From the sequence record JQ011317: a stretch of DNA of 44,784 bases; one strand, written 5' to 3'. This document shows, one piece after another, positions 1 to 44,784 of this stretch (positions are counted from its first letter, which is position 1; the number at the start of each line of letters is the position of its first letter). The translations under genes and the position numbers were made by a program. The stretch comes from Escherichia phage TL-2011b. Under the pieces are notes generated by a model. The model did not search any database and was not told where the DNA came from. It saw nothing but the letters and a program-made list of their open reading frames with translations.

Positions 1-47
1 TAACAGCTAACTCATAGCAAGTCATTCCTATTCAGATACTAACTCAA

Positions 48-79
48 CCCTCTGTTTTTACAGAGGGTTTTTGTTTTTA
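48..79 (+). terminator. Rho-independent terminator at left prophage end (phage-borne analogue of the guaA terminator)
   Basis: Stem CCCTCTG / CAGAGGG with 6-nt loop followed by TTTTTGTTTTT; near-copy of the terminator at 41296-41321. Confidence 0.6.
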
Positions 80-134
80 TGTATTCATTTCTATTCACTC
101 TACACCATATTTTTCGGCGGTACAGGTGACGGTA

Positions 135-149
135 TTACCTTAAAGGTAT
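135..149. promoter_or_regulatory. TTACC-N5-GGTAT palindromic operator-like site upstream of the integrase gene
   Basis: TTACCTTAAAGGTAT, one mismatch to the TTACC-N5-GGTAA motif; 43 bp upstream of the int start. Confidence 0.45.
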
Positions 150-191
150 ACTCTCATACCGTCATGAAAATGGTTTCTATACGGGTGAATT

Positions 192-1439
192 GTGCTTACC
201 GATACAAAATTAAAAAACCTCAAGCCGCAGGACAAACTGTACAAGGTCTCCGATCGTGACGGGCTGTATGTAGCTGTGCTTACGTCAGGCACGGTCTCGT
301 TTCGCTATGACTACCGTATCAACGGTCGCCGCGAAACACTGGTAATCGGGCAGTATGGGCGTGACGGTATCAGCCTGGCAGAAGCGCGAGAAGAACTGAT
401 TGCTGCAAAGAAGCTGCTTAAAGCAGGCCAGTCACCGGCTGCGGCTAAACGTGACGGTATCAAAAAGATTCGTGGTGCCGAGACGTTTGCGGTACATACC
501 GACAGTTATATGAAACATGTCATCCTGGCTGACAGTACCCGCGCAATGAAGCAGGCGGTGATCGACCGTGACATACTTCCGGTTCTTGGCAACAAAATGA
601 TGACTGAAATTACCACATCGATGGTTCGTGATTTGTGTGACCGGATTGTCGAACGCGGTGGTCGGGCAACAGCAGTGCAGGCCAGGGAGATCATCAGCAG
701 CGTATACCGTCACGCCAATGACCGTGGTCATGGTTTGTTTAATCCTGCGGCTGACATTAAACCTTCGTCTATCGCCATATTTAAACCACGAGAGCGAACA
801 CTGACACCAGAAGAAATTGGCCTGTTCTTCCGCACGCTGGATGCCATTGGTGCTATGGGCACTATGAAAATGGCTTTAAAGCTGGTGCTTATCACTATGG
901 TTCGTAAAGGCGAATTCACCAATGCAACGTGGGACGAAATAGATTTTAAAAAATGGACATGGACAATTCCTTCAGACCGCATGAAGGGAAGCCGGGCGCA
1001 TGTTATTTACCTGCCTAAACAGGCACAGGATATATTGGTCGGGTTGCAGATGTACGCTGGTGGAAGTGAATATCTGGTTCCTGGTCGTTACAACTTCCGG
1101 AAGCCATTATCTAATGCCGCGCTGAACTCTCTGATCGACAGAACGGTGAAAATAATAAATGAAGATGGTGAGCATATTCAGGACTTCACCGTACATGATA
1201 TGCGCCGTACAGCCAGTACGTTGTTGCATGAGGCTGGTTATCCTTCAGACTGGATTGAAAAGGCTCTGGCACATGAGCAGAAAGGTGTGCGCGCCGTATA
1301 TAACAAAGCGGAATACGCCAGACAGCGCGCCTACATGTTGCAGCAGTGGGCCGATATGATTGATTCCTGGATTGACGGGGAGCATACGGATCTGATTCCG
1401 TTCTCCCCGTCGAAGTTTGAGAAGTGGATGGCGGGATAA
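192..1439 (+). CDS. int: Tyrosine recombinase / phage integrase (P4-type)
   Basis: 415-aa ORF, GTG start after in-frame stop; C-terminal catalytic signature (HDMRRT ... VRAVYNKAEY); N-terminal arm-binding-type domain. Confidence 0.9.
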   Translation: MLTDTKLKNLKPQDKLYKVSDRDGLYVAVLTSGTVSFRYDYRINGRRETLVIGQYGRDGISLAEAREELIAAKKLLKAGQSPAAAKRDGIKKIRGAETFAVHTDSYMKHVILADSTRAMKQAVIDRDILPVLGNKMMTEITTSMVRDLCDRIVERGGRATAVQAREIISSVYRHANDRGHGLFNPAADIKPSSIAIFKPRERTLTPEEIGLFFRTLDAIGAMGTMKMALKLVLITMVRKGEFTNATWDEIDFKKWTWTIPSDRMKGSRAHVIYLPKQAQDILVGLQMYAGGSEYLVPGRYNFRKPLSNAALNSLIDRTVKIINEDGEHIQDFTVHDMRRTASTLLHEAGYPSDWIEKALAHEQKGVRAVYNKAEYARQRAYMLQQWADMIDSWIDGEHTDLIPFSPSKFEKWMAG

Positions 1440-1445
1440 TAACGT

Positions 1446-1640
1446 TTAATAGTTCTGCTGATTTTCTTCCATCTCGGCTTCTGCTGCCAGTGATTCAATT
1501 TTGTCTGCGAATATTGCTGACAGCGTTGCAAATTCAGCATCAGTGACAGCGGGAATTGGAACAAACCTGATCCCGCTGTGTGCAAGCATGTTTGCAGTTT
1601 CAAGGCATTTCCTTAAATCTGCTGGTGATGCCCTGTTCAT
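1446..1640 (-). CDS. Hypothetical small acidic protein (64 aa)
   Basis: ATG at 1640 overlaps the methyltransferase stop (ATGA coupling); last gene of the leftward operon. No family recognised. Confidence 0.4.
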   Translation of the reverse strand: MNRASPADLRKCLETANMLAHSGIRFVPIPAVTDAEFATLSAIFADKIESLAAEAEMEENQQNY

Positions 1641-2287
1641 GCTGCACGCTCCCGCCCCTGGTTGTCTGTTGGTGACAGCGGAGCATTGCTGAATGCATTT
1701 GTTAATCCGGCAATATCCAACGCGTATCCAGGGTGTAGTTGCACTGCCGGGTCTTCGCACTGATTACCCCAAACATCGAAGCCATGAGACGTCTGGCGGG
1801 CGAATAGTTCAATGCGAGAAACATCGCCTAACAATTGCACAAGTTTTTCACGAACAATATCTGGTTTTCTTGAATGCTCAAGCCGCGGTGCGGTAAATGA
1901 CTGAACGATCCCTGCATTAATGCGCGTAGGTAGTTTTCCCTTTACTGCAAACAGGCAATCTTCACTATTGGCGCGAGTCATGTGACCCATACCCATAACC
2001 AGTTTATCTGGTTGTCGACTACCACATTTTATCCACGTGAATCCCTTCATGGTCATCAGACGGAATCCCCAGGCTTCAACAACTTTTAGTGCTTCGAGTG
2101 GTTGTGTTGGCACCCACCACATGGCCAACAGACAGTTTTCATCGGCCAAATCCCACACAGGAAGGCGGCAGATATCCAGCACACTCATAACTGGATATTT
2201 AAAACCGGCACCGCGATTACCATCTGCGGCTTTGTCCCGGTATGCCCAGGGTGGATCTGCATAGATTAGTGTGTATTTCTTAGTCAT
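1637..2287 (-). CDS. MT-A70-family DNA N6-adenine methyltransferase
   Basis: Translation contains DPPW catalytic motif (LIYADPPWAY); ATG at 2287 (MTKKYTLIYADPPW). Confidence 0.75.
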   Translation of the reverse strand: MTKKYTLIYADPPWAYRDKAADGNRGAGFKYPVMSVLDICRLPVWDLADENCLLAMWWVPTQPLEALKVVEAWGFRLMTMKGFTWIKCGSRQPDKLVMGMGHMTRANSEDCLFAVKGKLPTRINAGIVQSFTAPRLEHSRKPDIVREKLVQLLGDVSRIELFARQTSHGFDVWGNQCEDPAVQLHPGYALDIAGLTNAFSNAPLSPTDNQGRERAA

Positions 2288-2546
2288 AAACCACCCCACA
2301 ACATCCTATGCCGCTATAGTCGCCACGGCGAAGGCCGTTACCTTTTGTGATACATTGGTCCCTGCGAACCGCGATCCTTGCACGCTCAACATCACCAGAA
2401 GCAACATCCATACACTGAAGCCAAAGGTGAGCGGCAATGCGGAACTGCCCTTTTTTCTCTCTTTCAATCGCGCGTTTTTCGATCTCTATCGCCGCAGGAG
2501 TAACGGCGACAATCTTTGACGGACTGCGCATTGAAACCTTGTTCAT
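2280..2546 (-). CDS. Hypothetical protein (83-88 aa)
   Basis: ORF translationally coupled to the methyltransferase; alternative ATG at 2531 has an AAGG Shine-Dalgarno. Confidence 0.4.
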   Translation of the reverse strand: MNKVSMRSPSKIVAVTPAAIEIEKRAIEREKKGQFRIAAHLWLQCMDVASGDVERARIAVRRDQCITKGNGLRRGDYSGIGCCGVVYD

Positions 2547-2813
2547 GTGATATTTTTCAAGTCGGCTTAACTTTCTCACTTAATCCAACCCTCTCTGAAA
2601 ATTAATGCCAGCAGATAAAGCCATGCTGAAACAGAGGCCAGGAATAAGTACCATCCTGACCATTTGCTCCAGTGCCTTAGCAGCGCACTCATGCAGCGTT
2701 GCTCACAGGACGATATACACCTTGCAGAACAGCAGGTCGTTTACCCTAGAACACCCCCGGGCACCCTGCCTGACGTTCATCAAGCCAACGAAAAACTGCA
2801 ACACGGGAAACCC

Positions 2814-2894
2814 ATGGCAAGCAGCTGGATTAACGGTGAAGTTATAACACCGGATAAACCGGAAATTCCCCTGCGCGCTCCATACGGTCGATAG
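2814..2894 (+). pseudogene. Orphan 5' fragment of a replication O-like gene
   Basis: 2800-2867 is about 85% identical to 6603-6670 (RBS plus first 17 codons MASSWI..VITPDKPEI of the O-like gene), then diverges and stops after 26 codons. Confidence 0.6.
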
Positions 2895-2952
2895 TGCTCC
2901 ATGACAGTGGCACCACCGCCAGGAGTTCCTTCTTACCTAATGCACCTTTCAT
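2842..2952 (-). CDS. AlpA-family HTH protein, apparently C-terminally truncated (36 aa)
   Basis: MKGALGKKELLAVVPLSWSTIDRMERAGEFPVYPVL matches the AlpA/Xis-like motif (L..SRSTIYR....G.FP) but stops where the O-fragment homology begins; GAGAGG Shine-Dalgarno 6 nt upstream. Confidence 0.4.
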   Translation of the reverse strand: MKGALGKKELLAVVPLSWSTIDRMERAGEFPVYPVL

Positions 2953-3001
2953 AAATACCTCTCTTGGTTGCAGTGCGGCGCGCGTGGCGCCGCGGTGGTG
3001 G

Positions 3002-3883
3002 TTACATAGATGTTTCGTTTAATTCTTCCCGACGAACGCTGTAAACGTCGGTGGCTTTTGCCAGCAGTTCGTCATCATCTGAAAGTTTTTGTGCAATGTA
3101 TTTGTAAGCCTTATCCAGTTCGGAGACAGTGCTGTAATTCATCGCTGCGCTGGTAAAGGCCATCAGCATTTCTTCTGGCTCACGGCTATCCGCTTTACGC
3201 GTTTGCTCATCAGGCTTTTTCACTGATTTAGCGTTGATCAGACTGTTCATTCCCGCAGCCGTAGTCATTTGCGGAGTAATGTCTCGCTCAACGCGCGGTG
3301 CCGTTTCCTGTAATTCGTCAGGGGTGTAAACACCGAGAAGTACATCAGGAGCGTGCAGGCGAGCCCATCGTTTCGTGCAAAGATAGGCGAGCTGCTGGCG
3401 CGGATCCTGTTCCCACAATGGAGAGTTACGCACTCCGGCTTGCGCCATACTGATGGTAAGCTCACGTGGTTCTGCTTCTCCTTTAAGAACTGCTGACACA
3501 GTTACCGTCAGATTCGGTGATTTATCTGTTTTGCCGTTAACATTCGACCAGTCACCGCTCCAGCGATAATTCAGGCGTGTCGCCAGCAGGCTGGAAGAGG
3601 ATACGACCGCGTTTACCAACTGTGCTTCGTAGCCTAACGTTCCGTTTACCACATGCGTTTTCTGCGCCACGGCGAACGGGTTCATTCCCCACTGTGCCGC
3701 CTGCATGGTCACCGCCAGGCAATCGGCAGGTTTGCCTTCAAGATGTTTCGGTACAGTCGCTTTGCTTTGTGACATCAACTCCGCGAAACGCACCAGTTGA
3801 TTCATGCCCTCGGGGCTGAAGATTGCCGCAGCAGTGCCTACAGTTGCGCCTGGTTGTGATGTGATTGCGATATCATTGCTCAT
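3002..3883 (-). CDS. recT: RecT-family single-strand annealing protein
   Basis: 293-aa ORF recognised as RecT/Red-beta-like; ATGA-coupled to the upstream exonuclease gene. Confidence 0.8.
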   Translation of the reverse strand: MSNDIAITSQPGATVGTAAAIFSPEGMNQLVRFAELMSQSKATVPKHLEGKPADCLAVTMQAAQWGMNPFAVAQKTHVVNGTLGYEAQLVNAVVSSSSLLATRLNYRWSGDWSNVNGKTDKSPNLTVTVSAVLKGEAEPRELTISMAQAGVRNSPLWEQDPRQQLAYLCTKRWARLHAPDVLLGVYTPDELQETAPRVERDITPQMTTAAGMNSLINAKSVKKPDEQTRKADSREPEEMLMAFTSAAMNYSTVSELDKAYKYIAQKLSDDDELLAKATDVYSVRREELNETSM

Positions 3884-4701
3884 ACATACATATCCTGTTT
3901 ACGTGCCCAGTCAGGACGTTTAATAATTTCCACTCCGCCCCATTCATCGTTGATGCGGCATTCGTGATAGGTATTCAGATCCCGGCGGAACAGAGCGTGC
4001 CCGGCATCGACATCCGGCACATCCAGCTCGAACACGCGTACCGGATACCGACCACAATCAATGCTTTCGCTCACGGCAAGAAAGAAAAAACCATGCGGCT
4101 GACCAGTAACCCTCATTGCGCCTTCGCGGTACATTGCGTCCTGCACGTGGTAGCGGAATTCCTCGATGTGACGTGCAAAACGCTCCATATCTGCAACCTT
4201 TTTCACGTCGACGATCACGTTGTGCTCGTTCAGCCATTTGTCTGGACGAATTCGGCACAACTCACCAGTCTCTTCATCGTTCCAGTACATTGACGCTTCG
4301 CAGTAACCAGGTGCTTCCAGCATCCAGCGTGCCGCCGGGTGAGCCATTGCGCTATCACGCATCAGCTCCAGTTTCCGCCACTGCTCGGCATCAAGTACCG
4401 TAATCCCCATATCCGCCACATCACGAAGAAATGCCTCTTCGTCAGCTTTACCTTGTTTCGTCCGACGATCGAATTTCGGTGAAACAATGAAGCGTTTGTC
4501 GAACTCTCCAGGCTCCAGAAGCAGACAGTGCAATGCGGTTCCCATATCCAGTGCAGACTTTTTCTCTTCGTCTTCTGGTGCTGCCTGAACCCATTTAAGA
4601 AGCGCCGGATTCTTGGCAACCATGTCAAGTTGCGACTTACTCACGCCGTCACCGGCGTGGTAGTCTTCGTTGCTGATGTCGAAATAAATTCCCGGTTTCA
4701 T
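3880..4701 (-). CDS. PD-(D/E)xK exonuclease, RecE/YqaJ-like partner of RecT
   Basis: 273-aa ORF starting MKPGIYFDISNEDYHAGDG with IVDVKKV motif; immediately upstream of recT. Confidence 0.65.
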   Translation of the reverse strand: MKPGIYFDISNEDYHAGDGVSKSQLDMVAKNPALLKWVQAAPEDEEKKSALDMGTALHCLLLEPGEFDKRFIVSPKFDRRTKQGKADEEAFLRDVADMGITVLDAEQWRKLELMRDSAMAHPAARWMLEAPGYCEASMYWNDEETGELCRIRPDKWLNEHNVIVDVKKVADMERFARHIEEFRYHVQDAMYREGAMRVTGQPHGFFFLAVSESIDCGRYPVRVFELDVPDVDAGHALFRRDLNTYHECRINDEWGGVEIIKRPDWARKQDMYV

Positions 4702-4997
4702 GCCGCGTCCTTCTGTCCATCAAGCTGATCCGCCAGATCCCAGCGGGCGATAATTGCCATTGCCTCTCGCCGATAGGCATCCATCAGTTCTTCGAACTCA
4801 GGGCTGTCTTTAGCAGCCTCCAGTACTTCCTGACGAACGCCTTTGCCTGTTACAACGTCGAAAGTTGAGGACAGTTGATGAAGTCGGATGCTCTCAATCA
4901 GTTCAACTTGTCGGTCATATAGCTGTTCTGACAGGCGGTAGTCCTTGTCGAATGCCAGCATGATTTTTTGAAGATTTTTCTGCTGATTAACGTTCAT
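4698..4997 (-). CDS. Hypothetical early protein (99 aa)
   Basis: ATG at 4997 preceded by GGGAGG; overlaps the exonuclease start. Confidence 0.45.
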   Translation of the reverse strand: MNVNQQKNLQKIMLAFDKDYRLSEQLYDRQVELIESIRLHQLSSTFDVVTGKGVRQEVLEAAKDSPEFEELMDAYRREAMAIIARWDLADQLDGQKDAA

Positions 4998-4999
4998 TA

Positions 5000-5152
5000 T
5001 CAGCCCTCCCATATCTCGTTATCGTTGGCCACATCGCGAGCTTCTTTGCTGACGAAAGCCCACTTAATGCCTTCCTGTAAGGTGCGGAACTTCCAGCTCA
5101 TGAATCCGCATGCAGTAACGCAGTACCAACCGTTGATGATTTTCCACTGCAT
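5000..5152 (-). CDS. Small ORF (50 aa), first gene of the leftward early operon
   Basis: ATG at 5152 with GAGGT Shine-Dalgarno 8 nt upstream; below the 60-aa cutoff of the ORF track. Confidence 0.3.
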   Translation of the reverse strand: MQWKIINGWYCVTACGFMSWKFRTLQEGIKWAFVSKEARDVANDNEIWEG

Positions 5153-5171
5153 AACTTGTTACCTCGGCTTG

Positions 5172-5248
5172 TTACCGTTTAGGTAATGATTATGCGTATC
5201 TGGTTTGATGTCAATAGATATGAGTTAAAAAAATTACCTGTAAGGTAA
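5172..5248 (-). promoter_or_regulatory. Leftward early promoter (pL-like) with two TTACC-N5-GGTAA operator-like sites
   Basis: Minus-strand -35 TTGACA (5214-5209) and -10 TAATCA (5192-5187); palindromes at 5234-5248 (upstream of -35) and 5172-5186 (at the start site). Confidence 0.5.
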
Positions 5249-5260
5249 TTGTGCGGGCAA

Positions 5261-5284
5261 TAAAAAAGCCGCCATGAGGCGGCT
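5261..5284 (-). terminator. Terminator downstream of the repressor gene
   Basis: Stem AGCCGCC / GGCGGCT with 4-nt loop; A-run on plus strand gives a U-run on the minus-strand transcript. Confidence 0.6.
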
Positions 5285-5305
5285 TACTTACTGAAAACTA
5301 TAGTT

Positions 5306-5890
5306 TTATTGTTTGCTTTTTTCGTTCTGGCTGATGACAAATTCAATGTAACTTTCGATCTTTGCCTTCTCTGTTTCAGGTAACAATGCGTAGCGCGAGC
5401 GGTCATAGTTGATAGTTGCAGGGTCATGCGGGTGAATCAGTAGTTCATATCCGTGACGCCCGAATGCTGATGCAACATTCTCCAGGGTGGAAATGGAAAC
5501 GCTGACCTCATTGTTTAACAGGCGGCTAATTGTCACCTGGGCGACGCCGGATGCGCGGTGAAGTTTTCCCTGTGTTGAAAGGTCGCGGCTTTCGCTCATC
5601 CAGCGTTCCAGGTTGTGAGCCGCCAGCTGACCAATGTCGCTTGGTCCGACAGGCTGAACCCCCTCCTGAGAAAGCGAGCGATCGATATCAAGCCAGTTAC
5701 GGGGTTTATTGGCGGCAGCTTCAATTTTTCGCGCAACCTGGTCGCCGATAACCTTCTTGCCAAGAGCCCAGCGGTTTACCAGATTTGCCTGAGTTCCAAG
5801 TTTTTCTGCCATCCGCGTCTGAACACCATTGAATTCACGGTCGATCAAGTCGTTGAGATTTTGCCTGCGGACGTCCTGGATACTTTTCAT
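5306..5890 (-). CDS. Prophage repressor (CI-like), two HTH domains, no S24 peptidase domain
   Basis: 194 aa; divergent from the cro-like gene across a 154-bp operator region; two HTH-like segments; no Ser/Lys autocleavage module; no Shine-Dalgarno before ATG. Confidence 0.6.
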   Translation of the reverse strand: MKSIQDVRRQNLNDLIDREFNGVQTRMAEKLGTQANLVNRWALGKKVIGDQVARKIEAAANKPRNWLDIDRSLSQEGVQPVGPSDIGQLAAHNLERWMSESRDLSTQGKLHRASGVAQVTISRLLNNEVSVSISTLENVASAFGRHGYELLIHPHDPATINYDRSRYALLPETEKAKIESYIEFVISQNEKSKQ

Positions 5891-5945
5891 TTTCTGGAGA
5901 ATCGCCTCATATATGAATCAGTAGATGATTCAATTTAAAGCAATA

Positions 5946-6019
5946 TTACCCAACAGGTAAATGCACCCCATAGGTAACTATCCTTGATTTTTGTTACCTT
6001 ATGGGTGAATATTTATTAT
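5946..6019. promoter_or_regulatory. Immunity-region operator/promoter (pR-like)
   Basis: TTACCCAACAGGTAA at 5946-5960; inverted repeat CCCATAGGTAAC ... GTTACCTTATGGG (5966-6006) over -35 TTGTTA (5991-5996); -10 TATTAT (6014-6019). Confidence 0.5.
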
Positions 6020-6044
6020 CTGAAATAAATATCAGGCAATAGCT

Positions 6045-6275
6045 ATGAGCGATAACGGACATTTCGATTTCAAAAAGCACTGGCTTGCACTTACTCCGGA
6101 TGAGCGTGAAGCCTTCGCACAGGAAGCCGGAACGACGAGTCACTATATCCAGACTCACTTAACAGGTAAGCGCAAAATGCCAGGTAAAGTATTGATGAAT
6201 GGGCTTTTTAAAGCCTGTAAAACAAGACAATGGCTGCGCTCAAAAGCAGAACTGGCATACTTCTTCTACTCATGA
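6045..6275 (+). CDS. Cro-like HTH regulator
   Basis: 76-aa ORF divergent from the repressor gene; followed by terminator 6298-6319. Confidence 0.55.
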   Translation: MSDNGHFDFKKHWLALTPDEREAFAQEAGTTSHYIQTHLTGKRKMPGKVLMNGLFKACKTRQWLRSKAELAYFFYS

Positions 6276-6297
6276 TATCCAGCCACAAACCTCTGTA

Positions 6298-6319
6298 GAC
6301 CGCCATCCGGCGGTCTTTT
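6298..6319 (+). terminator. Rho-independent terminator after the cro-like gene (tR1-like)
   Basis: Stem GACCGCC / GGCGGTC, loop ATCC, then TTTT. Confidence 0.6.
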
Positions 6320-6423
6320 CATATCTATTCGCACCTTAAAGGTAATAAAAAACCAAATCTGGTTGATCAAATTTTCCAATTGTGCAAAATAGCCAATATC
6401 AATAACAAAAAGGGGCGGAAAAA

Positions 6424-6636
6424 TTGAAGATAGTAACCAGAATGGAGGCCGCAAAAGCCGGGTTAAATCGCTATTTCACAGGAAAGCGGTGCCGTCACGG
6501 CCATCTCTCTGAAAGGTATGTTCTGAACGGAACATGTGTTGAATGTGCAATGAATAGCGCCAACCGCCATCGTAATGAATTTGCTTGTGCACTAAAGAGT
6601 GCAAGAGGGGAAACCTATGGCAAGCAGCTGGATTAA
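6424..6636 (+). CDS. Small Cys/His-rich protein (about 64-70 aa)
   Basis: TTG start at 6424 with AAGGGG Shine-Dalgarno, or ATG at 6442; motif CRHGH...CVEC; overlaps the O-like gene start. Confidence 0.4.
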   Translation: MKIVTRMEAAKAGLNRYFTGKRCRHGHLSERYVLNGTCVECAMNSANRHRNEFACALKSARGETYGKQLD

Positions 6637-7441
6637 GGTTGAAGTTATCACTCCTGATAAACCTGAAATTTTTCAGATAGCAGAAATTCTGGGTATTGAT
6701 CCAGATGCTGTTCTTGGAAAGCTGGTTCGTATATGGGCATGGGCTGACCAGCAAACAATAGACGGTAACGCTGGCAGCGTTACAAAAGGAGTACTTGATA
6801 GACTCGCTTTTATTACAGGATTTGCTGACGCCCTCATTAGCGTCGGATGGCTTGCTTATCATGACGGCAAACTAATTCTTCCAAACTTTGAGCGACACAA
6901 TGGAGAATCATCGAAAAAACGTGCACTTACGAATAGAAGAGTGGCAGAGCATCGAAAACGAGTAACGCAAAAAGTAACGCCAACAGCGTTACAAAAGGAG
7001 TTACCAGAGGAAGAGGAAGATATATATAAAACCCCACACATAGCACACGCGCGCGAGAGTGATCCGACCAGTGAAGCGAACGGTACGCCGTTGCAGGTGG
7101 CAGAACCTGCATTTCTGGATGGCCTGAGTGAACCTATTGGGAAATTTCCGATGACCGATGGCTGGCATCCATCGCCGGATTTTCGACGGCGTGCTGCGCT
7201 GTGGGGAACGGCCCTGCCGGAACCGGAATTTACACCTGCTGAACTTGCTGCATTCCGGGATTACTGGATGGCTGAGGGCAAAGTGTTCACGCAGGTTCAG
7301 TGGGAACAAAAATTCGCCAGGCACGTAAATCATATCAGGGGAAAATCAAAAAACGTCGGGAAAAGCGATGAGCTTGACTGGAATAACACTGACTGGATAG
7401 AAGGGGTGTGGGATGAAATCAACTCCAGAACTTCTCAATGA
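6617..7441 (+). CDS. Replication initiator / replisome organiser (lambda O-like)
   Basis: ATG at 6617 with GAGGGG Shine-Dalgarno; contains iteron-like repeats and an AT-rich tract; followed by a P-like gene. Confidence 0.6.
   Translation: MASSWIKVEVITPDKPEIFQIAEILGIDPDAVLGKLVRIWAWADQQTIDGNAGSVTKGVLDRLAFITGFADALISVGWLAYHDGKLILPNFERHNGESSKKRALTNRRVAEHRKRVTQKVTPTALQKELPEEEEDIYKTPHIAHARESDPTSEANGTPLQVAEPAFLDGLSEPIGKFPMTDGWHPSPDFRRRAALWGTALPEPEFTPAELAAFRDYWMAEGKVFTQVQWEQKFARHVNHIRGKSKNVGKSDELDWNNTDWIEGVWDEINSRTSQ
6765..7031. repeat. Putative origin of replication: iterons plus AT-rich tract inside the O-like gene
   Basis: GTAACGC / GCGTTAC inverted pair at 6765-6783; AGTAACGC at 6961-6968 and 6973-6980; AGCGTTACAAAAGGAG at 6776-6791 and 6985-7000; GATATATATAAAA at 7019-7031. 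Confidence 0.45.
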
Positions 7442-8189
7442 GTACGATCGCTTACGTGAGCATGGTGTTGCTGTGCATGAAGAGCGGCGTGACAGCAATG
7501 GCAAAAAGGAGCAGGTCGCTAGAATTTTCAATGAACTATTTGTCCAGTTACAGGCTGCATTTCCTGCAAGCGTTTCGACCATAAGGGAGCAGAACAAACT
7601 TAATGAATTCCGTAAGCAATGGATGCTTGCGTTTCTGGAGAATGGGATCACTACAATGGAACAGGTTAACGCTGGTATGCGCCACGCCCGCGCCAGTGAA
7701 TCTCCGTTCTGGCCGTCGCCTGGGCAATTTATCAAGTGGTGCAAAGACAGCAAGATGGTTCTTGGTGTCACCATTGACGATGTGATGGCGGAGTTTCACC
7801 GGTACAGCAAGGAAAAAAGTTTATATCCTGGCGGTCCCGAAAGATTCCCGTGGCGGCATCCGGTTATGTACTGGGTTGTATGTGATACCCGCCGCGCAAT
7901 GTATCAGCGCCAGCTTAGCGAGATTGAGGTTGAGAAACACGCGCGCAGGTTGCTCGATGATTGGGCGAAAAAGGTGGCTTCCGGACAGCAGATACCCGAT
8001 CCGGTGATCAGCATACAGGCAAAGCCAGAACCCATGAGTACACCTCCGGACACAGGGAGAGACGTTTACCATCCACCAGGGCGAAGTTTCGGGTGCATGC
8101 CTAACGCCGCCACCCTGGGGGGAATAACACCGGCGCAGTGGCTGATGGAGGAATACAGGCGGGGAAAGGCGGCAGGATTTATCAAGTAA
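7413..8189 (+). CDS. Replication protein P-like (DnaB helicase loader)
   Basis: Block NGITTMEQVNAGMR and overall pattern match lambda P as recalled from memory. Confidence 0.8.
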   Translation: MKSTPELLNEYDRLREHGVAVHEERRDSNGKKEQVARIFNELFVQLQAAFPASVSTIREQNKLNEFRKQWMLAFLENGITTMEQVNAGMRHARASESPFWPSPGQFIKWCKDSKMVLGVTIDDVMAEFHRYSKEKSLYPGGPERFPWRHPVMYWVVCDTRRAMYQRQLSEIEVEKHARRLLDDWAKKVASGQQIPDPVISIQAKPEPMSTPPDTGRDVYHPPGRSFGCMPNAATLGGITPAQWLMEEYRRGKAAGFIK

Positions 8190-8226
8190 TACCAGCGCGA
8201 TAGCGCATTTTTTTACGCCTATATAA

Positions 8227-8303
8227 TTACCTGATGGGTAACAAAATATTCTTATATCTATTGATTTTGTGCCTTATGTGGTTTTTAATTACCTTAGAGG
8301 TAA
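8227..8303 (+). promoter_or_regulatory. Promoter with two TTACC-N5-GGTAA sites upstream of the DUF1064-like gene
   Basis: Sites at 8227-8241 and 8289-8303; -35 TTGATT (8261-8266), -10 TTTAAT (8284-8289); second site overlaps the start site and RBS. Confidence 0.45.
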
Positions 8304-8306
8304 ATC

Positions 8307-8652
8307 ATGAGAAAACAGATACAGGCTCTTGGTCGACTCAAAACAGGCCAGATGAACAAAACAGAATCATGCGTATTGCCAGTACCTTGAGCAGCGTAAA
8401 CGTGCAGGGGAAGTCGCCTGGTATCGGTTCGAGGGTATCAAGCTGCGGCTGGCTGACAACACGTTCTATACGCCCGATTTTGCTGTGATGCTCGCCACCG
8501 GCGAGATGGAACTGCACGAAGTGAAAGGTTTCTGGACCGACGACGCCAGGGTGAAAACCAAAGTCGCCGCAGATCAGTATCCGTTCCGAATCATCGGGGT
8601 AACGGTTAAGCCAAAGAAAGCAGGTGGTGGCTGGAACATCGAAGAGTTCTGA
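8307..8652 (+). pseudogene. DUF1064-family phage protein, frameshifted
   Basis: ATG at 8307 reads MRKQIQALGRLKTGQMNKTES then stops at 8388; the family-like remainder (QYLEQRKRAGEVAWYRFEGIKLRLADNTFYTPDF...) continues in the +1 frame to 8652; one extra nucleotide near 8370-8373. Confidence 0.55.
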
Positions 8653-8713
8653 ATCGACGATCTTTTTAGTTATCAATGTAATCAATAAGTTATGTGGATA
8701 AGCGAGGGTAAAG

Positions 8714-9220
8714 ATGGACGGTAATATCAAAGGGTTAGTTTCCGCCGGGCATGAGATGGCTTCGGAACTGAAAGCTGAATGTGGTGCCGTTGATATGCGC
8801 AGCGTGGCAAAGCTGATCAGCGATTTGGCAACGCAACTGGAAGTGCAACTGGCGCGTGCTAATGCGCTGGCCGAAGACCAGCAGAAAGCGATTGAGTCAA
8901 TTAAGCAGGCTGATGCGGCTGTTAAGTTGGCACACGAGAAGTTTTCAGCTCTGGCGGCGGAGAATGCGGGGCTGAATAAATTTATCGCACAGAGTTGCTA
9001 CGTGTTTGATGGCGAGCAGGATGAAATATCTGATGCGTATATCTGCGCAACAGATGGAGGGATGCCGCAAACACCAGCCACCGATGCTTTCCTGGCTGAA
9101 GTCCGGGCGCAGGGTGTGGAGATGTTCTCAGAAAAATTCGGAGGTGGCACTCCGCTATCCAATATGGTCAAAGAGGTTGCTGCTGATTTTGCGGCGAAGC
9201 TTCGCAAAGGAGGTGAGTAG
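8714..9220 (+). CDS. Hypothetical protein, Ead/Ea22-like
   Basis: 168-aa coiled-coil-rich ORF with GAGGG Shine-Dalgarno; weak recollection of Ea22-type proteins. Confidence 0.4.
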   Translation: MDGNIKGLVSAGHEMASELKAECGAVDMRSVAKLISDLATQLEVQLARANALAEDQQKAIESIKQADAAVKLAHEKFSALAAENAGLNKFIAQSCYVFDGEQDEISDAYICATDGGMPQTPATDAFLAEVRAQGVEMFSEKFGGGTPLSNMVKEVAADFAAKLRKGGE

Positions 9221-9392
9221 TGCGTGTGGCATGTATCGGCTTGTTACCGTACCCGACTCGTTTTTGGGCTTCTGCGCTAATTGCAAAGCCACATGTCCTG
9301 ATGGCTGACAACATCATCCCGGCACCAAAGCGCCGCCATACCGGTATTGCAGCGGCACGACGAGCAGCAAAGAAACGCAGGAGAACAAAACG

Positions 9393-9569
9393 ATGAAAAA
9401 CCGTAAAGCAAAACGACTTTTTTTACAGCGACCTGTGCGTGTGGTGGAGCTGGTTATCAGCAACCATAAGATAGCGGTACTCCATCCATTTGGTCAGGTG
9501 GCTTTTGCCGCAAAGCGTAAGCCTAGCGCGTCACAGAACAGGCGGAAGAAAGGGTACGCAGTAAGATGA
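9393..9569 (+). CDS. Small basic protein (58 aa), paralog 1
   Basis: Starts MKNRKAK; ATGA overlap with the next gene. Confidence 0.4.
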   Translation: MKNRKAKRLFLQRPVRVVELVISNHKIAVLHPFGQVAFAAKRKPSASQNRRKKGYAVR

Positions 9570-9757
9570 AAAACCGTAAAGCTAAGATGCTTATCTCCCG
9601 TGTATACAGACTTTGCTATCCCAGCCAGTGGTTGAGAGTTAGCAATCGCCGTGTGGTGTTGTTTTCATTTTCTGGAATTGCCAGAGAGGGAATCAAAGAT
9701 AAGCGCAGCGCGGCGCAAAACCGCTGGAAAAACCACTTGCGCACTAAAGGAGAGTGA
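9566..9757 (+). CDS. Small basic protein (63 aa), paralog 2
   Basis: Same MKNRKAK N-terminus and shared RVV / SAxQNR blocks with the upstream ORF. Confidence 0.45.
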   Translation: MKNRKAKMLISRVYRLCYPSQWLRVSNRRVVLFSFSGIAREGIKDKRSAAQNRWKNHLRTKGE

Positions 9758-9758
9758 T

Positions 9759-10274
9759 ATGGCGTTAACACACCGCGAACTCTGTCAGATTGCGTATAAG
9801 TTCCTTAAGCGCAACGGGTTCAAGGTTTGTTTTCATGACCGCTTTATAGCTGTAACCAGTACCGGAGAACAGCCAGATGCTATGGGATTCAGAAATTCAG
9901 CATCATGCCTGATAGAGGCGAAGTGTTCTCGTGCTGACTTGTTGGCAGATAGAAAAAAGCGTTTTCGTAAAAATCCATCTCTTGGAATGGGCGACTGGCG
10001 ATTCTTTATTAGTGAGCCGGGAATTATTTCAGTTGAGGATTTACCACCTGGCTGGGGATTACTTCACGTTGTTAACGGAAGAGTACGGAAAGTACATGGG
10101 TGGCCCAAGGGTAATTGCTGTTGGGGTAATCCTGACGATAAGCCATTTACTGGAAATAAGCAGGTTGAATGCGATTACATGTTATCTGCATTAAGGCGCA
10201 TGGAGTTGAGAGGGCACCTTAATGAAATATATGACGGTGTAATTGTTAATAAGAAAGAAGGAAACGCGGCATGA
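9759..10274 (+). CDS. Putative PD-(D/E)xK-type nuclease (171 aa)
   Basis: ATG at 9759 with AAAGGAGAG Shine-Dalgarno; motif QPD ... CLIEAKCS resembles a PD-(D/E)xK core. Confidence 0.4.
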   Translation: MALTHRELCQIAYKFLKRNGFKVCFHDRFIAVTSTGEQPDAMGFRNSASCLIEAKCSRADLLADRKKRFRKNPSLGMGDWRFFISEPGIISVEDLPPGWGLLHVVNGRVRKVHGWPKGNCCWGNPDDKPFTGNKQVECDYMLSALRRMELRGHLNEIYDGVIVNKKEGNAA

Positions 10275-10831
10275 TCACTATTACCAAAGAGCGACTGCTG
10301 ACAATCAAGCAGTGGCGCGAAACATACGGACCGGGTAGCAACGTTGTACTGCCAGCAGAAGAAGCGGAAGAACTGGCACGAATTGCTCTGGCATCGCTGG
10401 AAGCAGAGCCTGTAAACCAAACTTACAACTTACCAGAATTAATCGAAGGCATGGAAGTTTCCATTGATGTAAGCACTTGTGATGCTGATTTAGGTAATCG
10501 CTATTTCGGCACCGTCACCGAGGCGTTAGAACTTGATACGGCCAAGAATGGTTACATCCTCCTAGTTCAGGACGCAGAGCCAAACTTCGATGTAAATGGC
10601 AACTCTCCGGGAACTCCGGATAGTTGGATAAGCTGTAGTGAGCGAATGCCGAATACCAAAACAGCCGTTCTTGTTACCGTGGAGTTTGACAGGAAAGGTG
10701 ACTGGCGAATGAAATGGGCTACTTACATCCCCGGGCATCCTGACGCTAATGATGGGTGGATAATTCCTGGTGCGTCGTGGAAACCGTCACACTGGATGCC
10801 GCTACCAGAACCGCCGCAGGAGGTGAAGTGA
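10271..10831 (+). CDS. DUF551-domain phage protein
   Basis: C-terminal [10 protein letters not shown] ... WMPLPEPP pattern typical of DUF551 as recalled. Confidence 0.5.
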
Positions 10832-11172
10832 TGGACTATTCACAGTTAAGTGATTTTGAAATTAACAGAATGGTAGGAGACATAATTTTTAAAGGCCTTT
10901 GGGCATGTAAACCGGAAACATCAGGGAATAACACCAACAAATGGTATTACGGAAATGCTGATACAACTTTTGAGCCATTAACCCCTTTACCTGACTACTG
11001 CAATGATCCGATCGCTTCATGGCCGATTATTGAGAAATACAGGATTTCTATCTTAGACCAGTTAACTGAATGGTGTGTGGATGCAAAAGACGTAAGACCA
11101 ATATTTGATACCAGACCTCTCCGCGCCGCCATGATTGTATTTCTCATGATGCAGGAAAATCAGAATGGCTAA
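10831..11172 (+). CDS. Hypothetical phage protein (113 aa)
   Basis: ATG at 10831 overlapping the upstream stop (GTGATGG). Confidence 0.45.
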
Positions 11173-11503
11173 ATCAGCAGCAGAGCGCAAAGCCGCTCAG
11201 AGAGCCAGACAAGCTGCATCTGGTGTGCGTAAGATGGAGATTGTGCTTGATGCTCAGGAAATTGAAATGCTAGAGCGTAACTGTGCCACGCGTCGCCCCG
11301 GGCGTGCGCCTTACGAATTTGGTGAGTATATAGCGTCACTGATCCGCCAGGATGATGCACGCGTGCGCGGGCGTATAAAATCGATCAGCAGAAAACGTTG
11401 CGGTAAGTGCGGCGAGAGAGTTCCAGTTAATTCATGCCCGTGCAATGGTGACTCGCAATGCTGGGTGACTAAAGGCTGGCATGAAACGAAATTAATAGTG
11501 TGA
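11165..11503 (+). CDS. Basic protein with C-terminal zinc ribbon; candidate late-gene regulator
   Basis: 112 aa; Lys/Arg-rich N-terminus; C-terminal CGKCG...CPC; last gene before the terminator preceding terminase. Confidence 0.4.
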
Positions 11504-11511
11504 CATGTCAC
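11500..11511. repeat. Perfect 12-bp palindrome GTGACATGTCAC (copy 1)
   Basis: Overlaps the stop codon at 11501-11503; identical palindrome at 32282-32293. Confidence 0.6.
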
Positions 11512-11552
11512 GAGTAGATTATGCATGATGAATTTGATGTGTTTTGAATACT

Positions 11553-11578
11553 GCCGCCAACTATGGCGGCTTTATTTT
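11553..11578 (+). terminator. Rho-independent terminator upstream of the terminase genes
   Basis: Stem GCCGCC / GGCGGC, loop AACTAT, then TTTATTTT. Confidence 0.65.
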
Positions 11579-11589
11579 GCATGGTACTA

Positions 11590-11622
11590 TTACCACAATG
11601 GTAACTATTACCACGGTGGTTA
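11590..11622 (+). promoter_or_regulatory. Tandem TTACC-N5-GGTAA-type sites before the small terminase gene
   Basis: TTACCACAATGGTAA (11590-11604) and TTACCACGGTGGTTA (11608-11622); direct repeat ACTATTACCAC. Confidence 0.4.
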
Positions 11623-12218
11623 TGATGCCTGCTGAACCTAAAACCTATAAACGCAAATCAACGCAATTTAAGCCACTAACAGCAATGCAGGAGGCTTATT
11701 GCCAGTCATACATCAAAACGCCTGAAAACCAGACTCAGGCAGCGATTAACGCAGGATTCTCCCCAAATACAGCGGCAGTTAAAGCCAGTGTAATGATGCG
11801 CGATGAACGTATTCAAAAACGGATTGCCGAGTTGATGGAGGAGCGCAACAAACGAATGCGCGTCAGTGCTGATTACGTTCTCATGCGCCTGGTGGAGATC
11901 GACCAGATGGACGTGATCGACATCCTCAACGACGATGGGAGCCTTAAGCCAATCCGCGAGTGGCCGAAAATCTGGCGCACTACGCTTAGCGGCTTTGATC
12001 TGTCATCGACCATCATGAACATGAACGAGGATTCGATAGAGACAATCCTCAAAAAAATTAAATGGCCTGACAAGGTGAAGAACCTCGAACTGATTGGTAA
12101 GCACGTCGACGTCAACGCATTCAAAGAACGCTTGGATGTTAATGTGAATGTGACAATTGCTGATCGCATAGCAGCAGCCAGGAAGCGACTCAAAGAACGT
12201 CAGGATGGCAATCAGTGA
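11622..12218 (+). CDS. Terminase small subunit
   Basis: Block INAGFSPNTAAVKASVMMRDERIQKRIAEL typical of small terminase; directly upstream of the large subunit. Confidence 0.7.
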   Translation: MMPAEPKTYKRKSTQFKPLTAMQEAYCQSYIKTPENQTQAAINAGFSPNTAAVKASVMMRDERIQKRIAELMEERNKRMRVSADYVLMRLVEIDQMDVIDILNDDGSLKPIREWPKIWRTTLSGFDLSSTIMNMNEDSIETILKKIKWPDKVKNLELIGKHVDVNAFKERLDVNVNVTIADRIAAARKRLKERQDGNQ

Positions 12219-13690
12219 CAGATACAGCGTTATCTCCTGAAGAGCAGTTAATCGAGGATATTGCAGGGTTCACTCACGATCCGCTTGGCTATGCCCTCTA
12301 TGCGTTCCCTTGGGGGGAAGAGGGGACTGAACTGGCACATGCCACCGGTCCACGTAAGTGGCAGGCTGATGCGTTCCGAGAGATACGTGATCACCTGCAG
12401 AATCCAGAGACGCGCTATCAGCCGCTTATGCTGGCACGTGCTTCGGGTCACGGCATTGGTAAATCCGCATTCATCTCAATGCTGATCAACTGGGGCATGT
12501 CCACTTGCGAGGATTGTAAGGTCGTGGTGACCGCCAACACCGACAACCAGCTACGAACGAAGACCTGGCCGGAAATTATCAAGTGGTCAAACCTTGCTAT
12601 CACGAAAGACTGGTTTACCTGTACAGCTACCGCGATGTACAGCAATGACCCTGGGCACGACAAGCGGTGGCGAGCTGACGCAATCCCCTGGTCTGAGCAC
12701 AACACTGAGGCATTCGCCGGACTACACAACGAGCGCAAACGCATCATCGTGGTATTCGATGAAGCGTCGAACATTGCCGATCTGGTGTGGGAGGTAGCAG
12801 AGGGTGCGCTTACGGACGAAGACACTGAGATTATCTGGGTGGCGTTCGGAAACCCGACGCGTAACACCGGGCGTTTCCGCGAATGTTTCCGCAAATATAA
12901 ACACCGCTGGAAAACTGCGCAGATTGACAGCCGGACGGTGGAAGGCACTAACAAACAGCAGTTGCAGAAATGGGTTGATGACTACGGGGAAGACAGCGAC
13001 TTCGTTAAAATCCGTGTGCGCGGCATATTCCCTGATGCATCTGAATTGCAGTTTATCCCTACCGGCCTTACTGACGAGGCAATGAAACGGGTGGTCACCG
13101 CTGCGCAGGTTGCACATGCTCCGGTGATAATCGGTGTTGACCCAGCATATTCAGGCGTTGATGACGCGGTGATATACCTGCGGCAGGGGCTACACAGTAA
13201 GGTGCTGTGGACTGGCAACAAGACTACCGACGATCTGATTATGGCGAAGCGTATCGCTGACTTTGAAGACCAGTATCAGGCTGACGCGGTGTTCATCGAC
13301 TTCGGTTACGGAACCGGTTTGAAGTCAATCGGTGATGGCTGGGGACGTACATGGCAACTTGTTCCGTTCGGCGGTGCGTCCACTGACCCGCAGATGCTTA
13401 ACAAGCGCGGGGAGATGTTCAACTCATGTAAGACATGGCTGAGGCTGGGCGGCATGCTGGATGACCAGGAAACTGCAGACGACCTGTCGGCGGCAGAGTA
13501 CAAAGTTCGTGTGGACGGTAAAATCGTTATCGAACCGAAGGAAGATATCAAGGAGCGGCTTGGGCGTTCTCCGGGTAAAGGCGATGCGCTACTGCTGACG
13601 TTTGCTTTCCCGGTCTCGAAACGCATAAATATACCAGGACAGCAAAGCCAGCAGGGAAGGGCCATAACGGATTATGACCCTTATGCTTAA
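12215..13690 (+). CDS. Terminase large subunit
   Basis: 491 aa, GTG start overlapping terS stop; Walker A-like ARASGHGIGKS. Confidence 0.85.
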   Translation: MTDTALSPEEQLIEDIAGFTHDPLGYALYAFPWGEEGTELAHATGPRKWQADAFREIRDHLQNPETRYQPLMLARASGHGIGKSAFISMLINWGMSTCEDCKVVVTANTDNQLRTKTWPEIIKWSNLAITKDWFTCTATAMYSNDPGHDKRWRADAIPWSEHNTEAFAGLHNERKRIIVVFDEASNIADLVWEVAEGALTDEDTEIIWVAFGNPTRNTGRFRECFRKYKHRWKTAQIDSRTVEGTNKQQLQKWVDDYGEDSDFVKIRVRGIFPDASELQFIPTGLTDEAMKRVVTAAQVAHAPVIIGVDPAYSGVDDAVIYLRQGLHSKVLWTGNKTTDDLIMAKRIADFEDQYQADAVFIDFGYGTGLKSIGDGWGRTWQLVPFGGASTDPQMLNKRGEMFNSCKTWLRLGGMLDDQETADDLSAAEYKVRVDGKIVIEPKEDIKERLGRSPGKGDALLLTFAFPVSKRINIPGQQSQQGRAITDYDPYA

Positions 13691-13739
13691 TCCGCTGGTG
13701 GGGATAATGTCGTTGATATCCTCTGATGAGGATAAAATA

Positions 13740-13770
13740 AAGCCCGCGCATTTGGCGGGCTTTATTTTTA
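13740..13770. terminator. Bidirectional terminator between terminase and the antisense moron
   Basis: Stem AAGCCCGC / GCGGGCTT with 7-nt loop, A-run before and T-run after; preceded by palindrome TATCCTC-TGAT-GAGGATA at 13717-13734. Confidence 0.65.
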
Positions 13771-13775
13771 AATAA

Positions 13776-14123
13776 TTATTTCTTGATAATATTTCCAGAC
13801 ATTGTGCTGGCGTTTCCACCAACAGTTTCGCAGATTACATCTCCAGACATGGTGTTTACATTTCCCAATACATTGGAACAATGGACATCACCAGACATAG
13901 TTTTCACATAATGTGCATCACCGCTTACAGTCACTGATCCATTTTCAATCTCAACACCTTCCACGCTTCCATTAATTGTTACGTTAATCTGTCCGTCAAG
14001 ATTGCTATTTTTTTCGACACCATCAACGATCACTTTTCCATTGTTAATCGTAATATGATGACCAGTGAAGTCTTCTCCGTTGACGCTAACGCTAGCACCA
14101 CGTACGTTATTGATTTTAATCAT
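13776..14123 (-). CDS. Bactofilin-like beta-helix repeat protein (115 aa), moron
   Basis: Repeats of the TMSGDV / G-x-V-x-G type; strong AGAGGA Shine-Dalgarno; antisense to the late operon. Confidence 0.45.
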   Translation of the reverse strand: MIKINNVRGASVSVNGEDFTGHHITINNGKVIVDGVEKNSNLDGQINVTINGSVEGVEIENGSVTVSGDAHYVKTMSGDVHCSNVLGNVNTMSGDVICETVGGNASTMSGNIIKK

Positions 14124-14231
14124 TATAAATCATCCTCTTTTTGAATCGAGATTAACCTCAGGAGATACTATGACATGTTTTTCATGTATGTCGTAATCTG
14201 CATCGATATCATAATTGTGACGTATCACGCC

Positions 14232-14256
14232 AAAAAAAATGCCCGGCGAACCGGGC
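14232..14256 (-). terminator. Terminator downstream of the tRNA on the minus strand
   Basis: A8 run on plus strand followed by stem GCCCGG / CCGGGC, loop CGAA. Confidence 0.6.
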
Positions 14257-14419
14257 GAACTGGAAGCAATGAGTTATGCCTTCCGTGGCTGTACTGGTTT
14301 ACAGCATGAAGTCATCGCAATGGCGTCCTGCTGTAAAAAGGGCGGTGATAGTCCTTCAAGGGAAACCATCACCGCCAAGCCCCTGGAACTTCTGGCATCA
14401 CGGTCCTTAGGCGTGATTC

Positions 14420-14496
14420 TGGCGTGGCATGCAGGATTCGAACCTGCGACCAACCGCTTAGAAGGCGGTTGCTCTGTCCAACTGAGCTAATGCCAC
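14420..14496 (-). tRNA. tRNA-Arg (anticodon UCU)
   Basis: 77-nt cloverleaf folded by hand: acceptor GTGGCAT/ATGCCAC, D-stem GCTC/GAGC, anticodon stem ACCGC/GCGGT with loop CTTCTAA, T-arm GCAGG-TTCGAATC-CCTGC, encoded CCA. Confidence 0.85.
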
Positions 14497-14818
14497 AACG
14501 CTGAGAGCACTTAGCCTGTTAAGGCGCCACACTTTGTCGCGGCTCCATAAATGCTCTCATCGTTGTACCCTCGTCTCTTCCGAGGCGTCACACCGAATCG
14601 CCGGGATGGTGAATCCCCGTGCGCGGAATAAAACCGCTCGACTTGCACATTCCGGCTACCTGGTTCGTTTGCCCGAGCAAGGGAGGGTGCCCCTTAAACG
14701 TATCCAGACCGCTATCGGCGCATGTGCCATACGCCGTACTGCTCAAAATAAAAGCTCACTCCACCTGTTCAATTTAACGACAAGCCAGTCAGGTTAATAA
14801 CCGGAATGAACCCTTTGC

Positions 14819-14833
14819 TTACCTGAAAGGTAA
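14819..14833. promoter_or_regulatory. TTACC-N5-GGTAA site in the tRNA-portal intergenic region
   Basis: TTACCTGAAAGGTAA, 91 bp upstream of the 14924 ORF. Confidence 0.4.
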
Positions 14834-14923
14834 TAATTTGTGCGTTAAATGTCAACTATCTACGATAAATAAATCATATGTGGTTAAATTGGTAATAATT
14901 TAATTGCGTACGGAGTCATTGAT

Positions 14924-15130
14924 ATGTGCATGGGTAGCTCACCATCAGTGCCTGCAACACCAGAAGTTCAGGCAGCACCACAGGAGCAGGATGCCGCCGT
15001 TGTTGATGCCCGCGACGAAGAAACACGTCGCCGTCGCGCTGCTGCTGGTCGTAGTTCTACGCTGCTTACCGGTTCTCAGGGTGACACATCAACCGCTAAT
15101 ACCAGCGGTAAAACGCTGCTTGGTCAGTAA
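14924..15130 (+). CDS. Hypothetical small protein (68 aa) upstream of the portal gene
   Basis: ATG preceded by CGGAGTCATTGA, the same initiation context as the portal gene; low-complexity product. Confidence 0.35.
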   Translation: MCMGSSPSVPATPEVQAAPQEQDAAVVDARDEETRRRRAAAGRSSTLLTGSQGDTSTANTSGKTLLGQ

Positions 15131-15144
15131 CCGGAGTCATTGAA

Positions 15145-16824
15145 ATGGCGGAAACAACTAAAGAGCGATTGAACAAACAGTTCGCACAACTTGAAAGCGA
15201 GCGTCAGTCGTTCGAGCCGCACTGGCGCGAGTTGAGTGATTACATCAACCCGCGTGGTTCCCGCTTTCTGACTTCTGAGGTCAACCGTAACGATCGACGC
15301 AATACACGCATTATTGATTCGACCGGGACTATGGCGGCGCGCACTCTCGCCAGCGGCATGATGTCAGGCATCACAAGCCCCGCGCGTCCGTGGTTTCGCC
15401 TGGCTACGCCAGATCCTGAAATGATGGATTATGGCCCTGTTAAGTTGTGGCTTGAGGCGGTGCAGAACCGCATGAATGATATGTTCAATAAGTCGAATCT
15501 CTACCAGTCTCTTCCGCAGTTATACGGAAGCCTCGGCACATACAGCACTGGTGCAATGGCGGTGCTGGAGGATGACGAGGACATCATTCGCACAATGCCA
15601 TTCCCGATAGGTAGTTACTACTTGGCTAACTCACCTCGTGGCAGTGTGGACATCTGTTTTCGCAAGTTCTCTATGACTGTTCGTCAGCTTGTTCAGGAGT
15701 TCGGGCTAAATAACGTCAGCGAATCCGTAAAAAGCATGTGGGAAAGTGGCACCTACGAGAAGTGGATTGAGGTGATGCATTCGGTTTACCCGAACATTGA
15801 CCGCGATACATCGAAGCTGGATAGCAAGAACAAGCCATTCAAATCGGTTTATTACGAGGTTGGCGGCGATAACGACAAGTTGTTGCGTGAGTCCGGATTC
15901 GATGAGTTTCCAATTATGGCTCCGCGCTGGGAAGTTAACGGCGAAGATGTTTATGGATCATCATGCCCGGGTATGCTGGCGCTTGGACCTGTTAAGGCAT
16001 TGCAGCTTCTTCAGAAGCGCAAGTCGCAGTTGATTGATAAAGCCACCAATCCGCCGATGGTTGCTCCGACTTCCCTCAAGAATCAGCGCGCCTCCCTTCT
16101 TCCTGGCGACATCACGTATATCGATCAGATTACTGGTCAGGATGGTTTCAGGCCTGCTTATCTGGTTAACCCCAGTACAGCAGATCTGGTAGCAGACATT
16201 CAGGACACTCGTCAAATCATTAACAGCGCCTACTTTGTCGATCTGTTCATGATGTTGCAGAACATCAATACCCGCTCGATGCCTGTTGAAGCGGTGATCG
16301 AAATGAAAGAAGAAAAACTTCTGATGTTGGGGCCGGTTCTGGAGCGTCTGAACGACGAATGTCTTAATCCTCTCATTGACCGCGCTTTCTCGATGATGGT
16401 GCGTAAAAACATGCTGCCGCCACCGCCTGACGCGATGGAAGGCATGCCCCTGAAGGTCGAATACATTTCCGTCATGGCTCAGGCGCAGAAGTCTATCGGC
16501 CTGTCCAGTCTGGCGTCCACGGTTAACTTCATTGGTCAACTTGCGCAAGCGAAACCAGAAGCTCTCGACAAACTCAACGTTGATCAGGCGATCGATGCAT
16601 TCGCTGATATGTCCGGAGTGTCTCCAACCGTCATTGTTCCGCAGGAACAGGTTGATCAGGCTCGCCAGCAACGGGCACAGCAGCAACAGCAGCAACAAAT
16701 GATGGCGATGGGGATGGCGGCGGCACAGGGTGCCAAGACGCTAAGCGAAGCTAAAACTTCGGATCCGAGTGTTTTGTCAGCTATGGCGAATGCAGTTAGT
16801 GGTCAGGGTGGGCAATCACAATGA
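15145..16824 (+). CDS. Portal protein (T7 gp8-like)
   Basis: 559 aa; Q/A/M-rich C-terminus (QQRAQQQQQQQMMAMGMAAAQG) resembles the T7 portal C-terminus as recalled. Confidence 0.8.
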   Translation: MAETTKERLNKQFAQLESERQSFEPHWRELSDYINPRGSRFLTSEVNRNDRRNTRIIDSTGTMAARTLASGMMSGITSPARPWFRLATPDPEMMDYGPVKLWLEAVQNRMNDMFNKSNLYQSLPQLYGSLGTYSTGAMAVLEDDEDIIRTMPFPIGSYYLANSPRGSVDICFRKFSMTVRQLVQEFGLNNVSESVKSMWESGTYEKWIEVMHSVYPNIDRDTSKLDSKNKPFKSVYYEVGGDNDKLLRESGFDEFPIMAPRWEVNGEDVYGSSCPGMLALGPVKALQLLQKRKSQLIDKATNPPMVAPTSLKNQRASLLPGDITYIDQITGQDGFRPAYLVNPSTADLVADIQDTRQIINSAYFVDLFMMLQNINTRSMPVEAVIEMKEEKLLMLGPVLERLNDECLNPLIDRAFSMMVRKNMLPPPPDAMEGMPLKVEYISVMAQAQKSIGLSSLASTVNFIGQLAQAKPEALDKLNVDQAIDAFADMSGVSPTVIVPQEQVDQARQQRAQQQQQQQMMAMGMAAAQGAKTLSEAKTSDPSVLSAMANAVSGQGGQSQ

Positions 16825-17117
16825 CAGATTACGAAGACGATCAACTGAAAGAAGAAAACGCCCGTAAGCAACGTGACATGGCACAGCGTGAAATTGATGA
16901 CATTCGCTTTGTCATGAGCAGTGAACAGGGGCGTCGCGTTGTCTGGTCTGTGCTGGAGAAAGGCCGGGTGTTTTCCGCTATCTCTCCGATGGATGCTATG
17001 GCAATGGCATTTAATGAGGGGCAACGCAATCTGGCGCTGGAACTGTTTCAGCGCGTTATGGCTCATTGCCCTGAACAGTATTTGAAGATGGCCAAAGAGG
17101 CCAGTGAACAGGAGTGA
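16821..17117 (+). CDS. Hypothetical head-module protein (98 aa)
   Basis: ATGA-coupled to the portal gene. Confidence 0.45.
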   Translation: MTDYEDDQLKEENARKQRDMAQREIDDIRFVMSSEQGRRVVWSVLEKGRVFSAISPMDAMAMAFNEGQRNLALELFQRVMAHCPEQYLKMAKEASEQE

Positions 17118-17119
17118 TC

Positions 17120-17815
17120 ATGAATTTATTTGAGCGTTTGCTGTATCGCCGTCTTTGCAATGAGCAACCAGTCGATGGTGGAGCAGCTCCGGCTGCGTCA
17201 GAACCGTCAGCGCCTGCAGGTGATAACCCTGCTCCAGTTGGTGATCCATCACAACAGGAAGGTGATAAGCCACAACCTGTTGCTGATGGCGATAAACCTG
17301 CTGATGACAAAAAGCCTGAAAACGATAAGCAGGATGAAAAAAAGGACGGCGATAAACCAGAGGGTGCGCCTGAGAAGTACGAGTTTCAGGCTGCCGAAGG
17401 CGTAGAGCTGGATACAGAAGCGTTGAAGGAGTTCGAGCCGGTGGCGCGAGAACTTAACCTGACCAACGAGCAAGCGCAAAAGCTGGTTGATGCTTATCCG
17501 AAGATTCTGGCAGGTGTGCAGCAGCGCCAGGCAGAAGCCTGGCAGAAAACAACCGAGCAGTGGGCTGCTGATGTAAAAGCTGACAAAGAAATCGGTGGCG
17601 ACAAGTTGATTTCTAACCTTAGCGCCGCACAGCGTGCGCTTGACCAGTTCGGGACACCTGAGCTCAAAGAATATCTGAACACCACCGGACTGGGTAATCA
17701 CCCTGATCTGGTCAAGACGTTCGTGAAAATCGGAAAGGCGATGTCTGAAGATGGCATGGTCACCGGTGGTAATGAAGGCCAGCGTAGTGCGGCCGAAGTG
17801 CTCTATGGCAAATAA
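17120..17815 (+). CDS. Putative scaffolding protein
   Basis: Acidic, Pro/Asp/Lys-rich N-terminal half, coiled-coil C-terminal half; between portal and capsid genes. Confidence 0.5.
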   Translation: MNLFERLLYRRLCNEQPVDGGAAPAASEPSAPAGDNPAPVGDPSQQEGDKPQPVADGDKPADDKKPENDKQDEKKDGDKPEGAPEKYEFQAAEGVELDTEALKEFEPVARELNLTNEQAQKLVDAYPKILAGVQQRQAEAWQKTTEQWAADVKADKEIGGDKLISNLSAAQRALDQFGTPELKEYLNTTGLGNHPDLVKTFVKIGKAMSEDGMVTGGNEGQRSAAEVLYGK

Positions 17816-17823
17816 GAGAGGAA

Positions 17824-18816
17824 ATGACAATGGCTGTTAAAGGCTTAACTGCGCTAACGCTGGCTGACTGGGGTAAGCGCGTCGATCCAAACGGGAAAGT
17901 CGATAAGATTATCGAGCTTCTCGGTCAAACTAACCCGATCCTTCAGGATATGCCTTTTGTCGAAGGGAACCTTCCTACCGGACACCGAACCACCATTCGT
18001 TCTGGTTTACCTTCAGCTACCTGGCGTTTGCTGAACTATGGCGTACAGCCAAGCAAATCAACCACAGTGCAGGTGACCGATTCCGTTGGCATGCTGGAAA
18101 CCTATGCTGAAGTCGATAAGTCACTGGCTGATCTGAACGGCAATACCGCCGAATTCCGCCTGTCTGAAGACCGCGCATTTATTGAAGCGATGAATCAGCA
18201 GATGGCGCAGACGCTGTTTTATGGTGATTCCAGCGTTAACCCTCAGCAGTTTATGGGACTGTCCTCCCGCTATTCCAGCCTGTCTGCGGGTAATGCTCAG
18301 AACATCATTGATGCTGGTGGCACGGGTACAGATAACACCTCTATCTGGTTAGTGGTGTGGGGCGAAAACACCGTGCATGGCATCTTCCCGAAAGGGCAGA
18401 AGGCTGGCATCCAGATGGAAGATAAAGGCCAGGTGACACTGGAAGATGCGAATGGCGGCAAGTACGAAGGCTACCGTACCCATTACAAATGGGACAACGG
18501 GCTTGCTCTGCGTGACTGGCGTTATGTTGTTCGCATTGCAAACATCGATGTCAGCAATCTTTCAGAACCTTCCTCTGCAGCAAATATTGCGAAGTTGATG
18601 GTTAAAGCACTGCATCGCATTCCAAACCGTGGCATGGGCCGCCCGGTGTTCTACATGAACCGCACTGTAGGCCAGGCTCTTGATCTGCAATCTCTGGAGA
18701 AAACATCTCTGGCGATCAGCGTAAAAGAGACAGAAGGCGAGTGGTGGACTTCATTCCGTGGTGTACCAATCCGTGAGACTGATGCGCTTCTGGAAACAGA
18801 AGCCCGTGTGGTGTAA
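17824..18816 (+). CDS. Major capsid protein
   Basis: 330-aa ORF in the T7 gp10 position after the scaffold gene. Confidence 0.65.
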   Translation: MTMAVKGLTALTLADWGKRVDPNGKVDKIIELLGQTNPILQDMPFVEGNLPTGHRTTIRSGLPSATWRLLNYGVQPSKSTTVQVTDSVGMLETYAEVDKSLADLNGNTAEFRLSEDRAFIEAMNQQMAQTLFYGDSSVNPQQFMGLSSRYSSLSAGNAQNIIDAGGTGTDNTSIWLVVWGENTVHGIFPKGQKAGIQMEDKGQVTLEDANGGKYEGYRTHYKWDNGLALRDWRYVVRIANIDVSNLSEPSSAANIAKLMVKALHRIPNRGMGRPVFYMNRTVGQALDLQSLEKTSLAISVKETEGEWWTSFRGVPIRETDALLETEARVV

Positions 18817-18867
18817 CGCCTGTTATTAACCTGTGGGTCGTAACAGACCCACTAATGGAGAAAGAAG

Positions 18868-19305
18868 ATGATCACCGACAAACTGTTGATGTTCTCCGAA
18901 GCTCAGGCGGTTACGAATACCGCGGCTTCTACTGACGTAATCGATCTCGGTCCAATTGACGGAAAACGTCGTGATATCGGCGTGGGTTACCCGCTTGAGT
19001 TTTGGGCGCTGGTTAACACAGCCGCCGCGGCAAGCGGTGATGCAACTGTAAACATCCAGTTGCAGACGAGTGAGAATAACAGCTCATGGACCACTATTTA
19101 TGATAGTGGCGCACTGGCAAAGACCGCCCTGACAGCAGGTAAACGAGTTGTTTCTGCAAAGGTGCCTGCCGGTGTTCAGCGATATCTGCGTGTTAACTAC
19201 TCCGTCGCAACTGGCCCACTAACGGCTGGCGAATTCACTGCTGGTATCAGTCTTGATGTTGATGCCAATACGCCGTATCCGATCCGCTCAAAAGTAACTG
19301 GTTAA
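18868..19305 (+). CDS. Hypothetical virion protein (145 aa)
   Basis: GGAGAAAG Shine-Dalgarno; position after the capsid gene. Confidence 0.45.
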   Translation: MITDKLLMFSEAQAVTNTAASTDVIDLGPIDGKRRDIGVGYPLEFWALVNTAAAASGDATVNIQLQTSENNSSWTTIYDSGALAKTALTAGKRVVSAKVPAGVQRYLRVNYSVATGPLTAGEFTAGISLDVDANTPYPIRSKVTG

Positions 19306-19315
19306 GGTGATATCG

Positions 19316-19651
19316 ATGTCAGGTGAGAAACCAAGATACCGCGTTCTGCGCCTCTCTCATATCCATAACACTCTGTGGCCGGAGGGGGCAGAAATCGAAT
19401 ACGAAGGTGAGCCTGGTAGCGCACTGGAACCTGTTAACGATGCAGCCAGACAGGCAAAAGCAAAAGTTGCAGGAAAGGTGTCAATGGCAGCAACCAGCAC
19501 CAAAATCATCAACGATGTGTCAGATGATGGTGAACTGGATAAGCTCCGTGAAGAGTACGAATTGCTCTTTAACGAGAAGCCACACCATAACGCCAAAGCT
19601 GAAACGCTCCGCGAGAAGATCGCAGATAAGCGTAAAGAACTGGGCGTGTAA
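19316..19651 (+). CDS. Hypothetical virion-associated protein (112 aa)
   Basis: ATG at 19316 with AAGGTGA Shine-Dalgarno. Confidence 0.4.
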   Translation: MSGEKPRYRVLRLSHIHNTLWPEGAEIEYEGEPGSALEPVNDAARQAKAKVAGKVSMAATSTKIINDVSDDGELDKLREEYELLFNEKPHHNAKAETLREKIADKRKELGV

Positions 19652-19667
19652 GCCTCGCGAATCAGAC

Positions 19668-19689
19668 AAGGGGCTTCGGCCCCTTTATT
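19668..19689 (+). terminator. Intra-operon terminator/attenuator after the capsid gene block
   Basis: Stem GGGGC / GCCCC, loop TTCG, then TTTATT. Confidence 0.5.
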
Positions 19690-19701
19690 GCAGGAGTGTA
19701 T

Positions 19702-20025
19702 ATGGAACTCGTAAACCTCAAAACCGGCACTGACAGCTACCAGGATGAGAGCGGAGAAACCAGAACTCGCGATGAATACCCATGGGGGCTGTGCATCACT
19801 CTTAATAACGACACATTGAATAAGCTGAAGGCGCAACCTAAGGGCGTCGGAACGGAAGTGATGATAACTGCAAAGGCTGTTATTCGAGGCCTGTCTGCCA
19901 GAGAAACTGACGATGGTGTCAATCGCAGCGCCGATCTGCAGATCACTGATATGGCGATCGCTCCTGTTTCCGGGGGTGTAGAAAAATCAGCGGCTGAAAC
20001 TCTGTACGGTAACGGAGGTGAGTGA
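19702..20025 (+). CDS. Hypothetical virion protein (107 aa)
   Basis: ATG at 19702 with AGGAG Shine-Dalgarno; coupled to the next gene. Confidence 0.4.
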   Translation: MELVNLKTGTDSYQDESGETRTRDEYPWGLCITLNNDTLNKLKAQPKGVGTEVMITAKAVIRGLSARETDDGVNRSADLQITDMAIAPVSGGVEKSAAETLYGNGGE

Positions 20026-20630
20026 TGGCCTCTGTAGTAGAGATCTGTAATCGTGCGCTGTCCAATATTGGCAACAGTCGCAGCATTAACAGCCTGACGG
20101 AAGCCAGCAAGGAAGCGGGGGAATGTTCGCTGCACTTTGAGGCCTGCCGTGATGCTGTTCTTTCTGATTTTGACTGGAACTTTGCTACCAAACGCGTGGC
20201 GCTTGCAGATACGAGCAATCCACCGCCTGACTGGGAATATGCGTACCAGTACCCGTCCGATTGTCTGCGCATTACTGAAATTATGCTTCCTGGTGTACGC
20301 AATCCAACAGCAGCAATGCGCGTTCAGTACGAAGTTGGTGCAGACACCAACGGAACAGGAAAGTTGATCTACACAGACCAGCCGCAGGCATGGCTCAAGT
20401 ATGTATCTCGCGTTTCAGATGTGAACATGTTTGATGCCATTTTTATGGAGGCGTTGGCCTGGCGTCTTGCGGCAGCTATTAACATGGCGCTGACTGGGAA
20501 TGCAGACCTCGGTACGTTTGCCCTCAATATGTACAATCGCGTGATTCTTAGTGCTGGCTCGCATAGCCAGAATGAATCACAGGAACCACAGCCACCGGTT
20601 GACGAGTTTACCATTGCGAGGTTGTCCTGA
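20025..20630 (+). CDS. Tail tubular protein A-like (T7 gp11 position)
   Basis: About 200 aa, directly before an 823-aa gene, mirroring T7 gp11/gp12; GGAGG Shine-Dalgarno. Confidence 0.45.
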   Translation: MASVVEICNRALSNIGNSRSINSLTEASKEAGECSLHFEACRDAVLSDFDWNFATKRVALADTSNPPPDWEYAYQYPSDCLRITEIMLPGVRNPTAAMRVQYEVGADTNGTGKLIYTDQPQAWLKYVSRVSDVNMFDAIFMEALAWRLAAAINMALTGNADLGTFALNMYNRVILSAGSHSQNESQEPQPPVDEFTIARLS

Positions 20631-23101
20631 TGGCTATCAGTTGGATCCAGCCCAGCTTTGCCGGTGGTGAGATTGGACCGTCGTTGTACGGTCGTATCGA
20701 CATGGCGAAGTACCAGGTGGCATTGCGCAAGTGCGATAACTTTATCGTGCGGCAGTATGGCGGCGTTGAGAATCGACCTGGTACGCGTTTTGTCGGTGCC
20801 GCCAAATACCCAAATCGGAAATGCCGCCTGATCCCGTTCCAGTTCTCGACGGTTCAGACTTATGCTCTGGAGTTCGGACACCAGTACATGCGCGTTATCA
20901 AAGATGGTGCGTTGGTGCTGAACAGCAGCAATGTTATTTATGAAATTGCCACGCCATATACTGAAGCCGATCTGTTCCGAATTAAATTCACGCAAAGCGC
21001 TGACGTGCTTACGCTGGTTCACCCGGCATACCCGCCGAAAGAGTTGCGGCGCTATGCGCATGACAACTGGCAACTTGTTGATGTGGTAACGAAGAACGGG
21101 CCATTTGAAGATATCAATATTGACGAGTCAGTGACGGTTTATGCCAGCGCCAGCACCGGGACAATTACGTTAACGGCAAACGCCTCTATTTTTGGCGCGG
21201 AACAGGTAGGCAAATTGTTCTATCTGGAACAGCCAGCAGTGGATTCAGTACCGGTATGGGAAACCAGTAAGAGTACGTCGATTGGCGATATTCGCCGTGC
21301 AGACAGTAACTACTATCGCGCTGTTACGGCAGGTAAAACAGGCACTTTGCGCCCTTCGCATACAGAAGGCACATCATGGGATGGCTGGGGCGGATCCGGA
21401 GATGATGATACTGGCATTGAGTGGGAATATCTGCACAGTGGTTTTGGCATTGCCCGTATCACTGCTGCAAATGGAACTACTGCAACTGCCGAGGTGATTT
21501 CCTATATCCCTTCTCAGGTAGTTGGCGAGGATAATGCTAGCTATAAATGGGCTAAATATGCCTGGAACAGTGTTAATGGTTATCCTGGCACTGTTGTTTA
21601 TTATCAACAACGTCTTTACTTCGCCGCATCTACTGCGTTCCCTCAGACTATCTGGGCCAGCCGTACTGGGGATTATAAGGATTTTGGCAAAAGCAATCCT
21701 ACGCAGGATGACGACAGAATTATCTACACCTATGCCGGGCGTCAGGTTAATGAGATCCGCCACCTGATTGATGTCGGTTCGCTGGTGGCACTGACTTCCG
21801 GAGGTGAGTACGTCATCACCGGCGACCAGAACAAAGTGTTAACCCCATCATCATTTGCATTCAGCTCTCAAGGATCAAATGGCTCGAGCAATGTCCCACC
21901 AATTGCCGTGGCGAATATTGCTCTGTTCGTCCAGGAGAAAGGCAGTGTTGTCCGTGATCTGGCCTACTCATTCGATGTTGACGGCTATCAGGGGAACGAC
22001 CTGACCATCCTTGCCAATCATCTTTTTCAGAAGCACAGCATTGTTGACTGGTGCTTCTCTATTGTCCCTTACTCCAGCGCCTTCTGCATTCGTGATGACG
22101 GTAAATTACTGGTGATGACCTATTTGCGTGATCAGCAGGTTTTTGCATGGGCACCACAATCCAGTACCGGAAAATATGAAAGCACATGCAGTATCAGCGA
22201 AGGCAATGAAGATGCGGTGTATTTCGTCGTTAACCGAACCGTTAACGGGCAAACAGTGAGATACATCGAGCGACTGTCCAGCCGTTTATTTACCAGCGAT
22301 GAAGATGCTTTCTTTGTTGATTCTGGCCTTAGTTATGATGGAAGAAATACGTCTGACAGAACGATGACCATCACTGGTGGTTCTGGTGAATGGGATTACC
22401 GTGCGGAATATACAATCAGTGTTTCTGGTGGTGCGTACTTCACCAGTAGTGATGTCGGCGCGCAACTACAGTTCCCTTATACCGGAACTGATCCTGATAC
22501 TGGCGATGAAGTGTCAAAAGAATTACGTTGCGACATTATTTCTGTAACCAGCAATACCGCAGTAGTGGTTCGTGCTAACAGGAACGTCCCGTCATCCCTC
22601 AGGAATGTGGCCACCACGAACTGGCAGATGGCGCGCCGGACATTTGGAGGCCTGTCTCATCTTGAAGGCCAGACCGTAAACATTCTCTCTGATGCGAACG
22701 TGGAACCACAGAAAGTAGTTTCCGGAGGTACCGTCACGCTGGAATCTCCGGGGGCTGTAGTGCACATCGGCCTGCCAATAACTGCTGAATTCGAAACACT
22801 GGATATCAACATTAGCGGACAGGAAACGCTGCTGGACAAAAAACAGGTGATCCCGTCAGTTACTCTGGTTGTGAATGCCAGTCGCGGCATCTGGGCGACT
22901 ACGCCCGGCGGTAAATGGTACGAATATCCACAGCGAGAATTCGAGTTCTACGATGATCCTGTTGATGATGCTACCGGAAAAGTAGAAGTGAAACTGGACA
23001 GTAACTGGGGCAAAAACGGACGTGTAAAAATCCGTCAGCTTGACCCGTTGCCGCTGTCTGTTCTTGCCGTTATTCCTCGCCTTACTGTTGGGGGATTCTG
23101 A
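20630..23101 (+). CDS. Tail tubular protein B-like (T7 gp12 position)
   Basis: 823-aa ORF, size and position as T7 gp12. Confidence 0.5.
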   Translation: MAISWIQPSFAGGEIGPSLYGRIDMAKYQVALRKCDNFIVRQYGGVENRPGTRFVGAAKYPNRKCRLIPFQFSTVQTYALEFGHQYMRVIKDGALVLNSSNVIYEIATPYTEADLFRIKFTQSADVLTLVHPAYPPKELRRYAHDNWQLVDVVTKNGPFEDINIDESVTVYASASTGTITLTANASIFGAEQVGKLFYLEQPAVDSVPVWETSKSTSIGDIRRADSNYYRAVTAGKTGTLRPSHTEGTSWDGWGGSGDDDTGIEWEYLHSGFGIARITAANGTTATAEVISYIPSQVVGEDNASYKWAKYAWNSVNGYPGTVVYYQQRLYFAASTAFPQTIWASRTGDYKDFGKSNPTQDDDRIIYTYAGRQVNEIRHLIDVGSLVALTSGGEYVITGDQNKVLTPSSFAFSSQGSNGSSNVPPIAVANIALFVQEKGSVVRDLAYSFDVDGYQGNDLTILANHLFQKHSIVDWCFSIVPYSSAFCIRDDGKLLVMTYLRDQQVFAWAPQSSTGKYESTCSISEGNEDAVYFVVNRTVNGQTVRYIERLSSRLFTSDEDAFFVDSGLSYDGRNTSDRTMTITGGSGEWDYRAEYTISVSGGAYFTSSDVGAQLQFPYTGTDPDTGDEVSKELRCDIISVTSNTAVVVRANRNVPSSLRNVATTNWQMARRTFGGLSHLEGQTVNILSDANVEPQKVVSGGTVTLESPGAVVHIGLPITAEFETLDINISGQETLLDKKQVIPSVTLVVNASRGIWATTPGGKWYEYPQREFEFYDDPVDDATGKVEVKLDSNWGKNGRVKIRQLDPLPLSVLAVIPRLTVGGF

Positions 23102-23565
23102 TGATCGATGTTCAAATTATTCCCGCTACCGAAGAGCATCTTCAGATGATTTTGCCGGATGTTCGTCAGGCTGATATTGACGAACTGTATGCGGTATCGC
23201 TGATGACTACCGAAGATGCGCTGCGTGTTGGTCTGCGCACTGCGACTATGGCCTGGTCAGGGTTCGCGAACGGAGAACTGGTAACCATGTTTGGCGTATC
23301 TCCGGCGTCAATGATCGGTGGCAATGGTACGCCCTGGCTTGTCGGGACCAGCCGTATTGAAAAATATCAGAAGACATTTCTTCGCCACTGCCGACCTGTA
23401 TTGCAGCAGATGCTGGCAGTTTATCCGCGCCTGGAAAACTACGTCGACGAGCGAAACCATGTTGCCAAAGCATGGTTGCACTGGCTTGGATTCAGGCTTG
23501 AAGAAGCCGCGCCTTATGGTGCTCTTGGTCTTAATTTCCACAGATTTCACATGGAGAGAAAATAA
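23101..23565 (+). CDS. Internal virion protein (gp13 position)
   Basis: 154-aa ORF coupled to tail genes. Confidence 0.4.
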   Translation: MIDVQIIPATEEHLQMILPDVRQADIDELYAVSLMTTEDALRVGLRTATMAWSGFANGELVTMFGVSPASMIGGNGTPWLVGTSRIEKYQKTFLRHCRPVLQQMLAVYPRLENYVDERNHVAKAWLHWLGFRLEEAAPYGALGLNFHRFHMERK

Positions 23566-24110
23566 TGTGCGATCCGGTTATTGCTGGTGGCGCAATGCTC
23601 GCCATGAGTGGCATTCAGGCATACACCCAGTACCAACAGGGAAAATATGCCTCGAAGGTTGCAGAAGCGAACGCAGATATAGCCACTGCTCAGGCAAATG
23701 ATGCAATAAACAGGGGTAACGCTGAAGCTGAGCAACGGCGCAGAGAGACCCGACAGCGGCTTGGTACACAGGCGGCGACAATGGGGGCGACCGGCGCTGA
23801 TTTATCTACCGGTAATGCGCTGGATATATTTGGCGACGCTGCCCAGTTTGGCGCTCTTGATTCTCTGACGACGGTGAATAACGCGCAACGCGAGGCTTAC
23901 GGTTATCAGGTTCAGGCTGCCAACTATAAAGCAGAAGCCAGTTCAGCCCGTAAACAGGGGAATGTGGGAGCAGCAACAACATTGCTCACTGCGCCTCTGA
24001 AGGCATACGGTGCGTACCAGATGTTTGGTGGGACGTGGAGTCCGTTTACTCAAAGCACCCCTGCGCCAATCGGGGCAGCAGCAGGAACCAGATTACCCGG
24101 AGGATTATAA
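23565..24110 (+). CDS. Internal virion protein (gp14 position)
   Basis: 181-aa Ala/Gly/Gln-rich ORF. Confidence 0.4.
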   Translation: MCDPVIAGGAMLAMSGIQAYTQYQQGKYASKVAEANADIATAQANDAINRGNAEAEQRRRETRQRLGTQAATMGATGADLSTGNALDIFGDAAQFGALDSLTTVNNAQREAYGYQVQAANYKAEASSARKQGNVGAATTLLTAPLKAYGAYQMFGGTWSPFTQSTPAPIGAAAGTRLPGGL

Positions 24111-26827
24111 TGCCAGTCGTACCAACAGTATCAGGACGTCAGGTTGAGAGTCGTGGTGTACAAACCGGTGGTTTTCAGACCTTCGATGTTCCTCAAGCAG
24201 GTCAGGTGCTGGCGAATGTCGCAGATCAGTATGCGGTGGCATATGGTGAAGCCAGGCAGAAAGCGAATGTTGCATTGTCTCAGGATGCCATCCTTCAGCT
24301 TAATCAGCGCAGCAATGAACGTCTTTATAACCCTCAAACCGGTTTTTATGCACAACAAGGCAAAAATGCGATTGGTAAGGGGCAAGAGTACATATCTGGA
24401 TTTGATCAGGATGTGGAAGAAATAGCTGCTTCATTGACTGATGAAGCAGCAAGAAATATGTTTTTGCAACAAGCCAGAACACAGAAAATTCAGTTCAGTA
24501 CTGGAGTTCTCAGACATGAGATAGGGCAGACAAATGCCTATGAAGATGAGCAATATCAGGCAACGAGAAAATTATGGATACAAAATGAAGCGGATGCCTG
24601 GAATGACCCGCAAACTGCCACTTTAGCCAGAAATTCCAGAATGGTAGCCATTGCCAGATATGGAGCTGCCAGGGGATGGTCACAAGAACGCATTCTGGAA
24701 GAAATAGAAAGTGATGATCGCAGTGCCACAGAAATGCGGGCGAAGAATTATGCCGCTGCCAATCCAGAAGGATGGCTAAATGGTCTGTTTCAGAAAAATG
24801 ATTCTGGAGGCATGGACATGCGTGCCATACGCCTTGTTGAATCAGGTGATCGACATTTTAATCCTGATGGTAGTCTTCTTGAGGGACCGATAACATCTTC
24901 TGGAGAGAGAGCGCAGGGGAAATACCAGTTAATGCCGGGCACAGGAAAAGAACTGGCGGCCAAGCGTGGCGTTGAATACAACCCTACTGACGAACAACAG
25001 CATGAAATGCTCGCCAGTGACTATGTAAATCAACTGTATGGTAAGTACGGTTCCGAAATATTGACCGGAGCAGCATATAACTGGGGGATGGGTAACGTGG
25101 ATAAACTGATCGCCAAAGTCGGTGATCCACGTAAAGGTGAAATATCAGAAGAAGAATTTATCCGAAATCTTCCATCAGAAACACAAGGGTGGCTTTCCCG
25201 ATATAGAAAAAATAAAACTGGAATGGATCCGCTGACTATTTATCAAATAGATAACCTTGCTAATAGTCAGATAGAAAAGCAAAGGAAGTTAATATTAGAA
25301 CAGCTTGAGCCAGCTATTAATAACACCATGGCACAGCTATATAACGGTGAGGTTCCAGATTATATACCGGCTCAGGAGACCATCATCAGGGGGTATGGAA
25401 AAAACGCAGATAAAATAATCAATCAACTGGATATAGCGATTGATAACGCGAGAATATTCCAGGCAATTCAGTATTTGCCTCCTTCTCAGCAGCAAGAAGA
25501 AATGCAGAAAGTGAAGCCTGAGGTTAACGATCCTCACTATGCGTTAAAACTCGATGCTTACGGAAAATTGTCTGCATTGCTTCAGAGATCAAATGAAGCA
25601 ATTCAGGCGCAACGGGATTCACGCAGATTCAATGAGGCGCTGACAATAGGTGAAAAATTAGACCCAAGCAACAAGTCAATGCAGAAAGCTGCTGATTACA
25701 CAGAAATGGCGCAGAACTTTCGTATTAATGATGCCTCCACTCATGATGGGGTTGTTCGGCTTGTGGCTCAGACTGGCATAATGCCTTCGCAGGTCATCAC
25801 GCAGCTTTCAGCAGTATCCCGATCCAGCAATCAGGAAGTGGTTAAAAATGCGGCGGAACTGTTTAGTCGGTTATATGAAACAGACAATGCATCTATTGGA
25901 AATATGCCGAAGGATATGCAGGGTTTTTATCTGACTGTTAAGCAACTAACTGATTCTGGCATGTCTGCTGATGCGGCTATCGAGCAGGCGCAGAACCTTA
26001 CGTACAACCAGACCGATGCTCTTAAAGCTCAATTGGCATCAACGCAGAGTTCAAAAGAGTACAAAAATGATCGCAGCAAGGCGATGAATTCTGCTGTCAG
26101 CAATATGGCGCAGTGGTTCCGTTGGGATCCGTCTGCGGATGACCAGACGCCGGAAGCAGCTAGATTCCGTAATGACTATCAGACGCTGTATGACATTAAC
26201 TACCGCGTTGCTGGTGGTAACGCTGACGTAGCGAAGCAAATGACCAACCAGCAGATAGCCCGCACCTGGAGTATCAGCGAGGTTAACGGAGAAGCGCAGT
26301 TTATGAAATATGCACCGGAGGCGCTTTATCAATATGGGCCGTCAGGCTGGCAGGCGGCGCAGTGGAAAGCTGAAAAAGAACGGCTGATGTACGGTGAGCG
26401 CAAAGAGATTATAACAACCAGTCCGACGTTGCTTGGGATCACGTCAGGTAATGCTCCTGTAGTTGAGACAAAAACCCCTGAGAGTCGTATTAATGGAGAA
26501 TTATTCATAACCCCTGACGTGTTAACACCTCGTAATGGTGATTACGCCATTATGGTAAGAACTAAGGATGAAAATGGCATCGATCGGGTCCAGCCGTTTT
26601 ATAACAAACATGGGCGTCCTATGCGTTGGGAACCATCACTAGAAGATTGGGAACCTTATAAGAAAATGCAGCAGGAATGGGAGCAGTACGAGCAGGAAGA
26701 AATTATGCGTGGACAGGCTATACGAAACTTCAAAGACAAGCATCGCGCTCTGGATGAGCAGTATCAGCGCCTGCATAACGAACGTATGGACAAATTTAAA
26801 GATTACTTTTCGTGGGGATCTAAATAA
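24110..26827 (+). CDS. Internal virion/ejection protein with lytic transglycosylase (SLT) domain
   Basis: ATG at 24110 with GGAGGA Shine-Dalgarno (TAATG overlap); SLT-like motif RLVESG ... GKYQLMPGTG ... AAYNWGMGN. Confidence 0.7.
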   Translation: MPVVPTVSGRQVESRGVQTGGFQTFDVPQAGQVLANVADQYAVAYGEARQKANVALSQDAILQLNQRSNERLYNPQTGFYAQQGKNAIGKGQEYISGFDQDVEEIAASLTDEAARNMFLQQARTQKIQFSTGVLRHEIGQTNAYEDEQYQATRKLWIQNEADAWNDPQTATLARNSRMVAIARYGAARGWSQERILEEIESDDRSATEMRAKNYAAANPEGWLNGLFQKNDSGGMDMRAIRLVESGDRHFNPDGSLLEGPITSSGERAQGKYQLMPGTGKELAAKRGVEYNPTDEQQHEMLASDYVNQLYGKYGSEILTGAAYNWGMGNVDKLIAKVGDPRKGEISEEEFIRNLPSETQGWLSRYRKNKTGMDPLTIYQIDNLANSQIEKQRKLILEQLEPAINNTMAQLYNGEVPDYIPAQETIIRGYGKNADKIINQLDIAIDNARIFQAIQYLPPSQQQEEMQKVKPEVNDPHYALKLDAYGKLSALLQRSNEAIQAQRDSRRFNEALTIGEKLDPSNKSMQKAADYTEMAQNFRINDASTHDGVVRLVAQTGIMPSQVITQLSAVSRSSNQEVVKNAAELFSRLYETDNASIGNMPKDMQGFYLTVKQLTDSGMSADAAIEQAQNLTYNQTDALKAQLASTQSSKEYKNDRSKAMNSAVSNMAQWFRWDPSADDQTPEAARFRNDYQTLYDINYRVAGGNADVAKQMTNQQIARTWSISEVNGEAQFMKYAPEALYQYGPSGWQAAQWKAEKERLMYGERKEIITTSPTLLGITSGNAPVVETKTPESRINGELFITPDVLTPRNGDYAIMVRTKDENGIDRVQPFYNKHGRPMRWEPSLEDWEPYKKMQQEWEQYEQEEIMRGQAIRNFKDKHRALDEQYQRLHNERMDKFKDYFSWGSK

Positions 26828-29800
26828 TGCCAGTTTATGCACAAGCTGAAGATCTTAATAACGGACTGATCCCGTCAGGTAATGTTTTGCCGGAACAAAC
26901 TGGGTTTGATGTTGCCCTTCCGGAAGGGGCTAATCCTGAGCCATTGCCACCGGAGCCTTCCGTATGGGGGGCTGCAATGCGACAGAACAATATTCTGGCT
27001 GGTTTTTTCCGACCAGCCAGACAGTTTGAACCGGTCGAAGGTTATAACCCATATGCTGATAAAAATGAGTTGCACGGTTATGAATACTGGGGGGCGAAAT
27101 TTGCAGATTCCCGATCGCCAGAGGAAACGGCGTGGATTAAGCAGCAGATAGATGATGAAAATGAAGACAGACGTTTATTGTCTGATGCTGGCGTAGTTGG
27201 AACTCTTGCCAGTATTGCTGCGGGAATGGATCCGGTTACTGTTGCGTCAATGTTTATCCCCGGTGCTCAAGGAGGGGCACTGGCGCGTATTGGCTCACAG
27301 ATTGCGATTGGTGCTGCCGGTACAGCATTAAGCGAGGTTGTGCTGAATAATCAGCAAATAACACGCTCATGGGGTGAAAGTGCCGCTCACGTTGCAGCGG
27401 GTGCGATGATGAGCGGCGTGTTTGCCAGTGCTGGTGTTGCGCTTTCGCCATCCGTCCGGGCTGCAGCCACGCGTGAGGTTGCTGATGCTCTTGATAATAT
27501 GAGCATTACATCAGCGACTGACAGGGCTGCCGCTTCGCTTTCTGATGGTGGTAGTGTTGGTGCTATGAAAATTGATACAGCGACTCTGGATGATTTAACC
27601 CCTGTTTCCGGTGGGTGGGTTGGAAAGGCTGCATGGAAAGCAGGGAGCTATCTTACTCCTTTGACAAGGTTAATGGAGTCTCCGTCCAAGACAGTGCGAA
27701 AAACAACGCTGGAGTTAGCCGAAAATAATTTCACCCTTAAAGGAAATGAAAGGGGGATTGAAACACCGGTAGCTGTAGAAACCCGTACACGTGGATGGCG
27801 GCGTGAAGAAGCTGCTGTTGTTGTCGGAAATAAACAGGCATACGCAAAGTATAAAGCTGATGGTGGTGACATGAGTTTTGATTCATTTCGTCAGCAGGTT
27901 GGGAATGCTATGCGAAGCGGTGATGTGCATGCTAATCCTGTTGTTCAGGAAACGGCGCAGGCGATGCGAACTGTATTAAATCGGGTGAAGGTTGAAATGC
28001 AAAAGCTTGGTTTATTACCGCCAGATGAAGAACTGAAAGCATTAGGCCAGGCAAGCTATTTTCCACGTATATATAAAGTTGGAAAAATAATCAGTGAACG
28101 CGATAAATTTCGACGTATTTTGGTTGACTGGTGGTCGAGAGGAAATAAAACACTGGATCCTGAGGATGCTGAAATTGCAGCGGATATCGTAATTAATAAA
28201 ATTACTGGTGCTAAGGTTCCACAGGATTTTGTCAGCGTATTTTCTGTAAAAGCCGCAGGTAGTACGAAAGAAAGAACATTAAATGTGCCTGATAGTCTTA
28301 TCAGGGATTATCTTGAAAGTGATGTGAATTACGTGCTGCAACGTCATATCCGTGAAGCGGCAGCAGAAATTGAGTTGACGAGAACATTTGGCAAACGAAC
28401 TATGACTGAGCGTCTGCAATTAATTGAGGACGAATATGACAGTCTGTTACGGGAAGTGCCTGAAAAAATAAAGGCGAAATATGACGAAAGTGTGGCAAAT
28501 CTGAAAGCACGTTATGAGAGCAATGGTGAAGTTGTTCCTCAGGGTAAACTCGATTCATTAATGCGAAAGTACGAAAAGGAATTACGGAAAGAACAGTCCA
28601 GACTTTCAAAATCAAGAGCAAATGATCTCAGAGACATAACAGCATTACGCGATCGTCTTGTTGGTACATATGGTATGCCTGATGATCCGTCTTCGTTTTT
28701 TGTTCGTGCTGGCGCTTTTCTGCGGGATGTGAACTTCACGACCAAACTCGGTGGAATGACAGTATCAGCTATTCCAGATCTGGCCAGAGGGGTTATGGTT
28801 AATGGTTTCCGTAACACCATGAAAGGCTATGCTTCTCAGATATCCCAATCACCGGCATTTAAGGCCAGCAAAGAAGAGATGTTGAAGATGGGGATTGGAT
28901 TGGAAGCTGTACTACATTCACGTTCTCGTGCAATTGGTGATCTTGTTGACAGTTCTTCCAGGACAACAGCAGTCGAAGCAGGAATGGAGCGAATTACTGA
29001 TGCCTTCGGCAAGCTGACACTCATGGATCGATTTAATGACATAAACAAATCCATGAACGGAATGCTCACGTCAGACGGTATTTTGTCTGGTGCGTTTTCT
29101 GCACGTCGCATGGCAAAACTCGGTATCAACGACAATATGGCTGCGCGTATTCGCAGTGAGTTCGAGAAACATGGTGAGGTAATTGATGGATGGCACATTG
29201 GTAACTTTGATAAATGGGACGATCAGTACGTTGCCGGAGTATTCCAGTCAGCGGTTCTGAAAGACGTTAATAACACTATCATCACCCCCGGTATTGGTGA
29301 CACACCTTTATGGGCGAGTACTCCAATGGGGCGAACGATATTTCAGTTTAAATCATTCACAACGGCTTCATACAACCGTGTGCTACTTGGTGGGTTACAG
29401 GAAGGAACTGCGCAATTTTATTATGGCACTGCATTTCAGATTGCTCTTGGCTCACTGGTCTATGCGCTAAAAGAAGCATCGAAAGGGAAAAATGTTGACT
29501 GGTCACCAGAGAAGCTGGTGCTTGAGGGTATAGATAGATCCGGTATTCTTGGGCCATTGATGGAATATAACAACATGGCTGAAAAGGCTACTGGTGGTGC
29601 TGTTGGGCTGGGGGCTTTATTTGGCACTGGCACACAGTCTAGGTATGCCAGTCGTGGATTCGTAGGATCTCTATTCGGACCGTCATTTGGTCTTGCGGAT
29701 AGCATCATTGATGTGACCGCAGGAGTGTTGAATGGTGATGCCGGTGATCGTATTGTGCATAATGTCCGAACCCTGATACCCGGCAATAACCTGTTCTGGA

Positions 29801-29841
29801 TTGCGCCACTAATAAACCAGGTGGATCCGGTGATGCGGTGA
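26827..29841 (+). CDS. Large internal virion/ejection protein (gp16 position)
   Basis: 1004-aa ORF coupled to the SLT protein gene. Confidence 0.5.
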   Translation: MPVYAQAEDLNNGLIPSGNVLPEQTGFDVALPEGANPEPLPPEPSVWGAAMRQNNILAGFFRPARQFEPVEGYNPYADKNELHGYEYWGAKFADSRSPEETAWIKQQIDDENEDRRLLSDAGVVGTLASIAAGMDPVTVASMFIPGAQGGALARIGSQIAIGAAGTALSEVVLNNQQITRSWGESAAHVAAGAMMSGVFASAGVALSPSVRAAATREVADALDNMSITSATDRAAASLSDGGSVGAMKIDTATLDDLTPVSGGWVGKAAWKAGSYLTPLTRLMESPSKTVRKTTLELAENNFTLKGNERGIETPVAVETRTRGWRREEAAVVVGNKQAYAKYKADGGDMSFDSFRQQVGNAMRSGDVHANPVVQETAQAMRTVLNRVKVEMQKLGLLPPDEELKALGQASYFPRIYKVGKIISERDKFRRILVDWWSRGNKTLDPEDAEIAADIVINKITGAKVPQDFVSVFSVKAAGSTKERTLNVPDSLIRDYLESDVNYVLQRHIREAAAEIELTRTFGKRTMTERLQLIEDEYDSLLREVPEKIKAKYDESVANLKARYESNGEVVPQGKLDSLMRKYEKELRKEQSRLSKSRANDLRDITALRDRLVGTYGMPDDPSSFFVRAGAFLRDVNFTTKLGGMTVSAIPDLARGVMVNGFRNTMKGYASQISQSPAFKASKEEMLKMGIGLEAVLHSRSRAIGDLVDSSSRTTAVEAGMERITDAFGKLTLMDRFNDINKSMNGMLTSDGILSGAFSARRMAKLGINDNMAARIRSEFEKHGEVIDGWHIGNFDKWDDQYVAGVFQSAVLKDVNNTIITPGIGDTPLWASTPMGRTIFQFKSFTTASYNRVLLGGLQEGTAQFYYGTAFQIALGSLVYALKEASKGKNVDWSPEKLVLEGIDRSGILGPLMEYNNMAEKATGGAVGLGALFGTGTQSRYASRGFVGSLFGPSFGLADSIIDVTAGVLNGDAGDRIVHNVRTLIPGNNLFWIAPLINQVDPVMR

Positions 29842-29852
29842 GTTAAACACCT

Positions 29853-30416
29853 TTAGCATGATTCAGGGGAAACCCCAATATTAAATATGAGTGACTCCCC
29901 TGAATCAGCATAATAATGTAATATTATTGACTTACGTTGTTTTCTTGCTTCGTAGAATAAACGCTCTTGCGGCGATAATTTGTGAAAACTGCCGGATGCA
30001 CAATATATGTTTTTTAACTTTTCGCGGGTTTCTTTTATTGTATCTTCTGATATGTATTTTAGGTATTTATCCGTATAGATGTTGCTACTATAAGAAATTA
30101 ATGTTTTGCTGTTGTTGTGATGTATTGTATTTTTATCGTTGAAGTCTGTATTTTTATTTACTGTCATTAGGTTTTTAATGATTACATGTAATACAATAGT
30201 CTCCCCATCATCAATTCCATATTTGATGTCATAGTCAGTATATTTATTTGTTATACCGCTTCCTGATAGCGGCACTATGTACTCTGAGAAAAATGAGTTT
30301 GCCGCGTGACCATCAAGAGCAATAGCAGTTTTTTTGTGGTAAAAATAAAACAATATTGAGAGAGTCAAAATAATAGCGACGCCTAATGCAACCTTTAATA
30401 TAGATATGGTTTTCAA
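29853..30416 (-). CDS. Membrane-anchored protein, low GC; candidate superinfection-exclusion protein
   Basis: TTG start at 30416 with AAGGAG Shine-Dalgarno (alternative ATG 30443); N-terminal TM helix; same strand and position as sieA next to mnt in P22. Confidence 0.45.
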   Translation of the reverse strand: MKTISILKVALGVAIILTLSILFYFYHKKTAIALDGHAANSFFSEYIVPLSGSGITNKYTDYDIKYGIDDGETIVLHVIIKNLMTVNKNTDFNDKNTIHHNNSKTLISYSSNIYTDKYLKYISEDTIKETREKLKNIYCASGSFHKLSPQERLFYEARKQRKSIILHYYADSGESLIFNIGVSPESC

Positions 30417-30506
30417 AATATCGCTCCTTGTTGTAACATACATCAGTAATGTGGCGTTTTTCAATTGTATTAAAGACGTGTAATATGTACACGCCTTTTG
30501 TTCTTC

Positions 30507-30939
30507 CTATTCAGGTATTTCAATTCCAAAACCATCTGCATCCCATGAGTTTTCACAGATGATGTAACCTAGTTCATTGAGCTTATTAAATGTTTTTTCA
30601 AAGATGATCTGGTAATCATTATCTGCAAGTGATTCCAGTTCAAGGTCATTAAGGTTTATATAAAAACTTGTATGTCCAAGTGTTATTTTCTTATTAATTT
30701 CATTAAAGGTTCTTTTGAAAATAATATTTGATATTTCATGTCGTGCATTGTTTGCAATAATTTTTGCTTCATAAGCAGAAATTACGTCATCTTCATGAAT
30801 ATCTTTCAGAAAGCTGGTGTCAAGACGTTGTACTATTTCAGCGTTCATTGATCGCTTATTGGCTTTTGCAGAAATTTCTATTTTTTCTTTTACTTCAACG
30901 GGAAGTCTGATCCCTTAGTTGTGGATCTTCTCTGCTCAT
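30507..30939 (-). pseudogene. Mnt-like ribbon-helix-helix repressor gene with apparent +1 frameshift
   Basis: ATG at 30939 encodes MSREDPQL then stops; the downstream frame continues GIRLPVEVKEKIEISAKANKRSMNAEIVQRL, matching P22 Mnt (MARDDPHFNFRMPMEVREKLKFRAEANGRSMNSELLQIV); one extra base near 30915. Confidence 0.55.
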
Positions 30940-30995
30940 GTTCTTCACCAAATATTGAGTTACTTGCAATGATTGAAGTATGCCTCACCGTGTGC

Positions 30996-31044
30996 TTGAC
31001 ATCAATGACGCACGGTGTGACAATTATTTTGCCCCACGGTGGGG
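30996..31044 (+). promoter_or_regulatory. Pant-like promoter with Omnt-like palindrome
   Basis: -35 TTGACA (30996-31001), 17-bp spacer, -10 GACAAT (31019-31024); palindrome CCCCACGGTGGGG at 31032-31044 (core CCACGGTGG as in P22 Omnt). Confidence 0.55.
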
Positions 31045-31059
31045 CTAAGGAGATATGAA

Positions 31060-31227
31060 ATGCAAAAAGCAAAAGAGATGTGTCAACGACGAGTTCGTTT
31101 TCCGGACGATGTGAAGTTAGCTATTGAAAGAAATGGCGAAAAAGAATGCCGAAAGTTCAATACAGAGATTATCTATCAGCTGAGGAAAGTGTATGGACTC
31201 ACTGGTGAGAAGAATAGCGTGGCATAA
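31060..31227 (+). CDS. Arc-like ribbon-helix-helix repressor (55 aa)
   Basis: ATG at 31060 with AAGGAG Shine-Dalgarno; RVRFPDDVKLAIERNGE ... NTEIIYQL resembles P22 Arc. Confidence 0.55.
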   Translation: MQKAKEMCQRRVRFPDDVKLAIERNGEKECRKFNTEIIYQLRKVYGLTGEKNSVA

Positions 31228-31237
31228 AACAGCGAAG

Positions 31238-31250
31238 CCCCACGGTGGCC
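31238..31250. promoter_or_regulatory. Second Omnt-like palindrome between the arc-like and ant genes
   Basis: CCCCACGGTGGCC with core CCACGGTGG; flanked by inverted repeat GAAGCCC / GGGCTTC. Confidence 0.45.
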
Positions 31251-31299
31251 AGACCGTCAGGGCTTCAGTATCGTAAAACTACGTATAGGAATTAACGAC

Positions 31300-32244
31300 A
31301 TGACGAGTATAGCAACAGCGGTATCTACTATCAACGTGCCATTCCACGGCGCAGAGCTTTATGTTGTCAATCATAACGGCGAACCATACACCCCAATGAA
31401 ACCAGTCGTTGAAGGTATGGGGCTGGACTGGAAAACGCAGTTCCGCAAGTTGCAACAACGCTTTAAGAGCTGCATGGTCGAAATGACCATTCAGCTCCCC
31501 GGTGATACTCAGCGTCGTCTGGTTATCTGTCTTGCTTTACGCAAACTTGCAGGTTGGCTGCAAACCATCAGCCCTAACAAAGTCCGCCCTGAAATCCGCG
31601 ACAAGGTAATCCAGTATCAGGAAGAGTGTGACGATGTGCTCTACGAGTACTGGACTAAAGGCCATGTGGTTAACCCACGCAAAGCTAAAAAGGCGTTGCC
31701 GGGTAAAATAACAACTGAACAGCAGGAAGCCATTAAACAACTCGTCATGAGTCGCGGTCAGTCTCTGCCAAAAGAAAAACAGGCTAAGGCGATGATCACC
31801 ATGTGGTCGTCACTGAAATCTCATTTTGGCTGTTCGTACAAAGAAATTGGTGAAGATCAATTTGCCGAAGCGTTGTCTCTTGTTGCTCGGGTTCCGCTTG
31901 AAGGGGAGTATCTCCCTGCTGGATCTGCATCAGAGAATGATGAAGTGGCAGTCAAGATGTTAGATGCGCTTCGTGAGGCAATTAAAACACAGACAAAATG
32001 TTATGGTTATCCATTGAAGCCCGGCTACCGCAGTCTGATTCATTCTCCGTCTGGTGTTCTCGGTCTGACGGAGAACTCACTGCTGATGAATCTGCTGAAC
32101 CAGTTACAGGAAGACGGGCACGATGTATCGGGCGCGGCGGCGGAGCTGACCACCATGTTCTGTTACATCGTTGGTGTGAGCAAATGCCTGCGTGATATCC
32201 AGACGCACGCGGAGTACATCAACGACAAGGCAGGGTTCTTCTGA
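31300..32244 (+). CDS. Anti-repressor (Ant) family protein 1
   Basis: 314 aa; N-terminal antirepressor-type domain (INVPFHGAELYVVNHNGEPY); C-terminal 77 aa identical to the second Ant protein. Confidence 0.65.
   Translation: MTSIATAVSTINVPFHGAELYVVNHNGEPYTPMKPVVEGMGLDWKTQFRKLQQRFKSCMVEMTIQLPGDTQRRLVICLALRKLAGWLQTISPNKVRPEIRDKVIQYQEECDDVLYEYWTKGHVVNPRKAKKALPGKITTEQQEAIKQLVMSRGQSLPKEKQAKAMITMWSSLKSHFGCSYKEIGEDQFAEALSLVARVPLEGEYLPAGSASENDEVAVKMLDALREAIKTQTKCYGYPLKPGYRSLIHSPSGVLGLTENSLLMNLLNQLQEDGHDVSGAAAELTTMFCYIVGVSKCLRDIQTHAEYINDKAGFF
32008..32244. repeat. Inverted repeat arm A (3' end of ant1)
   Basis: Reverse complement is about 97% identical to 33420-33656 (3 mismatches in the first 84 bp compared by hand). 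Confidence 0.7.
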
Positions 32245-32281
32245 CGGGCGGCGGCACAGGGATGTGCAAAACGAAACTATC

Positions 32282-32293
32282 GTGACATGTCAC
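32282..32293. repeat. Perfect 12-bp palindrome GTGACATGTCAC (copy 2)
   Basis: Identical to 11500-11511; 14-bp extended versions are reverse complements of each other. Confidence 0.6.
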
Positions 32294-32294
32294 A

Positions 32295-32320
32295 GGCCGC
32301 TTTCGCGGCCTTGTTCTTTT
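32295..32320 (+). terminator. Rho-independent terminator after ant1
   Basis: Stem GGCCGC / GCGGCC, loop TTTC, then TTGTTCTTTT. Confidence 0.65.
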
Positions 32321-32480
32321 AACGAATGCCACCGCCGCCCGGGCGGGAATCCGCAGAACGCCCACCGCAGCGGGAGCCGTCAGCGGCAGTATCGCTGTCG
32401 TGCTGACAACGACCGGCAAAGGCCTGAGTTGAAGCTACCAGAGACAACAAAACGAACAGTGCAGCAAATGCTTTTTTCAT
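32319..32480 (-). CDS. Small secreted peptide (53-aa precursor), Gly/Cys-rich
   Basis: Textbook Sec signal peptide MKKAFAALFVLLSLVASTQAFA; predicted mature 31-aa peptide with two Cys. Confidence 0.45.
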   Translation of the reverse strand: MKKAFAALFVLLSLVASTQAFAGRCQHDSDTAADGSRCGGRSADSRPGGGGIR

Positions 32481-32550
32481 TGTGAAATTTCCATCTATAA
32501 GCCACCTCAATGTGGCGTCAATGAGTGTAGCACTGACTTTTGTTTCGTCC

Positions 32551-32574
32551 ACAAAAAAGCCCGCGCTGCGGGCT
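32551..32574 (-). terminator. Terminator of the minus-strand two-gene operon
   Basis: Stem AGCCCGC / GCGGGCT with plus-strand A-run (U-run on the minus transcript); overlaps the stop codon. Confidence 0.55.
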
Positions 32575-33118
32575 ATTCCTTCCATTTATCAGAAAAAAGA
32601 TCTTCTTCTAAAGGCATTGGTTCTGTTTTTGTTTTCTCAAAGAATTGATAACTGATAGTGATTGCTTCCTCTTTAAACTCTTCTTGCTCAGTTATGTTGT
32701 GAGCATCTGCGTCAACAAAAAACATAACCAGCGCATCACGATTGTGATTTACCGAATAAACTAAAAAGCAATCACTTGTTGGTATGCATTTTACTTGTAC
32801 AGACGCTATATTTTTCCATGCATCCCAAGATGATTTTTTACCAGTGTGTTTTTTATCACTATCTTCTGGAATATAGTCTTGGTTATCGACATGAGTATGC
32901 CTGACATTTAGTTTAAGCATTTCTGTCGGACGAGCAAATGCAGCATCTTTACCAAGAGATGGATGGTATCCCGTTTTCCAATACTGGGTAAAGGCATCAG
33001 ATACTTTCTTCAGCTCAAGATCAGATGCACAAAGGGCCGAGAAATTTTGCGTATGCAACACTCGACCCTTATATCTGACAACTTGATTTTTATCATTCTG
33101 CGACGCAGACGAACTCAT
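32573..33118 (-). CDS. Putative toxin, YafO-like (181 aa)
   Basis: ATG at 33118; blocks LGKDAAF, LNVRHTHVDN, CFLVYSVNH resemble YafO toxins as recalled; overlaps a small upstream ORF by 26 nt. Confidence 0.4.
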   Translation of the reverse strand: MSSSASQNDKNQVVRYKGRVLHTQNFSALCASDLELKKVSDAFTQYWKTGYHPSLGKDAAFARPTEMLKLNVRHTHVDNQDYIPEDSDKKHTGKKSSWDAWKNIASVQVKCIPTSDCFLVYSVNHNRDALVMFFVDADAHNITEQEEFKEEAITISYQFFEKTKTEPMPLEEDLFSDKWKE

Positions 33119-33272
33119 AATTTTCCTTATTGTTACGAGAATCAAAGAAAGCGCGGGATACGCGACTTGCGTGATCTTTTGTCATAGTAACTTTTACGTA
33201 CTCTACGCTTCCATTGAAAGAACGTCTTGCGGCAGCTTGCGCTCTACGCATCTGCAATTTTTCGTTTCGCAT
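33093..33272 (-). CDS. Small basic protein (59 aa), putative antitoxin/regulator
   Basis: ATG at 33272 with GAGGT Shine-Dalgarno 6 nt upstream; below the ORF-track cutoff; TTACC-N5-GGTAA site 61 bp upstream. Confidence 0.4.
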   Translation of the reverse strand: MRNEKLQMRRAQAAARRSFNGSVEYVKVTMTKDHASRVSRAFFDSRNNKENYEFVCVAE

Positions 33273-33332
33273 GACATTACCTCATATCTCATAAGTTCAT
33301 TACACGGATTAATAAAAATGAAACCAATCCGT

Positions 33333-33347
33333 TTACCCTTGAGGTAA
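33333..33347. promoter_or_regulatory. TTACC-N5-GGTAA site in the promoter of the toxin-antitoxin-like operon
   Basis: TTACCCTTGAGGTAA. Confidence 0.45.
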
Positions 33348-33419
33348 TAGTACGCTATTCACCCACAGTCTGCAATCTGTACAGAATTATTTAAAGGCAC
33401 ATCCCTGTGCCGCCGCCCG

Positions 33420-33656
33420 TCAGAAGAACCCTGCTTTGTCGTTGATGTACTCCGCGTGCGTCTGGATATCACGCAGGCATTTGCTCACACCGACGATGTA
33501 GCAGAACATGGTGGTCAGCTCCGCCGCCGCGCCCGATACGTCGTGCCCGTCTTCCTGTAACTGGTTCAGCAGATTCATCAGCAGTGAGTTCTCCGTCAGG
33601 CCGAGAACACCAGACGGCGAGTGAATCAGGCTGCGGTAGCCTGGCTTCAGCGGGGC
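33420..33656. repeat. Inverted repeat arm B (3' end of ant2)
   Basis: See arm A at 32008-32244. Confidence 0.7.
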
Positions 33657-34115
33657 GCTGTAGGTTTTGTTCTCTATCTTCATCGCCTGCATCACTGCTG
33701 ACGCCGTGGCGTTGGCTACCTGGTCGGCAACCATCTTTATGCGTTCTTCCTGCGGGAGCGAGTTTTTAATGTAACTTCCGGTGCGGCGGATCTGAGGAAG
33801 AACCTCACCTGTAACCCATTTACGAAAGCGGTAGGGGATAGTGCCTGGTGTCACCGCATCGCGGCAGCGGAGGATCAGTGTGTAGAGGCCTGACTCGGAG
33901 ATGATGATCGATTCTTGCTCACCGCCAGGGGTGTCGGTTGAAGCGACGCCCTTCTCATCATCATCAAGTTTTCGAACAGCATCTCGATGGTTTGCTATGC
34001 CTATAGCCCGACAAACATCTGAAGCGATAAACCATGGCTCACCATTAATGACGATTACCCGTATATCGGCTTGGGATTCGAAAGAAAAAATGGACGTGCT
34101 TTTTGTAGCTGTCAT
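33420..34115 (-). CDS. Anti-repressor (Ant/Bro-N) family protein 2
   Basis: 231 aa; Bro-N-like N-terminus (VIVINGEPWFIASDVCRAIGI); C-terminal 77 aa identical to ant1. Confidence 0.7.
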   Translation of the reverse strand: MTATKSTSIFSFESQADIRVIVINGEPWFIASDVCRAIGIANHRDAVRKLDDDEKGVASTDTPGGEQESIIISESGLYTLILRCRDAVTPGTIPYRFRKWVTGEVLPQIRRTGSYIKNSLPQEERIKMVADQVANATASAVMQAMKIENKTYSAPLKPGYRSLIHSPSGVLGLTENSLLMNLLNQLQEDGHDVSGAAAELTTMFCYIVGVSKCLRDIQTHAEYINDKAGFF

Positions 34116-34384
34116 AGTGGTTACCTTTTAGTCTGGTTAATCACCACTACCGACGCCAATCGGTTGGTGGTGAACTGTGCAGGGTTGGCGTAACCGGCTA
34201 AAAGGACCCGGCGCACCTTTCGGTGCCCCCACACAGCCCACCATAATACGAATGTGGCCGTGCTATACGCATAAAAAAACCGCTTGCGCGGTGAATGCGC
34301 CTTTTAGTAATCCGGGACGCCAATCCCGGCACTGGATTTTTCCAGTGCCCGATTACTATGGCACAAGAGGAGTGCGATGTAAAT

Positions 34385-34492
34385 TTACCGCAAAGGTAAT
34401 GATAAGCGCGGGGATATATAAAAATCAACCGTATTTGGTTGGTGGCGTTTAACGCTTGATCACCTGAAAGCAAGATATTACCTTTAAGGTAA
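34385..34492. promoter_or_regulatory. Two TTACC-N5-GGTAA sites in the 400-bp noncoding region upstream of ant2 and the zinc-ribbon membrane protein gene
   Basis: TTACCGCAAAGGTAA (34385-34399) and TTACCTTTAAGGTAA (34478-34492). Confidence 0.45.
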
Positions 34493-34512
34493 TGTTATTG
34501 TGAGGAAAAGCA

Positions 34513-35241
34513 ATGGAAGTTTTCTGGATAGTTGTTGGTGTGGTTGCGGTGATTATTTACGTTATCAACCAGAACAAGACTAAGATCTCTGATCGTACGG
34601 TCGTTAATCATAACAAAACGATAAAGACCGAAGATGGGGAGATAACGATTAATCGTACACAGGTGATAGAACACACCTCTACTCAGTTTCAAAAAACTGG
34701 AGGTAATGCGCCTAATATTTCCGCACCTCCTGCTTATGATAGTGCGGTAATCCAGACATATTATAAACAGCAGGAGTTAGCAAAAGAGAGGCAACTGATT
34801 CAGCCAAAGCCATTTACAGCAGAGCTTCCACCTGGAGTGTCAACGCGTCCGGCATATCATGGAAGATTCCCTGGTGATGACGTATCGTCTCAGTCACCTA
34901 AAAAAGCACCTCAGGCAGTATCAGAGCCAGCAAGAATACCTTCTGTATCGCCGTCAAAAGAAGAATCAGCTAACGAAGTTTCAAGTGCCCGCAAGCAGTG
35001 TTTGCGATGCAGAATAAACCTTCCATATGAAAAATTCAGGAAATCGTCAAAAAATCCAGATGGATTGACTAAGTGGTGTGCAAGGTGTCTCGATGGCCCA
35101 AAGAATACACGTCATATGAAGTGGTGCCCAATTTGTAATGTCCGCAGAAAACGAACCAGCTTTTACCCTAATAATCAAAATGCGGATGGCTTAATGGCAT
35201 GGTGCAAAACGTGCTGGGACGAGCACAAAGCGAAACGATAG
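34513..35241 (+). CDS. Membrane-anchored protein with two C-terminal Cys4 zinc-ribbon repeats
   Basis: N-terminal TM helix, Pro/Ser-rich linker, two repeats of C-x2-C ... DGL-x3-WC-x2-C. Confidence 0.5.
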   Translation: MEVFWIVVGVVAVIIYVINQNKTKISDRTVVNHNKTIKTEDGEITINRTQVIEHTSTQFQKTGGNAPNISAPPAYDSAVIQTYYKQQELAKERQLIQPKPFTAELPPGVSTRPAYHGRFPGDDVSSQSPKKAPQAVSEPARIPSVSPSKEESANEVSSARKQCLRCRINLPYEKFRKSSKNPDGLTKWCARCLDGPKNTRHMKWCPICNVRRKRTSFYPNNQNADGLMAWCKTCWDEHKAKR

Positions 35242-35264
35242 GCCGCTCTTGCGGCCTTTTCTTT
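35241..35264. terminator. Terminator shared by convergent genes
   Basis: Stem GGCCGC / GCGGCC, loop TCTT, then TTTTCTTT. Confidence 0.55.
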
Positions 35265-35520
35265 ATGTGGTTTGTTTTCGTAGTTGTTCGGCACAATAGT
35301 CGAGATGTGTTTGCAGATCCTGCATAGACATCTGTGAGCTGGTGACGTAGTTAATCAGTGCAGTCAGTTCGGCAAGTGGGCCATCGACATTAAATCCATC
35401 CTTATCGAGATCCCGGAGTAATTTCATCAAGTGCGATCCCTCCACCAGTGATCTGACGCCTCCCGGCGTGTGAATCCTTTCGGTAAATCCGTCTTCCAGT
35501 GGATAGTGATACTGCTGCAT
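35263..35520 (-). CDS. Stand-alone Ant C-terminal-domain protein (85 aa); candidate LexA-controlled antirepressor (Tum-like)
   Basis: ATG at 35520 with GGAGAAG Shine-Dalgarno; diverged homologue of the C-terminal domain shared by both Ant proteins; LexA box 20 bp upstream. Confidence 0.55.
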   Translation of the reverse strand: MQQYHYPLEDGFTERIHTPGGVRSLVEGSHLMKLLRDLDKDGFNVDGPLAELTALINYVTSSQMSMQDLQTHLDYCAEQLRKQTT

Positions 35521-35538
35521 CTTATCTTCTCCATGCAA

Positions 35539-35560
35539 TAACTGTATAAATATACAGTAG
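35539..35560. promoter_or_regulatory. LexA (SOS) box
   Basis: AACTGTATAAATATACAGTA: CTGT-N8-ACAG with AT-rich spacer, close to the LexA consensus. Confidence 0.75.
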
Positions 35561-35596
35561 CAAATAATTTGTTTGCTATCCAGCACGTTTTGCGAA

Positions 35597-35611
35597 TCAC
35601 CTGAAAGGTAA
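35597..35611. promoter_or_regulatory. TCACC-N5-GGTAA site upstream of the tailspike gene
   Basis: TCACCTGAAAGGTAA, one mismatch to the recurring palindrome. Confidence 0.35.
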
Positions 35612-35715
35612 TATCTGTTCGTATTTATGGGTTATCTATCCATATGTGGTTTTTCAGGTAATAGAATAACCGGATATGCGGCGCAACGGGTGCTGCGACT
35701 ATCTGGAGATTTAAC

Positions 35716-37809
35716 ATGACGGTCTCAACCGAAGTTGACCACAACGAATACACCGGTAACGGTGTTACAACGACATTCCCTTATACCTTCAGGATTTTCC
35801 AGAAATCTGATTTAGTAGTGCAGGTTGTTGACCTGAACGAGAACATCACAGAGCTGATTCTTGACACTGATTACATAGTTACTGGGGCTGGAGGATACAA
35901 TGGTGGCAATATAATTCTGTCGAAGGCATTGGTTAGCGGTTATCTGATTTCTATATCACGAGAGCTCCCGGTTACGCAGGAAACTGATTTGCGTAATCAG
36001 GGTAAGTTCTTTGCAGAAGTGCATGAGGATGCTTTTGATAAGCTAACGATGCTGATCCAGCAGGTTCGAAGTTGGTTTAGCTTGGCGCTGCGTAAGCCGT
36101 CATTCGTGGCAAATTATTATGATGCGCTTAACAATTACATCAGAAACTTACGCGATCCTTCAACCCCCCAAGATGCAGCCACTAAAAATTATGTTGATAC
36201 ACAGCTCAGTTCTAACCTGGGGTGTACTTTGCGCGTTCAGGAGCAGATACCGCAACTTCCTGATGCTGCCTCCCGCGCAAACAAGATGCCTGCTTTCGAT
36301 AACGATGGTAACCCTATTGTTGTGCTTCCTCCATCAGGGTCTGCGTCTGACGTATTGATCGAGCTAGCCAAGCCAACTGGATCTGACTTGGTTGGTTATG
36401 GGTCACAGACGGTTAAAGCAACCCTTGATAGCCTGAATAGCATGCGGGAGGAGCTTCTTGATAAAACAGGATTTAATGCGCTGGGGCGCTTCCTTAATCT
36501 TTCAGAGCTTCGCTCCTGTGTTCCGGAGGAGGCAGGGCAGATTGTATACGTAGCATCAGCAGCTAGCACTACACATGCTGAAAACCACCTTGGTGGCGGC
36601 TTTTTCGAGTCTGTTGATAACATTCAGGCGTGGGCTGATGATGGTGGAATTGTAATCAAGCCAGAAACTGGAACGATGGTATGGAGACGAATTAATTTTA
36701 CCACTTACGACATGCAATTTTGGGGGGTGAAACCTGACGGAGTCACAGATAACGCAACAGCTATAACTCTTGCAACTAACTTTGCTCGCTCAAACAAATG
36801 CATTCTAGAGGCTCCTGCTGGAAACATAAATACATCAAAAACAATCCCAATTTATGACAATATGGGAATTAGAGGACAGGGAAAGGCTGAAGCGACAGTT
36901 TTTTATAAAACAACAAATGACAAAATAGATCTCACAAAAAATGGAGAAGTAATTCTTCAGGTGGATGCATTATGTGCTTTTATACCAAAGCAATGGGATC
37001 TAACAGATAACTCAATTAGTTCATTTTGTGTTAACGGTAGAGTTGAAAACTGCATGTTTAGAAGGCTTGGCTTAACACAAGAAAATGTAGATTCTTATAG
37101 AAATTATTACGGACTGTTTTTAGGAAAATCAGCAGCACCAGTTATCAGACAGTCAATTTTTGAATGTGCTTATATCGGATGCTTCTCTTATGTGCCGTTC
37201 TCTGGCGTAATGGAAATGGTCGGTTTCCCACAATATCCAGGGAAAGGATATGCTGGAGTTTTGTTTGAAGATTTTAGGGATGGTCAAATAAAAGTAATTG
37301 GCACTTCTATGGATATGCGCCTTGTTCAAGTTAATGGTTACCAGTTGTCATTTAGAATGTCCGGGATGCAATATACTACCATGACCAATTGTACAGCTGA
37401 AAACTGCACGCCAATGGATGGGGAATCAACTTGCTACGCATTTGATTTTGTAAATCCGTATTGCATTGTCATGAATACTTGTGCAACAGAATTTGTTAAA
37501 GGGGGGCAATTGCGTGTTAGCGTTCAGGGAAACCCATCATTCCGCCCATCTATTATTGTCAATGGCTTTCTACCAATTGACCAACAAAGTCCAGTAGTGC
37601 AAACACCTATAATTGATATTGACAATGGTGGTGTTGTTGAAATGAGTGTCATATTGAATGGTGGTGATTGGGCAATAAATCCATCGGCTGTAAATTTAAC
37701 TTCTCCAAAAGCAAGTGGTAATGGGTTGAAGGTAAGATTGATCGGTGTAAATGGCTCTCCTTCTTCGGTGTGGAGTGCGTCTTCTGGTGCAGAAGTAAGG
37801 GAGTTCTAA
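35716..37809 (+). CDS. Tailspike / tail fiber protein
   Basis: 697 aa; N-terminal virion-attachment-type domain followed by a long beta-rich C-terminal region; GGAGA Shine-Dalgarno. Confidence 0.65.
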   Translation: MTVSTEVDHNEYTGNGVTTTFPYTFRIFQKSDLVVQVVDLNENITELILDTDYIVTGAGGYNGGNIILSKALVSGYLISISRELPVTQETDLRNQGKFFAEVHEDAFDKLTMLIQQVRSWFSLALRKPSFVANYYDALNNYIRNLRDPSTPQDAATKNYVDTQLSSNLGCTLRVQEQIPQLPDAASRANKMPAFDNDGNPIVVLPPSGSASDVLIELAKPTGSDLVGYGSQTVKATLDSLNSMREELLDKTGFNALGRFLNLSELRSCVPEEAGQIVYVASAASTTHAENHLGGGFFESVDNIQAWADDGGIVIKPETGTMVWRRINFTTYDMQFWGVKPDGVTDNATAITLATNFARSNKCILEAPAGNINTSKTIPIYDNMGIRGQGKAEATVFYKTTNDKIDLTKNGEVILQVDALCAFIPKQWDLTDNSISSFCVNGRVENCMFRRLGLTQENVDSYRNYYGLFLGKSAAPVIRQSIFECAYIGCFSYVPFSGVMEMVGFPQYPGKGYAGVLFEDFRDGQIKVIGTSMDMRLVQVNGYQLSFRMSGMQYTTMTNCTAENCTPMDGESTCYAFDFVNPYCIVMNTCATEFVKGGQLRVSVQGNPSFRPSIIVNGFLPIDQQSPVVQTPIIDIDNGGVVEMSVILNGGDWAINPSAVNLTSPKASGNGLKVRLIGVNGSPSSVWSASSGAEVREF

Positions 37810-37820
37810 CTATACAAACA

Positions 37821-37875
37821 TTGACATAATTAATATGTTAATCTAATCTGCCGGAAATTTCAACCATTCCGGCAG
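37821..37875 (+). promoter_or_regulatory. Promoter-like element and 5' hairpin upstream of the acyltransferase gene
   Basis: TTGACA at 37821-37826; inverted repeat CTGCCGGAA / TTCCGGCAG (37848-37875) ends 4 nt before the ATG. Confidence 0.35.
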
Positions 37876-37879
37876 AGTT

Positions 37880-38986
37880 ATGAATAATAAAGGTAATATA
37901 ATTCAAAGTCTTACATCGTTGAGAATGTTTGCCGCTCTTGGTGTTTTTGTTAGTCACCTTGGGCTATTGTCTCAATCATCAATTGGTGTGTTTAATGCTG
38001 CGGCAAAGTATTTTTTTAATGGTTACATAGGTGTGACATTTTTCTACATTCTTTCTGGTTTTATTATAAACTATAGTTTCATAAATCATGTAGAAAAAGA
38101 AGCATTCAGCAATAAAGATTTTATTGTGTACAGAATAGCAAGAATATTTCCTGTGCATATTGTAGCTCTTCTTTGCTTTATTTTAATATTTATGCATGGT
38201 AAGATGGGTGATGGTATTAGTAAGGAAATGCTTATTTCAAATGTGTTTCTGGTGCAGTCATTCATCCCAATTCAGGATTATTATTTTTCTTTTAACTCCG
38301 TTTCATGGAGTATCTCATGTGAGATGTTTTTCTACGTTTCATTCTGCTTCTTAACAAGGCTAAAAACAAAATATTTAGTCTGTGTTCTGTTATTTGTTCT
38401 TGTGATTAATTTCTATTTCTTAATTAACCCGCCCATAACAATATCACAGCACTGGTTGTTTTATATAAACCCAGCATTTAGAATTGGTGATTTTATTATA
38501 GGGATGATGCTCTGTAGAGTATTTATTAATACTAGTGCAAGACCTAACAATACTGTTTGCAGTATCATTGAAATTGCATCAATATTGTCATTGCTTTTGA
38601 CAGTATATATAGCAACAAACTATATTACATATATGAATATAAAGTATGATGTTCTATATATTCCTTGCATGGCATTTATAGTTATTGCCTTTGCTTTTAA
38701 TGGTGGGATATTATCTAAAATTCTTAAAAATAGATTTATGGTTTTGCTTGGCGAGGCTTCTTTTTCATTTTATATGTTTCACTGGATGATTATTCAAATA
38801 GTAACAAAAATATTGAGCGTAGAAAAAGACAACTTTATCGATATGTTGGTGTATGTTGTTTTATCTTTGTTTGTTTCTATTATTGCATCAATACTATCAT
38901 TCAAGTTGATAGAAATGCCAATAAATAAAACAATAAGAAGATGTTGGAAAAAATATAGGGGGATGCAGTCTGTCAGGAGTGCATGA
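37880..38986 (+). CDS. Acyltransferase family 3 membrane protein (O-antigen O-acetyltransferase, serotype conversion)
   Basis: 368 aa, about 10 predicted TM helices, AT-rich; N-terminal R..AALGVFVSH pattern typical of acyltransferase-3 proteins. Confidence 0.75.
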   Translation: MNNKGNIIQSLTSLRMFAALGVFVSHLGLLSQSSIGVFNAAAKYFFNGYIGVTFFYILSGFIINYSFINHVEKEAFSNKDFIVYRIARIFPVHIVALLCFILIFMHGKMGDGISKEMLISNVFLVQSFIPIQDYYFSFNSVSWSISCEMFFYVSFCFLTRLKTKYLVCVLLFVLVINFYFLINPPITISQHWLFYINPAFRIGDFIIGMMLCRVFINTSARPNNTVCSIIEIASILSLLLTVYIATNYITYMNIKYDVLYIPCMAFIVIAFAFNGGILSKILKNRFMVLLGEASFSFYMFHWMIIQIVTKILSVEKDNFIDMLVYVVLSLFVSIIASILSFKLIEMPINKTIRRCWKKYRGMQSVRSA

Positions 38987-39024
38987 GTATTTTTTCTTTT
39001 GTTCGTTTTAGGTGTACAAAGATT

Positions 39025-39066
39025 GAAACAGGCAACCCCACATTGATGGGGTTGCCTGTTTTCAAT
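39025..39066 (+). terminator. Strong terminator after the acyltransferase gene
   Basis: Long stem GAAACAGGCAACCCCA / TGGGGTTGCCTGTTTC around a 6-nt loop, then TTTT. Confidence 0.7.
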
Positions 39067-39342
39067 GCGTTATAAAAATAAGTTTTTTTGTTATTTAAAC
39101 TTTCTTTATTACTGATGAATCCTCACCAAATAAATTCAAGGTATAAGTCAATATATGGCATATAATAAATATATCTAAACTCACCTAATTATATATAATG
39201 TAATTTTGAACACTTAATAGATAATTGCTCCTGTTCTTTCTTCCATTCATAAAATTAAATTATGTTTATCCATATATGGTTTGTTGTGTATGATATACCC
39301 ACTCAACTAAGGGGGTGTCATGAACAGTAAACGGTGGTTGCA

Positions 39343-39747
39343 ATGTCTGCTGGTCTAACAAGTGAATCATTAAATCAGTGGCTTAGTGTGAGTTCTCTTG
39401 CTGCGGTGATAGCGGGAGTTCCTCCAGAGGTCGCTTTGGGATCTTTGGCTGGTGCGGTAATTTTTGTTACCTCTGCAGTAGAATACCCAATCCGTCGTCG
39501 TGTTCTTCTGTCGATGCTCAGCTTTCTCTGCGGCCTTCTTTTCTACAAACCGGCAGCATCAATTCTTATCGGCATAGCTAGCCTGATTCCAACCATCACG
39601 CAGGACTCATTCGAGAAAGGGATTGTATTTTCTGCAGGTGCGTTCGTGTCGGCAATTGTCGCTGTTCGTATTGGTATATGGCTCTATCACCGTTCCGATA
39701 ATCCACGCGAGTTAATTCCGGGGAGAAAAGACGATGGTAACGCATGA
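39343..39747 (+). CDS. Holin (three predicted TM helices)
   Basis: 134-aa hydrophobic protein at the head of the lysis cassette; alternative TTG start at 39334. Confidence 0.5.
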   Translation: MSAGLTSESLNQWLSVSSLAAVIAGVPPEVALGSLAGAVIFVTSAVEYPIRRRVLLSMLSFLCGLLFYKPAASILIGIASLIPTITQDSFEKGIVFSAGAFVSAIVAVRIGIWLYHRSDNPRELIPGRKDDGNA

Positions 39748-40042
39748 CCTTTTTTTACTTATCACCAATGCAGTTATTTGTACTGGCATAGCAATTCGCG
39801 TTGTCACTTTCCAGCGTAACGGATCTCAACACCGAAGATGGGGTGGGTGGATTGCTTATTTCCTGATTGTTGCTGCGGCCAGTATTCCTGTTCGTGTCGT
39901 TTATGCAATCTGGTTACGCACGCCAATGGCTGTGGATTTATCTGAGGTCATTATCAACGCTGTCATGCTTGCTGCGGTTATTAAAACGCGCGGTAACGTT
40001 GTGCAGATTTTTAAAATAACGAGGTCTAAACATGGAGATTAA
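39734..40042 (+). CDS. Second small membrane protein (holin/antiholin-like)
   Basis: 102 aa, two predicted TM helices, overlaps neighbours by ATGA-type coupling. Confidence 0.45.
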
Positions 40043-40661
40043 ACAATTCCAGCGAGCTGCTGGTATTAGCGAGGCGTTGGCCGCACGCTGGTTCTCGCAT
40101 ATAACTTCTGCGATGAAAGAGTTTGGTATCAGCAAAACCGAAGATCAGGCAATGTTTATTGCTCAGGTCGGGCATGAGTCTGGTGGTTTCACCCGGTTGC
40201 AGGAGAATTTCAACTACAGTGTCAGCGGTCTAGCTAACTTCGTTCGGGCTGGGCGTCTCACTCAGGGGCAGGCTAATGCACTGGGTCGCCGTGCTGGTGA
40301 ACCACCATTGCCACTTGAGCGCCAGCGCGCGATCGCAAATCTGGTATACAGCAAACGCATGGGTAACAATGCTCCCGGCGATGGCTGGAATTACCGTGGG
40401 CGCGGGCTTATCCAGATTACCGGTTTGAATAACTATCGTGACTGTGGAAACGGTCTGAAAGTTGACCTGCTGGAGAATCCTGAACTGCTGGCGCAGGACG
40501 AATACGCGGCTCGTAGCGCGGCGTGGTTCTTCTCCGGCAAAGGCTGCATGAAGTATACCGGCGATATTGCTCGTGTAACTCTGATTATCAATGGTGGCAG
40601 GAACGGCATAGACGACCGGCGAGCGCGATACATCACTGCCAGTAAGGTGCTGACGGTATGA
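40032..40661 (+). CDS. Endolysin, glycoside hydrolase family 19-like
   Basis: Motifs [12 protein letters not shown] and [12 protein letters not shown] typical of GH19 lysozyme-like endolysins. Confidence 0.75.
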
Positions 40662-41140
40662 TCCTGACATTCGTAAAATCATATTGGAAACAGCTGCTTA
40701 TCGTGTTGATGCTTGCTGCTCTGTTCATCGTCGGAGTGGTTGCCTGGAATATACACGGCAGCCGCCAGTACGATGCCGGGTATGCGCAGGCGGAAGAAGA
40801 CCGCAAAGCCGAAGAAGACAAAGTTCGTCAGTACTACGAACAGGAGAAAGTGACCAATGAACGTGAAGCGCAGCAGAGAATCGATCAGGCGCGCAGTGAT
40901 GCTCTTGATGCTGCCGCTCGCGCTGGCAGGTTGCAGCGACAGCTCGTTGCCATCCGTGAGCAGCTCAGGCAATATAACGCCATTGTCGGCGCTGGGGCGT
41001 CAGCCGCAGATACCGGAGTTTTGCTTGCCGACGTGTTCAGCAAATCTCTCGAGAGAAATAGACAACTGGCAGAGTATGCTGACCGGGCAGCCGAAGCCGG
41101 AAGAGTCTGCGAAAAACAGTATGACACCCTGACCAGATAG
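40658..41140 (+). CDS. i-spanin (Rz-like)
   Basis: N-terminal TM helix then coiled-coil periplasmic domain; last gene of the lysis cassette. Confidence 0.6.
40857..41132 (+). CDS. o-spanin (Rz1-like lipoprotein) embedded in the +1 frame of the i-spanin gene
   Basis: Lipobox LALAGC after a positively charged N-region; Pro/Ser-rich mature part; AGGAGA Shine-Dalgarno. Confidence 0.5.
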   Translation: MNVKRSRESIRRAVMLLMLPLALAGCSDSSLPSVSSSGNITPLSALGRQPQIPEFCLPTCSANLSREIDNWQSMLTGQPKPEESAKNSMTP

Positions 41141-41250
41141 CATGGTATTTTTCATGGTACTGATTTCCGGTGACGGTATATAAAACGGTACGGGAAAAAT
41201 TGAGCTTTGGAAAAATGTTACCACTCAATTGGTTATGGTATCCGTAAATA

Positions 41251-41265
41251 ATTGAGTGGGAATGA
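41251..41265 (+). other. guaA: Orphan 3' terminus of guaA (IEWE-stop) at the right prophage junction
   Basis: ATTGAGTGGGAATGA encodes IEWE-stop, the GMP synthase C-terminus, with an in-frame stop just upstream; inverted copy CCACTCAATT at 41221-41230. Confidence 0.5.
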
Positions 41266-41295
41266 TTTTAATCCCTGCACTATGAATGAACAAAA

Positions 41296-41321
41296 CCCTC
41301 TGTTACTACAGAGGGTTTTTT
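41296..41321. terminator. Native guaA/yfgI bidirectional terminator
   Basis: Stem CCCTCTG / CAGAGGG, loop TTACTA, then TTTTTT; second hairpin CTTCAAG / CTTGAAG at 41325-41347. Confidence 0.6.
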
Positions 41322-41359
41322 ATCTTCAAGAATCATAGGCTTGAAGTTACTAACATCGA

Positions 41360-41899
41360 TTAATTAAACCAGCTGTCCGATTTGTTCTCTTCTGCTTTGC
41401 CCACGCTTTTCATCAGATCGCGACCGCCTTCAGTCATATTTCTGTTGGCGTCAGCTTCAGATTGCACCACATCGGTTTGCGCAGCTTTGTGCTTCAGTTC
41501 CTGATCGATAAATTCGTTTTCTCGCTTAACGCGGGCTTCTTCTTTCGCCAGCGCCAGTTTTTGTTTCTGAATCTCTAAGCTGCGTAGCTCATCTTCATAA
41601 CTTTGATCGCGTTTTTTGTCCGCAGAGGCTTCGGCGTCCAGTTTATCCTGACGAGCTTTCTTATTTGCTGCTGCCGTTGCCGCTCTTTTGTTAGCGGCGG
41701 CCTGGGCATTTGCGCGACGTTGCTTCTCTTGCTGGATTTCCCTGTTGCGCTCCGCGACCCATTCGTCATGCTGCCTTTGCTCTTCATTTTTACCTTGCTG
41801 TTCAGCTTCTGCTACAGCAGAGAGTTGATCCTGCAATGATGAGGCGATAGCCGGATAGCTTAAGGAGGCCAAGATGGCGCAAAGAAAAACTTTCTTCAT
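41360..41899 (-). CDS. yfgI: Host periplasmic coiled-coil protein, YfgI-like
   Basis: 179-aa ORF with signal peptide; size and gene order match yfgI-yfgH-yfgG-yfgF next to guaA as recalled for E. coli. Confidence 0.5.
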   Translation of the reverse strand: MKKVFLCAILASLSYPAIASSLQDQLSAVAEAEQQGKNEEQRQHDEWVAERNREIQQEKQRRANAQAAANKRAATAAANKKARQDKLDAEASADKKRDQSYEDELRSLEIQKQKLALAKEEARVKRENEFIDQELKHKAAQTDVVQSEADANRNMTEGGRDLMKSVGKAEENKSDSWFN

Positions 41900-41914
41900 G
41901 ACTCCTCCTGATTA

Positions 41915-42433
41915 TTAGCTCTTTTCAGGACATTTAGTATTTGGCTGAATACGCGTTTCGTTATACGTTGTGGTAATAACAACGGCTAAACCTGTCGTAA
42001 ACTGGCACTCTTTACCCACCTGGGTAGAGGTATACACTTTGGTGCCTTCCTTATATGTTAAAGAAACACCTTCCACTAAGGTTTTATCATTCACCATAGA
42101 ACCCGCTGCCGCGCCTACAGCTCCGCCGCCAACTGCCCCTGCCGTCGTTCCGGAATTGCTGCCAGAACCGACGTTGTGGCCGATAACACCGCCAGCGACT
42201 GCGCCAATAAGCGCGCCGAAGGCTTGTGCGTTCCGTTTATTTTGGGAGTTGTCTACGGCAACTTTTGCGGGAAGAATGGAAATAATATTAACGGTTTTAG
42301 TTTCTTGTTTGGTATTCAGTTGATCGGTTTGATAAACATCGGCGGCATGATCGTCAGCATTTGACTGGCATCCTGCCAGAGTGAATGACGCTAACATTGC
42401 CACAGGCAGAAGACATTTTTTAAATTTCATCAC
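41915..42433 (-). CDS. yfgH: Host lipoprotein with glycine-zipper region, YfgH-like
   Basis: 172 aa; lipobox LAGC; Gly-rich segment. Confidence 0.5.
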   Translation of the reverse strand: MMKFKKCLLPVAMLASFTLAGCQSNADDHAADVYQTDQLNTKQETKTVNIISILPAKVAVDNSQNKRNAQAFGALIGAVAGGVIGHNVGSGSNSGTTAGAVGGGAVGAAAGSMVNDKTLVEGVSLTYKEGTKVYTSTQVGKECQFTTGLAVVITTTYNETRIQPNTKCPEKS

Positions 42434-42743
42434 TATTCCTTGTTATACACATTACGAAAAATAAGACATTTAAGATCATCAAAAGAGGAAAGTAAATGTA
42501 TTGCGTATAAAGGGATAGATTAAATTTATTAAAATTCACGCAGGGAATAATTTATAAAAATATATCATTACAACATATATATTAATTTTATATTTATTTC
42601 GCAGCCAAACAGGATAAACATCAGTCAGGACAAAGACGTAAAATTTAAGATGAAAGAATATCTGCCGCTTTGATAATTCCAAAGAGCAAAAGCATCCGAC
42701 AGCGAAGTGCCGTTATGTTCTGTGAAAGTGGAGAAGGTAACCG

Positions 42744-42935
42744 CTAACGTTGTACCGGTGATTCGACGGAGAGTGTGGATTGCTGAGCTTCTTTTTTGCT
42801 CTGATGGTGCTGCCAGGCACCGACGGACGAGTAGATAAAACGGCCAAAGAAGAAGATAAAGCTGATGAGCAGTACGATACGGGTCATGCGACTGTTAAAT
42901 CGGTGTCGTTTTCGCATACTGGTTGCCTGACTCAC
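42744..42935 (-). CDS. yfgG: Host small membrane protein, YfgG-like
   Basis: 63-aa ORF with one TM helix. Confidence 0.45.
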   Translation of the reverse strand: MSQATSMRKRHRFNSRMTRIVLLISFIFFFGRFIYSSVGAWQHHQSKKEAQQSTLSVESPVQR

Positions 42936-43286
42936 AAAAGGTTCCTTGAAGTATGTCCCAAGCTGTGGACGGTACTTGCATTAAGGCACAACAGGACAAA
43001 ATGGTCAATTCTTCGTTATGTAAAAAAGCGTCAGTGGATACATATTTTAATGTTATGGAAGTTAATTTAATTATTTACAATGATGATGTAATAATGATGA
43101 ATTAACATGATAAACGTAATAATTCATTAATCAGGGTTATTTTGTTTGATATATATCAATTGGAACTTTCATATGACACTTAGAATCAATGCTCTCTATA
43201 GTGATGAATAATCATCATTCGAAGTCAGGTGGGATGCCTGTCTGAATACACCTCCTTCAGGATGTGGGGGATTCTGCTGAGCATCT

Positions 43287-44784
43287 ATGAAACTGAATGC
43301 AACTTATATAAAAATACGTGATAAATGGTGGGGGCTTCCGCTGTTCTTGCCTTCTTTAATCTTGCCCATTTTCGCCCACATTAATACTTTCGCGCATATT
43401 TCTTCCGGTGAGGTTTTTCTCTTTTATCTGCCTCTGGCACTGATGATCAGCATGATGATGTTTTTCAGCTGGGCGGCATTGCCAGGGATCGCCTTAGGGA
43501 TTTTTGTCCGCAAATATGCAGAGCTGGGTTTTTACGAAACGCTATCATTAACGGCTAATTTTATTATCATTCTCTGTTGGGGCGGTTACAGGGTCTTTAC
43601 TCCCCGGCGTAACAACGTTTCACATGGTGATACCCGTTTAATTTCCCAGCGTATATTCTGGCAGATTGTGTTTCCTGCAACGCTGTTTCTGATACTTTTC
43701 CAGTTTGCTGCATTTGTAGGATTACTGGCGAGCAGAGAAAATCTGGTCGGTGTCATGCCTTTTAACCTCGGGACTTTAATCAATTATCAGGCCTTACTGG
43801 TGGGTAATCTGATCGGTGTCCCGCTGTGCTACTTCATCATTCGGGTAGTGCGAAATCCATTTTATTTACGTAGCTATTATTCGCAATTAAAACAGCAGGT
43901 TGATGCCAAAGTCACCAAAAAAGAGTTCGCGCTCTGGCTACTGGCATTAGGTGCTTTATTGTTGCTGTTATGCATGCCGTTAAATGAAAAAAGCACAATT
44001 TTTAGCACCAATTATACCTTGTCATTATTGCTGCCCCTGATGATGTGGGGAGCGATGCGCTATGGTTATAAGCTGATTTCTCTGCTCTGGGCGGTCGTGT
44101 TGATGATCAGCATCCACAGCTATCAAAATTACATTCCCATTTATCCTGGCTATACCACGCAGCTGACCATAACCTCCTCCAGTTATCTGGTATTCTCTTT
44201 TATTGTCAATTATATGGCTGTACTGGCAACCCGTCAGAGAGCGGTAGTCAGACGCATTCAGCGGCTTGCGTATGTGGACCCGGTGGTTCATCTGCCAAAT
44301 GTTCGCGCCCTGAATCGCGCGTTGCGTGATGCCCTCTGGTCTGCGCTTTGTTATTTACGCATCCCTGGCATGGAAATGCTGGTTAAGAACTATGGCATCA
44401 TGCTGCGGATTCAATACAAGCAAAAACTTTCTCACTGGCTGTCACCCTTGCTGGAACCGGGTGAAGATGTTTATCAGCTTTCGGGTAACGATCTCGCGCT
44501 GCGACTGAATACAGAATCGCACCAGGAGCGCATTACCGCACTGGATAGCCATCTCAAGCAATTTCGTTTCTTTTGGGATGGCATGCCGATGCAACCGCAG
44601 ATTGGCGTCAGTTACTGCTATGTGCGCTCGCCAGTGAATCATATCTACCTGCTGCTGGGAGAGCTAAATACGGTCGCCGAACTTTCCATCGTGACCAACG
44701 CCCCGGAAAATATGCAGCGTCGCGGGGCAATGTATTTGCAACGCGAATTGAAAGATAAAGTCGCGATGATGAATCGACTACAGC
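43287..44784 (+). CDS. pdeF: Host membrane sensor protein, partial (5' part; PdeF/YfgF-like)
   Basis: ATG at 43287, open to the window end; multi-TM N-terminal domain then cytoplasmic region; not in the ORF track because it has no stop in the window. Confidence 0.5.
   Translation, partial: MKLNATYIKIRDKWWGLPLFLPSLILPIFAHINTFAHISSGEVFLFYLPLALMISMMMFFSWAALPGIALGIFVRKYAELGFYETLSLTANFIIILCWGGYRVFTPRRNNVSHGDTRLISQRIFWQIVFPATLFLILFQFAAFVGLLASRENLVGVMPFNLGTLINYQALLVGNLIGVPLCYFIIRVVRNPFYLRSYYSQLKQQVDAKVTKKEFALWLLALGALLLLLCMPLNEKSTIFSTNYTLSLLLPLMMWGAMRYGYKLISLLWAVVLMISIHSYQNYIPIYPGYTTQLTITSSSYLVFSFIVNYMAVLATRQRAVVRRIQRLAYVDPVVHLPNVRALNRALRDALWSALCYLRIPGMEMLVKNYGIMLRIQYKQKLSHWLSPLLEPGEDVYQLSGNDLALRLNTESHQERITALDSHLKQFRFFWDGMPMQPQIGVSYCYVRSPVNHIYLLLGELNTVAELSIVTNAPENMQRRGAMYLQRELKDKVAMMNRLQ

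Follow-up and report, generated by a model that had tools for sequence, protein, structure and literature searches.

The Rep-Ant-LexA switch of the Uetakevirus phage SPC32H (PDB 5D50/5D4Z), reportedly worked out by Kim and Ryu in 2013 and Kim et al. in 2016, is the closest described counterpart of the system analysed here. According to two secondary sources, SPC32H Rep binds palindromic DNA as a tetramer and tetrameric Ant disassembles Rep (PMC9638917, PMC9986798). Immunity repressors with many genome-dispersed operators are also known from other phages, P1 C1 with 22 such operators (PMC8546580) being one example. C1 is inactivated by a protein antagonist (Coi) and not by cleavage, as proposed here for Rep, but its operators are asymmetric 17-mers, unlike the palindromes of our prophage. 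We know of no evident relationship between C1 and Rep. Cluster A mycobacteriophages (L5, Bxb1) likewise carry genome-wide repressor sites (PMC6550527, PMC9283540). These stoperators are asymmetric, oriented with transcription and mostly off promoters, and they block elongation (PMC6550527); their consensus diverges together with the repressor, giving immunity groups. The prophage-type sites, in contrast, are palindromic, promoter-associated and constant across the family, with identical half-sites in the phages compared. Tetrameric looping repressors (λ CI at OL-OR, LacI, Rco of plasmid pLS20) share the tetramer and the paired operators, and according to PMC9986798 the C-terminal domain of Rep has the fold of the domain by which Rco tetramerises and loops DNA. 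The pairs in the prophage differ in being only 62 bp apart and bracketing a single promoter; Rep might bridge the two sites.

We analysed a window of 44,784 nt (the whole stretch of DNA), of which positions ~1-41267 are a podovirus prophage of the phiV10/ε15 type (genus Uetakevirus) that has guaA as its integration site. It shares with SPC32H a Rep that is homologous over its full length, an Ant that is ~88% identical, a LexA box before ant and a palindrome, TTACC-N5-GGTAA, at equivalent relative positions of the genome. The two differ in that the host of the prophage is E. coli, its Rep is only ~42% identical, and it encodes in addition two larger proteins whose C-terminal domains resemble Ant, one of them behind a putative Rep operator. 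It also has accessory cassettes, each with an operator, and lacks the operator at the lysis promoter.

The RefSeq record of Salmonella phage ε15 (NC_004775.2) labels seven sites 'protein_bind: repressor'. As in the prophage, (A)TTACC-N5-GGTAA(T) occurs in ε15 before terS, before gp3, in OL, after the replication genes, and between gp19 (ant) and the tail-fibre gene. Our own scan found ~14 sites in ε15 and ~16 in the prophage, compared with the seven annotated; the record has no annotation of the OR, int and lysis-promoter sites. Because equivalent sites are already annotated in ε15, the palindrome set clearly exemplifies a system that is known and not a new one. An initial sequence-only reading of this DNA had called such a distributed regulon unusual for a prophage repressor. 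This was overstated, since the trait is kept across the whole Uetakevirus family and dispersed operators have precedents in P1 C1 (PMC8546580) and the Cluster A mycobacteriophages (PMC6550527).

Number, placement and conservation of the palindrome

All ten perfect copies reported by the sequence-only reading were recovered at their positions, compared with ~0.03 expected (100 dinucleotide-preserving shuffles; mean 0.03, maximum 1). Allowing up to one mismatch gave 14 copies versus 0.60 expected, and the additional copies were at 135, 5994, 11608 and 35597. The earlier list of one-mismatch copies had included three of these but missed 5994-6008 (TTACCTTATGGGTGA), and it had counted 6331-6345 (GCACCTTAAAGGTAA), which has two mismatches yet is a genuine weak site. 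Every perfect or one-mismatch copy lay within the prophage. In a de novo tally of all 5+gap+5 palindromes, TTACC-N5-GGTAA came first by a wide margin. A position weight matrix trained on 39 sites from other phages only (ε15, Tyrion, BUCT711 and SPC32H) identified 14 window sites at ≥10 bits; 200 first-order Markov simulations gave 0.33 on average and never more than 3. The 6331 site scored 10.2 bits and the 11608 site 8.4 bits; the best background match scored 7.0.

The prophage is 90.7% coding, and 12 of the 14 sites fell outside homology-mapped coding sequence (binomial P = 3e-11). The other two, 11590 and 11608, are coding only through the RefSeq/PGAP N-terminal extension of terS (TTG at 11544), which carries a terminator hairpin; in the ε15 and Tyrion annotations terS starts at MPAEPK, equivalent to the window ATG at 11625. 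The description of all copies as intergenic needs this one qualification, and the range of 20-240 bp given for their distance from a start codon has to be widened to ~2 to 270 bp. In total we count ~16 putative Rep sites in ten regulatory regions.

Against shuffled and simulated controls the motif stood far above background, and it lay mostly outside coding sequence. Related genomes carried it at equivalent places, namely phiV10, ε15, SPC32H, Tyrion and BUCT711, one prophage of Serratia and at least 120 viral contigs. Half-sites did not differ between phages with a Rep identity of 42-98%, among them the Serratia prophage and variants with the helix NLVSRW. Across genera, positions and spacings were kept, but the sequence of the 5-bp spacer and of the flanks varied. 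This conservation, the non-coding placement (P = 3e-11) and the ten copies where 0.03 are expected make it hardly conceivable that the palindromes arose by chance or from base composition, or are what remains of a mobile repeat family, and have no regulatory role, an idea for which we found nothing beyond the repetition itself.

Rep, the Cro-like protein and the OL/OR region

The rep gene (5306-5890, minus strand) encodes a repressor of 194 aa, in which an HTH DNA-binding domain at the N terminus is followed by a part for dimerisation/tetramerisation. Residues 1-190 aligned with residues 2-197 of the SPC32H Repressor chain 5D50_A (phmmer, PDB; E=6.6e-42), which takes in the DNA-binding, dimerisation and tetramerisation/Ant-binding parts. 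Pfam matches were to HTH_3, HTH_26, LacI-type HTH, YdaS and HTH_31, and the Pfam search gave no S24 peptidase domain, the domain of RecA-dependent self-cleavage. The divergent cro-like gene (6045-6275, plus strand) encodes a 76-aa HTH protein that matched phrog_35, 'transcriptional repressor' (E=5.6e-13).

Five palindromes surround rep at sigma-70-like promoters, two just downstream of the gene and three between rep and cro. OL holds two perfect copies at the pL-like promoter, which points leftward (-35 at 5214-5209, -10 at 5191-5186). The proximal one (5172-5186) covers ~-7 to +8, and the distal one (5234-5248) is centred at ~-62, 62 bp from the proximal site. This spacing (62/63 bp) is kept in phiV10, ε15, Tyrion, BUCT711 and SPC32H. 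In OR, the putative operator nearest rep (5946-5960) is a perfect copy that overlaps the -35/spacer of a candidate leftward rep promoter. The one nearest cro (5994-6008) has one mismatch; at the rightward pR-like promoter (-35 at 5991-5996, -10 at 6014-6019) it sits across the -35/spacer. The middle site (5963-5977; GCACCCCATAGGTAA) is degenerate, with two mismatches and a score of 5.0 bits, which background sequence also reaches. Its syntenic counterparts in ε15, SPC32H and BUCT711 are perfect copies, 17 bp away from the first site of OR. As in λ, inverted repeats thus lie over the divergent rep-cro promoters and at the leftward early promoter, but they are not confined to the immunity region. 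Eleven further putative sites lie elsewhere, at int, the replication genes, the post-replication promoter, terS, the portal operon, the accessory cassettes and ant/tailspike.

The palindromes flank rep as OL and OR, Rep is a full-length homologue of SPC32H Rep, and the ε15 sites are labelled 'repressor'. For these reasons we favour a single regulator, and the palindromes are very probably operators of the prophage's own immunity repressor Rep that guard nearly every phage promoter. The core of the earlier proposal, one regulator with a distributed regulon of early, late and accessory promoters, is retained.

The 76-aa Cro-like protein might instead be the main reader of the palindromes, or share them with Rep, and lower early and accessory promoters in lytic growth, as λ Cro and CI share sites. 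As an HTH protein it falls in a 'transcriptional repressor' family, its gene diverges from rep across the three OR sites, and its HTH is weakly similar to the Rep DNA-binding domain. We regard this as possible but doubtful, since the candidate recognition helices differ (SHYIQTH in the Cro-like protein, ANLVNRW in Rep) and a Cro-like protein as sole binder would leave the immunity repressor without operators. Use of the sites by both proteins would be compatible with the Rep explanation. One point that counts against the Rep explanation is that the strongest OR site (5946) is at the candidate rep promoter, which it overlaps, and not at pR, as would be expected in a simple switch.

The Rep helix stretch NLVNRW was unchanged in five phages, and the putative recognition helix N-L-(V/I)-(N/S)-R-W was nearly invariant in 86 Rep homologues, which fits an operator that does not vary. 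With operator and helix both invariant across the family, covariation cannot be used to tie the motif to Rep. A conserved Enterobacterales transcription factor, exploited by the phages, would also account for an identical motif in Escherichia, Salmonella, Klebsiella, Enterobacter and Serratia phages, and for its constancy although Rep proteins are only 42-54% identical. Such a host factor is extremely unlikely. The sites cluster at rep/cro as classical OL and OR, the Rep helix is as invariant as the motif, and four loci with ~17 kb of flanking host DNA held no perfect copy, whereas the density in the prophage predicts ~4 (P=0.015; a small sample). To our knowledge, no E. coli factor has a TTACC-N5-GGTAA consensus.

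Promoters outside the immunity region

Upstream of int, the putative operator at 135-149 (TTACCTTAAAGGTAT, 15.7 bits) has a single mismatch, a T that helps form a -10-like TATACT at 146-151. The same GGTAT variant precedes int in phiV10, ε15 (as GGTATAAT), Tyrion and SPC32H. The weak two-mismatch site at 6331-6345 lies past the cro terminator (6297-6316) and upstream of the replication genes, and has one-mismatch counterparts at the equivalent position in phiV10, Tyrion, BUCT711 and the HCM-28C-2 prophage. Two perfect copies, distal (8227-8241) and proximal (8289-8303), accompany the post-replication promoter (-35 at 8261-8266, -10 at 8284-8289). The spacer of the proximal copy holds the Shine-Dalgarno GAGG of the DUF1064 gene (ATG 8307). 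The two are 62 bp apart in all six phages. At this promoter and at pL, the geometry described earlier, one copy upstream of the -35 and one over the start site, was correct.

At three promoters (pL, post-replication and Bro-N) an operator abuts the -10, and at the first two a second operator lies exactly 62 bp upstream. Among IMG/VR contigs, ~131 of 133 unique 62-bp modules had TTGAxx at the -35 position, and the -10-like hexamer terminates on the first T of the proximal operator. The paired copies were 62 bp apart in 164 cases, 63 bp in 27 and 61 bp in one. An operator that begins on the final -10 base covers ~-7 to +8 and would exclude RNA polymerase. The Rep tetramer, with two pairs of DNA-binding domains, could hold this site together with the one centred at ~-62 and clamp the promoter between them at pL and the post-replication promoter.

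The first terS operator candidate (11590-11604), a perfect copy, abuts an extended -10 (TGgTACTAT, 11582-11590). The second (11608-11622), with one mismatch and 18 bp from the first, includes the terS Shine-Dalgarno GGTGG (ATG 11625). This 18-bp pair is kept in phiV10, ε15, Tyrion and L002. A perfect copy at 14819-14833 lies upstream of the gp3/portal structural operon, and a TCACC variant at 35597-35611 lies between ant and the tailspike gene (35716), centred at ~-62 of the candidate ant promoter. Their ε15 equivalents (2931-2947 and 19895-19911, respectively) are annotated as repressor-binding. A further point against the Rep explanation is that the palindromes at the portal and tailspike genes are not overlapped by a sigma-70 promoter; they are found ~45-55 bp upstream of a separate conserved block, CCATAT(G/A)TGGTT, that marks late promoters.

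The lack of an overlapping promoter and the distance of ~62-70 bp from the likely start point are typical of activator sites, and the late-operon palindromes could in principle bind a phage late-gene activator and not the repressor. This is very unlikely, because they share their sequence with the OL and OR sites and because CCATAT(G/A)TGGTT is the better candidate for an activator site. At the lysis promoter of the prophage the palindrome is lost and the block is retained. Direct binding of Rep is thus not required at each of the late promoters.

Rep itself would be a non-cleavable, tetramer-forming repressor of the SPC32H type that in the lysogen sits on ~16 sites in ten regulatory regions. 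It would directly shut off int, the leftward and rightward early operons, its own promoter region, the replication genes and the post-replication operon, and also terS-terL, the portal/structural operon, the tailspike/ant region and three accessory cassettes.

Antirepressors, the LexA box and accessory cassettes

As in SPC32H, a small antirepressor gene lies next to the tailspike gene. This gene, ant (35263-35520, minus strand; start mapped by tblastn), encodes 85 aa that matched 5D50_E, 'Anti-repressor protein' (phmmer, PDB; E=4.1e-47, ~88% identity). A perfect LexA box (CTGTATAAATATACAG, 35542-35557) lies 22 bp before ant and, judged from the letters, overlaps the -10-like TATATT (35554-35549) of the putative ant promoter, again as in SPC32H. 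The box is kept in phiV10, ε15, Tyrion and SPC32H at a fixed spacing to the Rep operator. Induction would then proceed without cleavage of Rep. DNA damage would take LexA off its box, and the Ant produced would bind Rep and free it from all operators simultaneously.

The sequence-only reading had assigned some sites to moron operons. This label is misleading. The true lysogenic-conversion gene, encoding an O-acetyltransferase (37880-38986), has no putative operator, and at least one guarded gene is of the antirepressor type and would be part of the switch itself. This gene (33420-34115, minus strand) encodes a Bro-N protein (Pfam Bro-N, E=2.3e-21) with an Ant-like C-terminal domain, 44% identical in that part to the phiV10 Ant homologue. 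By its sequence it is a second antirepressor-type gene, behind a putative Rep operator. The leftward promoter that faces it (-35 at 34428-34423, -10 at 34404-34399) is abutted at its -10 by a perfect copy (34385-34399), and phiV10 has a syntenic site at 20497. Release of Rep would also unmask this Bro-N/Ant fusion, a positive feedback that would lock the decision. In phage ZX5, overexpression of the repressor (98.5% identical) and of a Bro-N antirepressor alters the lysis-lysogeny balance (PMC9782041).

Two more accessory cassettes have perfect copies. One (34478-34492) lies 20 bp upstream of a 242-aa gene (34513-35241; phrog_6762, unknown function), and the other (33333-33347) is upstream of a leftward pair encoding a 59-aa and a YafO-like protein (33272 back to 32573). 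If repressed by Rep, these genes and the Bro-N/Ant fusion are presumably silent in the lysogen. The 59-aa/YafO-like cassette of L002 likewise carries the palindrome, at 12688.

Distribution of the TTACC-N5-GGTAA palindrome

The window holds a phiV10/ε15-like podovirus prophage (genus Uetakevirus, host E. coli) integrated at the guaA 3' end, with the attR core ATTGAGTGGGAATGATT at 41251-41267; the attP core is given in the ZX5 paper (PMC9782041). Near-full-length relatives were present in about 290 of 5,426 complete genomes. The 44.8-kb window contained 10 perfect copies of TTACC-N5-GGTAA where shuffled sequence gave an expectation of 0.03, and 14 copies with at most one mismatch against 0.60 expected. 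These counts bear out the excess over shuffled sequence for which the sequence-only reading had proposed a check, and all ten of its perfect coordinates were correct. Three of its four one-mismatch copies (135, 11608 and 35597) also stood, whereas the fourth (6331) is GCACCTTAAAGGTAA, with two mismatches, and a one-mismatch copy at 5994-6008 had been overlooked. A weight matrix trained on only 39 sites from four other phages identified 14 sites in the window with scores of at least 10 bits (simulation mean, 0.33); the 11608 site scored 8.4 bits and the top background match 7.0. In an unbiased count of all 5+gap+5 palindromes, TTACC-N5-GGTAA ranked far first. Every copy lies within the prophage part of the window, and the site total is about 16, in ten regions. 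A chance origin of the palindromes is excluded.

By homology mapping 90.7% of the prophage is coding, yet 12 of 14 sites are non-coding (P=3e-11). The earlier claim that all are intergenic thus holds for these 12; the exceptions, 11590 and 11608, are confined to an annotated N-terminal extension of terS. The start used by RefSeq (phiV10) and PGAP, TTG 11544, places both operators and a terminator hairpin (11553-11570) inside the coding sequence. In the ε15 and Tyrion records terS begins MPAEPK, which corresponds to ATG 11625 in the window. The RefSeq/PGAP start is too early. The two terS operators are 18 bp apart and adjoin an extended -10 element, TGgTACTAT; the second includes the terS ribosome-binding sequence. 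A tRNA-Arg(TCT) gene (14420-14496, minus strand) separates terL from the portal operon, an arrangement also present in SPC32H and the HCM-28C-2 prophage.

Repressor, antirepressor and predicted LexA control

The repressor Rep (5306-5890, minus strand, 194 aa) matched Salmonella phage SPC32H Rep over its full length (PDB 5D50_A, E=6.6e-42), and no self-cleavage domain was found in it. Papers summarising the SPC32H protein describe an N-terminal DNA-binding domain, a middle dimerisation domain and a C-terminal domain for tetramerisation and Ant binding; Rep acts as a tetramer on palindromic sites and is taken apart by the tetrameric antirepressor Ant (PMC9638917, PMC9986798). The window's Ant (35263-35520, minus strand) matched 5D50_E at about 88% identity (E=4e-47). 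Positions 35542-35557, 22 bp ahead of ant, form a perfect LexA box, CTGTATAAATATACAG. Kim and Ryu reportedly placed SPC32H ant under LexA control in 2013. Another candidate, CTGTTCGTATTTATGG, next to the 35597 site, was rejected as the LexA box, since the scan placed the perfect match at 35542.

In the SPC32H genome this Rep-site palindrome, TTACC-N5-GGTAA, recurs at matching relative positions. In the ε15 RefSeq record seven such sites are labelled 'protein_bind: repressor': before terS, before gp3, in the ant/tail-fibre gap, at OL, the operators of the pL-like promoter (three), and after the replication genes. The system is the known Uetakevirus Rep/Ant/LexA system, and its operator scatter is already annotated in ε15. 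The feature is real, and its interpretation as the regulon of a single regulator was correct in outline. The suggestion that such a regulon would be unusual did not hold: dispersed repressor regulons are classical in P1, with 22 asymmetric dispersed operators (PMC8546580), and in Cluster A mycobacteriophages (PMC6550527; PMC9283540), and this one is annotated in ε15. In contrast to both, the sites here are palindromic, located at promoters and invariant.

In a lysogen, Rep tetramers would occupy all operators and block RNA polymerase at each unit, and where sites are paired one tetramer may hold both. On SOS induction LexA would leave the ant promoter, Ant would be made, and all sites would lose Rep simultaneously. 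A Rep operator also precedes the Bro-N/Ant fusion gene, whose expression would strengthen the switch. As this scheme predicts, overexpressed ZX5 homologues of the repressor and the Bro-N antirepressor shift the lysis-lysogeny balance (PMC9782041). Caveats to the scheme are that the strongest site of OR (the operators between rep and the cro-like gene) overlaps a candidate rep promoter, that the portal and tailspike operators are not overlapped by a sigma-70 promoter, and that the lysis promoter of this prophage lacks an operator. The 76-aa Cro-like protein (6045-6275, plus strand) may share the sites with Rep, which is compatible with control by Rep. It is unlikely that a host factor binds the palindrome instead: the sites stand in the classical OL/OR arrangement, the Rep helix is invariant, and no perfect copy occurs in the roughly 17 kb of host flank examined.

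An Ant-type domain occurs in three proteins: a fusion to P22_AR_N, the P22 antirepressor type (31300-32244, plus strand), a Bro-N fusion (33420-34115, minus strand), and the small Ant at 35263-35520 (minus strand), predicted to be LexA-controlled. In their C-terminal parts both fusions share 44-46% identity with the phiV10 Ant homologue. The stretch 29853-31340 resembles P22 immI, with an Arc-family gene (30510-30911, minus strand) facing the P22_AR_N antirepressor gene and strong divergent promoter-like sites at 30996 and 31334. No TTACC palindrome was found in 29853-31340, and this region is therefore probably under separate control.

Operator placement at early and late promoters

Three early promoters share one design. 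Leftward pL has a -35 of TTGACA (5214-5209) and a -10 of AATCAT (5191-5186); the rightward promoter after the replication genes has TTGATT (8261-8266) and TTTAAT (8284-8289); and the leftward promoter facing the Bro-N gene has its -35 at 34428-34423 and TATCAT at 34404-34399. In each, the -10 hexamer and an operator share one T, the final base of the hexamer and the initial base of the operator, so that the operator spans about -7 to +8. pL and the post-replication promoter each have a second operator as well, centred at about -62 and separated from the proximal one by exactly 62 bp. OR comprises a site at 5946, a second 17 bp further on at 5963, which is degenerate here, and a third another 31 bp on at 5994; the 5994 site covers the -35 and spacer of a pR-like promoter. 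The gene behind the post-replication promoter, DUF1064 (8307-8652), contains one extra base pair near 8369 compared with phiV10, which shifts the frame, reflecting a pseudogene or a sequencing error.

The int site always has the same 'mismatch', GGTAT, whose base helps to make a -10-like hexamer (TATACT here, TATAAT in ε15). At ant the Rep operator takes the 'distal' position at -62 and the LexA box the 'proximal' one, a spacing kept in five phages. A simple consensus search found no sigma-70 promoter overlapping the operator at the portal, tailspike and 242-aa-gene sites. Directly abutting the perfect site at 34478 is a degenerate palindrome with three mismatches, TCACCTGAAAGCAAG (34463-34477), perhaps the remnant of a tandem operator.

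The portal operon, the tailspike gene and the lysis cassette are each preceded by a conserved block, CCATAT(G/A)TGGTT, with a -10-like element after it (14875-14897, 35641-35663 and 39271-39296); a variant of the block is located inside the post-replication promoter (8274-8283). It is nearly invariant in five phages and looks like a family-specific late-promoter element or activator site. A late activator would be more likely to read this separate block than the palindromes of the late operons.

The lysis promoter (39130-39345) lacks a Rep operator here and retains only a TCACC half-site near 39184; in phiV10, ε15, Tyrion and SPC32H an operator lies about 35 bp upstream of the block. The neighbouring O-antigen module has been replaced by a plus-strand O-acetyltransferase gene (37880-38986), and the lysis operator was lost through this swap. 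Not every late promoter therefore needs to be bound directly by Rep.

Conservation across phages

The scan of related prophages, also proposed in the sequence-only reading, showed that the motif recurs with its positions and spacings in phiV10, the HCM-28C-2 prophage, ε15, SPC32H, Enterobacter phage Tyrion and Klebsiella phage BUCT711. The same was seen in an E. coli Rep variant and a Serratia prophage, for which the early region was compared. Rep identity among motif-sharing phages is only 42-98%. An IMG/VR search for two palindromes 61-63 bp apart returned at least 120 contig stretches, the majority from contigs roughly 38-43 kb long. Among the matches listed, the majority of contigs carried two modules with a median separation of 3.1 kb (3,055 bp in the window), about 131 of 133 unique 62-bp modules had TTGAxx at the -35 position, and the -10-like hexamer ended on the proximal operator.

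Across 86 Rep homologues the putative recognition helix, N-L-(V/I)-(N/S)-R-W, hardly varies, and conservation is higher in the DNA-binding domain (54-56%) than elsewhere in the protein (40-44%). The two most divergent variants, NLVSRW (E. coli) and NLISRW with an insertion (Serratia), go with the same palindrome. Because neither helix nor operator varies, their covariation cannot serve as evidence. No palindrome of this kind was enriched in Pseudomonas phage PseuP_224, which has a distant, N-terminal-only Rep homologue.

Every Rep homologue found pairs with TTACC-N5-GGTAA and the near-invariant helix, across Escherichia, Salmonella, Klebsiella, Enterobacter and Serratia, with Rep identity down to 42% and Ant at about 88%. 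We suggest, tentatively and with more doubt than conviction, that ε15-like phages form one cross-genus immunity and induction group. If so, with the operator present at about 15 promoters, divergence of immunity would have become too costly, the opposite of the pattern in lambdoid phages and Cluster A mycobacteriophages. As a corollary, the CCATAT(G/A)TGGTT late promoters would depend on a further phage factor, since the prophage tolerates an operator-less lysis promoter.

Understanding of phage repressors is unchanged by these results. Modestly new are the full site list, the fixed 62-bp promoter module, operator bases doubling as -10 or ribosome-binding sequence, operators on accessory cassettes and cross-genus operator invariance. 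The analysis provides a complete, testable operator map for a common E. coli prophage family, and the fixed module (distal site, -35, -10, proximal site; 62 bp) could serve as a tight SOS-inducible expression cassette.

A second perfect palindrome, GTGACATGTCAC, occurs at 11500-11511 and 32282-32293, with weaker copies at 14217 and 16873. It marks operon 3' ends, just before rho-independent terminators, and one copy overlaps the stop codon of a gp49-like regulator gene (11165-11503), whose product is a candidate binder of GTGACATGTCAC and of the CCATAT(G/A)TGGTT block. Perfect copies are present at equivalent places in phiV10, ε15, Tyrion, BUCT711 and SPC32H.

Follow-up and report, generated by a model that had tools for sequence, protein, structure and literature searches.

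The closest described counterpart of the control elements considered here is Rep of SPC32H, a repressor that acts as a tetramer on palindromic sites (PMC9638917). In the RefSeq record of epsilon15, a copy of the motif TTACC-N5-GGTAA close to the small terminase gene (terS) and copies beside the repressor gene are labelled "protein_bind repressor." MatP, the Ter macrodomain protein of E. coli, has its own site, matS, which reads GTGACRNYGTCAC (PMC6907758). Mobile elements also encode small dimeric ribbon-helix-helix (RHH) proteins with short palindromes as sites, such as Arc and Mnt of P22, CopG, ParD, TacA, and TraM, and the operators of the Arc/Mnt type overlap promoters. Finally, lambda Q and the Ogr/Delta proteins of P2/P4 are encoded at the end of the early region, before the packaging or late genes; Q-type sites lie within a constitutive late promoter with a terminator downstream, and Ogr/Delta sites lie at about -55 of several late promoters. 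We compared with these systems the end of the early operon in Escherichia phage TL-2011b (JQ011317), using the whole stretch of 44,784 nucleotides as the window.

In this epsilon15/phiV10-type prophage, the locus would be the junction of two transcription units that are both controlled by Rep, with terS having a promoter of its own and with a 112-aa protein and the palindrome GTGAC-NN-GTCAC (PAL) forming a pair with a boundary role. We give this joint explanation a probability of about 0.5. The segment 11100-11700 was matched in 1,122 of the 5,426 complete E. coli genomes. All the elements listed by the original prediction, which had been made from the sequence of the window, were recovered where it had placed them and far above chance (Table 1), including the boundary between the early and packaging operons, as terS (Terminase_2) and terL follow a rightward early operon.

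Table 1. Features of the junction and of the related loci of the window (nucleotide positions in the window)
Feature	Position	Strand	Basis or remark
Rep master repressor gene	5306..5890	-	Homology to SPC32H Rep
112-aa protein gene	11165..11503	+	Last gene of the Rep-controlled rightward operon
PAL1, GTGACATGTCAC	11500..11511	unstranded	Overlaps stop codon of the 112-aa gene (TGA, 11501-11503)
Gene X deletion scar	11512..11552	+	Spacer from PAL1 to T1; comparison with relatives
T1, intrinsic terminator	11553..11578	+	Scan and folding; ends the rightward early/nin-like operon
Candidate extended -10 promoter of terS, TGgTACTAT	11582..11590	+	Conservation across variants
Rep operator O1, TTACCACAATGGTAA, perfect	11590..11604	unstranded	Motif match; epsilon15 ortholog annotated
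Rep operator O2, TTACCACGGTGGTTA, one mismatch	11608..11622	unstranded	Motif match
terS, Terminase_2 small terminase	11625..12218	+	ATG 11622 is an alternative start
terL	12215-13690		After terS
Arc-like gene upstream of ant	31061-31228		
Anti-repressor gene (PHROG Ant)	31300-32244		
PAL2, second exact copy	32282..32293	unstranded	Between the anti-repressor gene and terminator T2
T2, intrinsic terminator, AGGCCGCTTTCGCGGCCT plus TGTTCTTTT	32294..32320	+	G+C-rich hairpin and U-run; abuts PAL2

The Rep part of the window is an ordinary member of the known SPC32H/epsilon15 system, from which it shows no essential difference. Homology of the predicted Rep to SPC32H Rep (PDB 5D50; E = 3.2e-41) extends over the full length. 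The motif TTACC-N5-GGTAA, identical to the annotated sites of epsilon15 with the one at terS included, has 14 matches in the window, 10 of them exact and 4 with a single mismatch, where 0.60 would be expected; 0 of 100 shuffles reached this number. Copies flank the Rep gene on both sides (5172, 5234, 5946, and 5994), and others precede the nin-like genes and terS or lie in the ant region. In several genera, epsilon15-like loci have the motif at equivalent places, and it was not found in the fetched loci where the 112-aa gene occurs in other phage types. The two tandem copies predicted at the start of terS proved to be one exact and one single-mismatch site with a spacing of 18 bp, O2 overlapping both the Shine-Dalgarno (SD) sequence GGTGG (11615-11619) and the first ATG (11622; a second one is at 11625). 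Rahnella-type loci have paired exact operators with the same spacing, and OR (5946) has a degenerate neighbor, GCACCCCATAGGTAA, at 5964 (read by eye in the sequence). Palindromic and often paired sites fit a repressor that acts as a tetramer. By the consensus drawn from annotation and motif distribution, the tandem sites at terS are predicted operators of an SPC32H/epsilon15-type Rep. The tandem motif is not supported as an activator site, given the copies on both sides of the Rep gene and the annotation of the epsilon15 copy as a repressor site.

The original prediction also held that no good sigma-70 promoter precedes terS. A consensus scan indeed found no canonical -35/-10 promoter between 11578 and 11622, but a conserved extended -10, TGGTACTAT, is present at 11582-11590 and has the form TG-n-TAnnAT, with one base between TG and the hexamer. 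Of the 11 terS-proximal variants listed, 10 keep TG-n-TA..AT and differ at hexamer positions 3-4 alone, and variants with TG-n-TAnnAT come from E. coli, Salmonella, Klebsiella, Enterobacter, Superficieibacter, Pseudocitrobacter, Citrobacter, and Rahnella; in the Samsonia locus L018, TG-n-TATGAT lies farther downstream. The last T of the extended -10 is also the first T of O1, and this fusion is kept with or without T1. A flank hexamer in the same register, scoring at least 4/6 and with A at position 2, accompanies 9 of the 11 listed operators (exact copies plus O2; table read by eye), against a background of 6.7% per flank. Both the fusion of -10 and operator and the complete list of 14 sites in this prophage are read here from sequence. 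A conserved extended -10 overlapped by Rep operators is strong support for the view that the terS-terL operon probably has its own promoter, directly repressed by Rep, with a predicted transcription start near 11597. In the lysogen, Rep bound to O1 and O2 would cover the promoter, the start site, and the ribosome-binding site, keeping the packaging operon silent, and induction would free the terS promoter with no need for a Q- or Ogr-type factor. The terS motif as a repeated late-promoter element was considered and rejected, as it does not recur elsewhere in the window.

A promoter of terS that is controlled by the repressor and lies 3' of T1 would mean that neither readthrough nor a Q/Ogr-type factor is required, contrary to the earlier proposal that late transcription depends on readthrough or activation. 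It also bears on a rival explanation, in which the 112-aa protein is a site-loaded, Q-like antiterminator that modifies RNA polymerase passing over PAL and thereby allows readthrough of T1 into terS and of T2 into the tailspike and lysis genes. The late genes of the window are broken up by islands and terminators, as such a factor would suit, and in epsilon15-like phages, ZF40, and K308 the gene closes the early operon, with late or lysis genes just behind it. Against it, readthrough is unneeded at terS, and N15-type phages have a member of the family in addition to a Q-type late transcription activator, gp40.

A direct link between the palindrome and terS, as originally suggested, is not borne out: PAL stays at the end of the regulator gene when other genes replace terS, and its distance to the terS promoter ranges from ~58 to ~90 bp, or to more than 300 bp in alleles with gene X (described below). 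Two versions of such a link were tried and rejected, the second of them as the main explanation. The PAL half GTGACA could be a -35 element, giving 9/12 matches with CATGAT in the window, and no -10 is conserved in the other variants. PAL as a class I/II activator site of terS would agree with the roughly helical phase of the distances from its center to the terS hexamer (58.5, 59.5, 61.5, 78.5-80.5, and 90.5 bp); these make up few independent classes, and the gene X distance is too long. As a separate observation, a long RNA hairpin is predicted at 11579-11632 (-23.2 kcal/mol, z = -4.2), in which readthrough transcripts would have the terS SD and AUG buried. It is largely a by-product of the two tandem palindromic operators, and for this reason we do not rely on it.

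The 112-aa protein is basic, as predicted (23 K+R and 13 D+E, hand count). It has cysteines at positions 40, 79, 82, 91, 93, and 99, of which C79, C82, C91/93, and C99 form the C-terminal cluster also noted before, and an arginine-rich basic helix at the N terminus precedes an RHH core. The AF2 model (pLDDT 91) contains the beta-alpha-alpha fold and has RHH proteins as structural neighbors. The protein is confidently modelled as an RHH protein with a C-terminal Cys cluster, and a role as a DNA-binding regulator is plausible. Its homologs include epsilon15 gp49, phiV10 p55, and N15 gp46 (PHROG 536), and viral contigs were searched for the family with single-protein queries. It has no family match in Pfam, PADLOC found no defense-system match for it or for gene X, and the only match in the BFVD fold search was a 46-aa fragment of its own family. 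In the literature search, we found neither a published function for the family nor papers on the palindrome, and the structural papers on ZX5 and epsilon15 are silent on the protein.

The suggestion that this protein is a Q-like or Ogr/Delta-like regulator does not agree with its fold. It resembles these regulators in being a small Cys-cluster protein with a DNA site beside its own gene and a terminator downstream, and differs from them in fold. None of the Pfam models for Q or Ogr/Delta was among the matches listed for 51 family members (25 of 37 families, E ≤ 1), which also speaks against the antiterminator. The sites differ as well: PAL is accompanied by no conserved promoter and by no -10 at a fixed distance across variants, and the P2-like prophages carry a single PAL array away from the late promoters, unlike Ogr/Delta sites. 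A weak resemblance points the other way: residues 47-107 (the helix and CxxCGxxxP...C) align with residues 6-66 of F TraR, and the similarity to TraR and YbiI, of the TraR/DksA group, reaches E values of 0.04-0.08 with a profile against the PDB and a probability of 77% with hhalign. As TraR/DksA proteins bind RNA polymerase, this likeness of the C-terminal half would fit an antiterminator better. Compared with their C-x2-C-x17-C-x2-C pattern, the 112-aa protein lacks the fourth Cys and has an extra one, C91, in between, and zf-dskA_traR was absent among the same Pfam matches listed. Moreover, the helix in this alignment corresponds to helix B of the RHH core, which is buried in the dimer and could not enter the secondary channel as the helix of TraR does. 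Relative to Arc/Mnt-type repressors, the 112-aa protein has an added zinc module and N-terminal basic helix, and its main PAL is found where its own gene ends, with others beside terminators, rather than over promoters.

PAL is a real, repeated, and nonrandom element of the window. The copy overlapping the stop codon and the second copy of the original prediction were both confirmed, and the 12-mer has three matches with at most one mismatch against 0.08 expected, which none of 100 shuffles reached. The 14-bp versions are T-PAL-G at site 1 and C-PAL-A at site 2, that is, reverse complements, in agreement with the opposite orientations already reported. PAL2 starts 37 nt past the stop codon of the anti-repressor gene and is immediately followed by a terminator (32294-32311 and a T run). 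Further copies, for which a search of related prophages had been suggested, were abundant: 217 kb of loci fetched only via the protein contained 32 copies of GTGAC-NN-GTCAC, against 0.26 expected as the mean over all 1,024 palindromes of this form (the next best had 7 copies). Fifteen of the 32 lie at the stop codon of the family gene and 4 more 3-8 nt past it.

This association extends well beyond the epsilon15-like phages. In Pectobacterium phage ZF40 and in phages of the epsilon15-like and N15-like groups, PAL is at or beside the stop codon of the family gene; in P2-like and Vibrio phages, it lies within a few kilobases of that gene. It was found in 49/49 N15-like loci and in 57/61 P2-like loci, where it forms an array of three sites ~33 bp apart, and reaches the Vibrio K308-like phages, at 29% protein identity. 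Across Enterobacterales, PAL is conserved at the family-gene stop irrespective of the sequence downstream, and it is also kept when it lies off the stop codon, or before a LexA-controlled gene, the SD of another gene, or a terminator. Each phage genome has one PAL at the 3' end of the family gene and one to three others elsewhere. The half-sites are invariant and the two central bases are free, which is the signature of a dimeric DNA binder; the spacing is always 2 bp. On this comparative evidence, PAL is probably the operator of the 112-aa protein, which would bind GTGAC-NN-GTCAC as its cognate site as an RHH dimer that carries a zinc module and, at the N terminus, a basic helix. Judged from these sequences, the protein and the palindrome are a previously undescribed protein/DNA-site pair that moves together through unrelated temperate phage groups. 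PAL also occurs inside Q-type genes (MRDMSQ..., ...SVTCHSC...); these are probably matches by chance that related contigs have multiplied.

The nearest known site is matS. As in MatP-matS, the half-sites are inverted GTGAC/GTCAC, a basic helix lies just before the beta-strand, and few sites are scattered over the replicon. The matS site is nevertheless 13 bp long (GTGAC-RNY-GTCAC), with a spacer of 3 bp, whereas PAL has 12 bp and a 2-bp spacer in all subfamilies; the 3-bp form was not enriched in the phage loci. No sequence homology between MatP and the 112-aa protein was detected (hhalign probability 0.45%), and MatP has a four-helix bundle and a coiled coil, both missing from the 112-aa protein, which has a Cys cluster. 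MatP is also part of a host-encoded system, in contrast to a phage-encoded protein with sites at the ends of operons. The pair is thus no MatP/matS system, and only the fold and the half-sites are common to both. A further rival explanation, favored by the identity of the half-sites, is that PAL serves a host factor or is a conserved linker at module borders used for cargo recombination, its link to the 112-aa gene being incidental. The RecT/RecE-type recombinases encoded by epsilon15-like prophages and the variety of cargo next to PAL (below) would suit a linker. We nonetheless consider this explanation improbable, because PAL tracks the family through four unrelated phage backbones, its 12 bp are too short for homologous recombination, and invariant half-sites around a free center are expected of a binding site; for MatP, the constant 2-bp spacing never becomes that of matS.

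The surroundings of PAL point to the ends of transcription units. T1, called at 11553-11578 in agreement with the original prediction by both a scan and folding, consists of GCCGCCAACTATGGCGGC plus TTTATTTTG, with a 7-bp G+C stem and a 4-nt loop, and the epsilon15 record labels the homologous hairpin a terminator. In the Rfam search of 11000-12000, the only match was to rseX and below threshold (29 bits against 50; E = 0.25). T1 and T2 are both G+C-rich hairpins followed by a U-run. Transcripts of the minus strand find no U-run at T2 and meet PAL2 instead. Among 255 distinct PAL contexts, many of them homologous and so not independent, a terminator lies within 45 nt on the 3' side in 74 (36 of them within 0-4 nt) and on the 5' side in 18. 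This fourfold preference of PAL for the 5' side of terminators would also be expected of an antiterminator. Automatic classification of flanking-gene orientation was too noisy, from spurious ORFs, and was left out.

Variable cargo adjoins PAL at three hotspots. The PAL-terminator unit of the ant region is found in many relatives, where at least eight different sequences abut the outer edge of PAL. After terL, at least six cargo sequences abut it, with a stop codon 4 nt from PAL. The window itself has no PAL after terL and its terminator there is symmetric, with U-runs on both strands, whereas in relatives only the minus strand of the hairpin carries a U-run, and PAL flanks the hairpin on its other side. 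At these positions, after terL and after cargo genes, an antiterminator would drive antisense transcripts into terL or its neighbors, and in K308 and other loci PAL lies 3' of the terminator or right before a start codon; with the arguments above, we regard antitermination as rather unlikely. From the comparison with relatives, about a third of which have gene X between PAL and the terminator, the 41-bp spacer of the window is the deletion scar of this 70-aa gene (MPKIRYDLEDMRDNSAN...DEFDGL), of which a remnant ORF (MHDEFDVF and a stop) survives at 11521-11547. PAL1 is intact in ~47 of 50 alleles without gene X (hand count).

Gene X leads to another rival explanation, an ordinary initiation repressor or activator of the gene directly 3' of each PAL (gene X, a LexA-controlled umuD-like gene, N15 gene 47, and K308 terS), for which PAL1 in the window would be an operator left behind by the deletion. 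The scar agrees with this, as do the many loci in which a LexA-controlled promoter has PAL 6-7 bp ahead of its -35 and the three-site array of the P2-like prophages, typical of cooperative operators. In N15 gene 47, gene X, and K308 terS, PAL lies 9-19 nt before the start codon without a terminator, and at these sites a simple repressor or translational operator fits as well as an insulator. Three observations make this reading unlikely: the genes downstream of the PALs are mutually unrelated, many PALs lie at gene 3' ends followed by a terminator alone, with no initiation to control, and PAL1 persists in nearly all alleles that have lost gene X.

Our best guess from these arrangements is that the pair acts as a boundary or roadblock, an insulator. 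Inactivation of Rep would lead to synthesis of the 112-aa protein, which on the symmetric PALs would form a bidirectional roadblock where transcription units end, reinforcing the terminators and keeping transcription of the early operon, the ant module, and the cargo out of neighboring modules; at hairpins with a one-sided U-run PAL would guard the side without it. Such a role is suggested by the position of most terminators 3' of PAL, by the arrangement of hairpin and PAL at the terL junction, and by the cargo borders. The broader proposal, that the family together with GTGAC-NN-GTCAC makes up a phage-encoded system dedicated to transcription boundaries, which insulates mosaic modules in lytic growth, is put forward tentatively. 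The protein on its symmetric sites would stop polymerases coming from either side or, less likely, license them, and this system is possibly shared by the epsilon15-like, N15-like, P2-like, and Vibrio siphovirus lineages. Two further points weigh against a roadblock. After terL, a symmetric one would also halt any late transcript that had to reach the portal gene, for which no promoter was identified, and a polymerase stalls upstream of a roadblock, a geometry that is not obviously favorable beside hairpins.

PAL could finally act as RNA, with a GUGACAUGUCAC hairpin recognized by the arginine-rich N-terminal helix of the 112-aa protein and controlling translation of the next gene or folding of the terminator. 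It does lie inside transcripts in most contexts examined, often abutting an SD or a terminator stem. The stem would have only 4 bp, and strict sequence invariance was found in place of compensatory changes. Because the fold is that of a DNA-binding RHH protein and the ~33-bp phasing of the P2-like arrays points to binding on one face of duplex DNA, we hold this last alternative to be very improbable.

Prophages of the epsilon15/phiV10 type appear to follow a flat scheme, in which a single repressor directly occupies the promoters of three operons (early, nin-like, and packaging) and of the anti-repressor region. This contrasts with the lambda-style cascade through a late activator and predicts that the packaging genes are turned on once Rep is inactivated. 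The 112-aa family has a sharply defined DNA site and occurs in at least four lineages of temperate phages, at terminators and at the borders of hotspots for cargo such as morons and defense genes. If it only represses a few accessory genes, it would be an ordinary regulator with an unusual site position. If the boundary element is true, the pair would represent a new kind of transcription control in phages and would help to explain why mosaic modules do not interfere with each other.

By sequence, the region is an epsilon15/phiV10-type prophage (genus Uetakevirus) that has integrated beside guaA. Its order (integrase, leftward early genes, repressor, rightward replication and nin-like genes, NinX, 112-aa gene, terS, terL, virion genes) was also found in the closest genome match and in the phage matches, and the segment 11100-11700 matched 1,122 of 5,426 complete E. 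coli genomes. All the features described in the original prediction were present in the window, including the exact second copy of the palindrome GTGAC-NN-GTCAC (PAL), with a terminator directly adjoining it. Copies with at most one mismatch numbered 3 in the window, versus 0.08 expected. Sequence and comparison establish the operon boundary and the predicted terminator T1 that lie between the 112-aa gene and terS.

Coordinates of the features in the window
Feature	Position	Strand	Remarks
Further Rep operators	135, 14819		besides O1 and O2 before terS
Operators flanking the repressor gene	5172, 5234, 5946, 5994
Rep repressor gene	5306-5890	-	full-length homolog of Rep of Salmonella phage SPC32H (PDB 5D50, E 3e-41)
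Operators before nin-like genes	8227, 8289
112-aa gene	11165-11503		basic; Cys at 79, 82, 91, 93, 99 (ORF translation)
PAL1, GTGACATGTCAC	11500-11511		includes TGA stop (11501-11503) of the 112-aa gene
Gene X deletion scar	11512-11552		intact gene X: contig L265, 1211-1423
T1	11553-11578		terminator scan and RNA folding
O1	11590-11604		TTACC-N5-GGTAA type, exact
O2	11608-11622		TTACC-N5-GGTAA type, one mismatch; spans SD and first ATG of terS
terL-portal island	13741-13775; 13776-14123 (-); 14420-14496 (-)
AT-rich gene	29853-30464	-	faint TIR/ThsB-like match (PADLOC E 0.006)
Arc-like RHH ORF (56 aa), immI-like module	31061-31228
Anti-repressor gene, immI-like module	31300-32244		followed by PAL2 and its terminator (T2)
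PAL2, identical 12-mer	32282-32293		between the anti-repressor gene and a terminator beginning at the very next base
Operators of the anti-repressor region	33333, 34385, 34478, 35597
Second anti-repressor gene	33420-34115	-
Perfect LexA box, CTGTATAAATATACAG	35542-35557	-	further upstream of the second anti-repressor gene

The tandem motif before terS is not peculiar to that gene. TTACC-N5-GGTAA recurs across the window (10 exact and 4 one-mismatch copies versus 0.6 expected) and is best classified as an operator of the prophage repressor. Rep of SPC32H is described as binding palindromic sites as a tetramer (PMC9638917), and the window's Rep probably binds at O1 and O2. The terS operators are already known, being annotated in epsilon15: its RefSeq record labels the orthologous site (12-27), just 5' of terS, as "protein_bind: repressor," and likewise annotates ATTACC-N5-GGTAAT sites beside the repressor gene as repressor binding. 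In other genera, the epsilon15-like backbone carries the motif at matching relative positions, and no copy was found at those loci in which the 112-aa gene belongs to a different kind of phage. The operator set suggests a flat, P1-like repressor network, not a cascade. One operator lies upstream of the integrase gene, and that at 14819 has a -10-like flank directed leftward, towards the tRNA-Arg and moron island.

Most Rep operators are joined to a -10-like hexamer in a constant register. Immediately 5' of O1, all terS-proximal variants carry TG-n-TAnnAT (TGGTACTAT, TGTTACTAT, TGGTATTAT, TGATAGTAT, TGTTAGTAT, and TGTTATGAT), with variation confined to hexamer positions 3 and 4 and the last T of the hexamer serving as the first T of the operator; it is kept whether T1 or an unrelated gene precedes. 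The operator at 8227 shows TATAAT in the same register (the last base of the hexamer coincides with the first T of TTACC), and, by our own reading of the flank table, 9 of the 11 operators tabulated have a -10-like hexamer on one flank, against a background of 6.7% per flank. Conservation across these variants establishes a predicted promoter-operator fusion, and TG-n-TAnnAT before O1 has the signature of an extended -10 promoter. The promoter scan found nothing at terS because a two-hexamer scan cannot see an extended -10. The original prediction saw no good promoter here and thought that readthrough or activation was probably needed; the conserved candidate promoter between 11578 and 11622, with a predicted start near 11597, counts in silico against that view. 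In the simplest reading, terS-terL would be a separate operon that Rep silences directly in the lysogen and frees after induction. A long RNA hairpin (11579-11632; -23 kcal/mol, z -4.2) would mask the SD and AUG of terS in transcripts that read through, not in those begun near 11597, and was not relied on because it is largely a by-product of two adjoining palindromes.

The stretch 30996-32320 is a P22 immI-like module with a strong promoter (TTGACA-17-GACAAT with TG), whose Arc-like ORF was missing from the ORF list owing to a 60-aa filter. The second anti-repressor gene and its LexA box resemble the SOS-controlled Ant of SPC32H. The AT-rich gene at 29853-30464 is possibly defence cargo.

The 112-aa protein matches PHROG 536 ("transcriptional regulator") and has homologs in epsilon15 (gp49), phiV10 (p55), and N15 (gp46); no Pfam family or functional name was found in any source searched, nor any similarity to the Q-like or Ogr/Delta-like regulators suggested earlier. 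Its family is small, with 151 clusters at the 50% identity level. Across 51 diverse members, the alignment showed a conserved basic N-terminal helix (R8, R13) and PY...EY motif, with C79 and C82 invariant and C99 nearly so. The AlphaFold model is confident (pLDDT 91), and TraR and YbiI give a weak alignment to the C-terminal helix with the Cys cluster, which is a lead only.

Loci fetched via the protein alone (21 genomic loci of different species and 4 phage records; 217 kb) contained GTGAC-NN-GTCAC 32 times, versus a mean of 0.26 over all 1,024 palindromes of this form and 7 for the next best. Fifteen copies overlap the stop of the family gene, 4 lie 3 to 8 nt after it, and 3 lie 81 to 226 nt downstream. 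The half-sites are invariant, while the two central bases vary (AT, CT, AC, AG, TG, CG, CC). PAL is kept with T1 and terS downstream, with a LexA-controlled umuD-like gene, with another terminator, or with the SD of another gene, and even when an earlier or later frame end takes the site off the stop codon. The palindrome thus tracks the gene of the 112-aa protein, not terS. The association holds in 49 of 49 loci of N15-type phage-plasmids (sites at the gp46 stop, 12 nt ahead of gene 47, and within repA), in 57 of 61 loci of P2-like prophages (a perfect site arrayed with two imperfect ones at ~33-bp intervals, between the early-operon end and a cargo island), and in Vibrio phage K308 at 29% protein identity (three sites, one 19 nt before the terS start codon). 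Comparison establishes the protein/site association at the sequence level; the pattern fits a DNA-binding protein acting as a dimer on its operator, and the 112-aa protein probably binds PAL. The matS site of MatP, another RHH protein, is GTGACRNYGTCAC (PMC6907758); it has the same half-sites with a center of 3 bp instead of 2, and direct comparison found no sequence similarity between MatP and the 112-aa protein.

In the P2-like prophages (loci L201-L261; e.g., L126, 1217-1300), the three phased PAL-like sites stand before a variable region beside the portal gene, whose cargo changes between loci; by our own reading of the sequence, the array is close to a cos-like stretch. The phiV10 reference genome is linearised within the palindrome, its copy being mutated (...CATGTTAC), and PAL1 also differs by single bases in a few other isolates.

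A search for further copies in relatives, as originally proposed, found recurrent intergenic classes. Scanning viral contigs for the 14-mer gave 120 stretches, of which 46 themselves include the family gene; its stop is where 41 of the 128 sites fell. After terL come a hairpin, GATT, and PAL, with the stop codon of a cargo gene on the minus strand 4 nt further on, so that PAL lies just 5' of the minus-strand terminator. At this junction, the window allele lacks PAL and has a symmetric terminator with U-runs on both strands, whereas PAL-bearing relatives have a U-run for the minus strand only and PAL on the opposite side. After ant or cargo genes, PAL lies directly 5' of AGGCCGC-N4-GCGGCCT and a T run, as at 32282, and at least 8 unrelated sequences adjoin its outer edge. 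Among 255 distinct contexts, which are not independent of one another, a terminator lies within 45 nt 3' of PAL in 74 (36 at 0 to 4 nt) and 5' of it in 18. Copies within coding regions, including Q-type genes, were taken as chance matches amplified by relatedness.

In the window, a minus-strand island coding for a 115-aa repeat protein (PHROG 3163) and tRNA-Arg(UCU) sits between terL and the portal gene, and a terminator that is perfectly bidirectional closes it off on the terL side; a degenerate PAL (GTGACGTATCAC) was seen at 14217, beside a minus-strand terminator, and relatives carry other cargo plus a PAL copy at the terL junction. Many relatives (five numbered loci and many from IMG/VR) have TTGACT-17-TATACT 6-7 bp after PAL, together with an overlapping LexA box and a umuD-like gene: an SOS-inducible cassette that sits as an insertion between the regulator gene and terS. 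Six G+C-rich viral contigs have PAL inside iteron-like arrays of many GTGAC/GTCAC half-sites, with no family gene within the stored stretch.

PAL and T1 are separated by a 70-aa gene X in about a third of 80 contigs with identical terS, its start codon following PAL by 9 nt; the others, like the window, retain only its last codons (remnant ORF MHDEFDVF*, 11521-11547). PAL1 is close to T1 in the window because gene X was deleted, not as a designed composite. What binding does is a guess. The antiterminator suggested by the original prediction is less likely, fitting poorly with the sites at terL and cargo genes and being unnecessary for terS. The most conservative alternative is a plain repressor of the adjoining downstream gene. 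Our guess favors a boundary or roadblock role, because the sites are symmetric, stand where tandemly or convergently arranged transcription units end, and lie on the side of the hairpin without the U-run. No description of the protein/palindrome pair was found in the searchable literature and databases; the pair is a variation on the RHH regulator theme that is unusual in where its site lies and widespread among phages.

Follow-up and report, generated by a model that had tools for sequence, protein, structure and literature searches.

A conserved pseudoknotted RNA domain in the leader of a leftward, repressor-controlled transcription unit of epsilon15/phiV10-like phages: a possible cis-acting antiterminator

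In the prophage analysed here, a minus-strand unit with a tRNA gene and a small protein gene lies between the terminase and portal genes, inside a rightward late operon. What is this unit, and what is encoded in the long stretch of DNA ahead of the tRNA? The whole stretch of DNA that was analysed (44,784 nt, record JQ011317, here called the window) is a prophage of the epsilon15/phiV10-like (Uetakevirus) type. All of the 462 bases tested (462/462) match E. coli IAI39, and phage phiV10 and O157 typing phages 9 and 10 show 99.6% identity to window positions 14233-15000. The original prediction described the unit as an antisense island with a tRNA-Arg(UCU), a bactofilin-like protein gene and bounding terminators, preceded by noncoding DNA with one palindromic site. 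The unit, the tRNA, the ORF and the terminators were all found where it had placed them, while the bactofilin identity and the view of the upstream DNA as plain spacer did not hold. The "antisense island" is best explained as a transcription unit that runs leftward under repressor control and is standard in epsilon15/phiV10-like phages. Its tRNA and small gene are real, yet ordinary for such phages. The most interesting element of the interval is a conserved RNA domain that had gone unmentioned.

As shown in Table 1, the unit reads on the minus strand from a promoter-like site under an operator, through an untranslated leader of ~700 nt, into one variable cargo gene. The leader contains the RNA domain, a tail hairpin, the tRNA-Arg(UCU) gene and the tandem terminator hairpins T1 and T2. 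The leftward promoter was not returned by the consensus promoter scan because its -10 hexamer is weak (3/6 consensus positions). The same TTGACA-17-TACCTT arrangement, together with the operator, lies directly upstream of the RNA domain in a Buttiauxella locus (L035). The TTACC-N5-GGTAA palindrome is present as predicted, though not as a single site: it is a copy of a prophage-wide operator. With at most one mismatch, 14 such sites occur in the window against 0.6 expected, and none of 100 shuffled sequences reached 14. A Cro/C1-type HTH gene (HTH_3) at 5306-5890 has an operator pair on either side (5172/5234 and 5946/5994), and the epsilon15 record annotates the counterpart of the site at the leftward promoter as a place of repressor binding. 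Judged by its sequence, the palindrome is a member of a predicted operator regulon of the prophage repressor. The GUCGUUAAAU motif of the 5' leader is kept in Uetakevirus-type copies (Tyrion, L039, L073 and L027) and lies downstream of the RNA domain in lambdoid-type leaders (L007, L017 and mEp390). By eye only, GUCGUUAAAU looks boxA-like.

Table 1. Features of the leftward unit, in window coordinates, listed in the direction of transcription.
Feature	Position	Strand	Basis
Promoter-like site: -35 TTGACA (14850-14855), 17-nt spacer, -10 TACCTT (14827-14832)	14819-14855	-	Direct reading
Palindromic operator TTACC-N5-GGTAA, overlapping the -10 and the expected start site	14819-14833		Motif scan
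5' leader, presumed start to RNA domain; motif GUCGUUAAAU (14772-14781), then GGUGGAG	14743-14818	-	Conservation
Pseudoknotted RNA domain, ~170-190 nt, previously unannotated family	14550-14742	-	Covariance model, covariation
H1 of RNA domain	14716-14736	-	
Candidate second pseudoknot of RNA domain, GCACAU/AUGUGC	14722-14727 with 14645-14650	-	
H2 of RNA domain	14704-14708 with 14659-14663	-	
Invariant strand of RNA domain, GGUAGCCGGAAUGUGCAAG	14642-14660	-	
H5 of RNA domain	14603-14617	-	
Pseudoknot of RNA domain, CACC/GGUG	14608-14611 with 14591-14594	-	
H6 of RNA domain, GAAGAGA loop	14569-14585	-	
Branched tail hairpin; boxA-like GUGCUCUCA (14502-14510) in 3' arm	14497-14562	-	Fold
tRNA-Arg, anticodon UCU (reads AGA), encoded CCA end	14420-14496	-	ARAGORN; Rfam RF00005
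Hairpin just after the tRNA, AUCACG-ccuaaggac-CGUGAU	14397-14417	-	Conservation
T1, terminator-like: 14-bp hairpin GGCGGUGAUGG...CUAUCACCGCC, then CUUUUUACA	14331-14376	-	Terminator scan, fold
Conserved segment between terminators: ACAGCAGGACGCCAUUGCGAUGACUUCAUGCUGU hairpin; GGAAGGCA...UUGCUUCC	14257-14330	-	Uetakevirus-type alignment
T2, canonical intrinsic terminator: GCCCGG-UUCG-CCGGGC, then A + U8	14232-14256	-	Terminator scan, fold
Cargo gene: 115-aa small beta-solenoid protein, three TMSGD(V)xC repeats	13776-14123	-	ORF and homologues
Bidirectional intrinsic terminator, end of the leftward unit, just after the terminase gene on the plus strand	13733-13769		Fold

ARAGORN called a tRNA-Arg with anticodon tct at position 35, and cmscan with RF00005 gave a full-length match of 73.3 bits (gathering score 29). 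AGA is a rare codon in E. coli. That a tRNA for such a codon would be known from other phages proved correct: a tRNA-Arg is already annotated in relatives, namely O157 typing phages 9 and 10, phiv142-3, SPN9TCW, SPC32H/N and a Klebsiella phage, and also in E. coli IAI39. The prophage ORFs contain 99 AGA codons (7.5 per 1000; 12.5% of Arg codons), a frequency which fits the usual rationale for a phage tRNA-Arg(UCU). Other genes for tRNA-Arg(UCU) are argN/argO of Stx phages and argU of the host. Compared with the phage-borne genes, the one described here has the same anticodon and presumed AGA-decoding role and shows no notable difference.

The ORF of the cargo gene is preceded by an AGAGGA ribosome-binding site. 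The original prediction would have been abandoned had the ORF lacked conserved homologues; 1096 were found at E≤0.001. The protein matches the profile of PHROG 3163 (phrog_3163) over its full length (E 7.2e-37; residues 2-115 against profile positions 6-120 of 121), and its family, which comprises small beta-solenoid proteins, is large, phage-associated and uncharacterised. It is like bactofilins (PF04519) in being small and in having short beta-strand repeats rich in G, V and D. No bactofilin signal was obtained in any of the tests run, however. A Pfam search with the protein gave no match, to PF04519 or any other family; in a tally for 40 relatives the 25 most frequently matched Pfam families did not include PF04519; and PDB sequence and fold searches returned no bactofilin chain. 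PF13349 (DUF4097 'Toastrack') was matched weakly by 15 of the 40 relatives, with a best E of 0.0016 and all scores far below the family cut-off. The fold resemblance to 'Toastrack' and other small beta-solenoid domains is generic; the TMSGDVxC repeat, unlike those domains, is specific to the ~115-aa family. The cargo ORF was detected in 11 of 5426 E. coli genomes versus 504 of 5426 for the neighbouring noncoding region, and different phages hold different cargo genes in this slot, as is typical of morons. The tRNA and the cargo gene thus offer little that is new, the former being already annotated and the latter encoding one more member of its family.

The ~420 bp upstream of the tRNA had been taken as noncoding. 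No conserved reading frame was found in this region, in agreement with that part of the prediction, but it is not plain spacer, for it holds a structured RNA. A covariance model of the RNA domain, R1, matched the window in a single copy with 156.8 bits (E 2e-42). In the alignment, invariant blocks alternate with hairpins of variable sequence whose pairing is kept. Across 35 diverse copies, 95.5% of the cells in the five helices are paired, compared with 31-50% in slid controls. Both sides have changed in 12 pairs, and none of 500 shuffles attained the observed values. A G-U pair at columns 35-94 is present in 35/35 copies, and the G-U pairs fix the minus strand as that of the RNA. H2, H5 and H6 were recovered independently by RNAalifold from 99 copies; the same program also paired the H1 region with the invariant strand, an alternative that excludes part of H1. 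The copies in the large alignments were fetched by an exact 19-mer, so the invariance of the 19-nt block is partly an artefact in them; the block is also invariant in the 12 copies that BLAST retrieved. A coding function is rejected by the distances between blocks, which fall in all three classes modulo 3 (35/25/20 and 27/13/40). No match was found in Rfam 15 for window positions 14497-14923 (both strands, E≤10, permissive filters) or in Rfam for the mEp460 leader (E≤0.1), and full-text literature searches gave no description of the domain. The RNA domain is a covariation-supported family absent from Rfam.

Searches for the domain gave 86 phage records, among them Uetakevirus, lambdoid, P1/P7/D6/SJ46 and Lastavirus phages and one from Stenotrophomonas. 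They also gave 1077 (~20%) of the 5426 complete E. coli genomes, at least 120 viral contigs and 24 species genomes, of which L024 matches by chance. Model R1 gave 99 matches in 98 sources. A second, putR-like copy was not found in the window, mEp460, P1 or the other phages searched. One viral contig (L056) carries two tandem copies on the same strand. The orientation of the domain is always that of the surrounding transcription. The leftward operon opens with the domain, directly downstream of a CI-type repressor gene, in mEp460, mEp390, Stx2a_1447, BUCT708 and L056. In lambdoid phages without an annotated N gene it is located just downstream of PL, mostly together with the T1/T2 module. In mEp460, a late regulator of the Q type is encoded and no N gene is annotated. 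P1-like phages carry it in the C1-controlled ban operon. A stringent sigma-70 match was present within 200 nt upstream in 15 of 45 representatives and in 0 of 45 control windows, and the gap between the end of the -10 and H1 was 7-8 nt in five cases. An obligatory link between the domain and a tRNA, suggested by P1 (trnI adjacent) and by the window, was rejected, as most of the 57 scanned loci have no nearby tRNA. Salmonella phage ST64B was considered as a further host; the domain is absent from it and the downstream modules of the leader are shared. Whatever its function proves to be, this is a common, conserved, structured RNA that is missing from Rfam and sometimes annotated as a hypothetical protein.

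Downstream of the domain, the tail hairpin ends 4 nt ahead of the tRNA and folds at -29.3 kcal/mol (z = -4.6). The leaders of lambdoid mEp460/Stx2c phages carry the tail segment with ~83% identity as far as window position 14497. The hairpin just after the tRNA is kept in nine distinct loci, including three (L020, L027 and L032) in which no tRNA gene was found. T1, which the original prediction did not contain, folds at -23.1 kcal/mol (z = -5.0). Hairpins homologous to T1, with compensatory changes in the stem, were seen in ~20 of the 45 representatives; they lie ~140-580 nt beyond the RNA domain, and the loci concerned are of both the lambdoid and the Uetakevirus kind. Both terminators said to bound the cargo gene were found, that is, T2 and the hairpin at ~13733-13769; the latter has U-runs on both strands and folds at -20.7 kcal/mol (z = -5.8) on the minus and -21.2 kcal/mol (z = -5.3) on the plus strand. 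T1, T2 and this hairpin each have a GC-rich stem followed by a U-run and are predicted intrinsic terminators. No U-run follows the T2 helix in some lambdoid versions, where T2 may be a structural element rather than a terminator. No strong terminator was found after the RNA domain in P1 and SopranoGao. An excess of sense-strand terminators downstream of the domain was also looked for and the idea was dropped: a strict scan missed long-loop hairpins, and a loose scan gave more antisense matches; the genome-wide counts did not tell the two strands apart. The case for T1 and T2 is built on the homology-based finding only, not on terminator counts.

The interval from the RNA domain to the first gene holds T1 and T2 and is free of ORFs. 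In six relatives (L011, L012, L020, L027, L032 and L104) the RBS and ATG of the cargo gene are within ~15 nt of the T2 U-run. In the window, the distance from T2 to the cargo ATG is 108 nt, and for this reason the cargo gene could have its own, unrecognised promoter; the consensus scan found no minus-strand promoter match between T2 and the ATG.

The put RNAs (putL and putR of HK022 and the putL-like RNA of HK639) are cis-acting processive antiterminators which bind the beta' zinc-binding domain of RNA polymerase. EAR of Bacillus is another RNA-only processive antiterminator, and to our knowledge very few examples of this mechanism exist (put of HK022-like phages and EAR). The read-through of early terminators in lambdoid phages lacking N is, as far as we know, largely unexplored. 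The layout in HK022 and HK639 is PL, then the put RNA, then terminators and genes (PMC9378689). The domain described here shares with put its structured nature and its place as the first element of a repressor-controlled early operon (PL) in lambdoid phages without N, and terminators likewise come before or among the early genes with no protein gene between (PMC9378689). The location typical of put, downstream of an early promoter and upstream of terminators in phages without N, is the one observed in the lambdoid contexts.

By analogy with put, we propose, with a probability of about 0.45, that the RNA domain is a cis-acting, put-like processive antiterminator. Transcription would begin at the derepressed, repressor-controlled leftward early promoter, and the nascent domain would act in cis on the polymerase that has just made it, as put of HK022 does. 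The modified polymerase would resist T1, T2 and later terminators, and only polymerases that started at the derepressed early promoter would get as far as the gene or genes beyond. Normal processing would free the embedded tRNA, which would decode the AGA codons frequent in phage genes, and the 115-aa beta-solenoid protein would be the product of one interchangeable early accessory gene. The domain sits at the point where N-less lambdoid phages would read through their early terminators, and it does so in many phages, including P1, the O157-typing phiV10 group and Stx2-converting phages.

The relation to put is a functional analogy only. By eye, the first hairpin of the domain, H1 (ACGGCG...CAUGCGYCG), resembles stem I of putL (ACGGCG...CAUGCGUCG). 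Homology, which this hairpin had suggested, was rejected: model R1 at E≤1 found nothing in the HK022 locus (L010, with putL and putR) or in the whole HK639 genome, where the putL-like RNA is annotated at 34187-34312. The put RNA is ~70 nt long with two stems, whereas the domain has ~170-190 nt, five helices and at least one pseudoknot, the second being a candidate. Unlike HK022 with its putL and putR, phages have one copy of the domain, and unlike put it also occurs outside lambdoid phages, in Uetakevirus, P1-like phages and Lastavirus. The leader is reminiscent of lambda nut and rrn boxA as well: it is transcribed first in an early operon and has boxA-like strings and, as in rrn operons, an embedded tRNA. 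It differs from lambda nut (boxA/boxB and N) in that neither an N-like gene upstream of the terminators nor a GNRA-like boxB loop was found.

More tentatively, the domain might be the first member of a second class of RNA-only processive antiterminators, structurally unrelated to put and far more widespread, and the exchangeable (as in ST64B) 5' domain of a ~700-nt modular leader. If this is true, the modular leader would consist of the 5' domain, the tail hairpin, a tRNA or tRNA-like remnant, T1 and T2. The 5' domain could be swapped for other, equally undescribed domains, as in ST64B, and the class would span Uetakeviruses, N-less lambdoid phages, P1-like plasmid prophages and about 1 in 5 E. 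coli genomes.

The leader could instead be a stand-alone noncoding RNA gene. Transcripts would then end at T1/T2, an RNase P cut at the tRNA would free the 5' part, and the domain would act in trans, for example as a sponge or decoy for a host RNA-binding protein, an anti-defence RNA or a base-pairing regulator. In line with this, the domain is followed by T1, a strong conserved hairpin that has a U-run, and the highly conserved unpaired blocks and pseudoknots would suit a specific partner. In the P1 operon the domain neighbours a tRNA and lacks a strong terminator downstream, an arrangement that could suit a stable RNA released by processing. Short RNAs from early termination at lambdoid PR' offer a likeness, and as a precedent, terminated phage leaders are reported to act as sRNAs (PMC7547250). 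Part of the ST64B leader matches the prophage sRNA family STnc100 below threshold (35 bits, E 8e-6); the preprint on the Pas/STnc100 sRNAs deals with loci other than the RNA domain. Against an action in trans, read-through must occur in lambdoid phages, because their leftward early operon beyond T1/T2 has no other obvious promoter. The domain is always upstream of operon genes and co-oriented with them, never an isolated unit, and no conserved single-stranded seed with an identified target was found. We regard this explanation as rather unlikely by itself, and it is compatible with antitermination in cis, the two not being mutually exclusive. A smaller chance still is given to the domain as a recognition site or sensor, either a nut-like platform for host Nus factors or a phage protein, or a ligand or temperature riboswitch that sets the read-through of T1/T2. 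Its complexity is typical of riboswitch aptamers, and the alternative pairing of H1 with the invariant strand could be a switch. The leader contains the two boxA-like strings GUGCUCUCA and GUCGUUAAAU (Table 1), and mEp460 has a small hairpin after its boxA-like string, where boxB would be. The resemblance to boxA was judged by eye, however, and one of the two strings is hidden within a stable hairpin. There is no N-like arginine-rich ORF before T1/T2, and the first downstream proteins lack such a motif. The distance from the domain to T1 varies from ~140 to ~580 nt and can include a whole tRNA, unlike the expression platforms of riboswitches, and no Rfam riboswitch was matched.

Two simpler accounts dispense with a functional RNA domain. 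The locus might be a simple moron, with a rare-codon tRNA and a bactofilin-like cytoskeletal protein behind ordinary spacer DNA that has one protein-binding site. The tRNA and the ORF are indeed real, AGA is frequent in the phage ORFs, and the cargo of the slot differs among phages. The supposed spacer, however, is a covariation-supported RNA common to unrelated phage types, and membership of the bactofilins failed in all tests run, so that this account is very improbable and already largely refuted. Hardly any credence is left for a small protein encoded in the conserved 190 nt, such as mEp460 (mEp460_037) and a few other records have annotated there. None of the records carrying the domain annotates it as an RNA, some label it a hypothetical protein, and stop-free runs of ~50-60 codons exist on both strands. 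Of the 40 E. coli records listed, in contrast, 39 have no RefSeq annotation in the region, and the spacing of the blocks is not that of a reading frame. The 19-nt block and other blocks are invariant at every position, including those that would be third codon positions, and the changes that do occur are compensatory base-pair changes.

About 420 bp upstream of the tRNA-Arg(UCU) gene had been described in the original prediction as noncoding DNA with a TTACC-N5-GGTAA site. The site is present, and what was taken for plain noncoding DNA contains a conserved folded RNA without a reading frame (the RNA domain). The predicted tRNA, 115-aa ORF and two terminators were also recovered, together with a third, larger terminator-like hairpin (T1) absent from the earlier list. 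Coordinates are collected in the table.

Features of the leftward unit and related elements in the window
Feature	Position	Strand	Remarks
Bidirectional terminator-like hairpin	~13733-13769		strong, by folding
115-aa ORF (cargo gene)	13776-14123	-	
T2	14232-14256	-	canonical terminator, hairpin + U8
T1	14331-14376	-	terminator-like hairpin
tRNA-Arg(UCU)	14420-14496	-	ARAGORN; Rfam tRNA model, 73 bits
Branched hairpin	14497-14562		stable
RNA domain	14550-14742	-	covariance model R1, 156.8 bits
GUCGUUAAAU motif	14772-14781	-	
TTACC-N5-GGTAA	14819-14833		
Promoter-like -10, TACCTT	14827-14832	-	17-nt spacer
Promoter-like -35, TTGACA	14850-14855	-	
68-aa gene (phrog_831)	14924		next rightward gene
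Cro/C1-type HTH gene	5306-5890	-	
sar RNA	31231-31298	-	44.8 bits
Bro-N antirepressor-like gene	33420-34115		
C4 antisense RNA	34163-34248	-	77.7 bits
isrK	34273-34348	-	76.7 bits
TTACC-N5-GGTAA set (<=1 mismatch)	135, 5172, 5234, 5946, 5994, 8227, 8289, 11590, 11608, 14819, 33333, 34385, 34478, 35597		

By sequence match, the surrounding region resembles epsilon15/phiV10-like podoviruses of the genus Uetakevirus, and profile matches identify the flanking genes as small terminase (PF03592), large terminase (phrog_2), the 68-aa protein and portal (PF12236). phiV10 and O157 typing phages 9 and 10 are 99.6% identical to 14233-15000. The E. coli IAI39 chromosome is 100% identical over 462 bases holding the 115-aa ORF; its RefSeq record has the identical layout, with nothing annotated between the tRNA and the 68-aa gene.

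BLAST with 14497-14923 hit stretches of 163-241 bases, ~77-84% identical, that carry no annotation in quite different phages, both lambdoid (mEp460, cdtI, 2H10, Ayreon, Stx2c and some Stx2a phages) and others (P1, P7, D6, SJ46, RCS47). Shorter matches (~95-115 bases, 75-77%) were obtained to the N4-like Klebsiella phage SopranoGao, a Stenotrophomonas phage and lambdoid mEp390. Matches occurred in 1077 of 5426 E. coli genomes, 276 of the places being on plasmids. No RNA was annotated at the matched places among the listed records, a few of which carried a hypothetical protein. The invariant 19-mer GGTAGCCGGAATGTGCAAG retrieved further copies in at least 120 viral contigs and in 24 species genomes, nearly all of them from Enterobacteriaceae; exact retrieval hides variation within this block, the invariance of which rests on 12 BLAST-derived copies. 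The collection was reduced to 45 representatives, 35 of which were aligned. R1, the covariance model derived from these 35, gave 99 matches in 98 sources and no second copy in the window. E. coli phages carry the domain very commonly, P1, phiV10 and Stx2 phages among them. Epsilon15 lacks the tRNA, and its only copy (1410-1540 (-), 35 bits) is degenerate and shortened; RNase III, IHF and repressor sites are annotated in that intergenic region of the GenBank record. An IMG/VR contig (L056) has two tandem copies, 4787-4963 and 3980-4158, both (-) and ~800 nt apart, the second degenerate. A hydrophobic, membrane-like ORF of ~165 aa on the opposite strand comes after each copy, and the first copy lies directly 3′ of a repressor gene that is CI/S24-like by its sequence.

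The existence and structure of the RNA domain are well supported. In the 12-copy alignment, invariant blocks alternate with hairpins of differing sequence in which pairing is kept. Pairs were counted in 35 copies over five helices: H1, H2, H5, a loop-to-downstream pseudoknot (CACC/GGUG) and H6. Standard pairs filled 95.5% of cells, against 31-50% when the 3′ partners were slid by 1-3 columns; 12 of 25 pairs changed on both sides (76 cells), and none of 500 shuffles reached any observed measure. Columns 11-23 are G-C in 19 copies and A-U in 14, columns 37-92 C-G in 24 and U-A in 11, columns 177-188 C-G in 24 and G-C in 10, and pseudoknot columns 147-167 C-G in 30 and A-U in 5. Columns 35-94 are U-G in 35/35 copies; as G-U pairs would read A-C on the opposite strand, the functional strand is the minus strand, as for the tRNA. 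RNAalifold on 99 copies independently recovered H2, H5 and H6, and paired the H1 loop GCACAU with an invariant AUGUGC. This pairing would make an H-type pseudoknot, both strands of which are invariant and so beyond the reach of covariation. Distances between conserved blocks fall into all three classes modulo 3, which excludes a conserved reading frame. The annotated mEp460_037 (mEp460 2934-3302 (+)) and the hypothetical proteins called over the domain in Ayreon, PhiR63_1, JL22 and others are therefore probably spurious. Rfam 15 gave no match in 14497-14923 even at E<=10. The domain appears to be undescribed so far: a full-text literature search of incomplete coverage found no description, there is no Rfam family and RefSeq is blank.

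In the window, the palindrome covers the -10 and start region of the leftward promoter-like site. It occurs 14 times against 0.6 expected, with pairs on both sides of the Cro/C1-type HTH gene and others near the Bro-N gene, and the equivalent site is annotated as a repressor operator in the epsilon15 record. As a set, the sites resemble an operator regulon of the prophage repressor, by which the leftward unit is thus most likely controlled. The promoter is followed by the RNA domain, the branched hairpin, the tRNA, a conserved small hairpin, T1, a conserved inter-terminator segment, T2, 108 nt, the 115-aa ORF and the bidirectional terminator. About 20 of the 45 representative loci, of both phage types, have hairpins homologous to T1/T2 at ~140-580 nt 3′ of the domain, with stems that show compensatory changes (e.g. 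GGCGGUGAUGG/CUAUCACCGCC, GGCGGUACCAG/CUGGUACCGCC, GGCGGUGGCAG/CUGACCACCGCC). The T2 U-run of several Uetakevirus-type relatives is followed within ~15 nt by the ribosome-binding site and start codon of the cargo gene; in these the gene must rely on read-through for its expression.

The domain opens the leftward early operon of lambdoid phages: it is on the transcribed strand, immediately 3′ of a CI-type repressor gene. In mEp460 the cI terminator is followed by a promoter (TTGCAT-17-TATCTT) and, ~40 nt on, by the domain and a tail hairpin; after another ~150 nt come hairpin T1 with CUUUUUAC, then T2, a second long helix, with its U-run, and then the first gene. These terminators are preceded by no plausible ORF; no N gene is annotated, and a Q-type late regulator is present. 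mEp390 follows the same plan (promoter TTGACA-18-TACATT). In P1, trnI and ban flank the domain, which belongs to the transcribed strand of the C1-controlled ban operon; adjacency to a tRNA is not general. A stringent sigma-70 match occurred within 200 nt upstream of the domain in 15 of 45 representatives versus none in control windows, and in five of the 15 the -10 ends 7-8 nt before H1, indicating that in these five the RNA starts with the domain.

The common arrangement is an early repressor-controlled promoter, a folded RNA, terminators and genes, with no antiterminator protein gene between. The put RNAs of HK022 and HK639, which bind the polymerase that made them and give terminator read-through (PMC9378689), have the same order. 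From this likeness we infer that the RNA domain may act in cis as a processive antiterminator on the polymerase reading its leader. A put homologue was rejected, as R1 had no match in HK022 or HK639; the domain exceeds put RNAs more than twofold in length, and likeness to putL stem I is confined to the first hairpin. An antiterminator function, which is an explicit, testable hypothesis, would make the domain a structurally new class of a known kind of mechanism. Against this hypothesis stand the lack of a strong terminator 3′ of the domain in P1 or SopranoGao, the mEp390 T2 helix without a U-run and the weak -10 of the window promoter; generic terminator statistics were uninformative. The main rival is that termination at T1/T2, or cutting at the tRNA, yields a stable RNA that acts in trans. 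A nut-like or sensor role ranks second; two leader strings, GUGCUCUCA and GUCGUUAAAU, are boxA-like, as judged only by eye.

The motif GUCGUUAAAU, which resembles rrn boxA UCUUUAACAA by eye, is often followed by GGYGGAG and also occurs in L008 (~2075-2084 (-)) and, downstream of their domains, in L007 and L017. Uetakeviruses have it upstream of the domain, whereas in lambdoid phages its place is downstream of the domain or within the T2 helix.

In Salmonella phage ST64B the PL leader (7240-8050 (-)) shares with the leaders above the tail, a CCGG...CCGG-CACCACAAC mini-hairpin, T1, T2 and GUGGAGAAAC. Its 5′ domain is different, GC-rich and ~350 nt long, with no R1 match; 7465-7583 has a sub-threshold match to the prophage sRNA family STnc100 (Rfam; 35 bits, E 8e-6). 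The leader thus looks modular, with exchangeable 5′ domains.

The tRNA-Arg(UCU) itself is not new, several relatives already annotating tRNA-Arg. AGA codons number 99 in a rough set of 61 window ORFs (7.5 per 1000; 12.5% of Arg). As E. coli in general uses about 2 per 1000, the tRNA fits the usual rationale for such genes in phages. The codons are concentrated in a few large late genes: 24035-26827, for instance, has 14, and in 37880-38986 AGA makes up 9 of 12 Arg codons. In relatives where ARAGORN gave no tRNA (mEp460 2880-2910 (-), L020, L027, L032, L066), a short hairpin and then CACCACAAC, e.g. GCCGGAGAUCAGCACCGGCCACCACA, stand upstream of T1 at the place of the window tRNA 3′ end (14420-14440). 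The same is seen in L146. This element may represent either a decayed tRNA or a mini-helix of tRNA-like form. L018 and L038 have a tRNA-Ile(AAU)-like gene.

The 115-aa protein had been predicted to be bactofilin-like with beta-helix-type repeats. The repeats held up: in the alignment there are three TMSGD(V)xC repeats, the G, T, M and S positions of which are invariant, and AlphaFold gives a confident all-beta model (pLDDT 87). Homologues number 1096, most of them 105-138 aa long. The bactofilin identity is unsupported, with bactofilin not among the 25 Pfam families most often matched by 40 relatives; 15 of the 40 had weak matches to DUF4097 "Toastrack". The protein itself had no match in Pfam or NCBIfam and a full-length match to phrog_3163, of unknown function. 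It is a new member of an uncharacterised family, not a bactofilin. The few named sources of homologues are Enterobacter, Acinetobacter, Shewanella, Fusobacterium and Gilvimarinus. In an Enterobacter prophage (L162) one homologue is flanked by scaffold-like and major capsid genes, and those in Acinetobacter baumannii prophages (L163-L165) lie immediately 3′ of a CI-type/S24 repressor gene and co-oriented with it. Between the terminase gene and the tRNA, different Uetakeviruses carry unrelated genes: phiV10-type phages have a PF13876 protein there, a Klebsiella phage has a DUF2829 protein, and PAS61, Tyrion and SPN1S have yet others. The 115-aa gene was found in 11 of 5426 complete E. coli genomes and at least 80% of the adjacent 427-bp region in 504. 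Among the variable contents of this cargo slot, the gene is a rare allele.

On the plus strand, the strong terminator stands directly 3′ of the terminase gene and interrupts the series of rightward late genes, which resumes 1.15 kb on. Late transcription must be either terminator-resistant or restarting near the operator at 14819-14833, around which no good plus-strand promoter match was found. Elsewhere in the window, the gathering-level Rfam matches to C4, isrK and sar RNA mark what is, judged by these models, a P1/P22-type immI/antirepressor RNA control region of the prophage. The operator copies at 34385 and 34478 adjoin this region.

Follow-up and report, generated by a model that had tools for sequence, protein, structure and literature searches.

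A late operon, very probably of a phiV10/epsilon15-type prophage at guaA in Escherichia coli, with a minority two-gene core cassette

Positions 15145-29841 of the window (the whole 44,784-nucleotide stretch of record JQ011317, Escherichia phage TL-2011b) very probably constitute the late (virion) operon of a temperate podovirus of the phiV10/epsilon15 type. The phage would belong to the genus Uetakevirus, which includes phiV10 and epsilon15, or stand next to it, as a prophage of about 41.3 kb integrated in E. coli at the guaA 3' end and equipped with a minority two-gene core cassette. The list of open reading frames of the window gives 13 plus-strand frames in one co-directional, abutting block, most neighbours being joined by start/stop overlaps of 1 or 4 bases, and the family matches place the virion genes where, and in the order in which, an earlier reading of the bare sequence (the original prediction) had located them. 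The block runs in the following order:

15145..16824, plus strand: portal (head-to-tail connector), 559 aa, with a Q-rich C-terminus; PF12236, E 3e-186
16821..17117, plus strand: Bbp19-like small protein, 98 aa, without a T7 counterpart; PF25181 (Phage_Bbp19), E 2.8e-17
17120..17815, plus strand: scaffolding-protein candidate, 231 aa, by its position between portal and capsid
17830..18816, plus strand: major capsid protein, 328 aa, of the epsilon15 gp7/BPP-1 family (HK97 fold); PF20911 (GP7), E 2e-149
18868..19305, plus strand: capsid cement/decoration protein of the Bbp16 family, 145 aa; PF21190 (Bbp16), E 5e-47
19316..19651, plus strand: epsilon15 gp9-like small protein, 111 aa; phrog_590, E 4e-61
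19702..20025, plus strand: capsid staple protein of the epsilon15 gp10 family, 107 aa; PF21628 (Gp10-like), E 6e-51
20025..20630, plus strand: adaptor, an analogue of tail tubular protein A, 201 aa; PDB 8ck1_E "Connector Protein", 2.9e-26
20630..23101, plus strand: tail nozzle, an analogue of tubular protein B, 823 aa; PDB 8ck1_A "Tail Nozzle", 4.5e-218
23101..23565, plus strand: T7 gp13 (IVP-A) homologue, 154 aa; phrog_308, E 9e-63
23565..24110, plus strand: core/ejection protein of the T7 gp14 (IVP-B) family, 181 aa; PF24072 (T7_gp14), 28.9 bits
24107..26827, plus strand: large internal virion protein with a lytic transglycosylase (SLT) domain, 906 aa; Pfam SLT, 30.1 bits (cut-off 21.3)
26827..29841, plus strand: internal virion protein of the T7 gp16 (IVP-D) family, 1004 aa, without an SLT domain of its own; phrog_342, E 4.8e-210

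The kinship with phiV10 extends over the whole element, bearing out the predicted architecture of an epsilon15/phiV10-type temperate podovirus. Eleven collinear segments, covering the integrase, recombination, replication, terminase, head-tail and lysis regions, match phiV10 at 88-98% DNA identity, with 98.1% over 14233-24183 and 88-97% in the integrase, recombination, replication, terminase and lysis regions, and the 13 proteins from the small terminase to the gp14-like protein are 98-100% identical. Overall, DNA identity to phiV10 is 96-98% across about 60% of the prophage length. At E 1e-10 the blastn segments sum to about 24.9 of 41.3 kb (roughly 58%) at about 96% identity, leaving about 40% of the prophage unmatched; the genus criterion in ICTV practice calls for about 70% genome-wide nucleotide identity. 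The best DNA hits of the window and of the whole module are all phiV10-type phages, among which ZX5 and HEMP4 match more of the early region than phiV10 does. The same genome organisation is found in phiV10 and its E. coli relatives ZX5, HEMP4, phiv142-3, PAS61 and the O157 typing phages 9 and 10. The lysis genes, the integrase and the guaA att core are shared with this group, and in phiV10 as in the prophage, an opposite-strand tRNA-Arg(TCT) lies between the terminase and portal genes. Unlike phiV10, the prophage has an added Arc/antirepressor region, a YafO-like toxin gene and a 203-aa ORF, as well as a different tailspike C-terminal part and acyltransferase gene. Epsilon15, the Salmonella phage that is the type species of the group, has the same gene order from gp1 to gp14, with identities of 94% for the large terminase, 88% for the nozzle, 85% for the adaptor, 80% for the portal and 77% for gp14. 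It shares the staple (gp10) and the Bbp16-like gp8, but its capsid block (major capsid protein, cement, gp9 and staple) is only 35-43% identical.

Outside the virion block, the following features were located:

192..1439, plus strand: tyrosine integrase; PF00589 and PF13356
11544-12218, plus strand: small terminase; PF03592
12215-13690, plus strand: large terminase; 98.6% identity to phiV10 p02, phrog_2
14821..14835, plus strand: operator-like palindrome (TTACCTGAAAGGTAAT) upstream of the virion operon; repeat family D2 and motif scan
35716..37809, plus strand: tailspike, 697 aa; 58% identity to phiV10 p25, limited to the first ~350 aa
41251-41267: att core ATTGAGTGGGAATGATT at the right end of the prophage, equal to the ZX5 attP/attB core

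The temperate apparatus comprises the integrase domains, an HTH repressor and the att core, which occurs once where none is expected by chance and is identical to the core described at the guaA 3' end for Uetakevirus ZX5 (PMC9782041); lysogeny of Uetakevirus at guaA is itself published (PMC9782041). The host flank, yfgI-yfgH-yfgG-pdeF, places the prophage of about 41.3 kb at the guaA/yfgI site. As had been proposed, the regulatory and replication genes are lambdoid in style: besides the integrase and repressor they include RecT, a PD-(D/E)XK nuclease, a DnaT-like protein and a replication protein of the lambda P family. The proposed lack of a phage RNA polymerase agrees with a tblastn search of the window with T7 gp1 (best E 0.37), all large ORFs being otherwise assigned. 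Further copies of the TTACCTGAAAGGTAAT type lie at 5236, 6333, 34480/34490 and 35599, and at 147 on the minus strand. The epsilon15 record marks the same ATTACC-N5-GGTAAT palindromes as sites bound by the repressor, one of them upstream of gp3/gp4 and one upstream of the tailspike, and by analogy those found here are putative repressor operators. Two local irregularities were also seen. Compared with a 97%-identical prophage, the Arc-family gene beside the antirepressor has one extra base after codon 9, a frameshift that could have a regulatory effect or could be a sequencing error, and an insertion of about 855 bp lies upstream of the tailspike region.

Both irregularities would fit a defective, cryptic remnant no longer able to form particles, a reading that nevertheless appears improbable. 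All 13 virion ORFs, both terminases and the integrase, repressor, replication and lysis genes are full length, the comparable genes are 98-100% identical to those of the functional phage phiV10, and the right end retains an intact att core. Podovirus morphology and a viable prophage would be expected by extension from the relatives of this phiV10/epsilon15-type element.

The head genes have their relatives in phiV10, epsilon15 and BPP-1. The portal is 98.7% identical to phiV10 p07 and 80.5% to epsilon15 gp4, matches the "Portal protein" of PDB 8ck0 at E 5e-178, and belongs to a family, PF12236, of which T7 gp8 is also a member; its PHROG matches (332/449) are likewise reciprocal with T7 gp8. 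Its final 64 residues include 16 Q, with one run of seven, and this end, QARQQRAQQQQQQQMMAMGM, aligns with the Q-rich tail of T7 gp8, EEQKQQKMAQQSMQMGM, so that the gp8-like C-terminus originally described is confirmed. The Bbp19-like protein that follows is 99% identical to phiV10 p08. The major capsid protein matches the NCBIfam equivalog NF045672 (MCP_gp7_epsi_15) at E 9e-124 and the solved structures 3j4u_A (9.5e-129) and 3j40_A (gp7; 2e-85); identity to phiV10 p10 is 99.7%, against only 43% to epsilon15 gp7. It falls outside the T7 gp10 family PF21703 in Pfam, and BLASTP against T7 gp10 returned nothing. The nearest matches of portal and capsid are podovirus proteins (portal 8ck0, epsilon15 gp7 of 3j40, the BPP-1 major capsid protein of 3j4u), not the siphovirus or myovirus proteins that would have spoken against the original prediction. 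Hardies et al. grouped the epsilon15 capsid and terminase with siphovirus lineages (PMC4819975). The cement protein matches the "cementing protein" 3j4u_H (1.5e-25) and the "Capsid Decoration Protein" 8cjz_B (1.6e-22), and the staple matches gp10 in 3j40_N (1e-20), its orthologue being named "capsid staple protein" by PGAP. A gp7-family capsid and a gp10-type staple are accordingly both present (NF045672, PF20911, PF21628; 3j40 chains A and N). The gp9-like protein is 100% identical to phiV10 p12 and 40% to epsilon15 gp9; an overlapping ORF in another frame (19323-19733) has no Pfam or PHROG family match. Bordetella phage BPP-1 provides, in the 3j4u chains, the best solved-structure matches for capsid and cement and resembles the prophage in its Bbp19- and Bbp16-family genes, but differs in host and in the rest of its genome; no tropism-switching cassette is seen here, and a gp10-type staple is present in addition.

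The product of 17120..17815 is a scaffold candidate, in conflict with its database label. Its position after the portal is as predicted, its N-terminal stretch of ~95 aa abounds in P, D, A, E and K, and a low-confidence AF2 model (pLDDT 45) suggests a disordered N-terminus followed by helices only, without strands. The databases call it a "protease" or "peptidase" (phrog_458 "protease", E 2e-111), a label without support from Pfam, in which no peptidase family matched even at E 10; the PDB search found no relative. Membership of the T7 gp9 family does not hold: there was no match to PF05396, and BLASTP against T7 gp9 was also blank.

Tail genes of the size of T7 gp11 and gp12 had been anticipated, and an adaptor and a nozzle are indeed present according to the 8ck1 matches; their T7 connection comes through published work on the epsilon15 orthologues. 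The adaptor matches phrog_394 ("tail protein") and phrog_9239 ("tail tubular protein", at 1e-17) and is 84.6% identical to epsilon15 gp11, for which the RefSeq record notes an HHpred match to T7 tubular protein A (3j4b); no direct link to T7 gp11 was found by Pfam (PF17212), PHROG or BLASTP. The nozzle matches phrog_376 ("tail protein") and is 88% identical to epsilon15 gp12, whose group gave strong HMM-HMM matches to T7 gp12 (E<1e-10) in the study of Hardies et al. (PMC4819975); Pfam PF25675, PHROG and BLASTP gave no link between the nozzle and T7 gp12. Kinship of the pair to T7 gp11/gp12 is therefore suggested only through the literature and record notes for the epsilon15 orthologues. The tailspike, encoded further downstream, joins a conserved N-terminal head-binding part to a different receptor-binding part; it matches many tail-fibre and spike PHROGs, with a sub-threshold pectate-lyase-like match. 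The swaps of tailspike and acyltransferase predict an O-antigen specificity unlike that of phiV10.

Three of the internal virion genes have T7 homologues. T7 gp13 also matches phrog_308 (E 1e-42); the gp13-like protein is 99% identical to phiV10 p16 and stays below threshold in Pfam PF11090 (13.6 bits). The gp14-like protein lies barely above the PF24072 cut-off of 27 bits, T7 gp14 falls in the same family, and the orthologue is named "virion core protein, T7 gp14 family" by PGAP. The 1004-aa protein covers profile positions 203-1225 of phrog_342, to which T7 gp16 aligns with 1354 bits over positions 4-1227, and it shows weak collinear BLASTP matches to T7 gp16. Between the gp14- and gp16-like genes, the SLT protein occupies the gp15 position. 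The SLT domain had been predicted, and its three transglycosylase motifs are intact (E245-S, GKYQLM at 271 and AYNWG at 323, against E37-S, GMMQ and AYNQG in T7 gp16); the proposed GTG start at 24035 gives way to 24107, most likely the true start, yielding 906 aa. A profile built from a family of 48 sequences gave hhalign Prob 5% against T7 gp15, with no detectable homology, and the protein is equivalent to gp15 in position only. In T7 the SLT domain lies at the gp16 N-terminus; here it is on the protein preceding the gp16 homologue, an arrangement already described for K1E and K1-5 (PMC8954989).

How T7-like the module is depends on the gene considered. The order portal, scaffold, capsid, adaptor, nozzle, gp13, gp14, large protein, gp16 parallels T7 genes 8-16 as foreseen, but is broken by four small genes absent from T7 (Bbp19-like, Bbp16-type cement, gp9-like and gp10-type staple). 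SLT-type muralytic motifs occur in both. The description as a T7-like virion module stands for the portal (PF12236), gp13 (phrog_308), gp14 (PF24072) and gp16 (phrog_342) families; for adaptor and nozzle it is suggested by published work only. It does not stand for gp15, nor for the capsid and the scaffold candidate, both of which belong to epsilon15/BPP-1 families. BLASTP of the virion proteins against T7 was non-significant for all pairs except the weak gp16 matches, and the large terminase showed no match to T7 gp19. "T7-like" would thus denote homology at the level of families or of the literature, together with synteny, and not close similarity. Unlike T7, the element has no RNA polymerase and no T7 promoters, and its life style is temperate.

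The parallel gene order and the four common families could also be read as a T7-like (Autographiviridae) structural module newly captured by a lambdoid prophage, that is, as a fresh lytic/temperate hybrid, and this we regard as highly implausible. Beyond the BLASTP result, capsid, scaffold, adaptor and nozzle lie in other Pfam/PHROG families than T7 gp10, gp9, gp11 and gp12, the entire element is collinear with phiV10 at 88-98% identity, early genes included, and the block recurs in 502 complete E. coli genomes. The tail and internal virion protein homology between epsilon15 and T7 is known, and the split is ancient (PMC4819975). A P22-like lambdoid podovirus (P22, Sf6 or HK620 type) can be set aside with near certainty, for although a P22-type antirepressor N-terminal domain and an Arc-family gene adjoin the module, the temperate podovirus lifestyle goes with a tailspike and an O-antigen-modifying gene, and the early and accessory regions give many short DNA matches to Stx/lambdoid phages, the best relatives of portal, capsid, cement, staple, adaptor and nozzle are epsilon15-, BPP-1-type or 8ck-series proteins, the 1004-aa protein is in the T7 gp16 PHROG, and the top whole-module DNA matches are all phiV10-type phages.

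Within the phiV10/epsilon15 type, the prophage stands apart in its large core genes. DNA similarity to phiV10 in the blastn comparison ends at 24183, with none from 24184 on, which would put the left recombination joint of the cassette some 77 bases into the first large core gene. Where phiV10 has p18, p19 and p20 (837, 600 and 824 aa), and epsilon15 likewise a trio, gp15, gp16 and gp17, the prophage has two genes, encoding 906 and 1004 aa. The epsilon15-type trait of three large core genes after the gp14 homologue is thus not found; the number is variable within the wider group and hence is no bar to membership. BLASTP similarity of the SLT protein to phiV10 p18 is confined to aa 2-249 (45%), and only the first ~250 aa of epsilon15 gp15 resemble it (43%), but phrog_1044 matches it end to end and its family profile aligns with p18 over the full length (hhalign Prob 100%, E 3e-60). 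By these profile comparisons, it is a divergent homologue of phiV10 p18 and epsilon15 gp15. The gp16-like protein is related to phiV10 p20 (hhalign Prob 95%, E 3.4e-8), and hhalign found nothing between it and p19, which has no counterpart here.

Mosaic ejection proteins are published background (PMC8954989), and the databases already contain the two-gene allele. Of 5426 complete E. coli genomes, 502 have the head-tail block, 317 the phiV10-type cassette and 45 the two-gene cassette. Copies of the allele about 75% identical occur in Salmonella, Citrobacter and Serratia prophages (e.g., loci L005 and L006), where the gp14-like, SLT and gp16-like genes are followed in the same order by Arc, antirepressor, tailspike and lysis genes; Salmonella epsilon15-like prophages with the same cassette have identical gene order. 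The SLT protein of these prophages is 896 aa long and 71% identical, the gp16-like protein 963 aa and 75%; they differ in host and, by 25-30%, in cassette sequence. Prophage relatives of the gp16-like protein are 75-97% identical and those in isolated phages 32-36% at best; the collection searched held no characterised isolated phage with the two-gene allele, its best matches being 29-36% identical. One may tentatively hypothesize that the two-gene cassette, which lacks an epsilon15 gp16/phiV10 p19 homologue, is an ejection apparatus with a function of its own, exchanged as a unit between epsilon15-type phages in several enterobacterial genera and travelling with the Arc/antirepressor region.

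By analogy with the homologues, the head would be built by the portal, a separate helical scaffold and an HK97-fold capsid protein of the epsilon15/BPP-1 family, strengthened by the Bbp16-type cement and the gp10-type staple, and the short tail would consist of adaptor and nozzle and bear the tailspike. The gp13-like protein may help to load an internal core of gp14-like, SLT-bearing and gp16-like proteins, which on infection would be ejected, cut peptidoglycan and form a trans-envelope channel for DNA. Expression would depend on host RNA polymerase under the control of the prophage repressor, not on a phage RNA polymerase.

The prophage type itself is ordinary and well known, and descriptions of its T7-related tail and injection genes date back years; beyond correct annotation the significance is slight, this being one more copy of a type present in about 9% of complete E. 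coli genomes. Many such genes are still "hypothetical" or "protease" in public records and can be named through solved structures and family links. If the two-gene cassette is indeed an exchangeable apparatus, a protein of the epsilon15 gp16 type would be dispensable for channel formation, and with at least three alleles of the large core cassette in one phage type, these phages offer a natural system in which to ask which ejection proteins are essential.

The element carried by Escherichia phage TL-2011b is of an ordinary, already described type. Across 14233-24183, including most of the virion module, the DNA is 98.1% identical to that of Escherichia phage phiV10. Outside this stretch the window follows phiV10 collinearly, at 88-97% identity, through the integrase, recombination, replication, terminase and lysis regions. 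Each protein from the small terminase through the gp14-like protein is 98-100% identical to its phiV10 counterpart. A P4-type tyrosine integrase is encoded at 192-1439, the att core ATTGAGTGGGAATGATT lies at 41251-41267, and the DNA to the right of this core is E. coli yfgI-yfgH-yfgG-pdeF, so that the window begins at the left end of a prophage of about 41.3 kb. The att core published for Uetakevirus ZX5, a phage integrating at the guaA 3' end, is identical (PMC9782041). The direct repeat 41-72/41289-41320 was rejected as an att core, as its copies are terminator-like hairpins beside the att site. These hairpins are 88% identical, one just inside the left prophage end and the other just outside the right end, and the phage may possess a terminator of its own that copies the one downstream of guaA.

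The early genes are of lambdoid kind, as had been claimed for regulation and replication, and comprise an HTH repressor, RecT, a PD-(D/E)XK nuclease, a DnaT-like protein and a lambda P-family protein. Within the leftward early region, beside an ORF at 2605-2847, lies a second copy of the first part of the DnaT-like replication gene, which forms an 80-base direct repeat (2788-2867/6591-6670, 85% identical). Lysis genes comprise two holin-family proteins, a GH19 endolysin and a spanin. A search of the window for a counterpart of T7 RNA polymerase found none, in agreement with the proposed lack of a phage polymerase. Collinearity with phiV10, the integrase, the att core and the E. coli flank support the original prediction of a temperate podovirus of the epsilon15/phiV10 type, as opposed to a lytic phage of the T7 kind.

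The virion block proposed at 15145-29841 was recovered as 13 plus-strand ORFs, joined by 1- or 4-base overlaps or short gaps. Pfam and PHROG matches, solved structures and, for the capsid protein, an NCBIfam equivalog are the four lines of evidence behind the assignments; a literature search did not identify the source phage of PDB 8CK0, 8CK1 and 8CJZ.

Genes of the virion module
15145-16824, plus: portal (PF12236; structure 8ck0)
16821-17117, plus: Bbp19-like protein (PF25181)
17120-17815, plus: 231-aa acidic protein, scaffold candidate, position T7 gp9-like
17830-18816, plus: major capsid protein (PF20911; NCBIfam equivalog; 3j4u, 8cjz, 3j40)
18868-19305, plus: Bbp16-type cement protein (PF21190; 3j4u_H, 8cjz_B)
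19316-19651, plus: small gp9-like protein
19702-20025, plus: gp10-type staple protein (PF21628; 3j40_N)
20025-20630, plus: adaptor (8ck1 'Connector Protein')
20630-23101, plus: nozzle (8ck1 'Tail Nozzle')
23101-23565, plus: 154-aa protein (phrog_308, common with T7 gp13)
23565-24110, plus: 181-aa protein (PF24072, T7_gp14)
24107-26827, plus: 906-aa SLT-domain protein (PF01464)
26827-29841, plus: 1004-aa protein (phrog_342, T7 gp16 family)

The terminase genes and the portal operon are separated by an oppositely oriented tRNA-Arg gene (anticodon TCT; 14420-14496, minus); phiV10 has the same gene at 2853-2929, left unannotated in its record.

The T7 likeness of the module holds at the family level and for part of the genes. 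BLASTP and phmmer comparisons of each module protein with T7 were non-significant save for weak gp16 matches of the two large proteins, so pairwise similarity cannot support the term 'T7-like'. At the family level, the portal shares PF12236 with T7 gp8, and its predicted Q-rich, gp8-like C-terminus is evident: 16 of the final 64 residues are Q, and the stretch aligns with the Q-rich T7 gp8 tail. The 154-aa protein and T7 gp13 both match phrog_308, the 181-aa protein narrowly clears the Pfam T7_gp14 threshold, and the 1004-aa protein matches phrog_342 (E 4.8e-210, profile positions 203-1225), that is, all of the gp16 profile except its N-terminal transglycosylase part. The likeness fails for the capsid protein and the scaffold candidate, whose families differ from those of T7 gp10 and gp9. 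No Pfam or PHROG family common to the adaptor and nozzle and to T7 gp11 and gp12 was found, and an AlphaFold2 nozzle model based on an alignment of 17 close homologues was too poor to use (mean pLDDT 38); among the best 120 matches listed, all nozzle homologues were at least 82% identical. The links of these two proteins to T7 are therefore taken from published work on their epsilon15 orthologues, which are 85-88% identical to them: the epsilon15 gp11 record cites an HHpred match to T7 tubular protein A, and HMM-HMM matching is strong between the epsilon15 gp12 group and T7 gp12 (Hardies et al., PMC4819975). The same study identified epsilon15 gp17 as a homologue of IVP-D (T7 gp16), could confirm no IVP-C homologue, and grouped the capsid and terminase of epsilon15 with lineages of siphoviruses (PMC4819975). 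With these orthologue links in print, the T7 relationship of the phage group is old knowledge.

Within the genus, the capsid block (17830-20025) and its flanks tell of mosaicism. Identity to epsilon15 is 80-94% for portal, adaptor, nozzle and large terminase, but only 35-43% for the capsid block (major capsid, cement, gp9-like and staple proteins), against 80-88% for the flanking portal and tail genes. The major capsid protein is 86% identical to that of Salmonella prophage L005, and its sequence scores nearer the BPP-1 structure 3j4u than epsilon15 3j40. The 231-aa protein, which bears a 'protease' or 'peptidase' label in databases, is interpreted here as the putative scaffold: its place in the gene order is that of T7 gp9, P, D, A, E and K abound in the first third of its sequence, and it matches no peptidase family even at E 10. 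At 328 aa, moreover, the HK97-fold capsid protein is too short to include a delta domain. A search for solved-structure relatives of the 231-aa protein found none, and a low-confidence single-sequence AlphaFold2 model (pLDDT 45) contains helices only, faintly suggesting that the C-terminal half is all-helical.

The main departure from phiV10 is a two-gene version of the large core genes. DNA similarity stops at 24183, about 77 bases inside the first of these, and resumes only at about 32011; where phiV10 has three large genes, p18 (837 aa), p19 (600 aa) and p20 (824 aa), and epsilon15 has gp15, gp16 and gp17, the window has two. Judged by sequence, p18 has a divergent homologue in the 906-aa protein: BLASTP aligns the first 249 residues only of the latter (45%), while a 48-sequence profile of the 906-aa family aligns with p18 over the full length (Prob 100%, E 3e-60). 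The 906-aa protein also accounts for the anticipated SLT-domain internal virion protein (PF01464), with parallels to the T7 gp16 SLT motifs in E245-S, GKYQLM and AYNWG. Although the protein occupies the T7 gp15 position, comparing its family profile with T7 gp15 gave no sign of homology. For the 1004-aa protein the phiV10 homologue is p20 (Prob 95%, E 3.4e-8), and no homology to p19 was found, so the allele lacks a protein of the epsilon15 gp16/phiV10 p19 type. The 1004-aa protein is also nearer the T7 family profile than is p20, which matches phrog_684 and not phrog_342.

That the cassette brings in an SLT domain absent from phiV10 could be argued from Pfam, which detects none in p18. This reading was rejected, since PHROG transglycosylase families match p18 residues 246-393, the alignment of p18 to the 906-aa family spans that transglycosylase region, and a match to lytic transglycosylase is noted in the record for epsilon15 gp15. 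In K1E and K1-5 the protein preceding the gp16 homologue has already been described as carrying a muralytic domain, and mosaicism among ejection proteins is likewise on record (PMC8954989).

The two-gene allele is not new. Its DNA, at coverage of at least 80%, occurs in 45 of 5426 complete E. coli genomes, compared with 317 for the phiV10-type cassette and 502 for the conserved head-tail block, and PGAP already labels the genes 'transglycosylase SLT domain-containing protein' and 'virion core protein, T7 gp14 family'. Relatives of the 1004-aa protein (73-80% identical) are common in Salmonella, Citrobacter, Serratia, Enterobacter and Yersinia; the Salmonella prophages carrying them share the gene order seen here, including Arc/antirepressor genes after the cassette. 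Phage EC.W1-9 has another two-gene version (915 and 1129 aa). The closest matches in isolated-phage genomes are 29-36% identical, and the allele seems to be unstudied in any cultured phage.

By analogy, portal, scaffold and capsid protein would build the head, reinforced by cement and staple, and the portal would be closed by adaptor and nozzle, which would carry the tailspike (35716-37809). A core stored in the head would consist of the gp14-like, SLT-bearing and gp16-like proteins, whose ejection upon infection would breach outer membrane, peptidoglycan and inner membrane. Late expression probably relies on the host polymerase under prophage control. ATTACC-N5-GGTAAT-type palindromes occur at 14821-14835, about 100 bases upstream of the small ORF preceding the portal, and at 35599-35613, upstream of the tailspike; the epsilon15 record annotates such palindromes at equivalent positions as repressor-binding sites. 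Intergenic TTACCT-N3-AGGTAAT copies (147, minus; 5236, 6333, 14821, 34480/34490, 35599) lie upstream of the integrase, virion operon and tailspike, and beside the repressor gene; they, too, correspond to sites that the epsilon15 record marks as repressor-binding.

Several accessory features complete the picture. Directly after the core cassette, in a region missing from phiV10, a 203-aa ORF (29853-30464, minus; G+C about 40%, hydrophobic N-terminus) gave the only match in a PADLOC scan of accessory ORFs, a marginal TIR-like (ThsB) one at E 0.006, and may be a moron or defence gene. The Arc-family gene (30880-30975, minus), adjoining a P22-type antirepressor, has an extra G near 30914, a one-base insertion after codon 9 relative to a 97%-identical prophage of E. 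coli 13E0780; the remainder, a 113-aa ORF (30507-30848), lacks the N-terminal ribbon-helix-helix strand. The frameshift is either a real inactivation, possibly derepressing the antirepressor, or a sequencing error. Between the antirepressor and a Bro-N gene lies a YafO-family toxin-like ORF (32573-33145, minus; PF13957, 26.1 bits against a cut-off of 25). An insertion of about 855 bp (34408-35262), absent from phiV10 and the close 13E0780 prophage, holds a 242-aa ORF (34513-35241, plus). Its product has a hydrophobic helix at the N-terminus, low-complexity sequence in the middle and, at the C-terminus, two repeats of the zinc-ribbon-like form CxxC...CxxC (sub-threshold match to Pfam Stc1); PADLOC gave no match to it. 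At 36199-39255, the C-terminal part of the tailspike and an acyltransferase-3 gene (37880-38986, plus; G+C about 34%) lack DNA similarity to phiV10, whose O-acetyltransferase lies on the opposite strand, and from these differences another O-antigen specificity and serotype conversion are predicted.

The two-gene cassette and the accessory-gene differences are worth one annotation line, no more. The relationship of this phage group to T7 is ancient, and covers the portal, tail and ejection proteins, not the head shell.

Follow-up and report, generated by a model that had tools for sequence, protein, structure and literature searches.

Judging from its sequence, the module at positions 30507-32244 of the analyzed window (the whole stretch of 44,784 nucleotides from Escherichia phage TL-2011b, sequence record JQ011317) is a true homologue of the immunity I (immI) region of phage P22 that resides in an epsilon15/phiV10-like E. 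coli prophage. The module as a whole is best explained as a self-contained antirepressor control cassette, homologous to P22 immI and working along the lines proposed below, and this explanation appears likely to hold. The original prediction, which had proposed a P22 immI-like interpretation from the letters of the window, accordingly appears largely right.

Genomic setting and distribution of the cassette

The prophage is integrated in the Escherichia chromosome between guaA and yfgI, the same site as in E. coli OkiPb01683. Its virion gene block is collinear with that of phiV10, and positions 15000-24157 of the window are 98% identical to phiV10 and its relatives, as expected of a Uetakevirus. 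The description of the virion genes as T7-like agrees with these comparisons in that the phiV10/epsilon15-like block includes a core protein of the T7 gp14 family. The cassette is a moron inserted between the internal-virion genes and the tailspike, that is, in the same placement as P22 immI and with the P22-like layout that had been recognized originally. The divergent arrangement of an mnt-like gene (minus strand) and of an arc-like gene followed by ant (plus strand) was recovered among the open reading frames, and in an alignment with the annotated P22 immI the -35 element, Omnt, arc, sar and the ant start are collinear.

On the minus strand adjoining the mnt-like gene lies a gene for a single-pass membrane protein (29853..30416, 187 aa), whose TTG start codon follows an AAGGAG sequence and which is annotated with the same length in the relative. 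Over its full length the product matches PHROG 8033, a family of unknown function (1.7e-128), and no match to it was found in Pfam or NCBIfam. The original prediction placed this gene where sieA sits in P22; the position is indeed shared with P22, but homology to SieA was rejected, the BLASTP alignment with P22 SieA (E 0.15) covering the hydrophobic stretch only.

Cassettes with the same order of elements, namely a long Mnt, an intergenic region of 123-126 bp, a 55-aa Arc-like protein and an antirepressor, are present in prophages of Raoultella, Yersinia pestis, Enterobacter and Morganella. The cassette family is widespread but little described, and long Mnt proteins make up at least 260 clusters.

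The mnt-like gene and its frameshift

The mnt-like gene (30507..30939, minus strand) is an Arc-domain open reading frame that encodes a long Mnt of 143 aa when intact. Its predicted identity was borne out by a BLASTP comparison with P22 Mnt, which gave 32% identity over all 83 aa of Mnt (E 3e-14), and by matches to the Pfam Arc family (3e-12) and to PHROG 795, the Mnt family (3e-19). A ribbon-helix-helix (RHH) repressor of the Mnt family is thus encoded divergently from the ant operon, and the copy in this window is frameshifted. The ATG at 30939 is out of register with the ribbon-helix-helix frame as a result of one additional C in the run 30912-30914; compared with the intact reference WP_000085730.1, this 1-bp insertion disrupts the gene after codon 8-9 and takes away the N-terminus of the Mnt-like protein, including most of the DNA-binding ribbon. 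The extra C is absent from all 36 complete E. coli genomes that carry the segment and is therefore private to the window among 37 copies. The gene is here either a dead maintenance repressor (a pseudogene) or the C run contains a sequencing error. Under P22-like logic a broken mnt predicts an unstable lysogen, yet the prophage is resident; it may be that control differs from that in P22, that the target of Ant is not the phage's own repressor, or that the frameshift is an error.

In the AlphaFold2 (AF2) model of the Mnt-like protein, built as a monomer in which no strand is formed, the Arc-like domain contributes its two N-terminal helices, which are accompanied by a long helix and an additional alpha/beta domain. 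When this model was compared with the PDB using Foldseek, the N-terminus yielded local matches to Arc only, and nothing significant was found for the extra C-terminal domain. The residues of the predicted ribbon are PQLRIRLP (Q-R-R).

The arc-like gene

The first gene of the ant operon (31060..31227, plus strand, with AAGGAG 7 nt upstream) encodes a product of 55 aa. Although its identification as arc-like is weak, with no match in Pfam or NCBIfam, it is supported by a match to PHROG 228 (Arc-like repressor; 3.4e-5) and by an in-register alignment of the Arc-like profile with Arc from the PDB (E 0.08); direct comparison with P22 Arc using hhalign gave E 3.9e-4 and a probability of 36%. A tblastn search of 50,697 phage records with the product returned no match. 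The base contacts of Arc are made by Q9, N11 and R13 (PMC12645479); the corresponding predicted ribbon residues of the Arc-like product are CQRRVRFP (Q-R-R), and among related Arc-like proteins Q9 and R13 are invariant, with R or K at residue 11. The AF2 monomer model consists of two helices without a strand, and its low confidence (pLDDT 59) is too low to prove an RHH fold. Taken together, these comparisons suggest that an Arc-type repressor is the probable identity of the 55-aa product, which carries the annotation "hypothetical" in the nearest E. coli relative examined.

The antirepressor gene and the neighboring module

The ant gene (31300..32244, plus strand, 314 aa) is a three-part mosaic, and its identity is as originally proposed: the N-terminal part of the product contains the antirepressor domain P22_AR_N (PF10547; 2.9e-45 in Pfam), and the protein is 39% identical to P22 Ant (E 1e-42). 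The N-termini of the two proteins are aligned, which supports the ATG at 31300 as the start codon. At the DNA level, the 5' part of the gene, up to approximately 31909, is 85.7% identical to CUS-3-like ant and approximately 90% identical to the ant of Stx phages, with a megablast boundary at 31234. A terminator-like hairpin was detected by a scan downstream of ant (32294..32311, plus strand).

The C-terminal ~85 aa of Ant are common to a Bro-N antirepressor encoded nearby. The shared C-terminus of both antirepressors is encoded by the arms of an inverted repeat, of which the left arm spans 292 nt (31976..32267) and the right arm, at 33397-33688, is 91% complementary to it; the repeat is also present in the relative. 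The Bro-N gene (33420-34115, Pfam Bro-N 2e-21) belongs to a second, convergent antirepressor module of the P1/P7 type on the minus strand (33420..34348), identified from Rfam and Pfam matches, which also includes the isrK RNA (34273-34348, 76.7 bits in Rfam) and the C4 antisense RNA (34163-34248, 77.7 bits). Phage phiV10 has this second module at the same place, without mnt, arc or a P22-type ant. A perfect LexA-box-like site is located beside the second module, at 35542-35557.

Promoters and operator-like sites

The predicted Pant-like promoter (30996..31024, plus strand) is present in the intergenic region, with TTGACA (30996-31001) and GACAAT (31019-31024) separated by 17 nt; it scores 10/12 in the promoter scan and has a TG-extended -10 element, and transcription from it is predicted to begin near 31031. 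Its -35 element aligns with that of P22 Pant and is kept in all cassettes compared. On the opposite strand, a candidate Pmnt (30977..31005) was read from the sequence, consisting of TTGATG (31005-31000), a spacer of 17 nt and CATACT (30982-30977), with a transcription start predicted near 30970. This candidate scores 8/12, which is under the scan threshold; the orthologous promoter of cassette L005, TTGATG-17-CATAAT, was detected by the scan at 9/12, and the -10 element is CATAAT in five of the six cassettes. In L011 the scan returned no promoter. The -35 hexamers of candidate Pmnt and Pant overlap, and Pmnt is probably oriented back-to-back with Pant rather than face-to-face as in P22. An overlapping face-to-face arrangement of the P22 kind was also considered; the minus-strand hexamers equivalent to those of P22 are poor, and the conserved back-to-back candidate was preferred.

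Three operator-like sites, spaced approximately 24-25 bp apart and all carrying a CAC(C/G)GTG core, emerged from the alignment of six cassettes and from clustering statistics. Site A, GCCTCACCGTGTGCT (30982..30996), is a degenerate form of the consensus of the family, GCCCCACSGTGGGG, and lies within the spacer of candidate Pmnt, where it abuts the -35 element of Pant. Site B, GACGCACGGTGTGAC (31007..31021), is situated between the -35 and -10 elements of Pant and occupies the position of Oarc in the annotated P22 region. It is identical in five of the six cassettes, the Morganella copy being GCCTCACGGTGTGAC with two outer positions changed, and its 11-bp core, CACGGTGTGAC, is invariant in all six. 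The TAGA boxes of the 21-bp P22-type operator are absent from this position, which is taken by GACGCACGGTGTGAC, a sequence of a different class. Site C (31031..31045) corresponds to the first of two palindromes that had been predicted to carry the core of the mnt operator: the reported CCCCACGGTGGGG at 31032-31044 extends to a perfect 15-mer, GCCCCACGGTGGGGC, that is the counterpart of P22 Omnt in both position and sequence. When GCCCCACGGTGGGGC is aligned with P22 Omnt, AGGTCCACGGTGGACCT, the 9-bp core CCACGGTGG is identical; the center of the site lies 14 bp after the Pant -10 element, compared with 15 bp in P22, and the site is kept as GCCYCACSGTGRGGC in five of the six cassettes, L004 having GCCCCACACTGAGGC. 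A dyad-symmetric site of the Omnt type, predicted to be an operator, is thus found just downstream of the Pant -10 element. The half-site-like repeats CACCGTGTG / CACGGTGTG noted on the two sides of the -35 element are likewise conserved across the cassettes, as parts of operator-like sites.

The number of CACSGTG motifs in the whole window is unremarkable (6 found vs 4.45 expected), but their clustering is not, with 3 copies in 56 bp (P ~1e-4) and 4 in 262 bp (P ~5e-6); the 11-mer C.CAC[CG]GTG.G occurs three times in the whole window, each time in the module. The trio of CAC(C/G)GTG sites is conserved in prophage cassettes of Yersinia, Enterobacter, Morganella and Raoultella, and across the six cassettes, which come from different genera and phage types, the three sites form a conserved footprint in intergenic DNA that otherwise varies. 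With the same ribbon residues in both, the two repressors could bind all three sites. Neither a LexA box nor the main-repressor operator TTACC-N5-GGTAA was found inside the module; the HTH repressor of the prophage is encoded at approximately 5291-5875.

The sar RNA and the second palindrome

A sar-like antisense RNA (31231..31298, minus strand) was identified with the Rfam model RF00262 at 44.8 bits, 1.8 bits above the gathering score of 43. It is complementary to the Shine-Dalgarno sequence of ant and extends to the nucleotide preceding the ant start codon, and its predicted fold consists of two hairpins with a U-run after them (z = -2.6). The Psar-like promoter (31306..31334, minus strand; TTGATA, 17 nt, TATACT) lies inside the first ant codons, at the same position as the annotated P22 Psar, and scores 10/12 with a TG; its -10 element is kept as TAnnnT in all cassettes compared. 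As in P22, sar therefore spans the ribosome-binding site of ant and its promoter is inside ant. The Rfam search did not detect sar in cassettes L004, L005 and L007 at E <= 0.01; nonetheless, manual alignment and a terminator scan showed visible conservation of both hairpin and promoter in L005 as well as in three further cassettes. The original prediction overlooked sar and its promoter, as well as the frameshift in the mnt-like gene.

The second predicted palindrome, CCCCACGGTGGCC at 31238-31250, is contained in the sar terminator hairpin (31234-31266, minus strand), which was delineated by folding and conservation and is kept in P22 and four other cassettes with minus-strand G-U pairs. In the close relative L001 the corresponding sequence is CCCAACGGTGGCC, in which the symmetry is broken. 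Both palindromes are present where they had been reported, but only palindrome 1 is Omnt-like; palindrome 2 was rejected as an operator because it is part of the sar/arc-ant terminator hairpin and is broken in L001.

Proposed mechanism and alternative explanations

The mechanism that we infer by homology is as follows. The strong Pant promoter would drive the arc-like gene and then ant. In a lysogen with an intact cassette, the Mnt-like RHH repressor would occupy site C, and probably also site A, keeping ant off and autoregulating mnt. After infection or derepression, the Arc-like protein would shut Pant down again, most likely via the near-invariant site B. The sar RNA of approximately 68 nt, transcribed from the promoter within the first ant codons, would pair with the ribosome-binding site of ant and reduce translation of Ant; when made, Ant would inactivate a phage repressor through protein-protein binding.

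The frameshift raises the alternative that the cassette is a decaying, non-functional remnant, in which the lesion is real, ant is silenced or irrelevant, and the motifs are inherited from a recently functional ancestor. Besides the insertion being private to the window among the 37 copies, the degeneration of site A relative to the family consensus, a frameshifted gene elsewhere in the prophage of a relative and the degraded ant morons described in P22-like phages (PMC2629481) are all compatible with decay. However, the arc-like gene and ant, the sar RNA with Psar, Pant and sites B and C are all undamaged and show 97-98% identity to the copies in which mnt is intact, and the single lesion falls in a homopolymer run where a miscall is plausible, so that we regard decay as rather unlikely. 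Much less probable still is that a +1 slip of the ribosome at CUA-AGG-G allows the interrupted mnt-like gene to yield a full-length protein. The insertion converts AGG-ATC into AGG-G-ATC, and from the sequence alone a shift after AGG would restore the wild-type ...PQLR-IRLP...; AGG, the codon at the shift point, is rarely used for Arg in E. coli. Against this, the sequence shows no evident stimulatory element, GAU as the following zero-frame codon is not hungry, and the arrangement occurs in none of the 36 relatives and hence is not a conserved recoding site; we would be surprised if such recoding took place.

The palindromes, for their part, might work as RNA hairpins, that is, as terminators or mRNA stabilizers, rather than as protein operators. 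This is true of palindrome 2, and palindrome 1, which lies in the 5' leader of arc, could form a 6-bp GC hairpin. The sequence of palindrome 1 nevertheless recurs at site A, which precedes the Pant -35 element and belongs to neither predicted transcript; site C falls on the position of P22 Omnt, which is annotated as a protein-binding site; and the central base varies between C and G, as expected of a dyad-symmetric protein site. A general role as RNA hairpins consequently appears improbable, and the antirepressor control cassette with protein operators is the preferred interpretation.

Implications

P22 immI serves as a textbook example of RHH-DNA recognition and of antisense control, and the swapped ribbon residues, the matching operator core and the added operator of the present cassette provide a comparative test of Arc/Mnt specificity and of the evolution of promoter logic. 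The cassette is commonly found among the prophages of clinically important Enterobacterales, and the adjoining P1-type module shares its effector domain, which makes the pair relevant to prophage induction and inter-prophage cross-talk. With respect to annotation, the 55-aa gene probably codes for an Arc-type repressor, sar is present, and the mnt-like gene is a pseudogene or bears a sequencing error.

A broader, speculative reading, which we consider doubtful when all its parts are taken jointly, is that these cassettes constitute a distinct and widespread sister lineage of P22 immI. Such a lineage would span the Enterobacterales, with Yersinia pestis among its hosts, and would in every case be a moron in tail or virion operons; it would combine two Q-R-R RHH repressors with one operator family, three phased sites and back-to-back promoters; and the C-terminal domain of the long Mnt would be a sensor or partner-binding domain that makes release of the antirepressor conditional. 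If so, the cassette would supply prophage induction or cross-talk with a new input, and an mnt-defective copy in a stable lysogen would show that the Arc-like protein and sar suffice to restrain Ant, or that Ant targets other prophages instead of its own.

Comparison with known systems

The closest known system is P22 immI, with which the cassette shares gene order and orientation, homology to Mnt over the full P22 length, a homologous N-terminal domain of Ant, an Arc-sized first gene of the ant operon, and sar with a promoter in the first ant codons. The Omnt-like palindrome has the identical core CCACGGTGG at a similar distance from the -10 element, and in both cases the region lies between the ejection or internal-virion genes and the tailspike, with a small membrane protein gene adjoining. 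In contrast to P22, the Mnt of this cassette, at 143 aa, carries an extra domain of ~55 aa, and the Arc-like protein, with no more than ~23% identity to Arc, is not recognized by Pfam. In both repressors the predicted ribbon reads Q-R-R, compared with H-N-R in P22 Mnt and Q-N-R in P22 Arc. Site B has no relation to the TAGA-box operator of P22 and looks like the Omnt-type sites instead; site A, farther upstream, comes in addition; and the two promoters probably stand back-to-back, whereas those of P22 overlap face-to-face. Ant does not have P22_AR_C as its C-terminus, the adjoining membrane protein gene is not sieA, and the host phage is Uetakevirus-like rather than P22-like.

The ant moron of P22-like phages (epsilon34, CUS-3, ST64T, HK620 and others) is a variable, independently expressed block that sits in the late operon immediately ahead of the tailspike and often comprises mnt/arc/ant, whether complete or degraded (Villafane et al., 2008; PMC2629481). 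The 5' part of ant together with sar is 85.7% identical in DNA sequence to CUS-3 ant; here, however, the block is found in a genome of the epsilon15/phiV10 type, phiV10 itself being without the cassette, and the same cassette is also found within clusters of tail genes in prophages of the lambda-like, HK97-like and Mu-like kinds.

The neighboring module, with isrK, C4 and an a1/b1 target upstream of the Bro-N antirepressor, resembles P1/P7 immI (C4-icd-ant) and Salmonella isrK/anrP; it is a separate control system that has only the C-terminal ~85 aa of its antirepressor in common with the P22-type ant. Finally, the epsilon15-like phage SPC32H reportedly employs LexA-controlled Ant/Rep antirepression. 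The P22-type cassette differs in having its own repressors and neither a LexA box nor a TTACC-N5-GGTAA operator, but the two systems would be alike in that an antirepressor is part of the lysis-lysogeny switch of an epsilon15-like podovirus, and here a LexA-box-like site lies near the second module.

The repressor and antirepressor genes

The original prediction of a P22 immI-like module (mnt-like, arc-like and ant genes) at positions 30507-32244 is essentially right. The ant gene (31300-32244, plus strand) encodes a P22_AR_N domain (Pfam, 2.9e-45). Over 219 aa, its product shares 39% identity with P22 Ant (E 1e-42), and the N-termini of the two proteins match, in support of the ATG at 31300 over a later start. 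The mnt-like gene (30507-30939, minus strand) corresponds, in the close relative E. coli OkiPb01683, to a gene for a 143-aa "Arc family DNA-binding protein" (MSREDPQLRIRLPVEVKEK...) that matches Pfam Arc (PF03869; 3e-12), the PHROG family containing P22-type Mnt (3e-19) and P22 Mnt itself (32% identity over all 83 residues, E 3e-14). These matches bear out the predicted identity of both genes. The C-terminal helix of Mnt tetramerizes the protein, and the alignment over all 83 residues implies that the homolog is Mnt-like through this helix. About 55 further residues extend beyond the length of P22 Mnt. The AF2 monomer model (pLDDT 80) shows the two helices of the Arc-like domain (with no strand formed there in the monomer), then a single long helix and, beyond it, a small domain of alpha/beta type; in a Foldseek search with this model, Arc matches were local and confined to the N-terminus, and the extra C-terminal domain had no significant match.

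The 55-aa Arc-like product (31060-31227, plus strand) is the weakest link of this reading. No match was found in Pfam, NCBIfam or a tblastn search of phage genomes, and the AF2 monomer model, with two helices and no strand, is of low confidence. The product matches the PHROG Arc-like repressor family (3.4e-5), Arc in the PDB (E 0.08) and P22 Arc in an hhalign comparison (E 3.9e-4), all in exact register, so that its Q9 and R13 coincide with Q9 and R13 of Arc. The base-contacting ribbon residues of Arc are Gln9, Asn11 and Arg13 (PMC12645479), and alignment with Arc places those of P22 Mnt at His6, Asn8 and Arg10. At the corresponding positions, both repressors of the window have Gln-Arg-Arg (PQLRIRLP in the Mnt-like protein; CQRRVRFP in the Arc-like protein, whose middle position is R or K), as against Gln-Asn-Arg in Arc and His-Asn-Arg in P22 Mnt.

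Promoters and operator-like sites

All the predicted sequence features were found in their places. The Pant-like site, TTGACA (30996-31001) separated by 17 nt from GACAAT (31019-31024), scores 10/12 with a TG extended -10 and is the best sigma-70-like site of the region in the promoter scan; its -35 is flanked by the predicted half-site-like repeats CACCGTGTG and CACGGTGTG. Two Omnt-like palindromes had been proposed, CCCCACGGTGGGG (31032-31044) and CCCCACGGTGGCC (31238-31250). The former extends to a perfect 15-bp palindrome, GCCCCACGGTGGGGC (31031-31045). In a pairwise alignment of the regulatory DNA with that of the annotated P22 record, the -35 hexamers of the two Pant promoters align and this palindrome coincides with Omnt (AGGTCCACGGTGGACCT): the 9-bp core is the same, and the center is 14 bp 3' of the -10, compared with 15 bp in P22. 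The second palindrome was rejected as an operator: it lies in the GC-rich arc-ant hairpin GAAGCCCC...GGGCTTC, a structure that P22 also has and that serves as terminator for the sar antisense RNA. The corresponding position in the close relative reads CCCAACGGTGGCC, with the dyad broken by a base that is unpaired within the hairpin.

The overall number of CAC(C/G)GTG 7-mers in the 44.8-kb window is unremarkable (6, with 4.45 expected); by simulation, they are clustered, with 4 of the 6 within 262 bp (P ~5e-6) and 3 within 56 bp (P ~1e-4). The extended motif C.CAC[CG]GTG.G occurs three times in the whole window, always at the immI-like module. The footprint obtained by aligning six intergenic regions of related cassettes comprises three operator-like sites, between and outside which the DNA varies. 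Site A (30982-30996), with the family consensus GCCCCAC(C/G)GTGGGG, abuts the -35 and is degenerate in the window (GCCTCACCGTGTGC). Site B (GACGCACGGTGTGAC, 31007-31021) lies between the -35 and the -10 and is identical in five of the six cassettes, the Morganella copy having two outer positions changed. Site C (31031-31045) has the form GCC(C/T)CAC(C/G)GTG(G/A)GGC 3' of the -10 in five of six cassettes, its place being taken by GCCCCACACTGAGGC in L004, one of the comparison loci. The location of site A outside both predicted transcripts favors a protein site at the DNA level over an RNA hairpin. The best conserved candidate for a leftward promoter (30977-31005, minus strand) stands back-to-back with Pant (TTGATG-17-CATAAT in relatives, 9/12 in the scan; -10 CATACT in the window, 8/12), and its spacer is filled by site A, mirroring site B in Pant.

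The sar RNA and the mosaic structure of ant

The sar antisense RNA (31231-31298, minus strand; Rfam 44.8 bits, gathering score 43) is predicted to fold into two hairpins followed by a U-run. It overlaps the ant Shine-Dalgarno sequence, reaching the last base 5' of the start codon, and its promoter (TTGATA-17-TATACT, 31334-31306, 10/12) lies within the first ant codons, exactly where Psar is annotated in P22. DNA similarity to CUS-3 ant (85.7%) begins exactly at the sar terminator (31234) and stops near 31909. The 3' end of ant from 31976, together with 23 nt, makes up the left arm (31976-32267) of a 292-nt inverted repeat (91% complementary); the right arm (33397-33688) is formed by the 3' end of the Bro-N antirepressor gene that converges on ant. 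The two antirepressors thus have in common a C-terminal domain of ~85 aa (PHROG 450 and 15539, function unknown), and recombination between the arms would invert the intervening 1.1-kb segment.

A frameshift in the mnt-like gene

The C-run at 30912-30914 (plus strand) is one C longer in the window than in the intact gene, so that the ATG at 30939 and the 8-9 codons at the beginning of the gene are cut off from the remainder of the frame; the longest ORF left, from Met31 onward, includes neither the ribbon nor helix A. With a 91-nt query, exactly one column differs from the window in 36 of 36 complete E. coli genomes containing the segment; since this difference is the extra C in the case of OkiPb01683, the insertion appears to be private to the window. 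Either the gene has recently been inactivated by mutation, or the base is a sequencing error in a homopolymer. With a +1 ribosomal slip at AGG-G, the exact Mnt-like protein would be regained; nothing supports such a slip. If the frameshift is real, derepression of ant is predicted under P22 logic, and with the prophage resident, either the Arc-like protein and sar suffice, or Ant spares the repressor of its own prophage, or the prophage is otherwise impaired.

The cassette in other genera

Through homologs of the long Mnt and of the Arc-like protein, loci were located in Raoultella, Yersinia pestis, Enterobacter, Morganella and one unassigned contig. The organization is the same at every locus: first comes a long Mnt of 142-151 aa, then an intergenic region that is short and conserved (123-126 bp in the four loci whose gene calls give its length directly), then a 55-56-aa Arc-like protein and finally an antirepressor. 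The antirepressor is interchangeable cargo, namely Bro-N, P22_AR_N, or Bro-N with P22_AR_C (L009/L010 on the Yersinia pestis chromosome, L011-L014, L004-L007). The cassette sits in tail or virion operons of different phage types, among lambda-like tail L/K/I genes, HK97-like tail tube and tape-measure genes, or Mu-like tube and DNA-circulation genes. At 90% identity, the family of long Mnt proteins comprises at least 260 clusters across Enterobacterales, with an almost invariant N-terminus, MSREDPQLRIRLP. No description of a cassette combining a long Mnt, a 55-aa Arc-like protein and an antirepressor was found in the literature searched.

Rfam did not call sar in L004, L005 or L007 at E <= 0.01. 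Nevertheless, sar-like control seems to be part of the cassette, given that the arc-ant spacer is conserved in an alignment of the cassettes and P22, the hairpin stays paired on the minus strand via G-U pairs (A-C mismatches on the plus strand), a scan called it a minus-strand terminator in L005, and the Psar -10 is kept as TAnnnT.

Genomic setting and the second antirepressor module

The window is a prophage: in the map against E. coli, its left end matches the integrase side adjoining guaA, and host genes, yfgI to pdeF, are matched at its right end from ~41 kb onward. A tRNA gene (14423-14496, minus strand; Rfam 73 bits), annotated as tRNA-Arg in the relative, lies inside the prophage. The predicted T7/epsilon15-like structural region holds, since phiV10 and related Uetakevirus phages match the virion block at 98% identity and the annotation of the relative's prophage includes an SLT-domain protein and a core protein of the T7 gp14 family. 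The whole 29800-32300 segment is present in 35 complete E. coli genomes (~97% identity). The 187-aa membrane protein downstream of the mnt-like gene has a single N-terminal hydrophobic segment and belongs to a PHROG of unknown function; its position matches that of sieA in P22, as had been pointed out, and a relationship to SieA was rejected (E 0.15).

The C4 antisense RNA (34163-34248; 77.7 bits) and isrK (34273-34348; 76.7 bits), both identified on the minus strand with Rfam, precede the Bro-N antirepressor gene (33420-34115, minus strand; Pfam), with an a1/b1 target upstream, which makes this second module a P1/P7-type immI. phiV10 has the same module at the same place but, between its last virion gene and tail fiber, nothing else of this kind; mnt, arc and a P22-type ant are absent. 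The moron island of the window therefore has an immI of each classical kind.

Between the two antirepressor genes are a YafO-toxin-like ORF (32573-33145, minus strand; Pfam 9e-6), which the relative's annotation calls a YafO family toxin and which has no annotated antitoxin, and, adjoining it, a small ORF with a signal peptide (32319-32485, minus strand). Another ORF (34514-35242, plus strand), whose product has a membrane anchor at its N-terminus and a C-terminus that is Cys-rich and zinc-ribbon-like, falls in a stretch (34407-35263) without a match to the otherwise collinear OkiPb01683 prophage. A perfect LexA-box-like site, CTGTATAAATATACAG (35542-35557), has the tailspike gene on one side and, on the other, a minus-strand ORF resembling phiV10 p24 and epsilon15 p19; by analogy, the second antirepressor operon may be SOS-controlled through it. 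Such control of an antirepressor operon has reportedly been found in the epsilon15-like phage SPC32H. The 15-bp palindrome TTACC-N5-GGTAA is present in 10 copies (5172, 5234, 5946, 8227, 8289, 11590, 14819, 33333, 34385 and 34478; 0.03 expected) and is probably the main-repressor operator of the prophage. Three copies flank an HTH repressor gene (~5291-5875, minus strand), resembling OL/OR operators, another pair brackets the promoter region of the isrK/C4/Bro-N antirepressor operon, and none of the 10 lies inside the P22-like cassette.

Comparison with P22

By homology, the module would work by P22 logic: in the lysogen, the Mnt-like protein would hold Pant off; after a burst, the Arc-like protein would shut the operon down, with Ant translation limited by sar; and Ant would inactivate a repressor protein. 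The Mnt-like protein might bind sites A and C and the Arc-like protein site B, an assignment based on position and on the single consensus common to A and C, to which we give slightly less than an even chance.

The original prediction stands with some corrections: the second palindrome is part of the sar terminator, sar itself had been missed, sieA is matched by position alone, mnt is interrupted in this copy, and there are three operator-like sites and a promoter geometry that is probably unlike that of P22. P22 Oarc occupies the place of site B, which, unlike Oarc, has no TAGA boxes. The three operator-like sites of the window belong to one family, G.C.CAC-S-GTG.G.C, differing at outer positions only, in keeping with the identical ribbon of both repressors, and one of them is an extra upstream site relative to P22. 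Pant and Pmnt of P22 overlap face-to-face, in contrast to the probable back-to-back arrangement here. This is a well-known kind of system, in the form of a variant carried by a widespread cassette.
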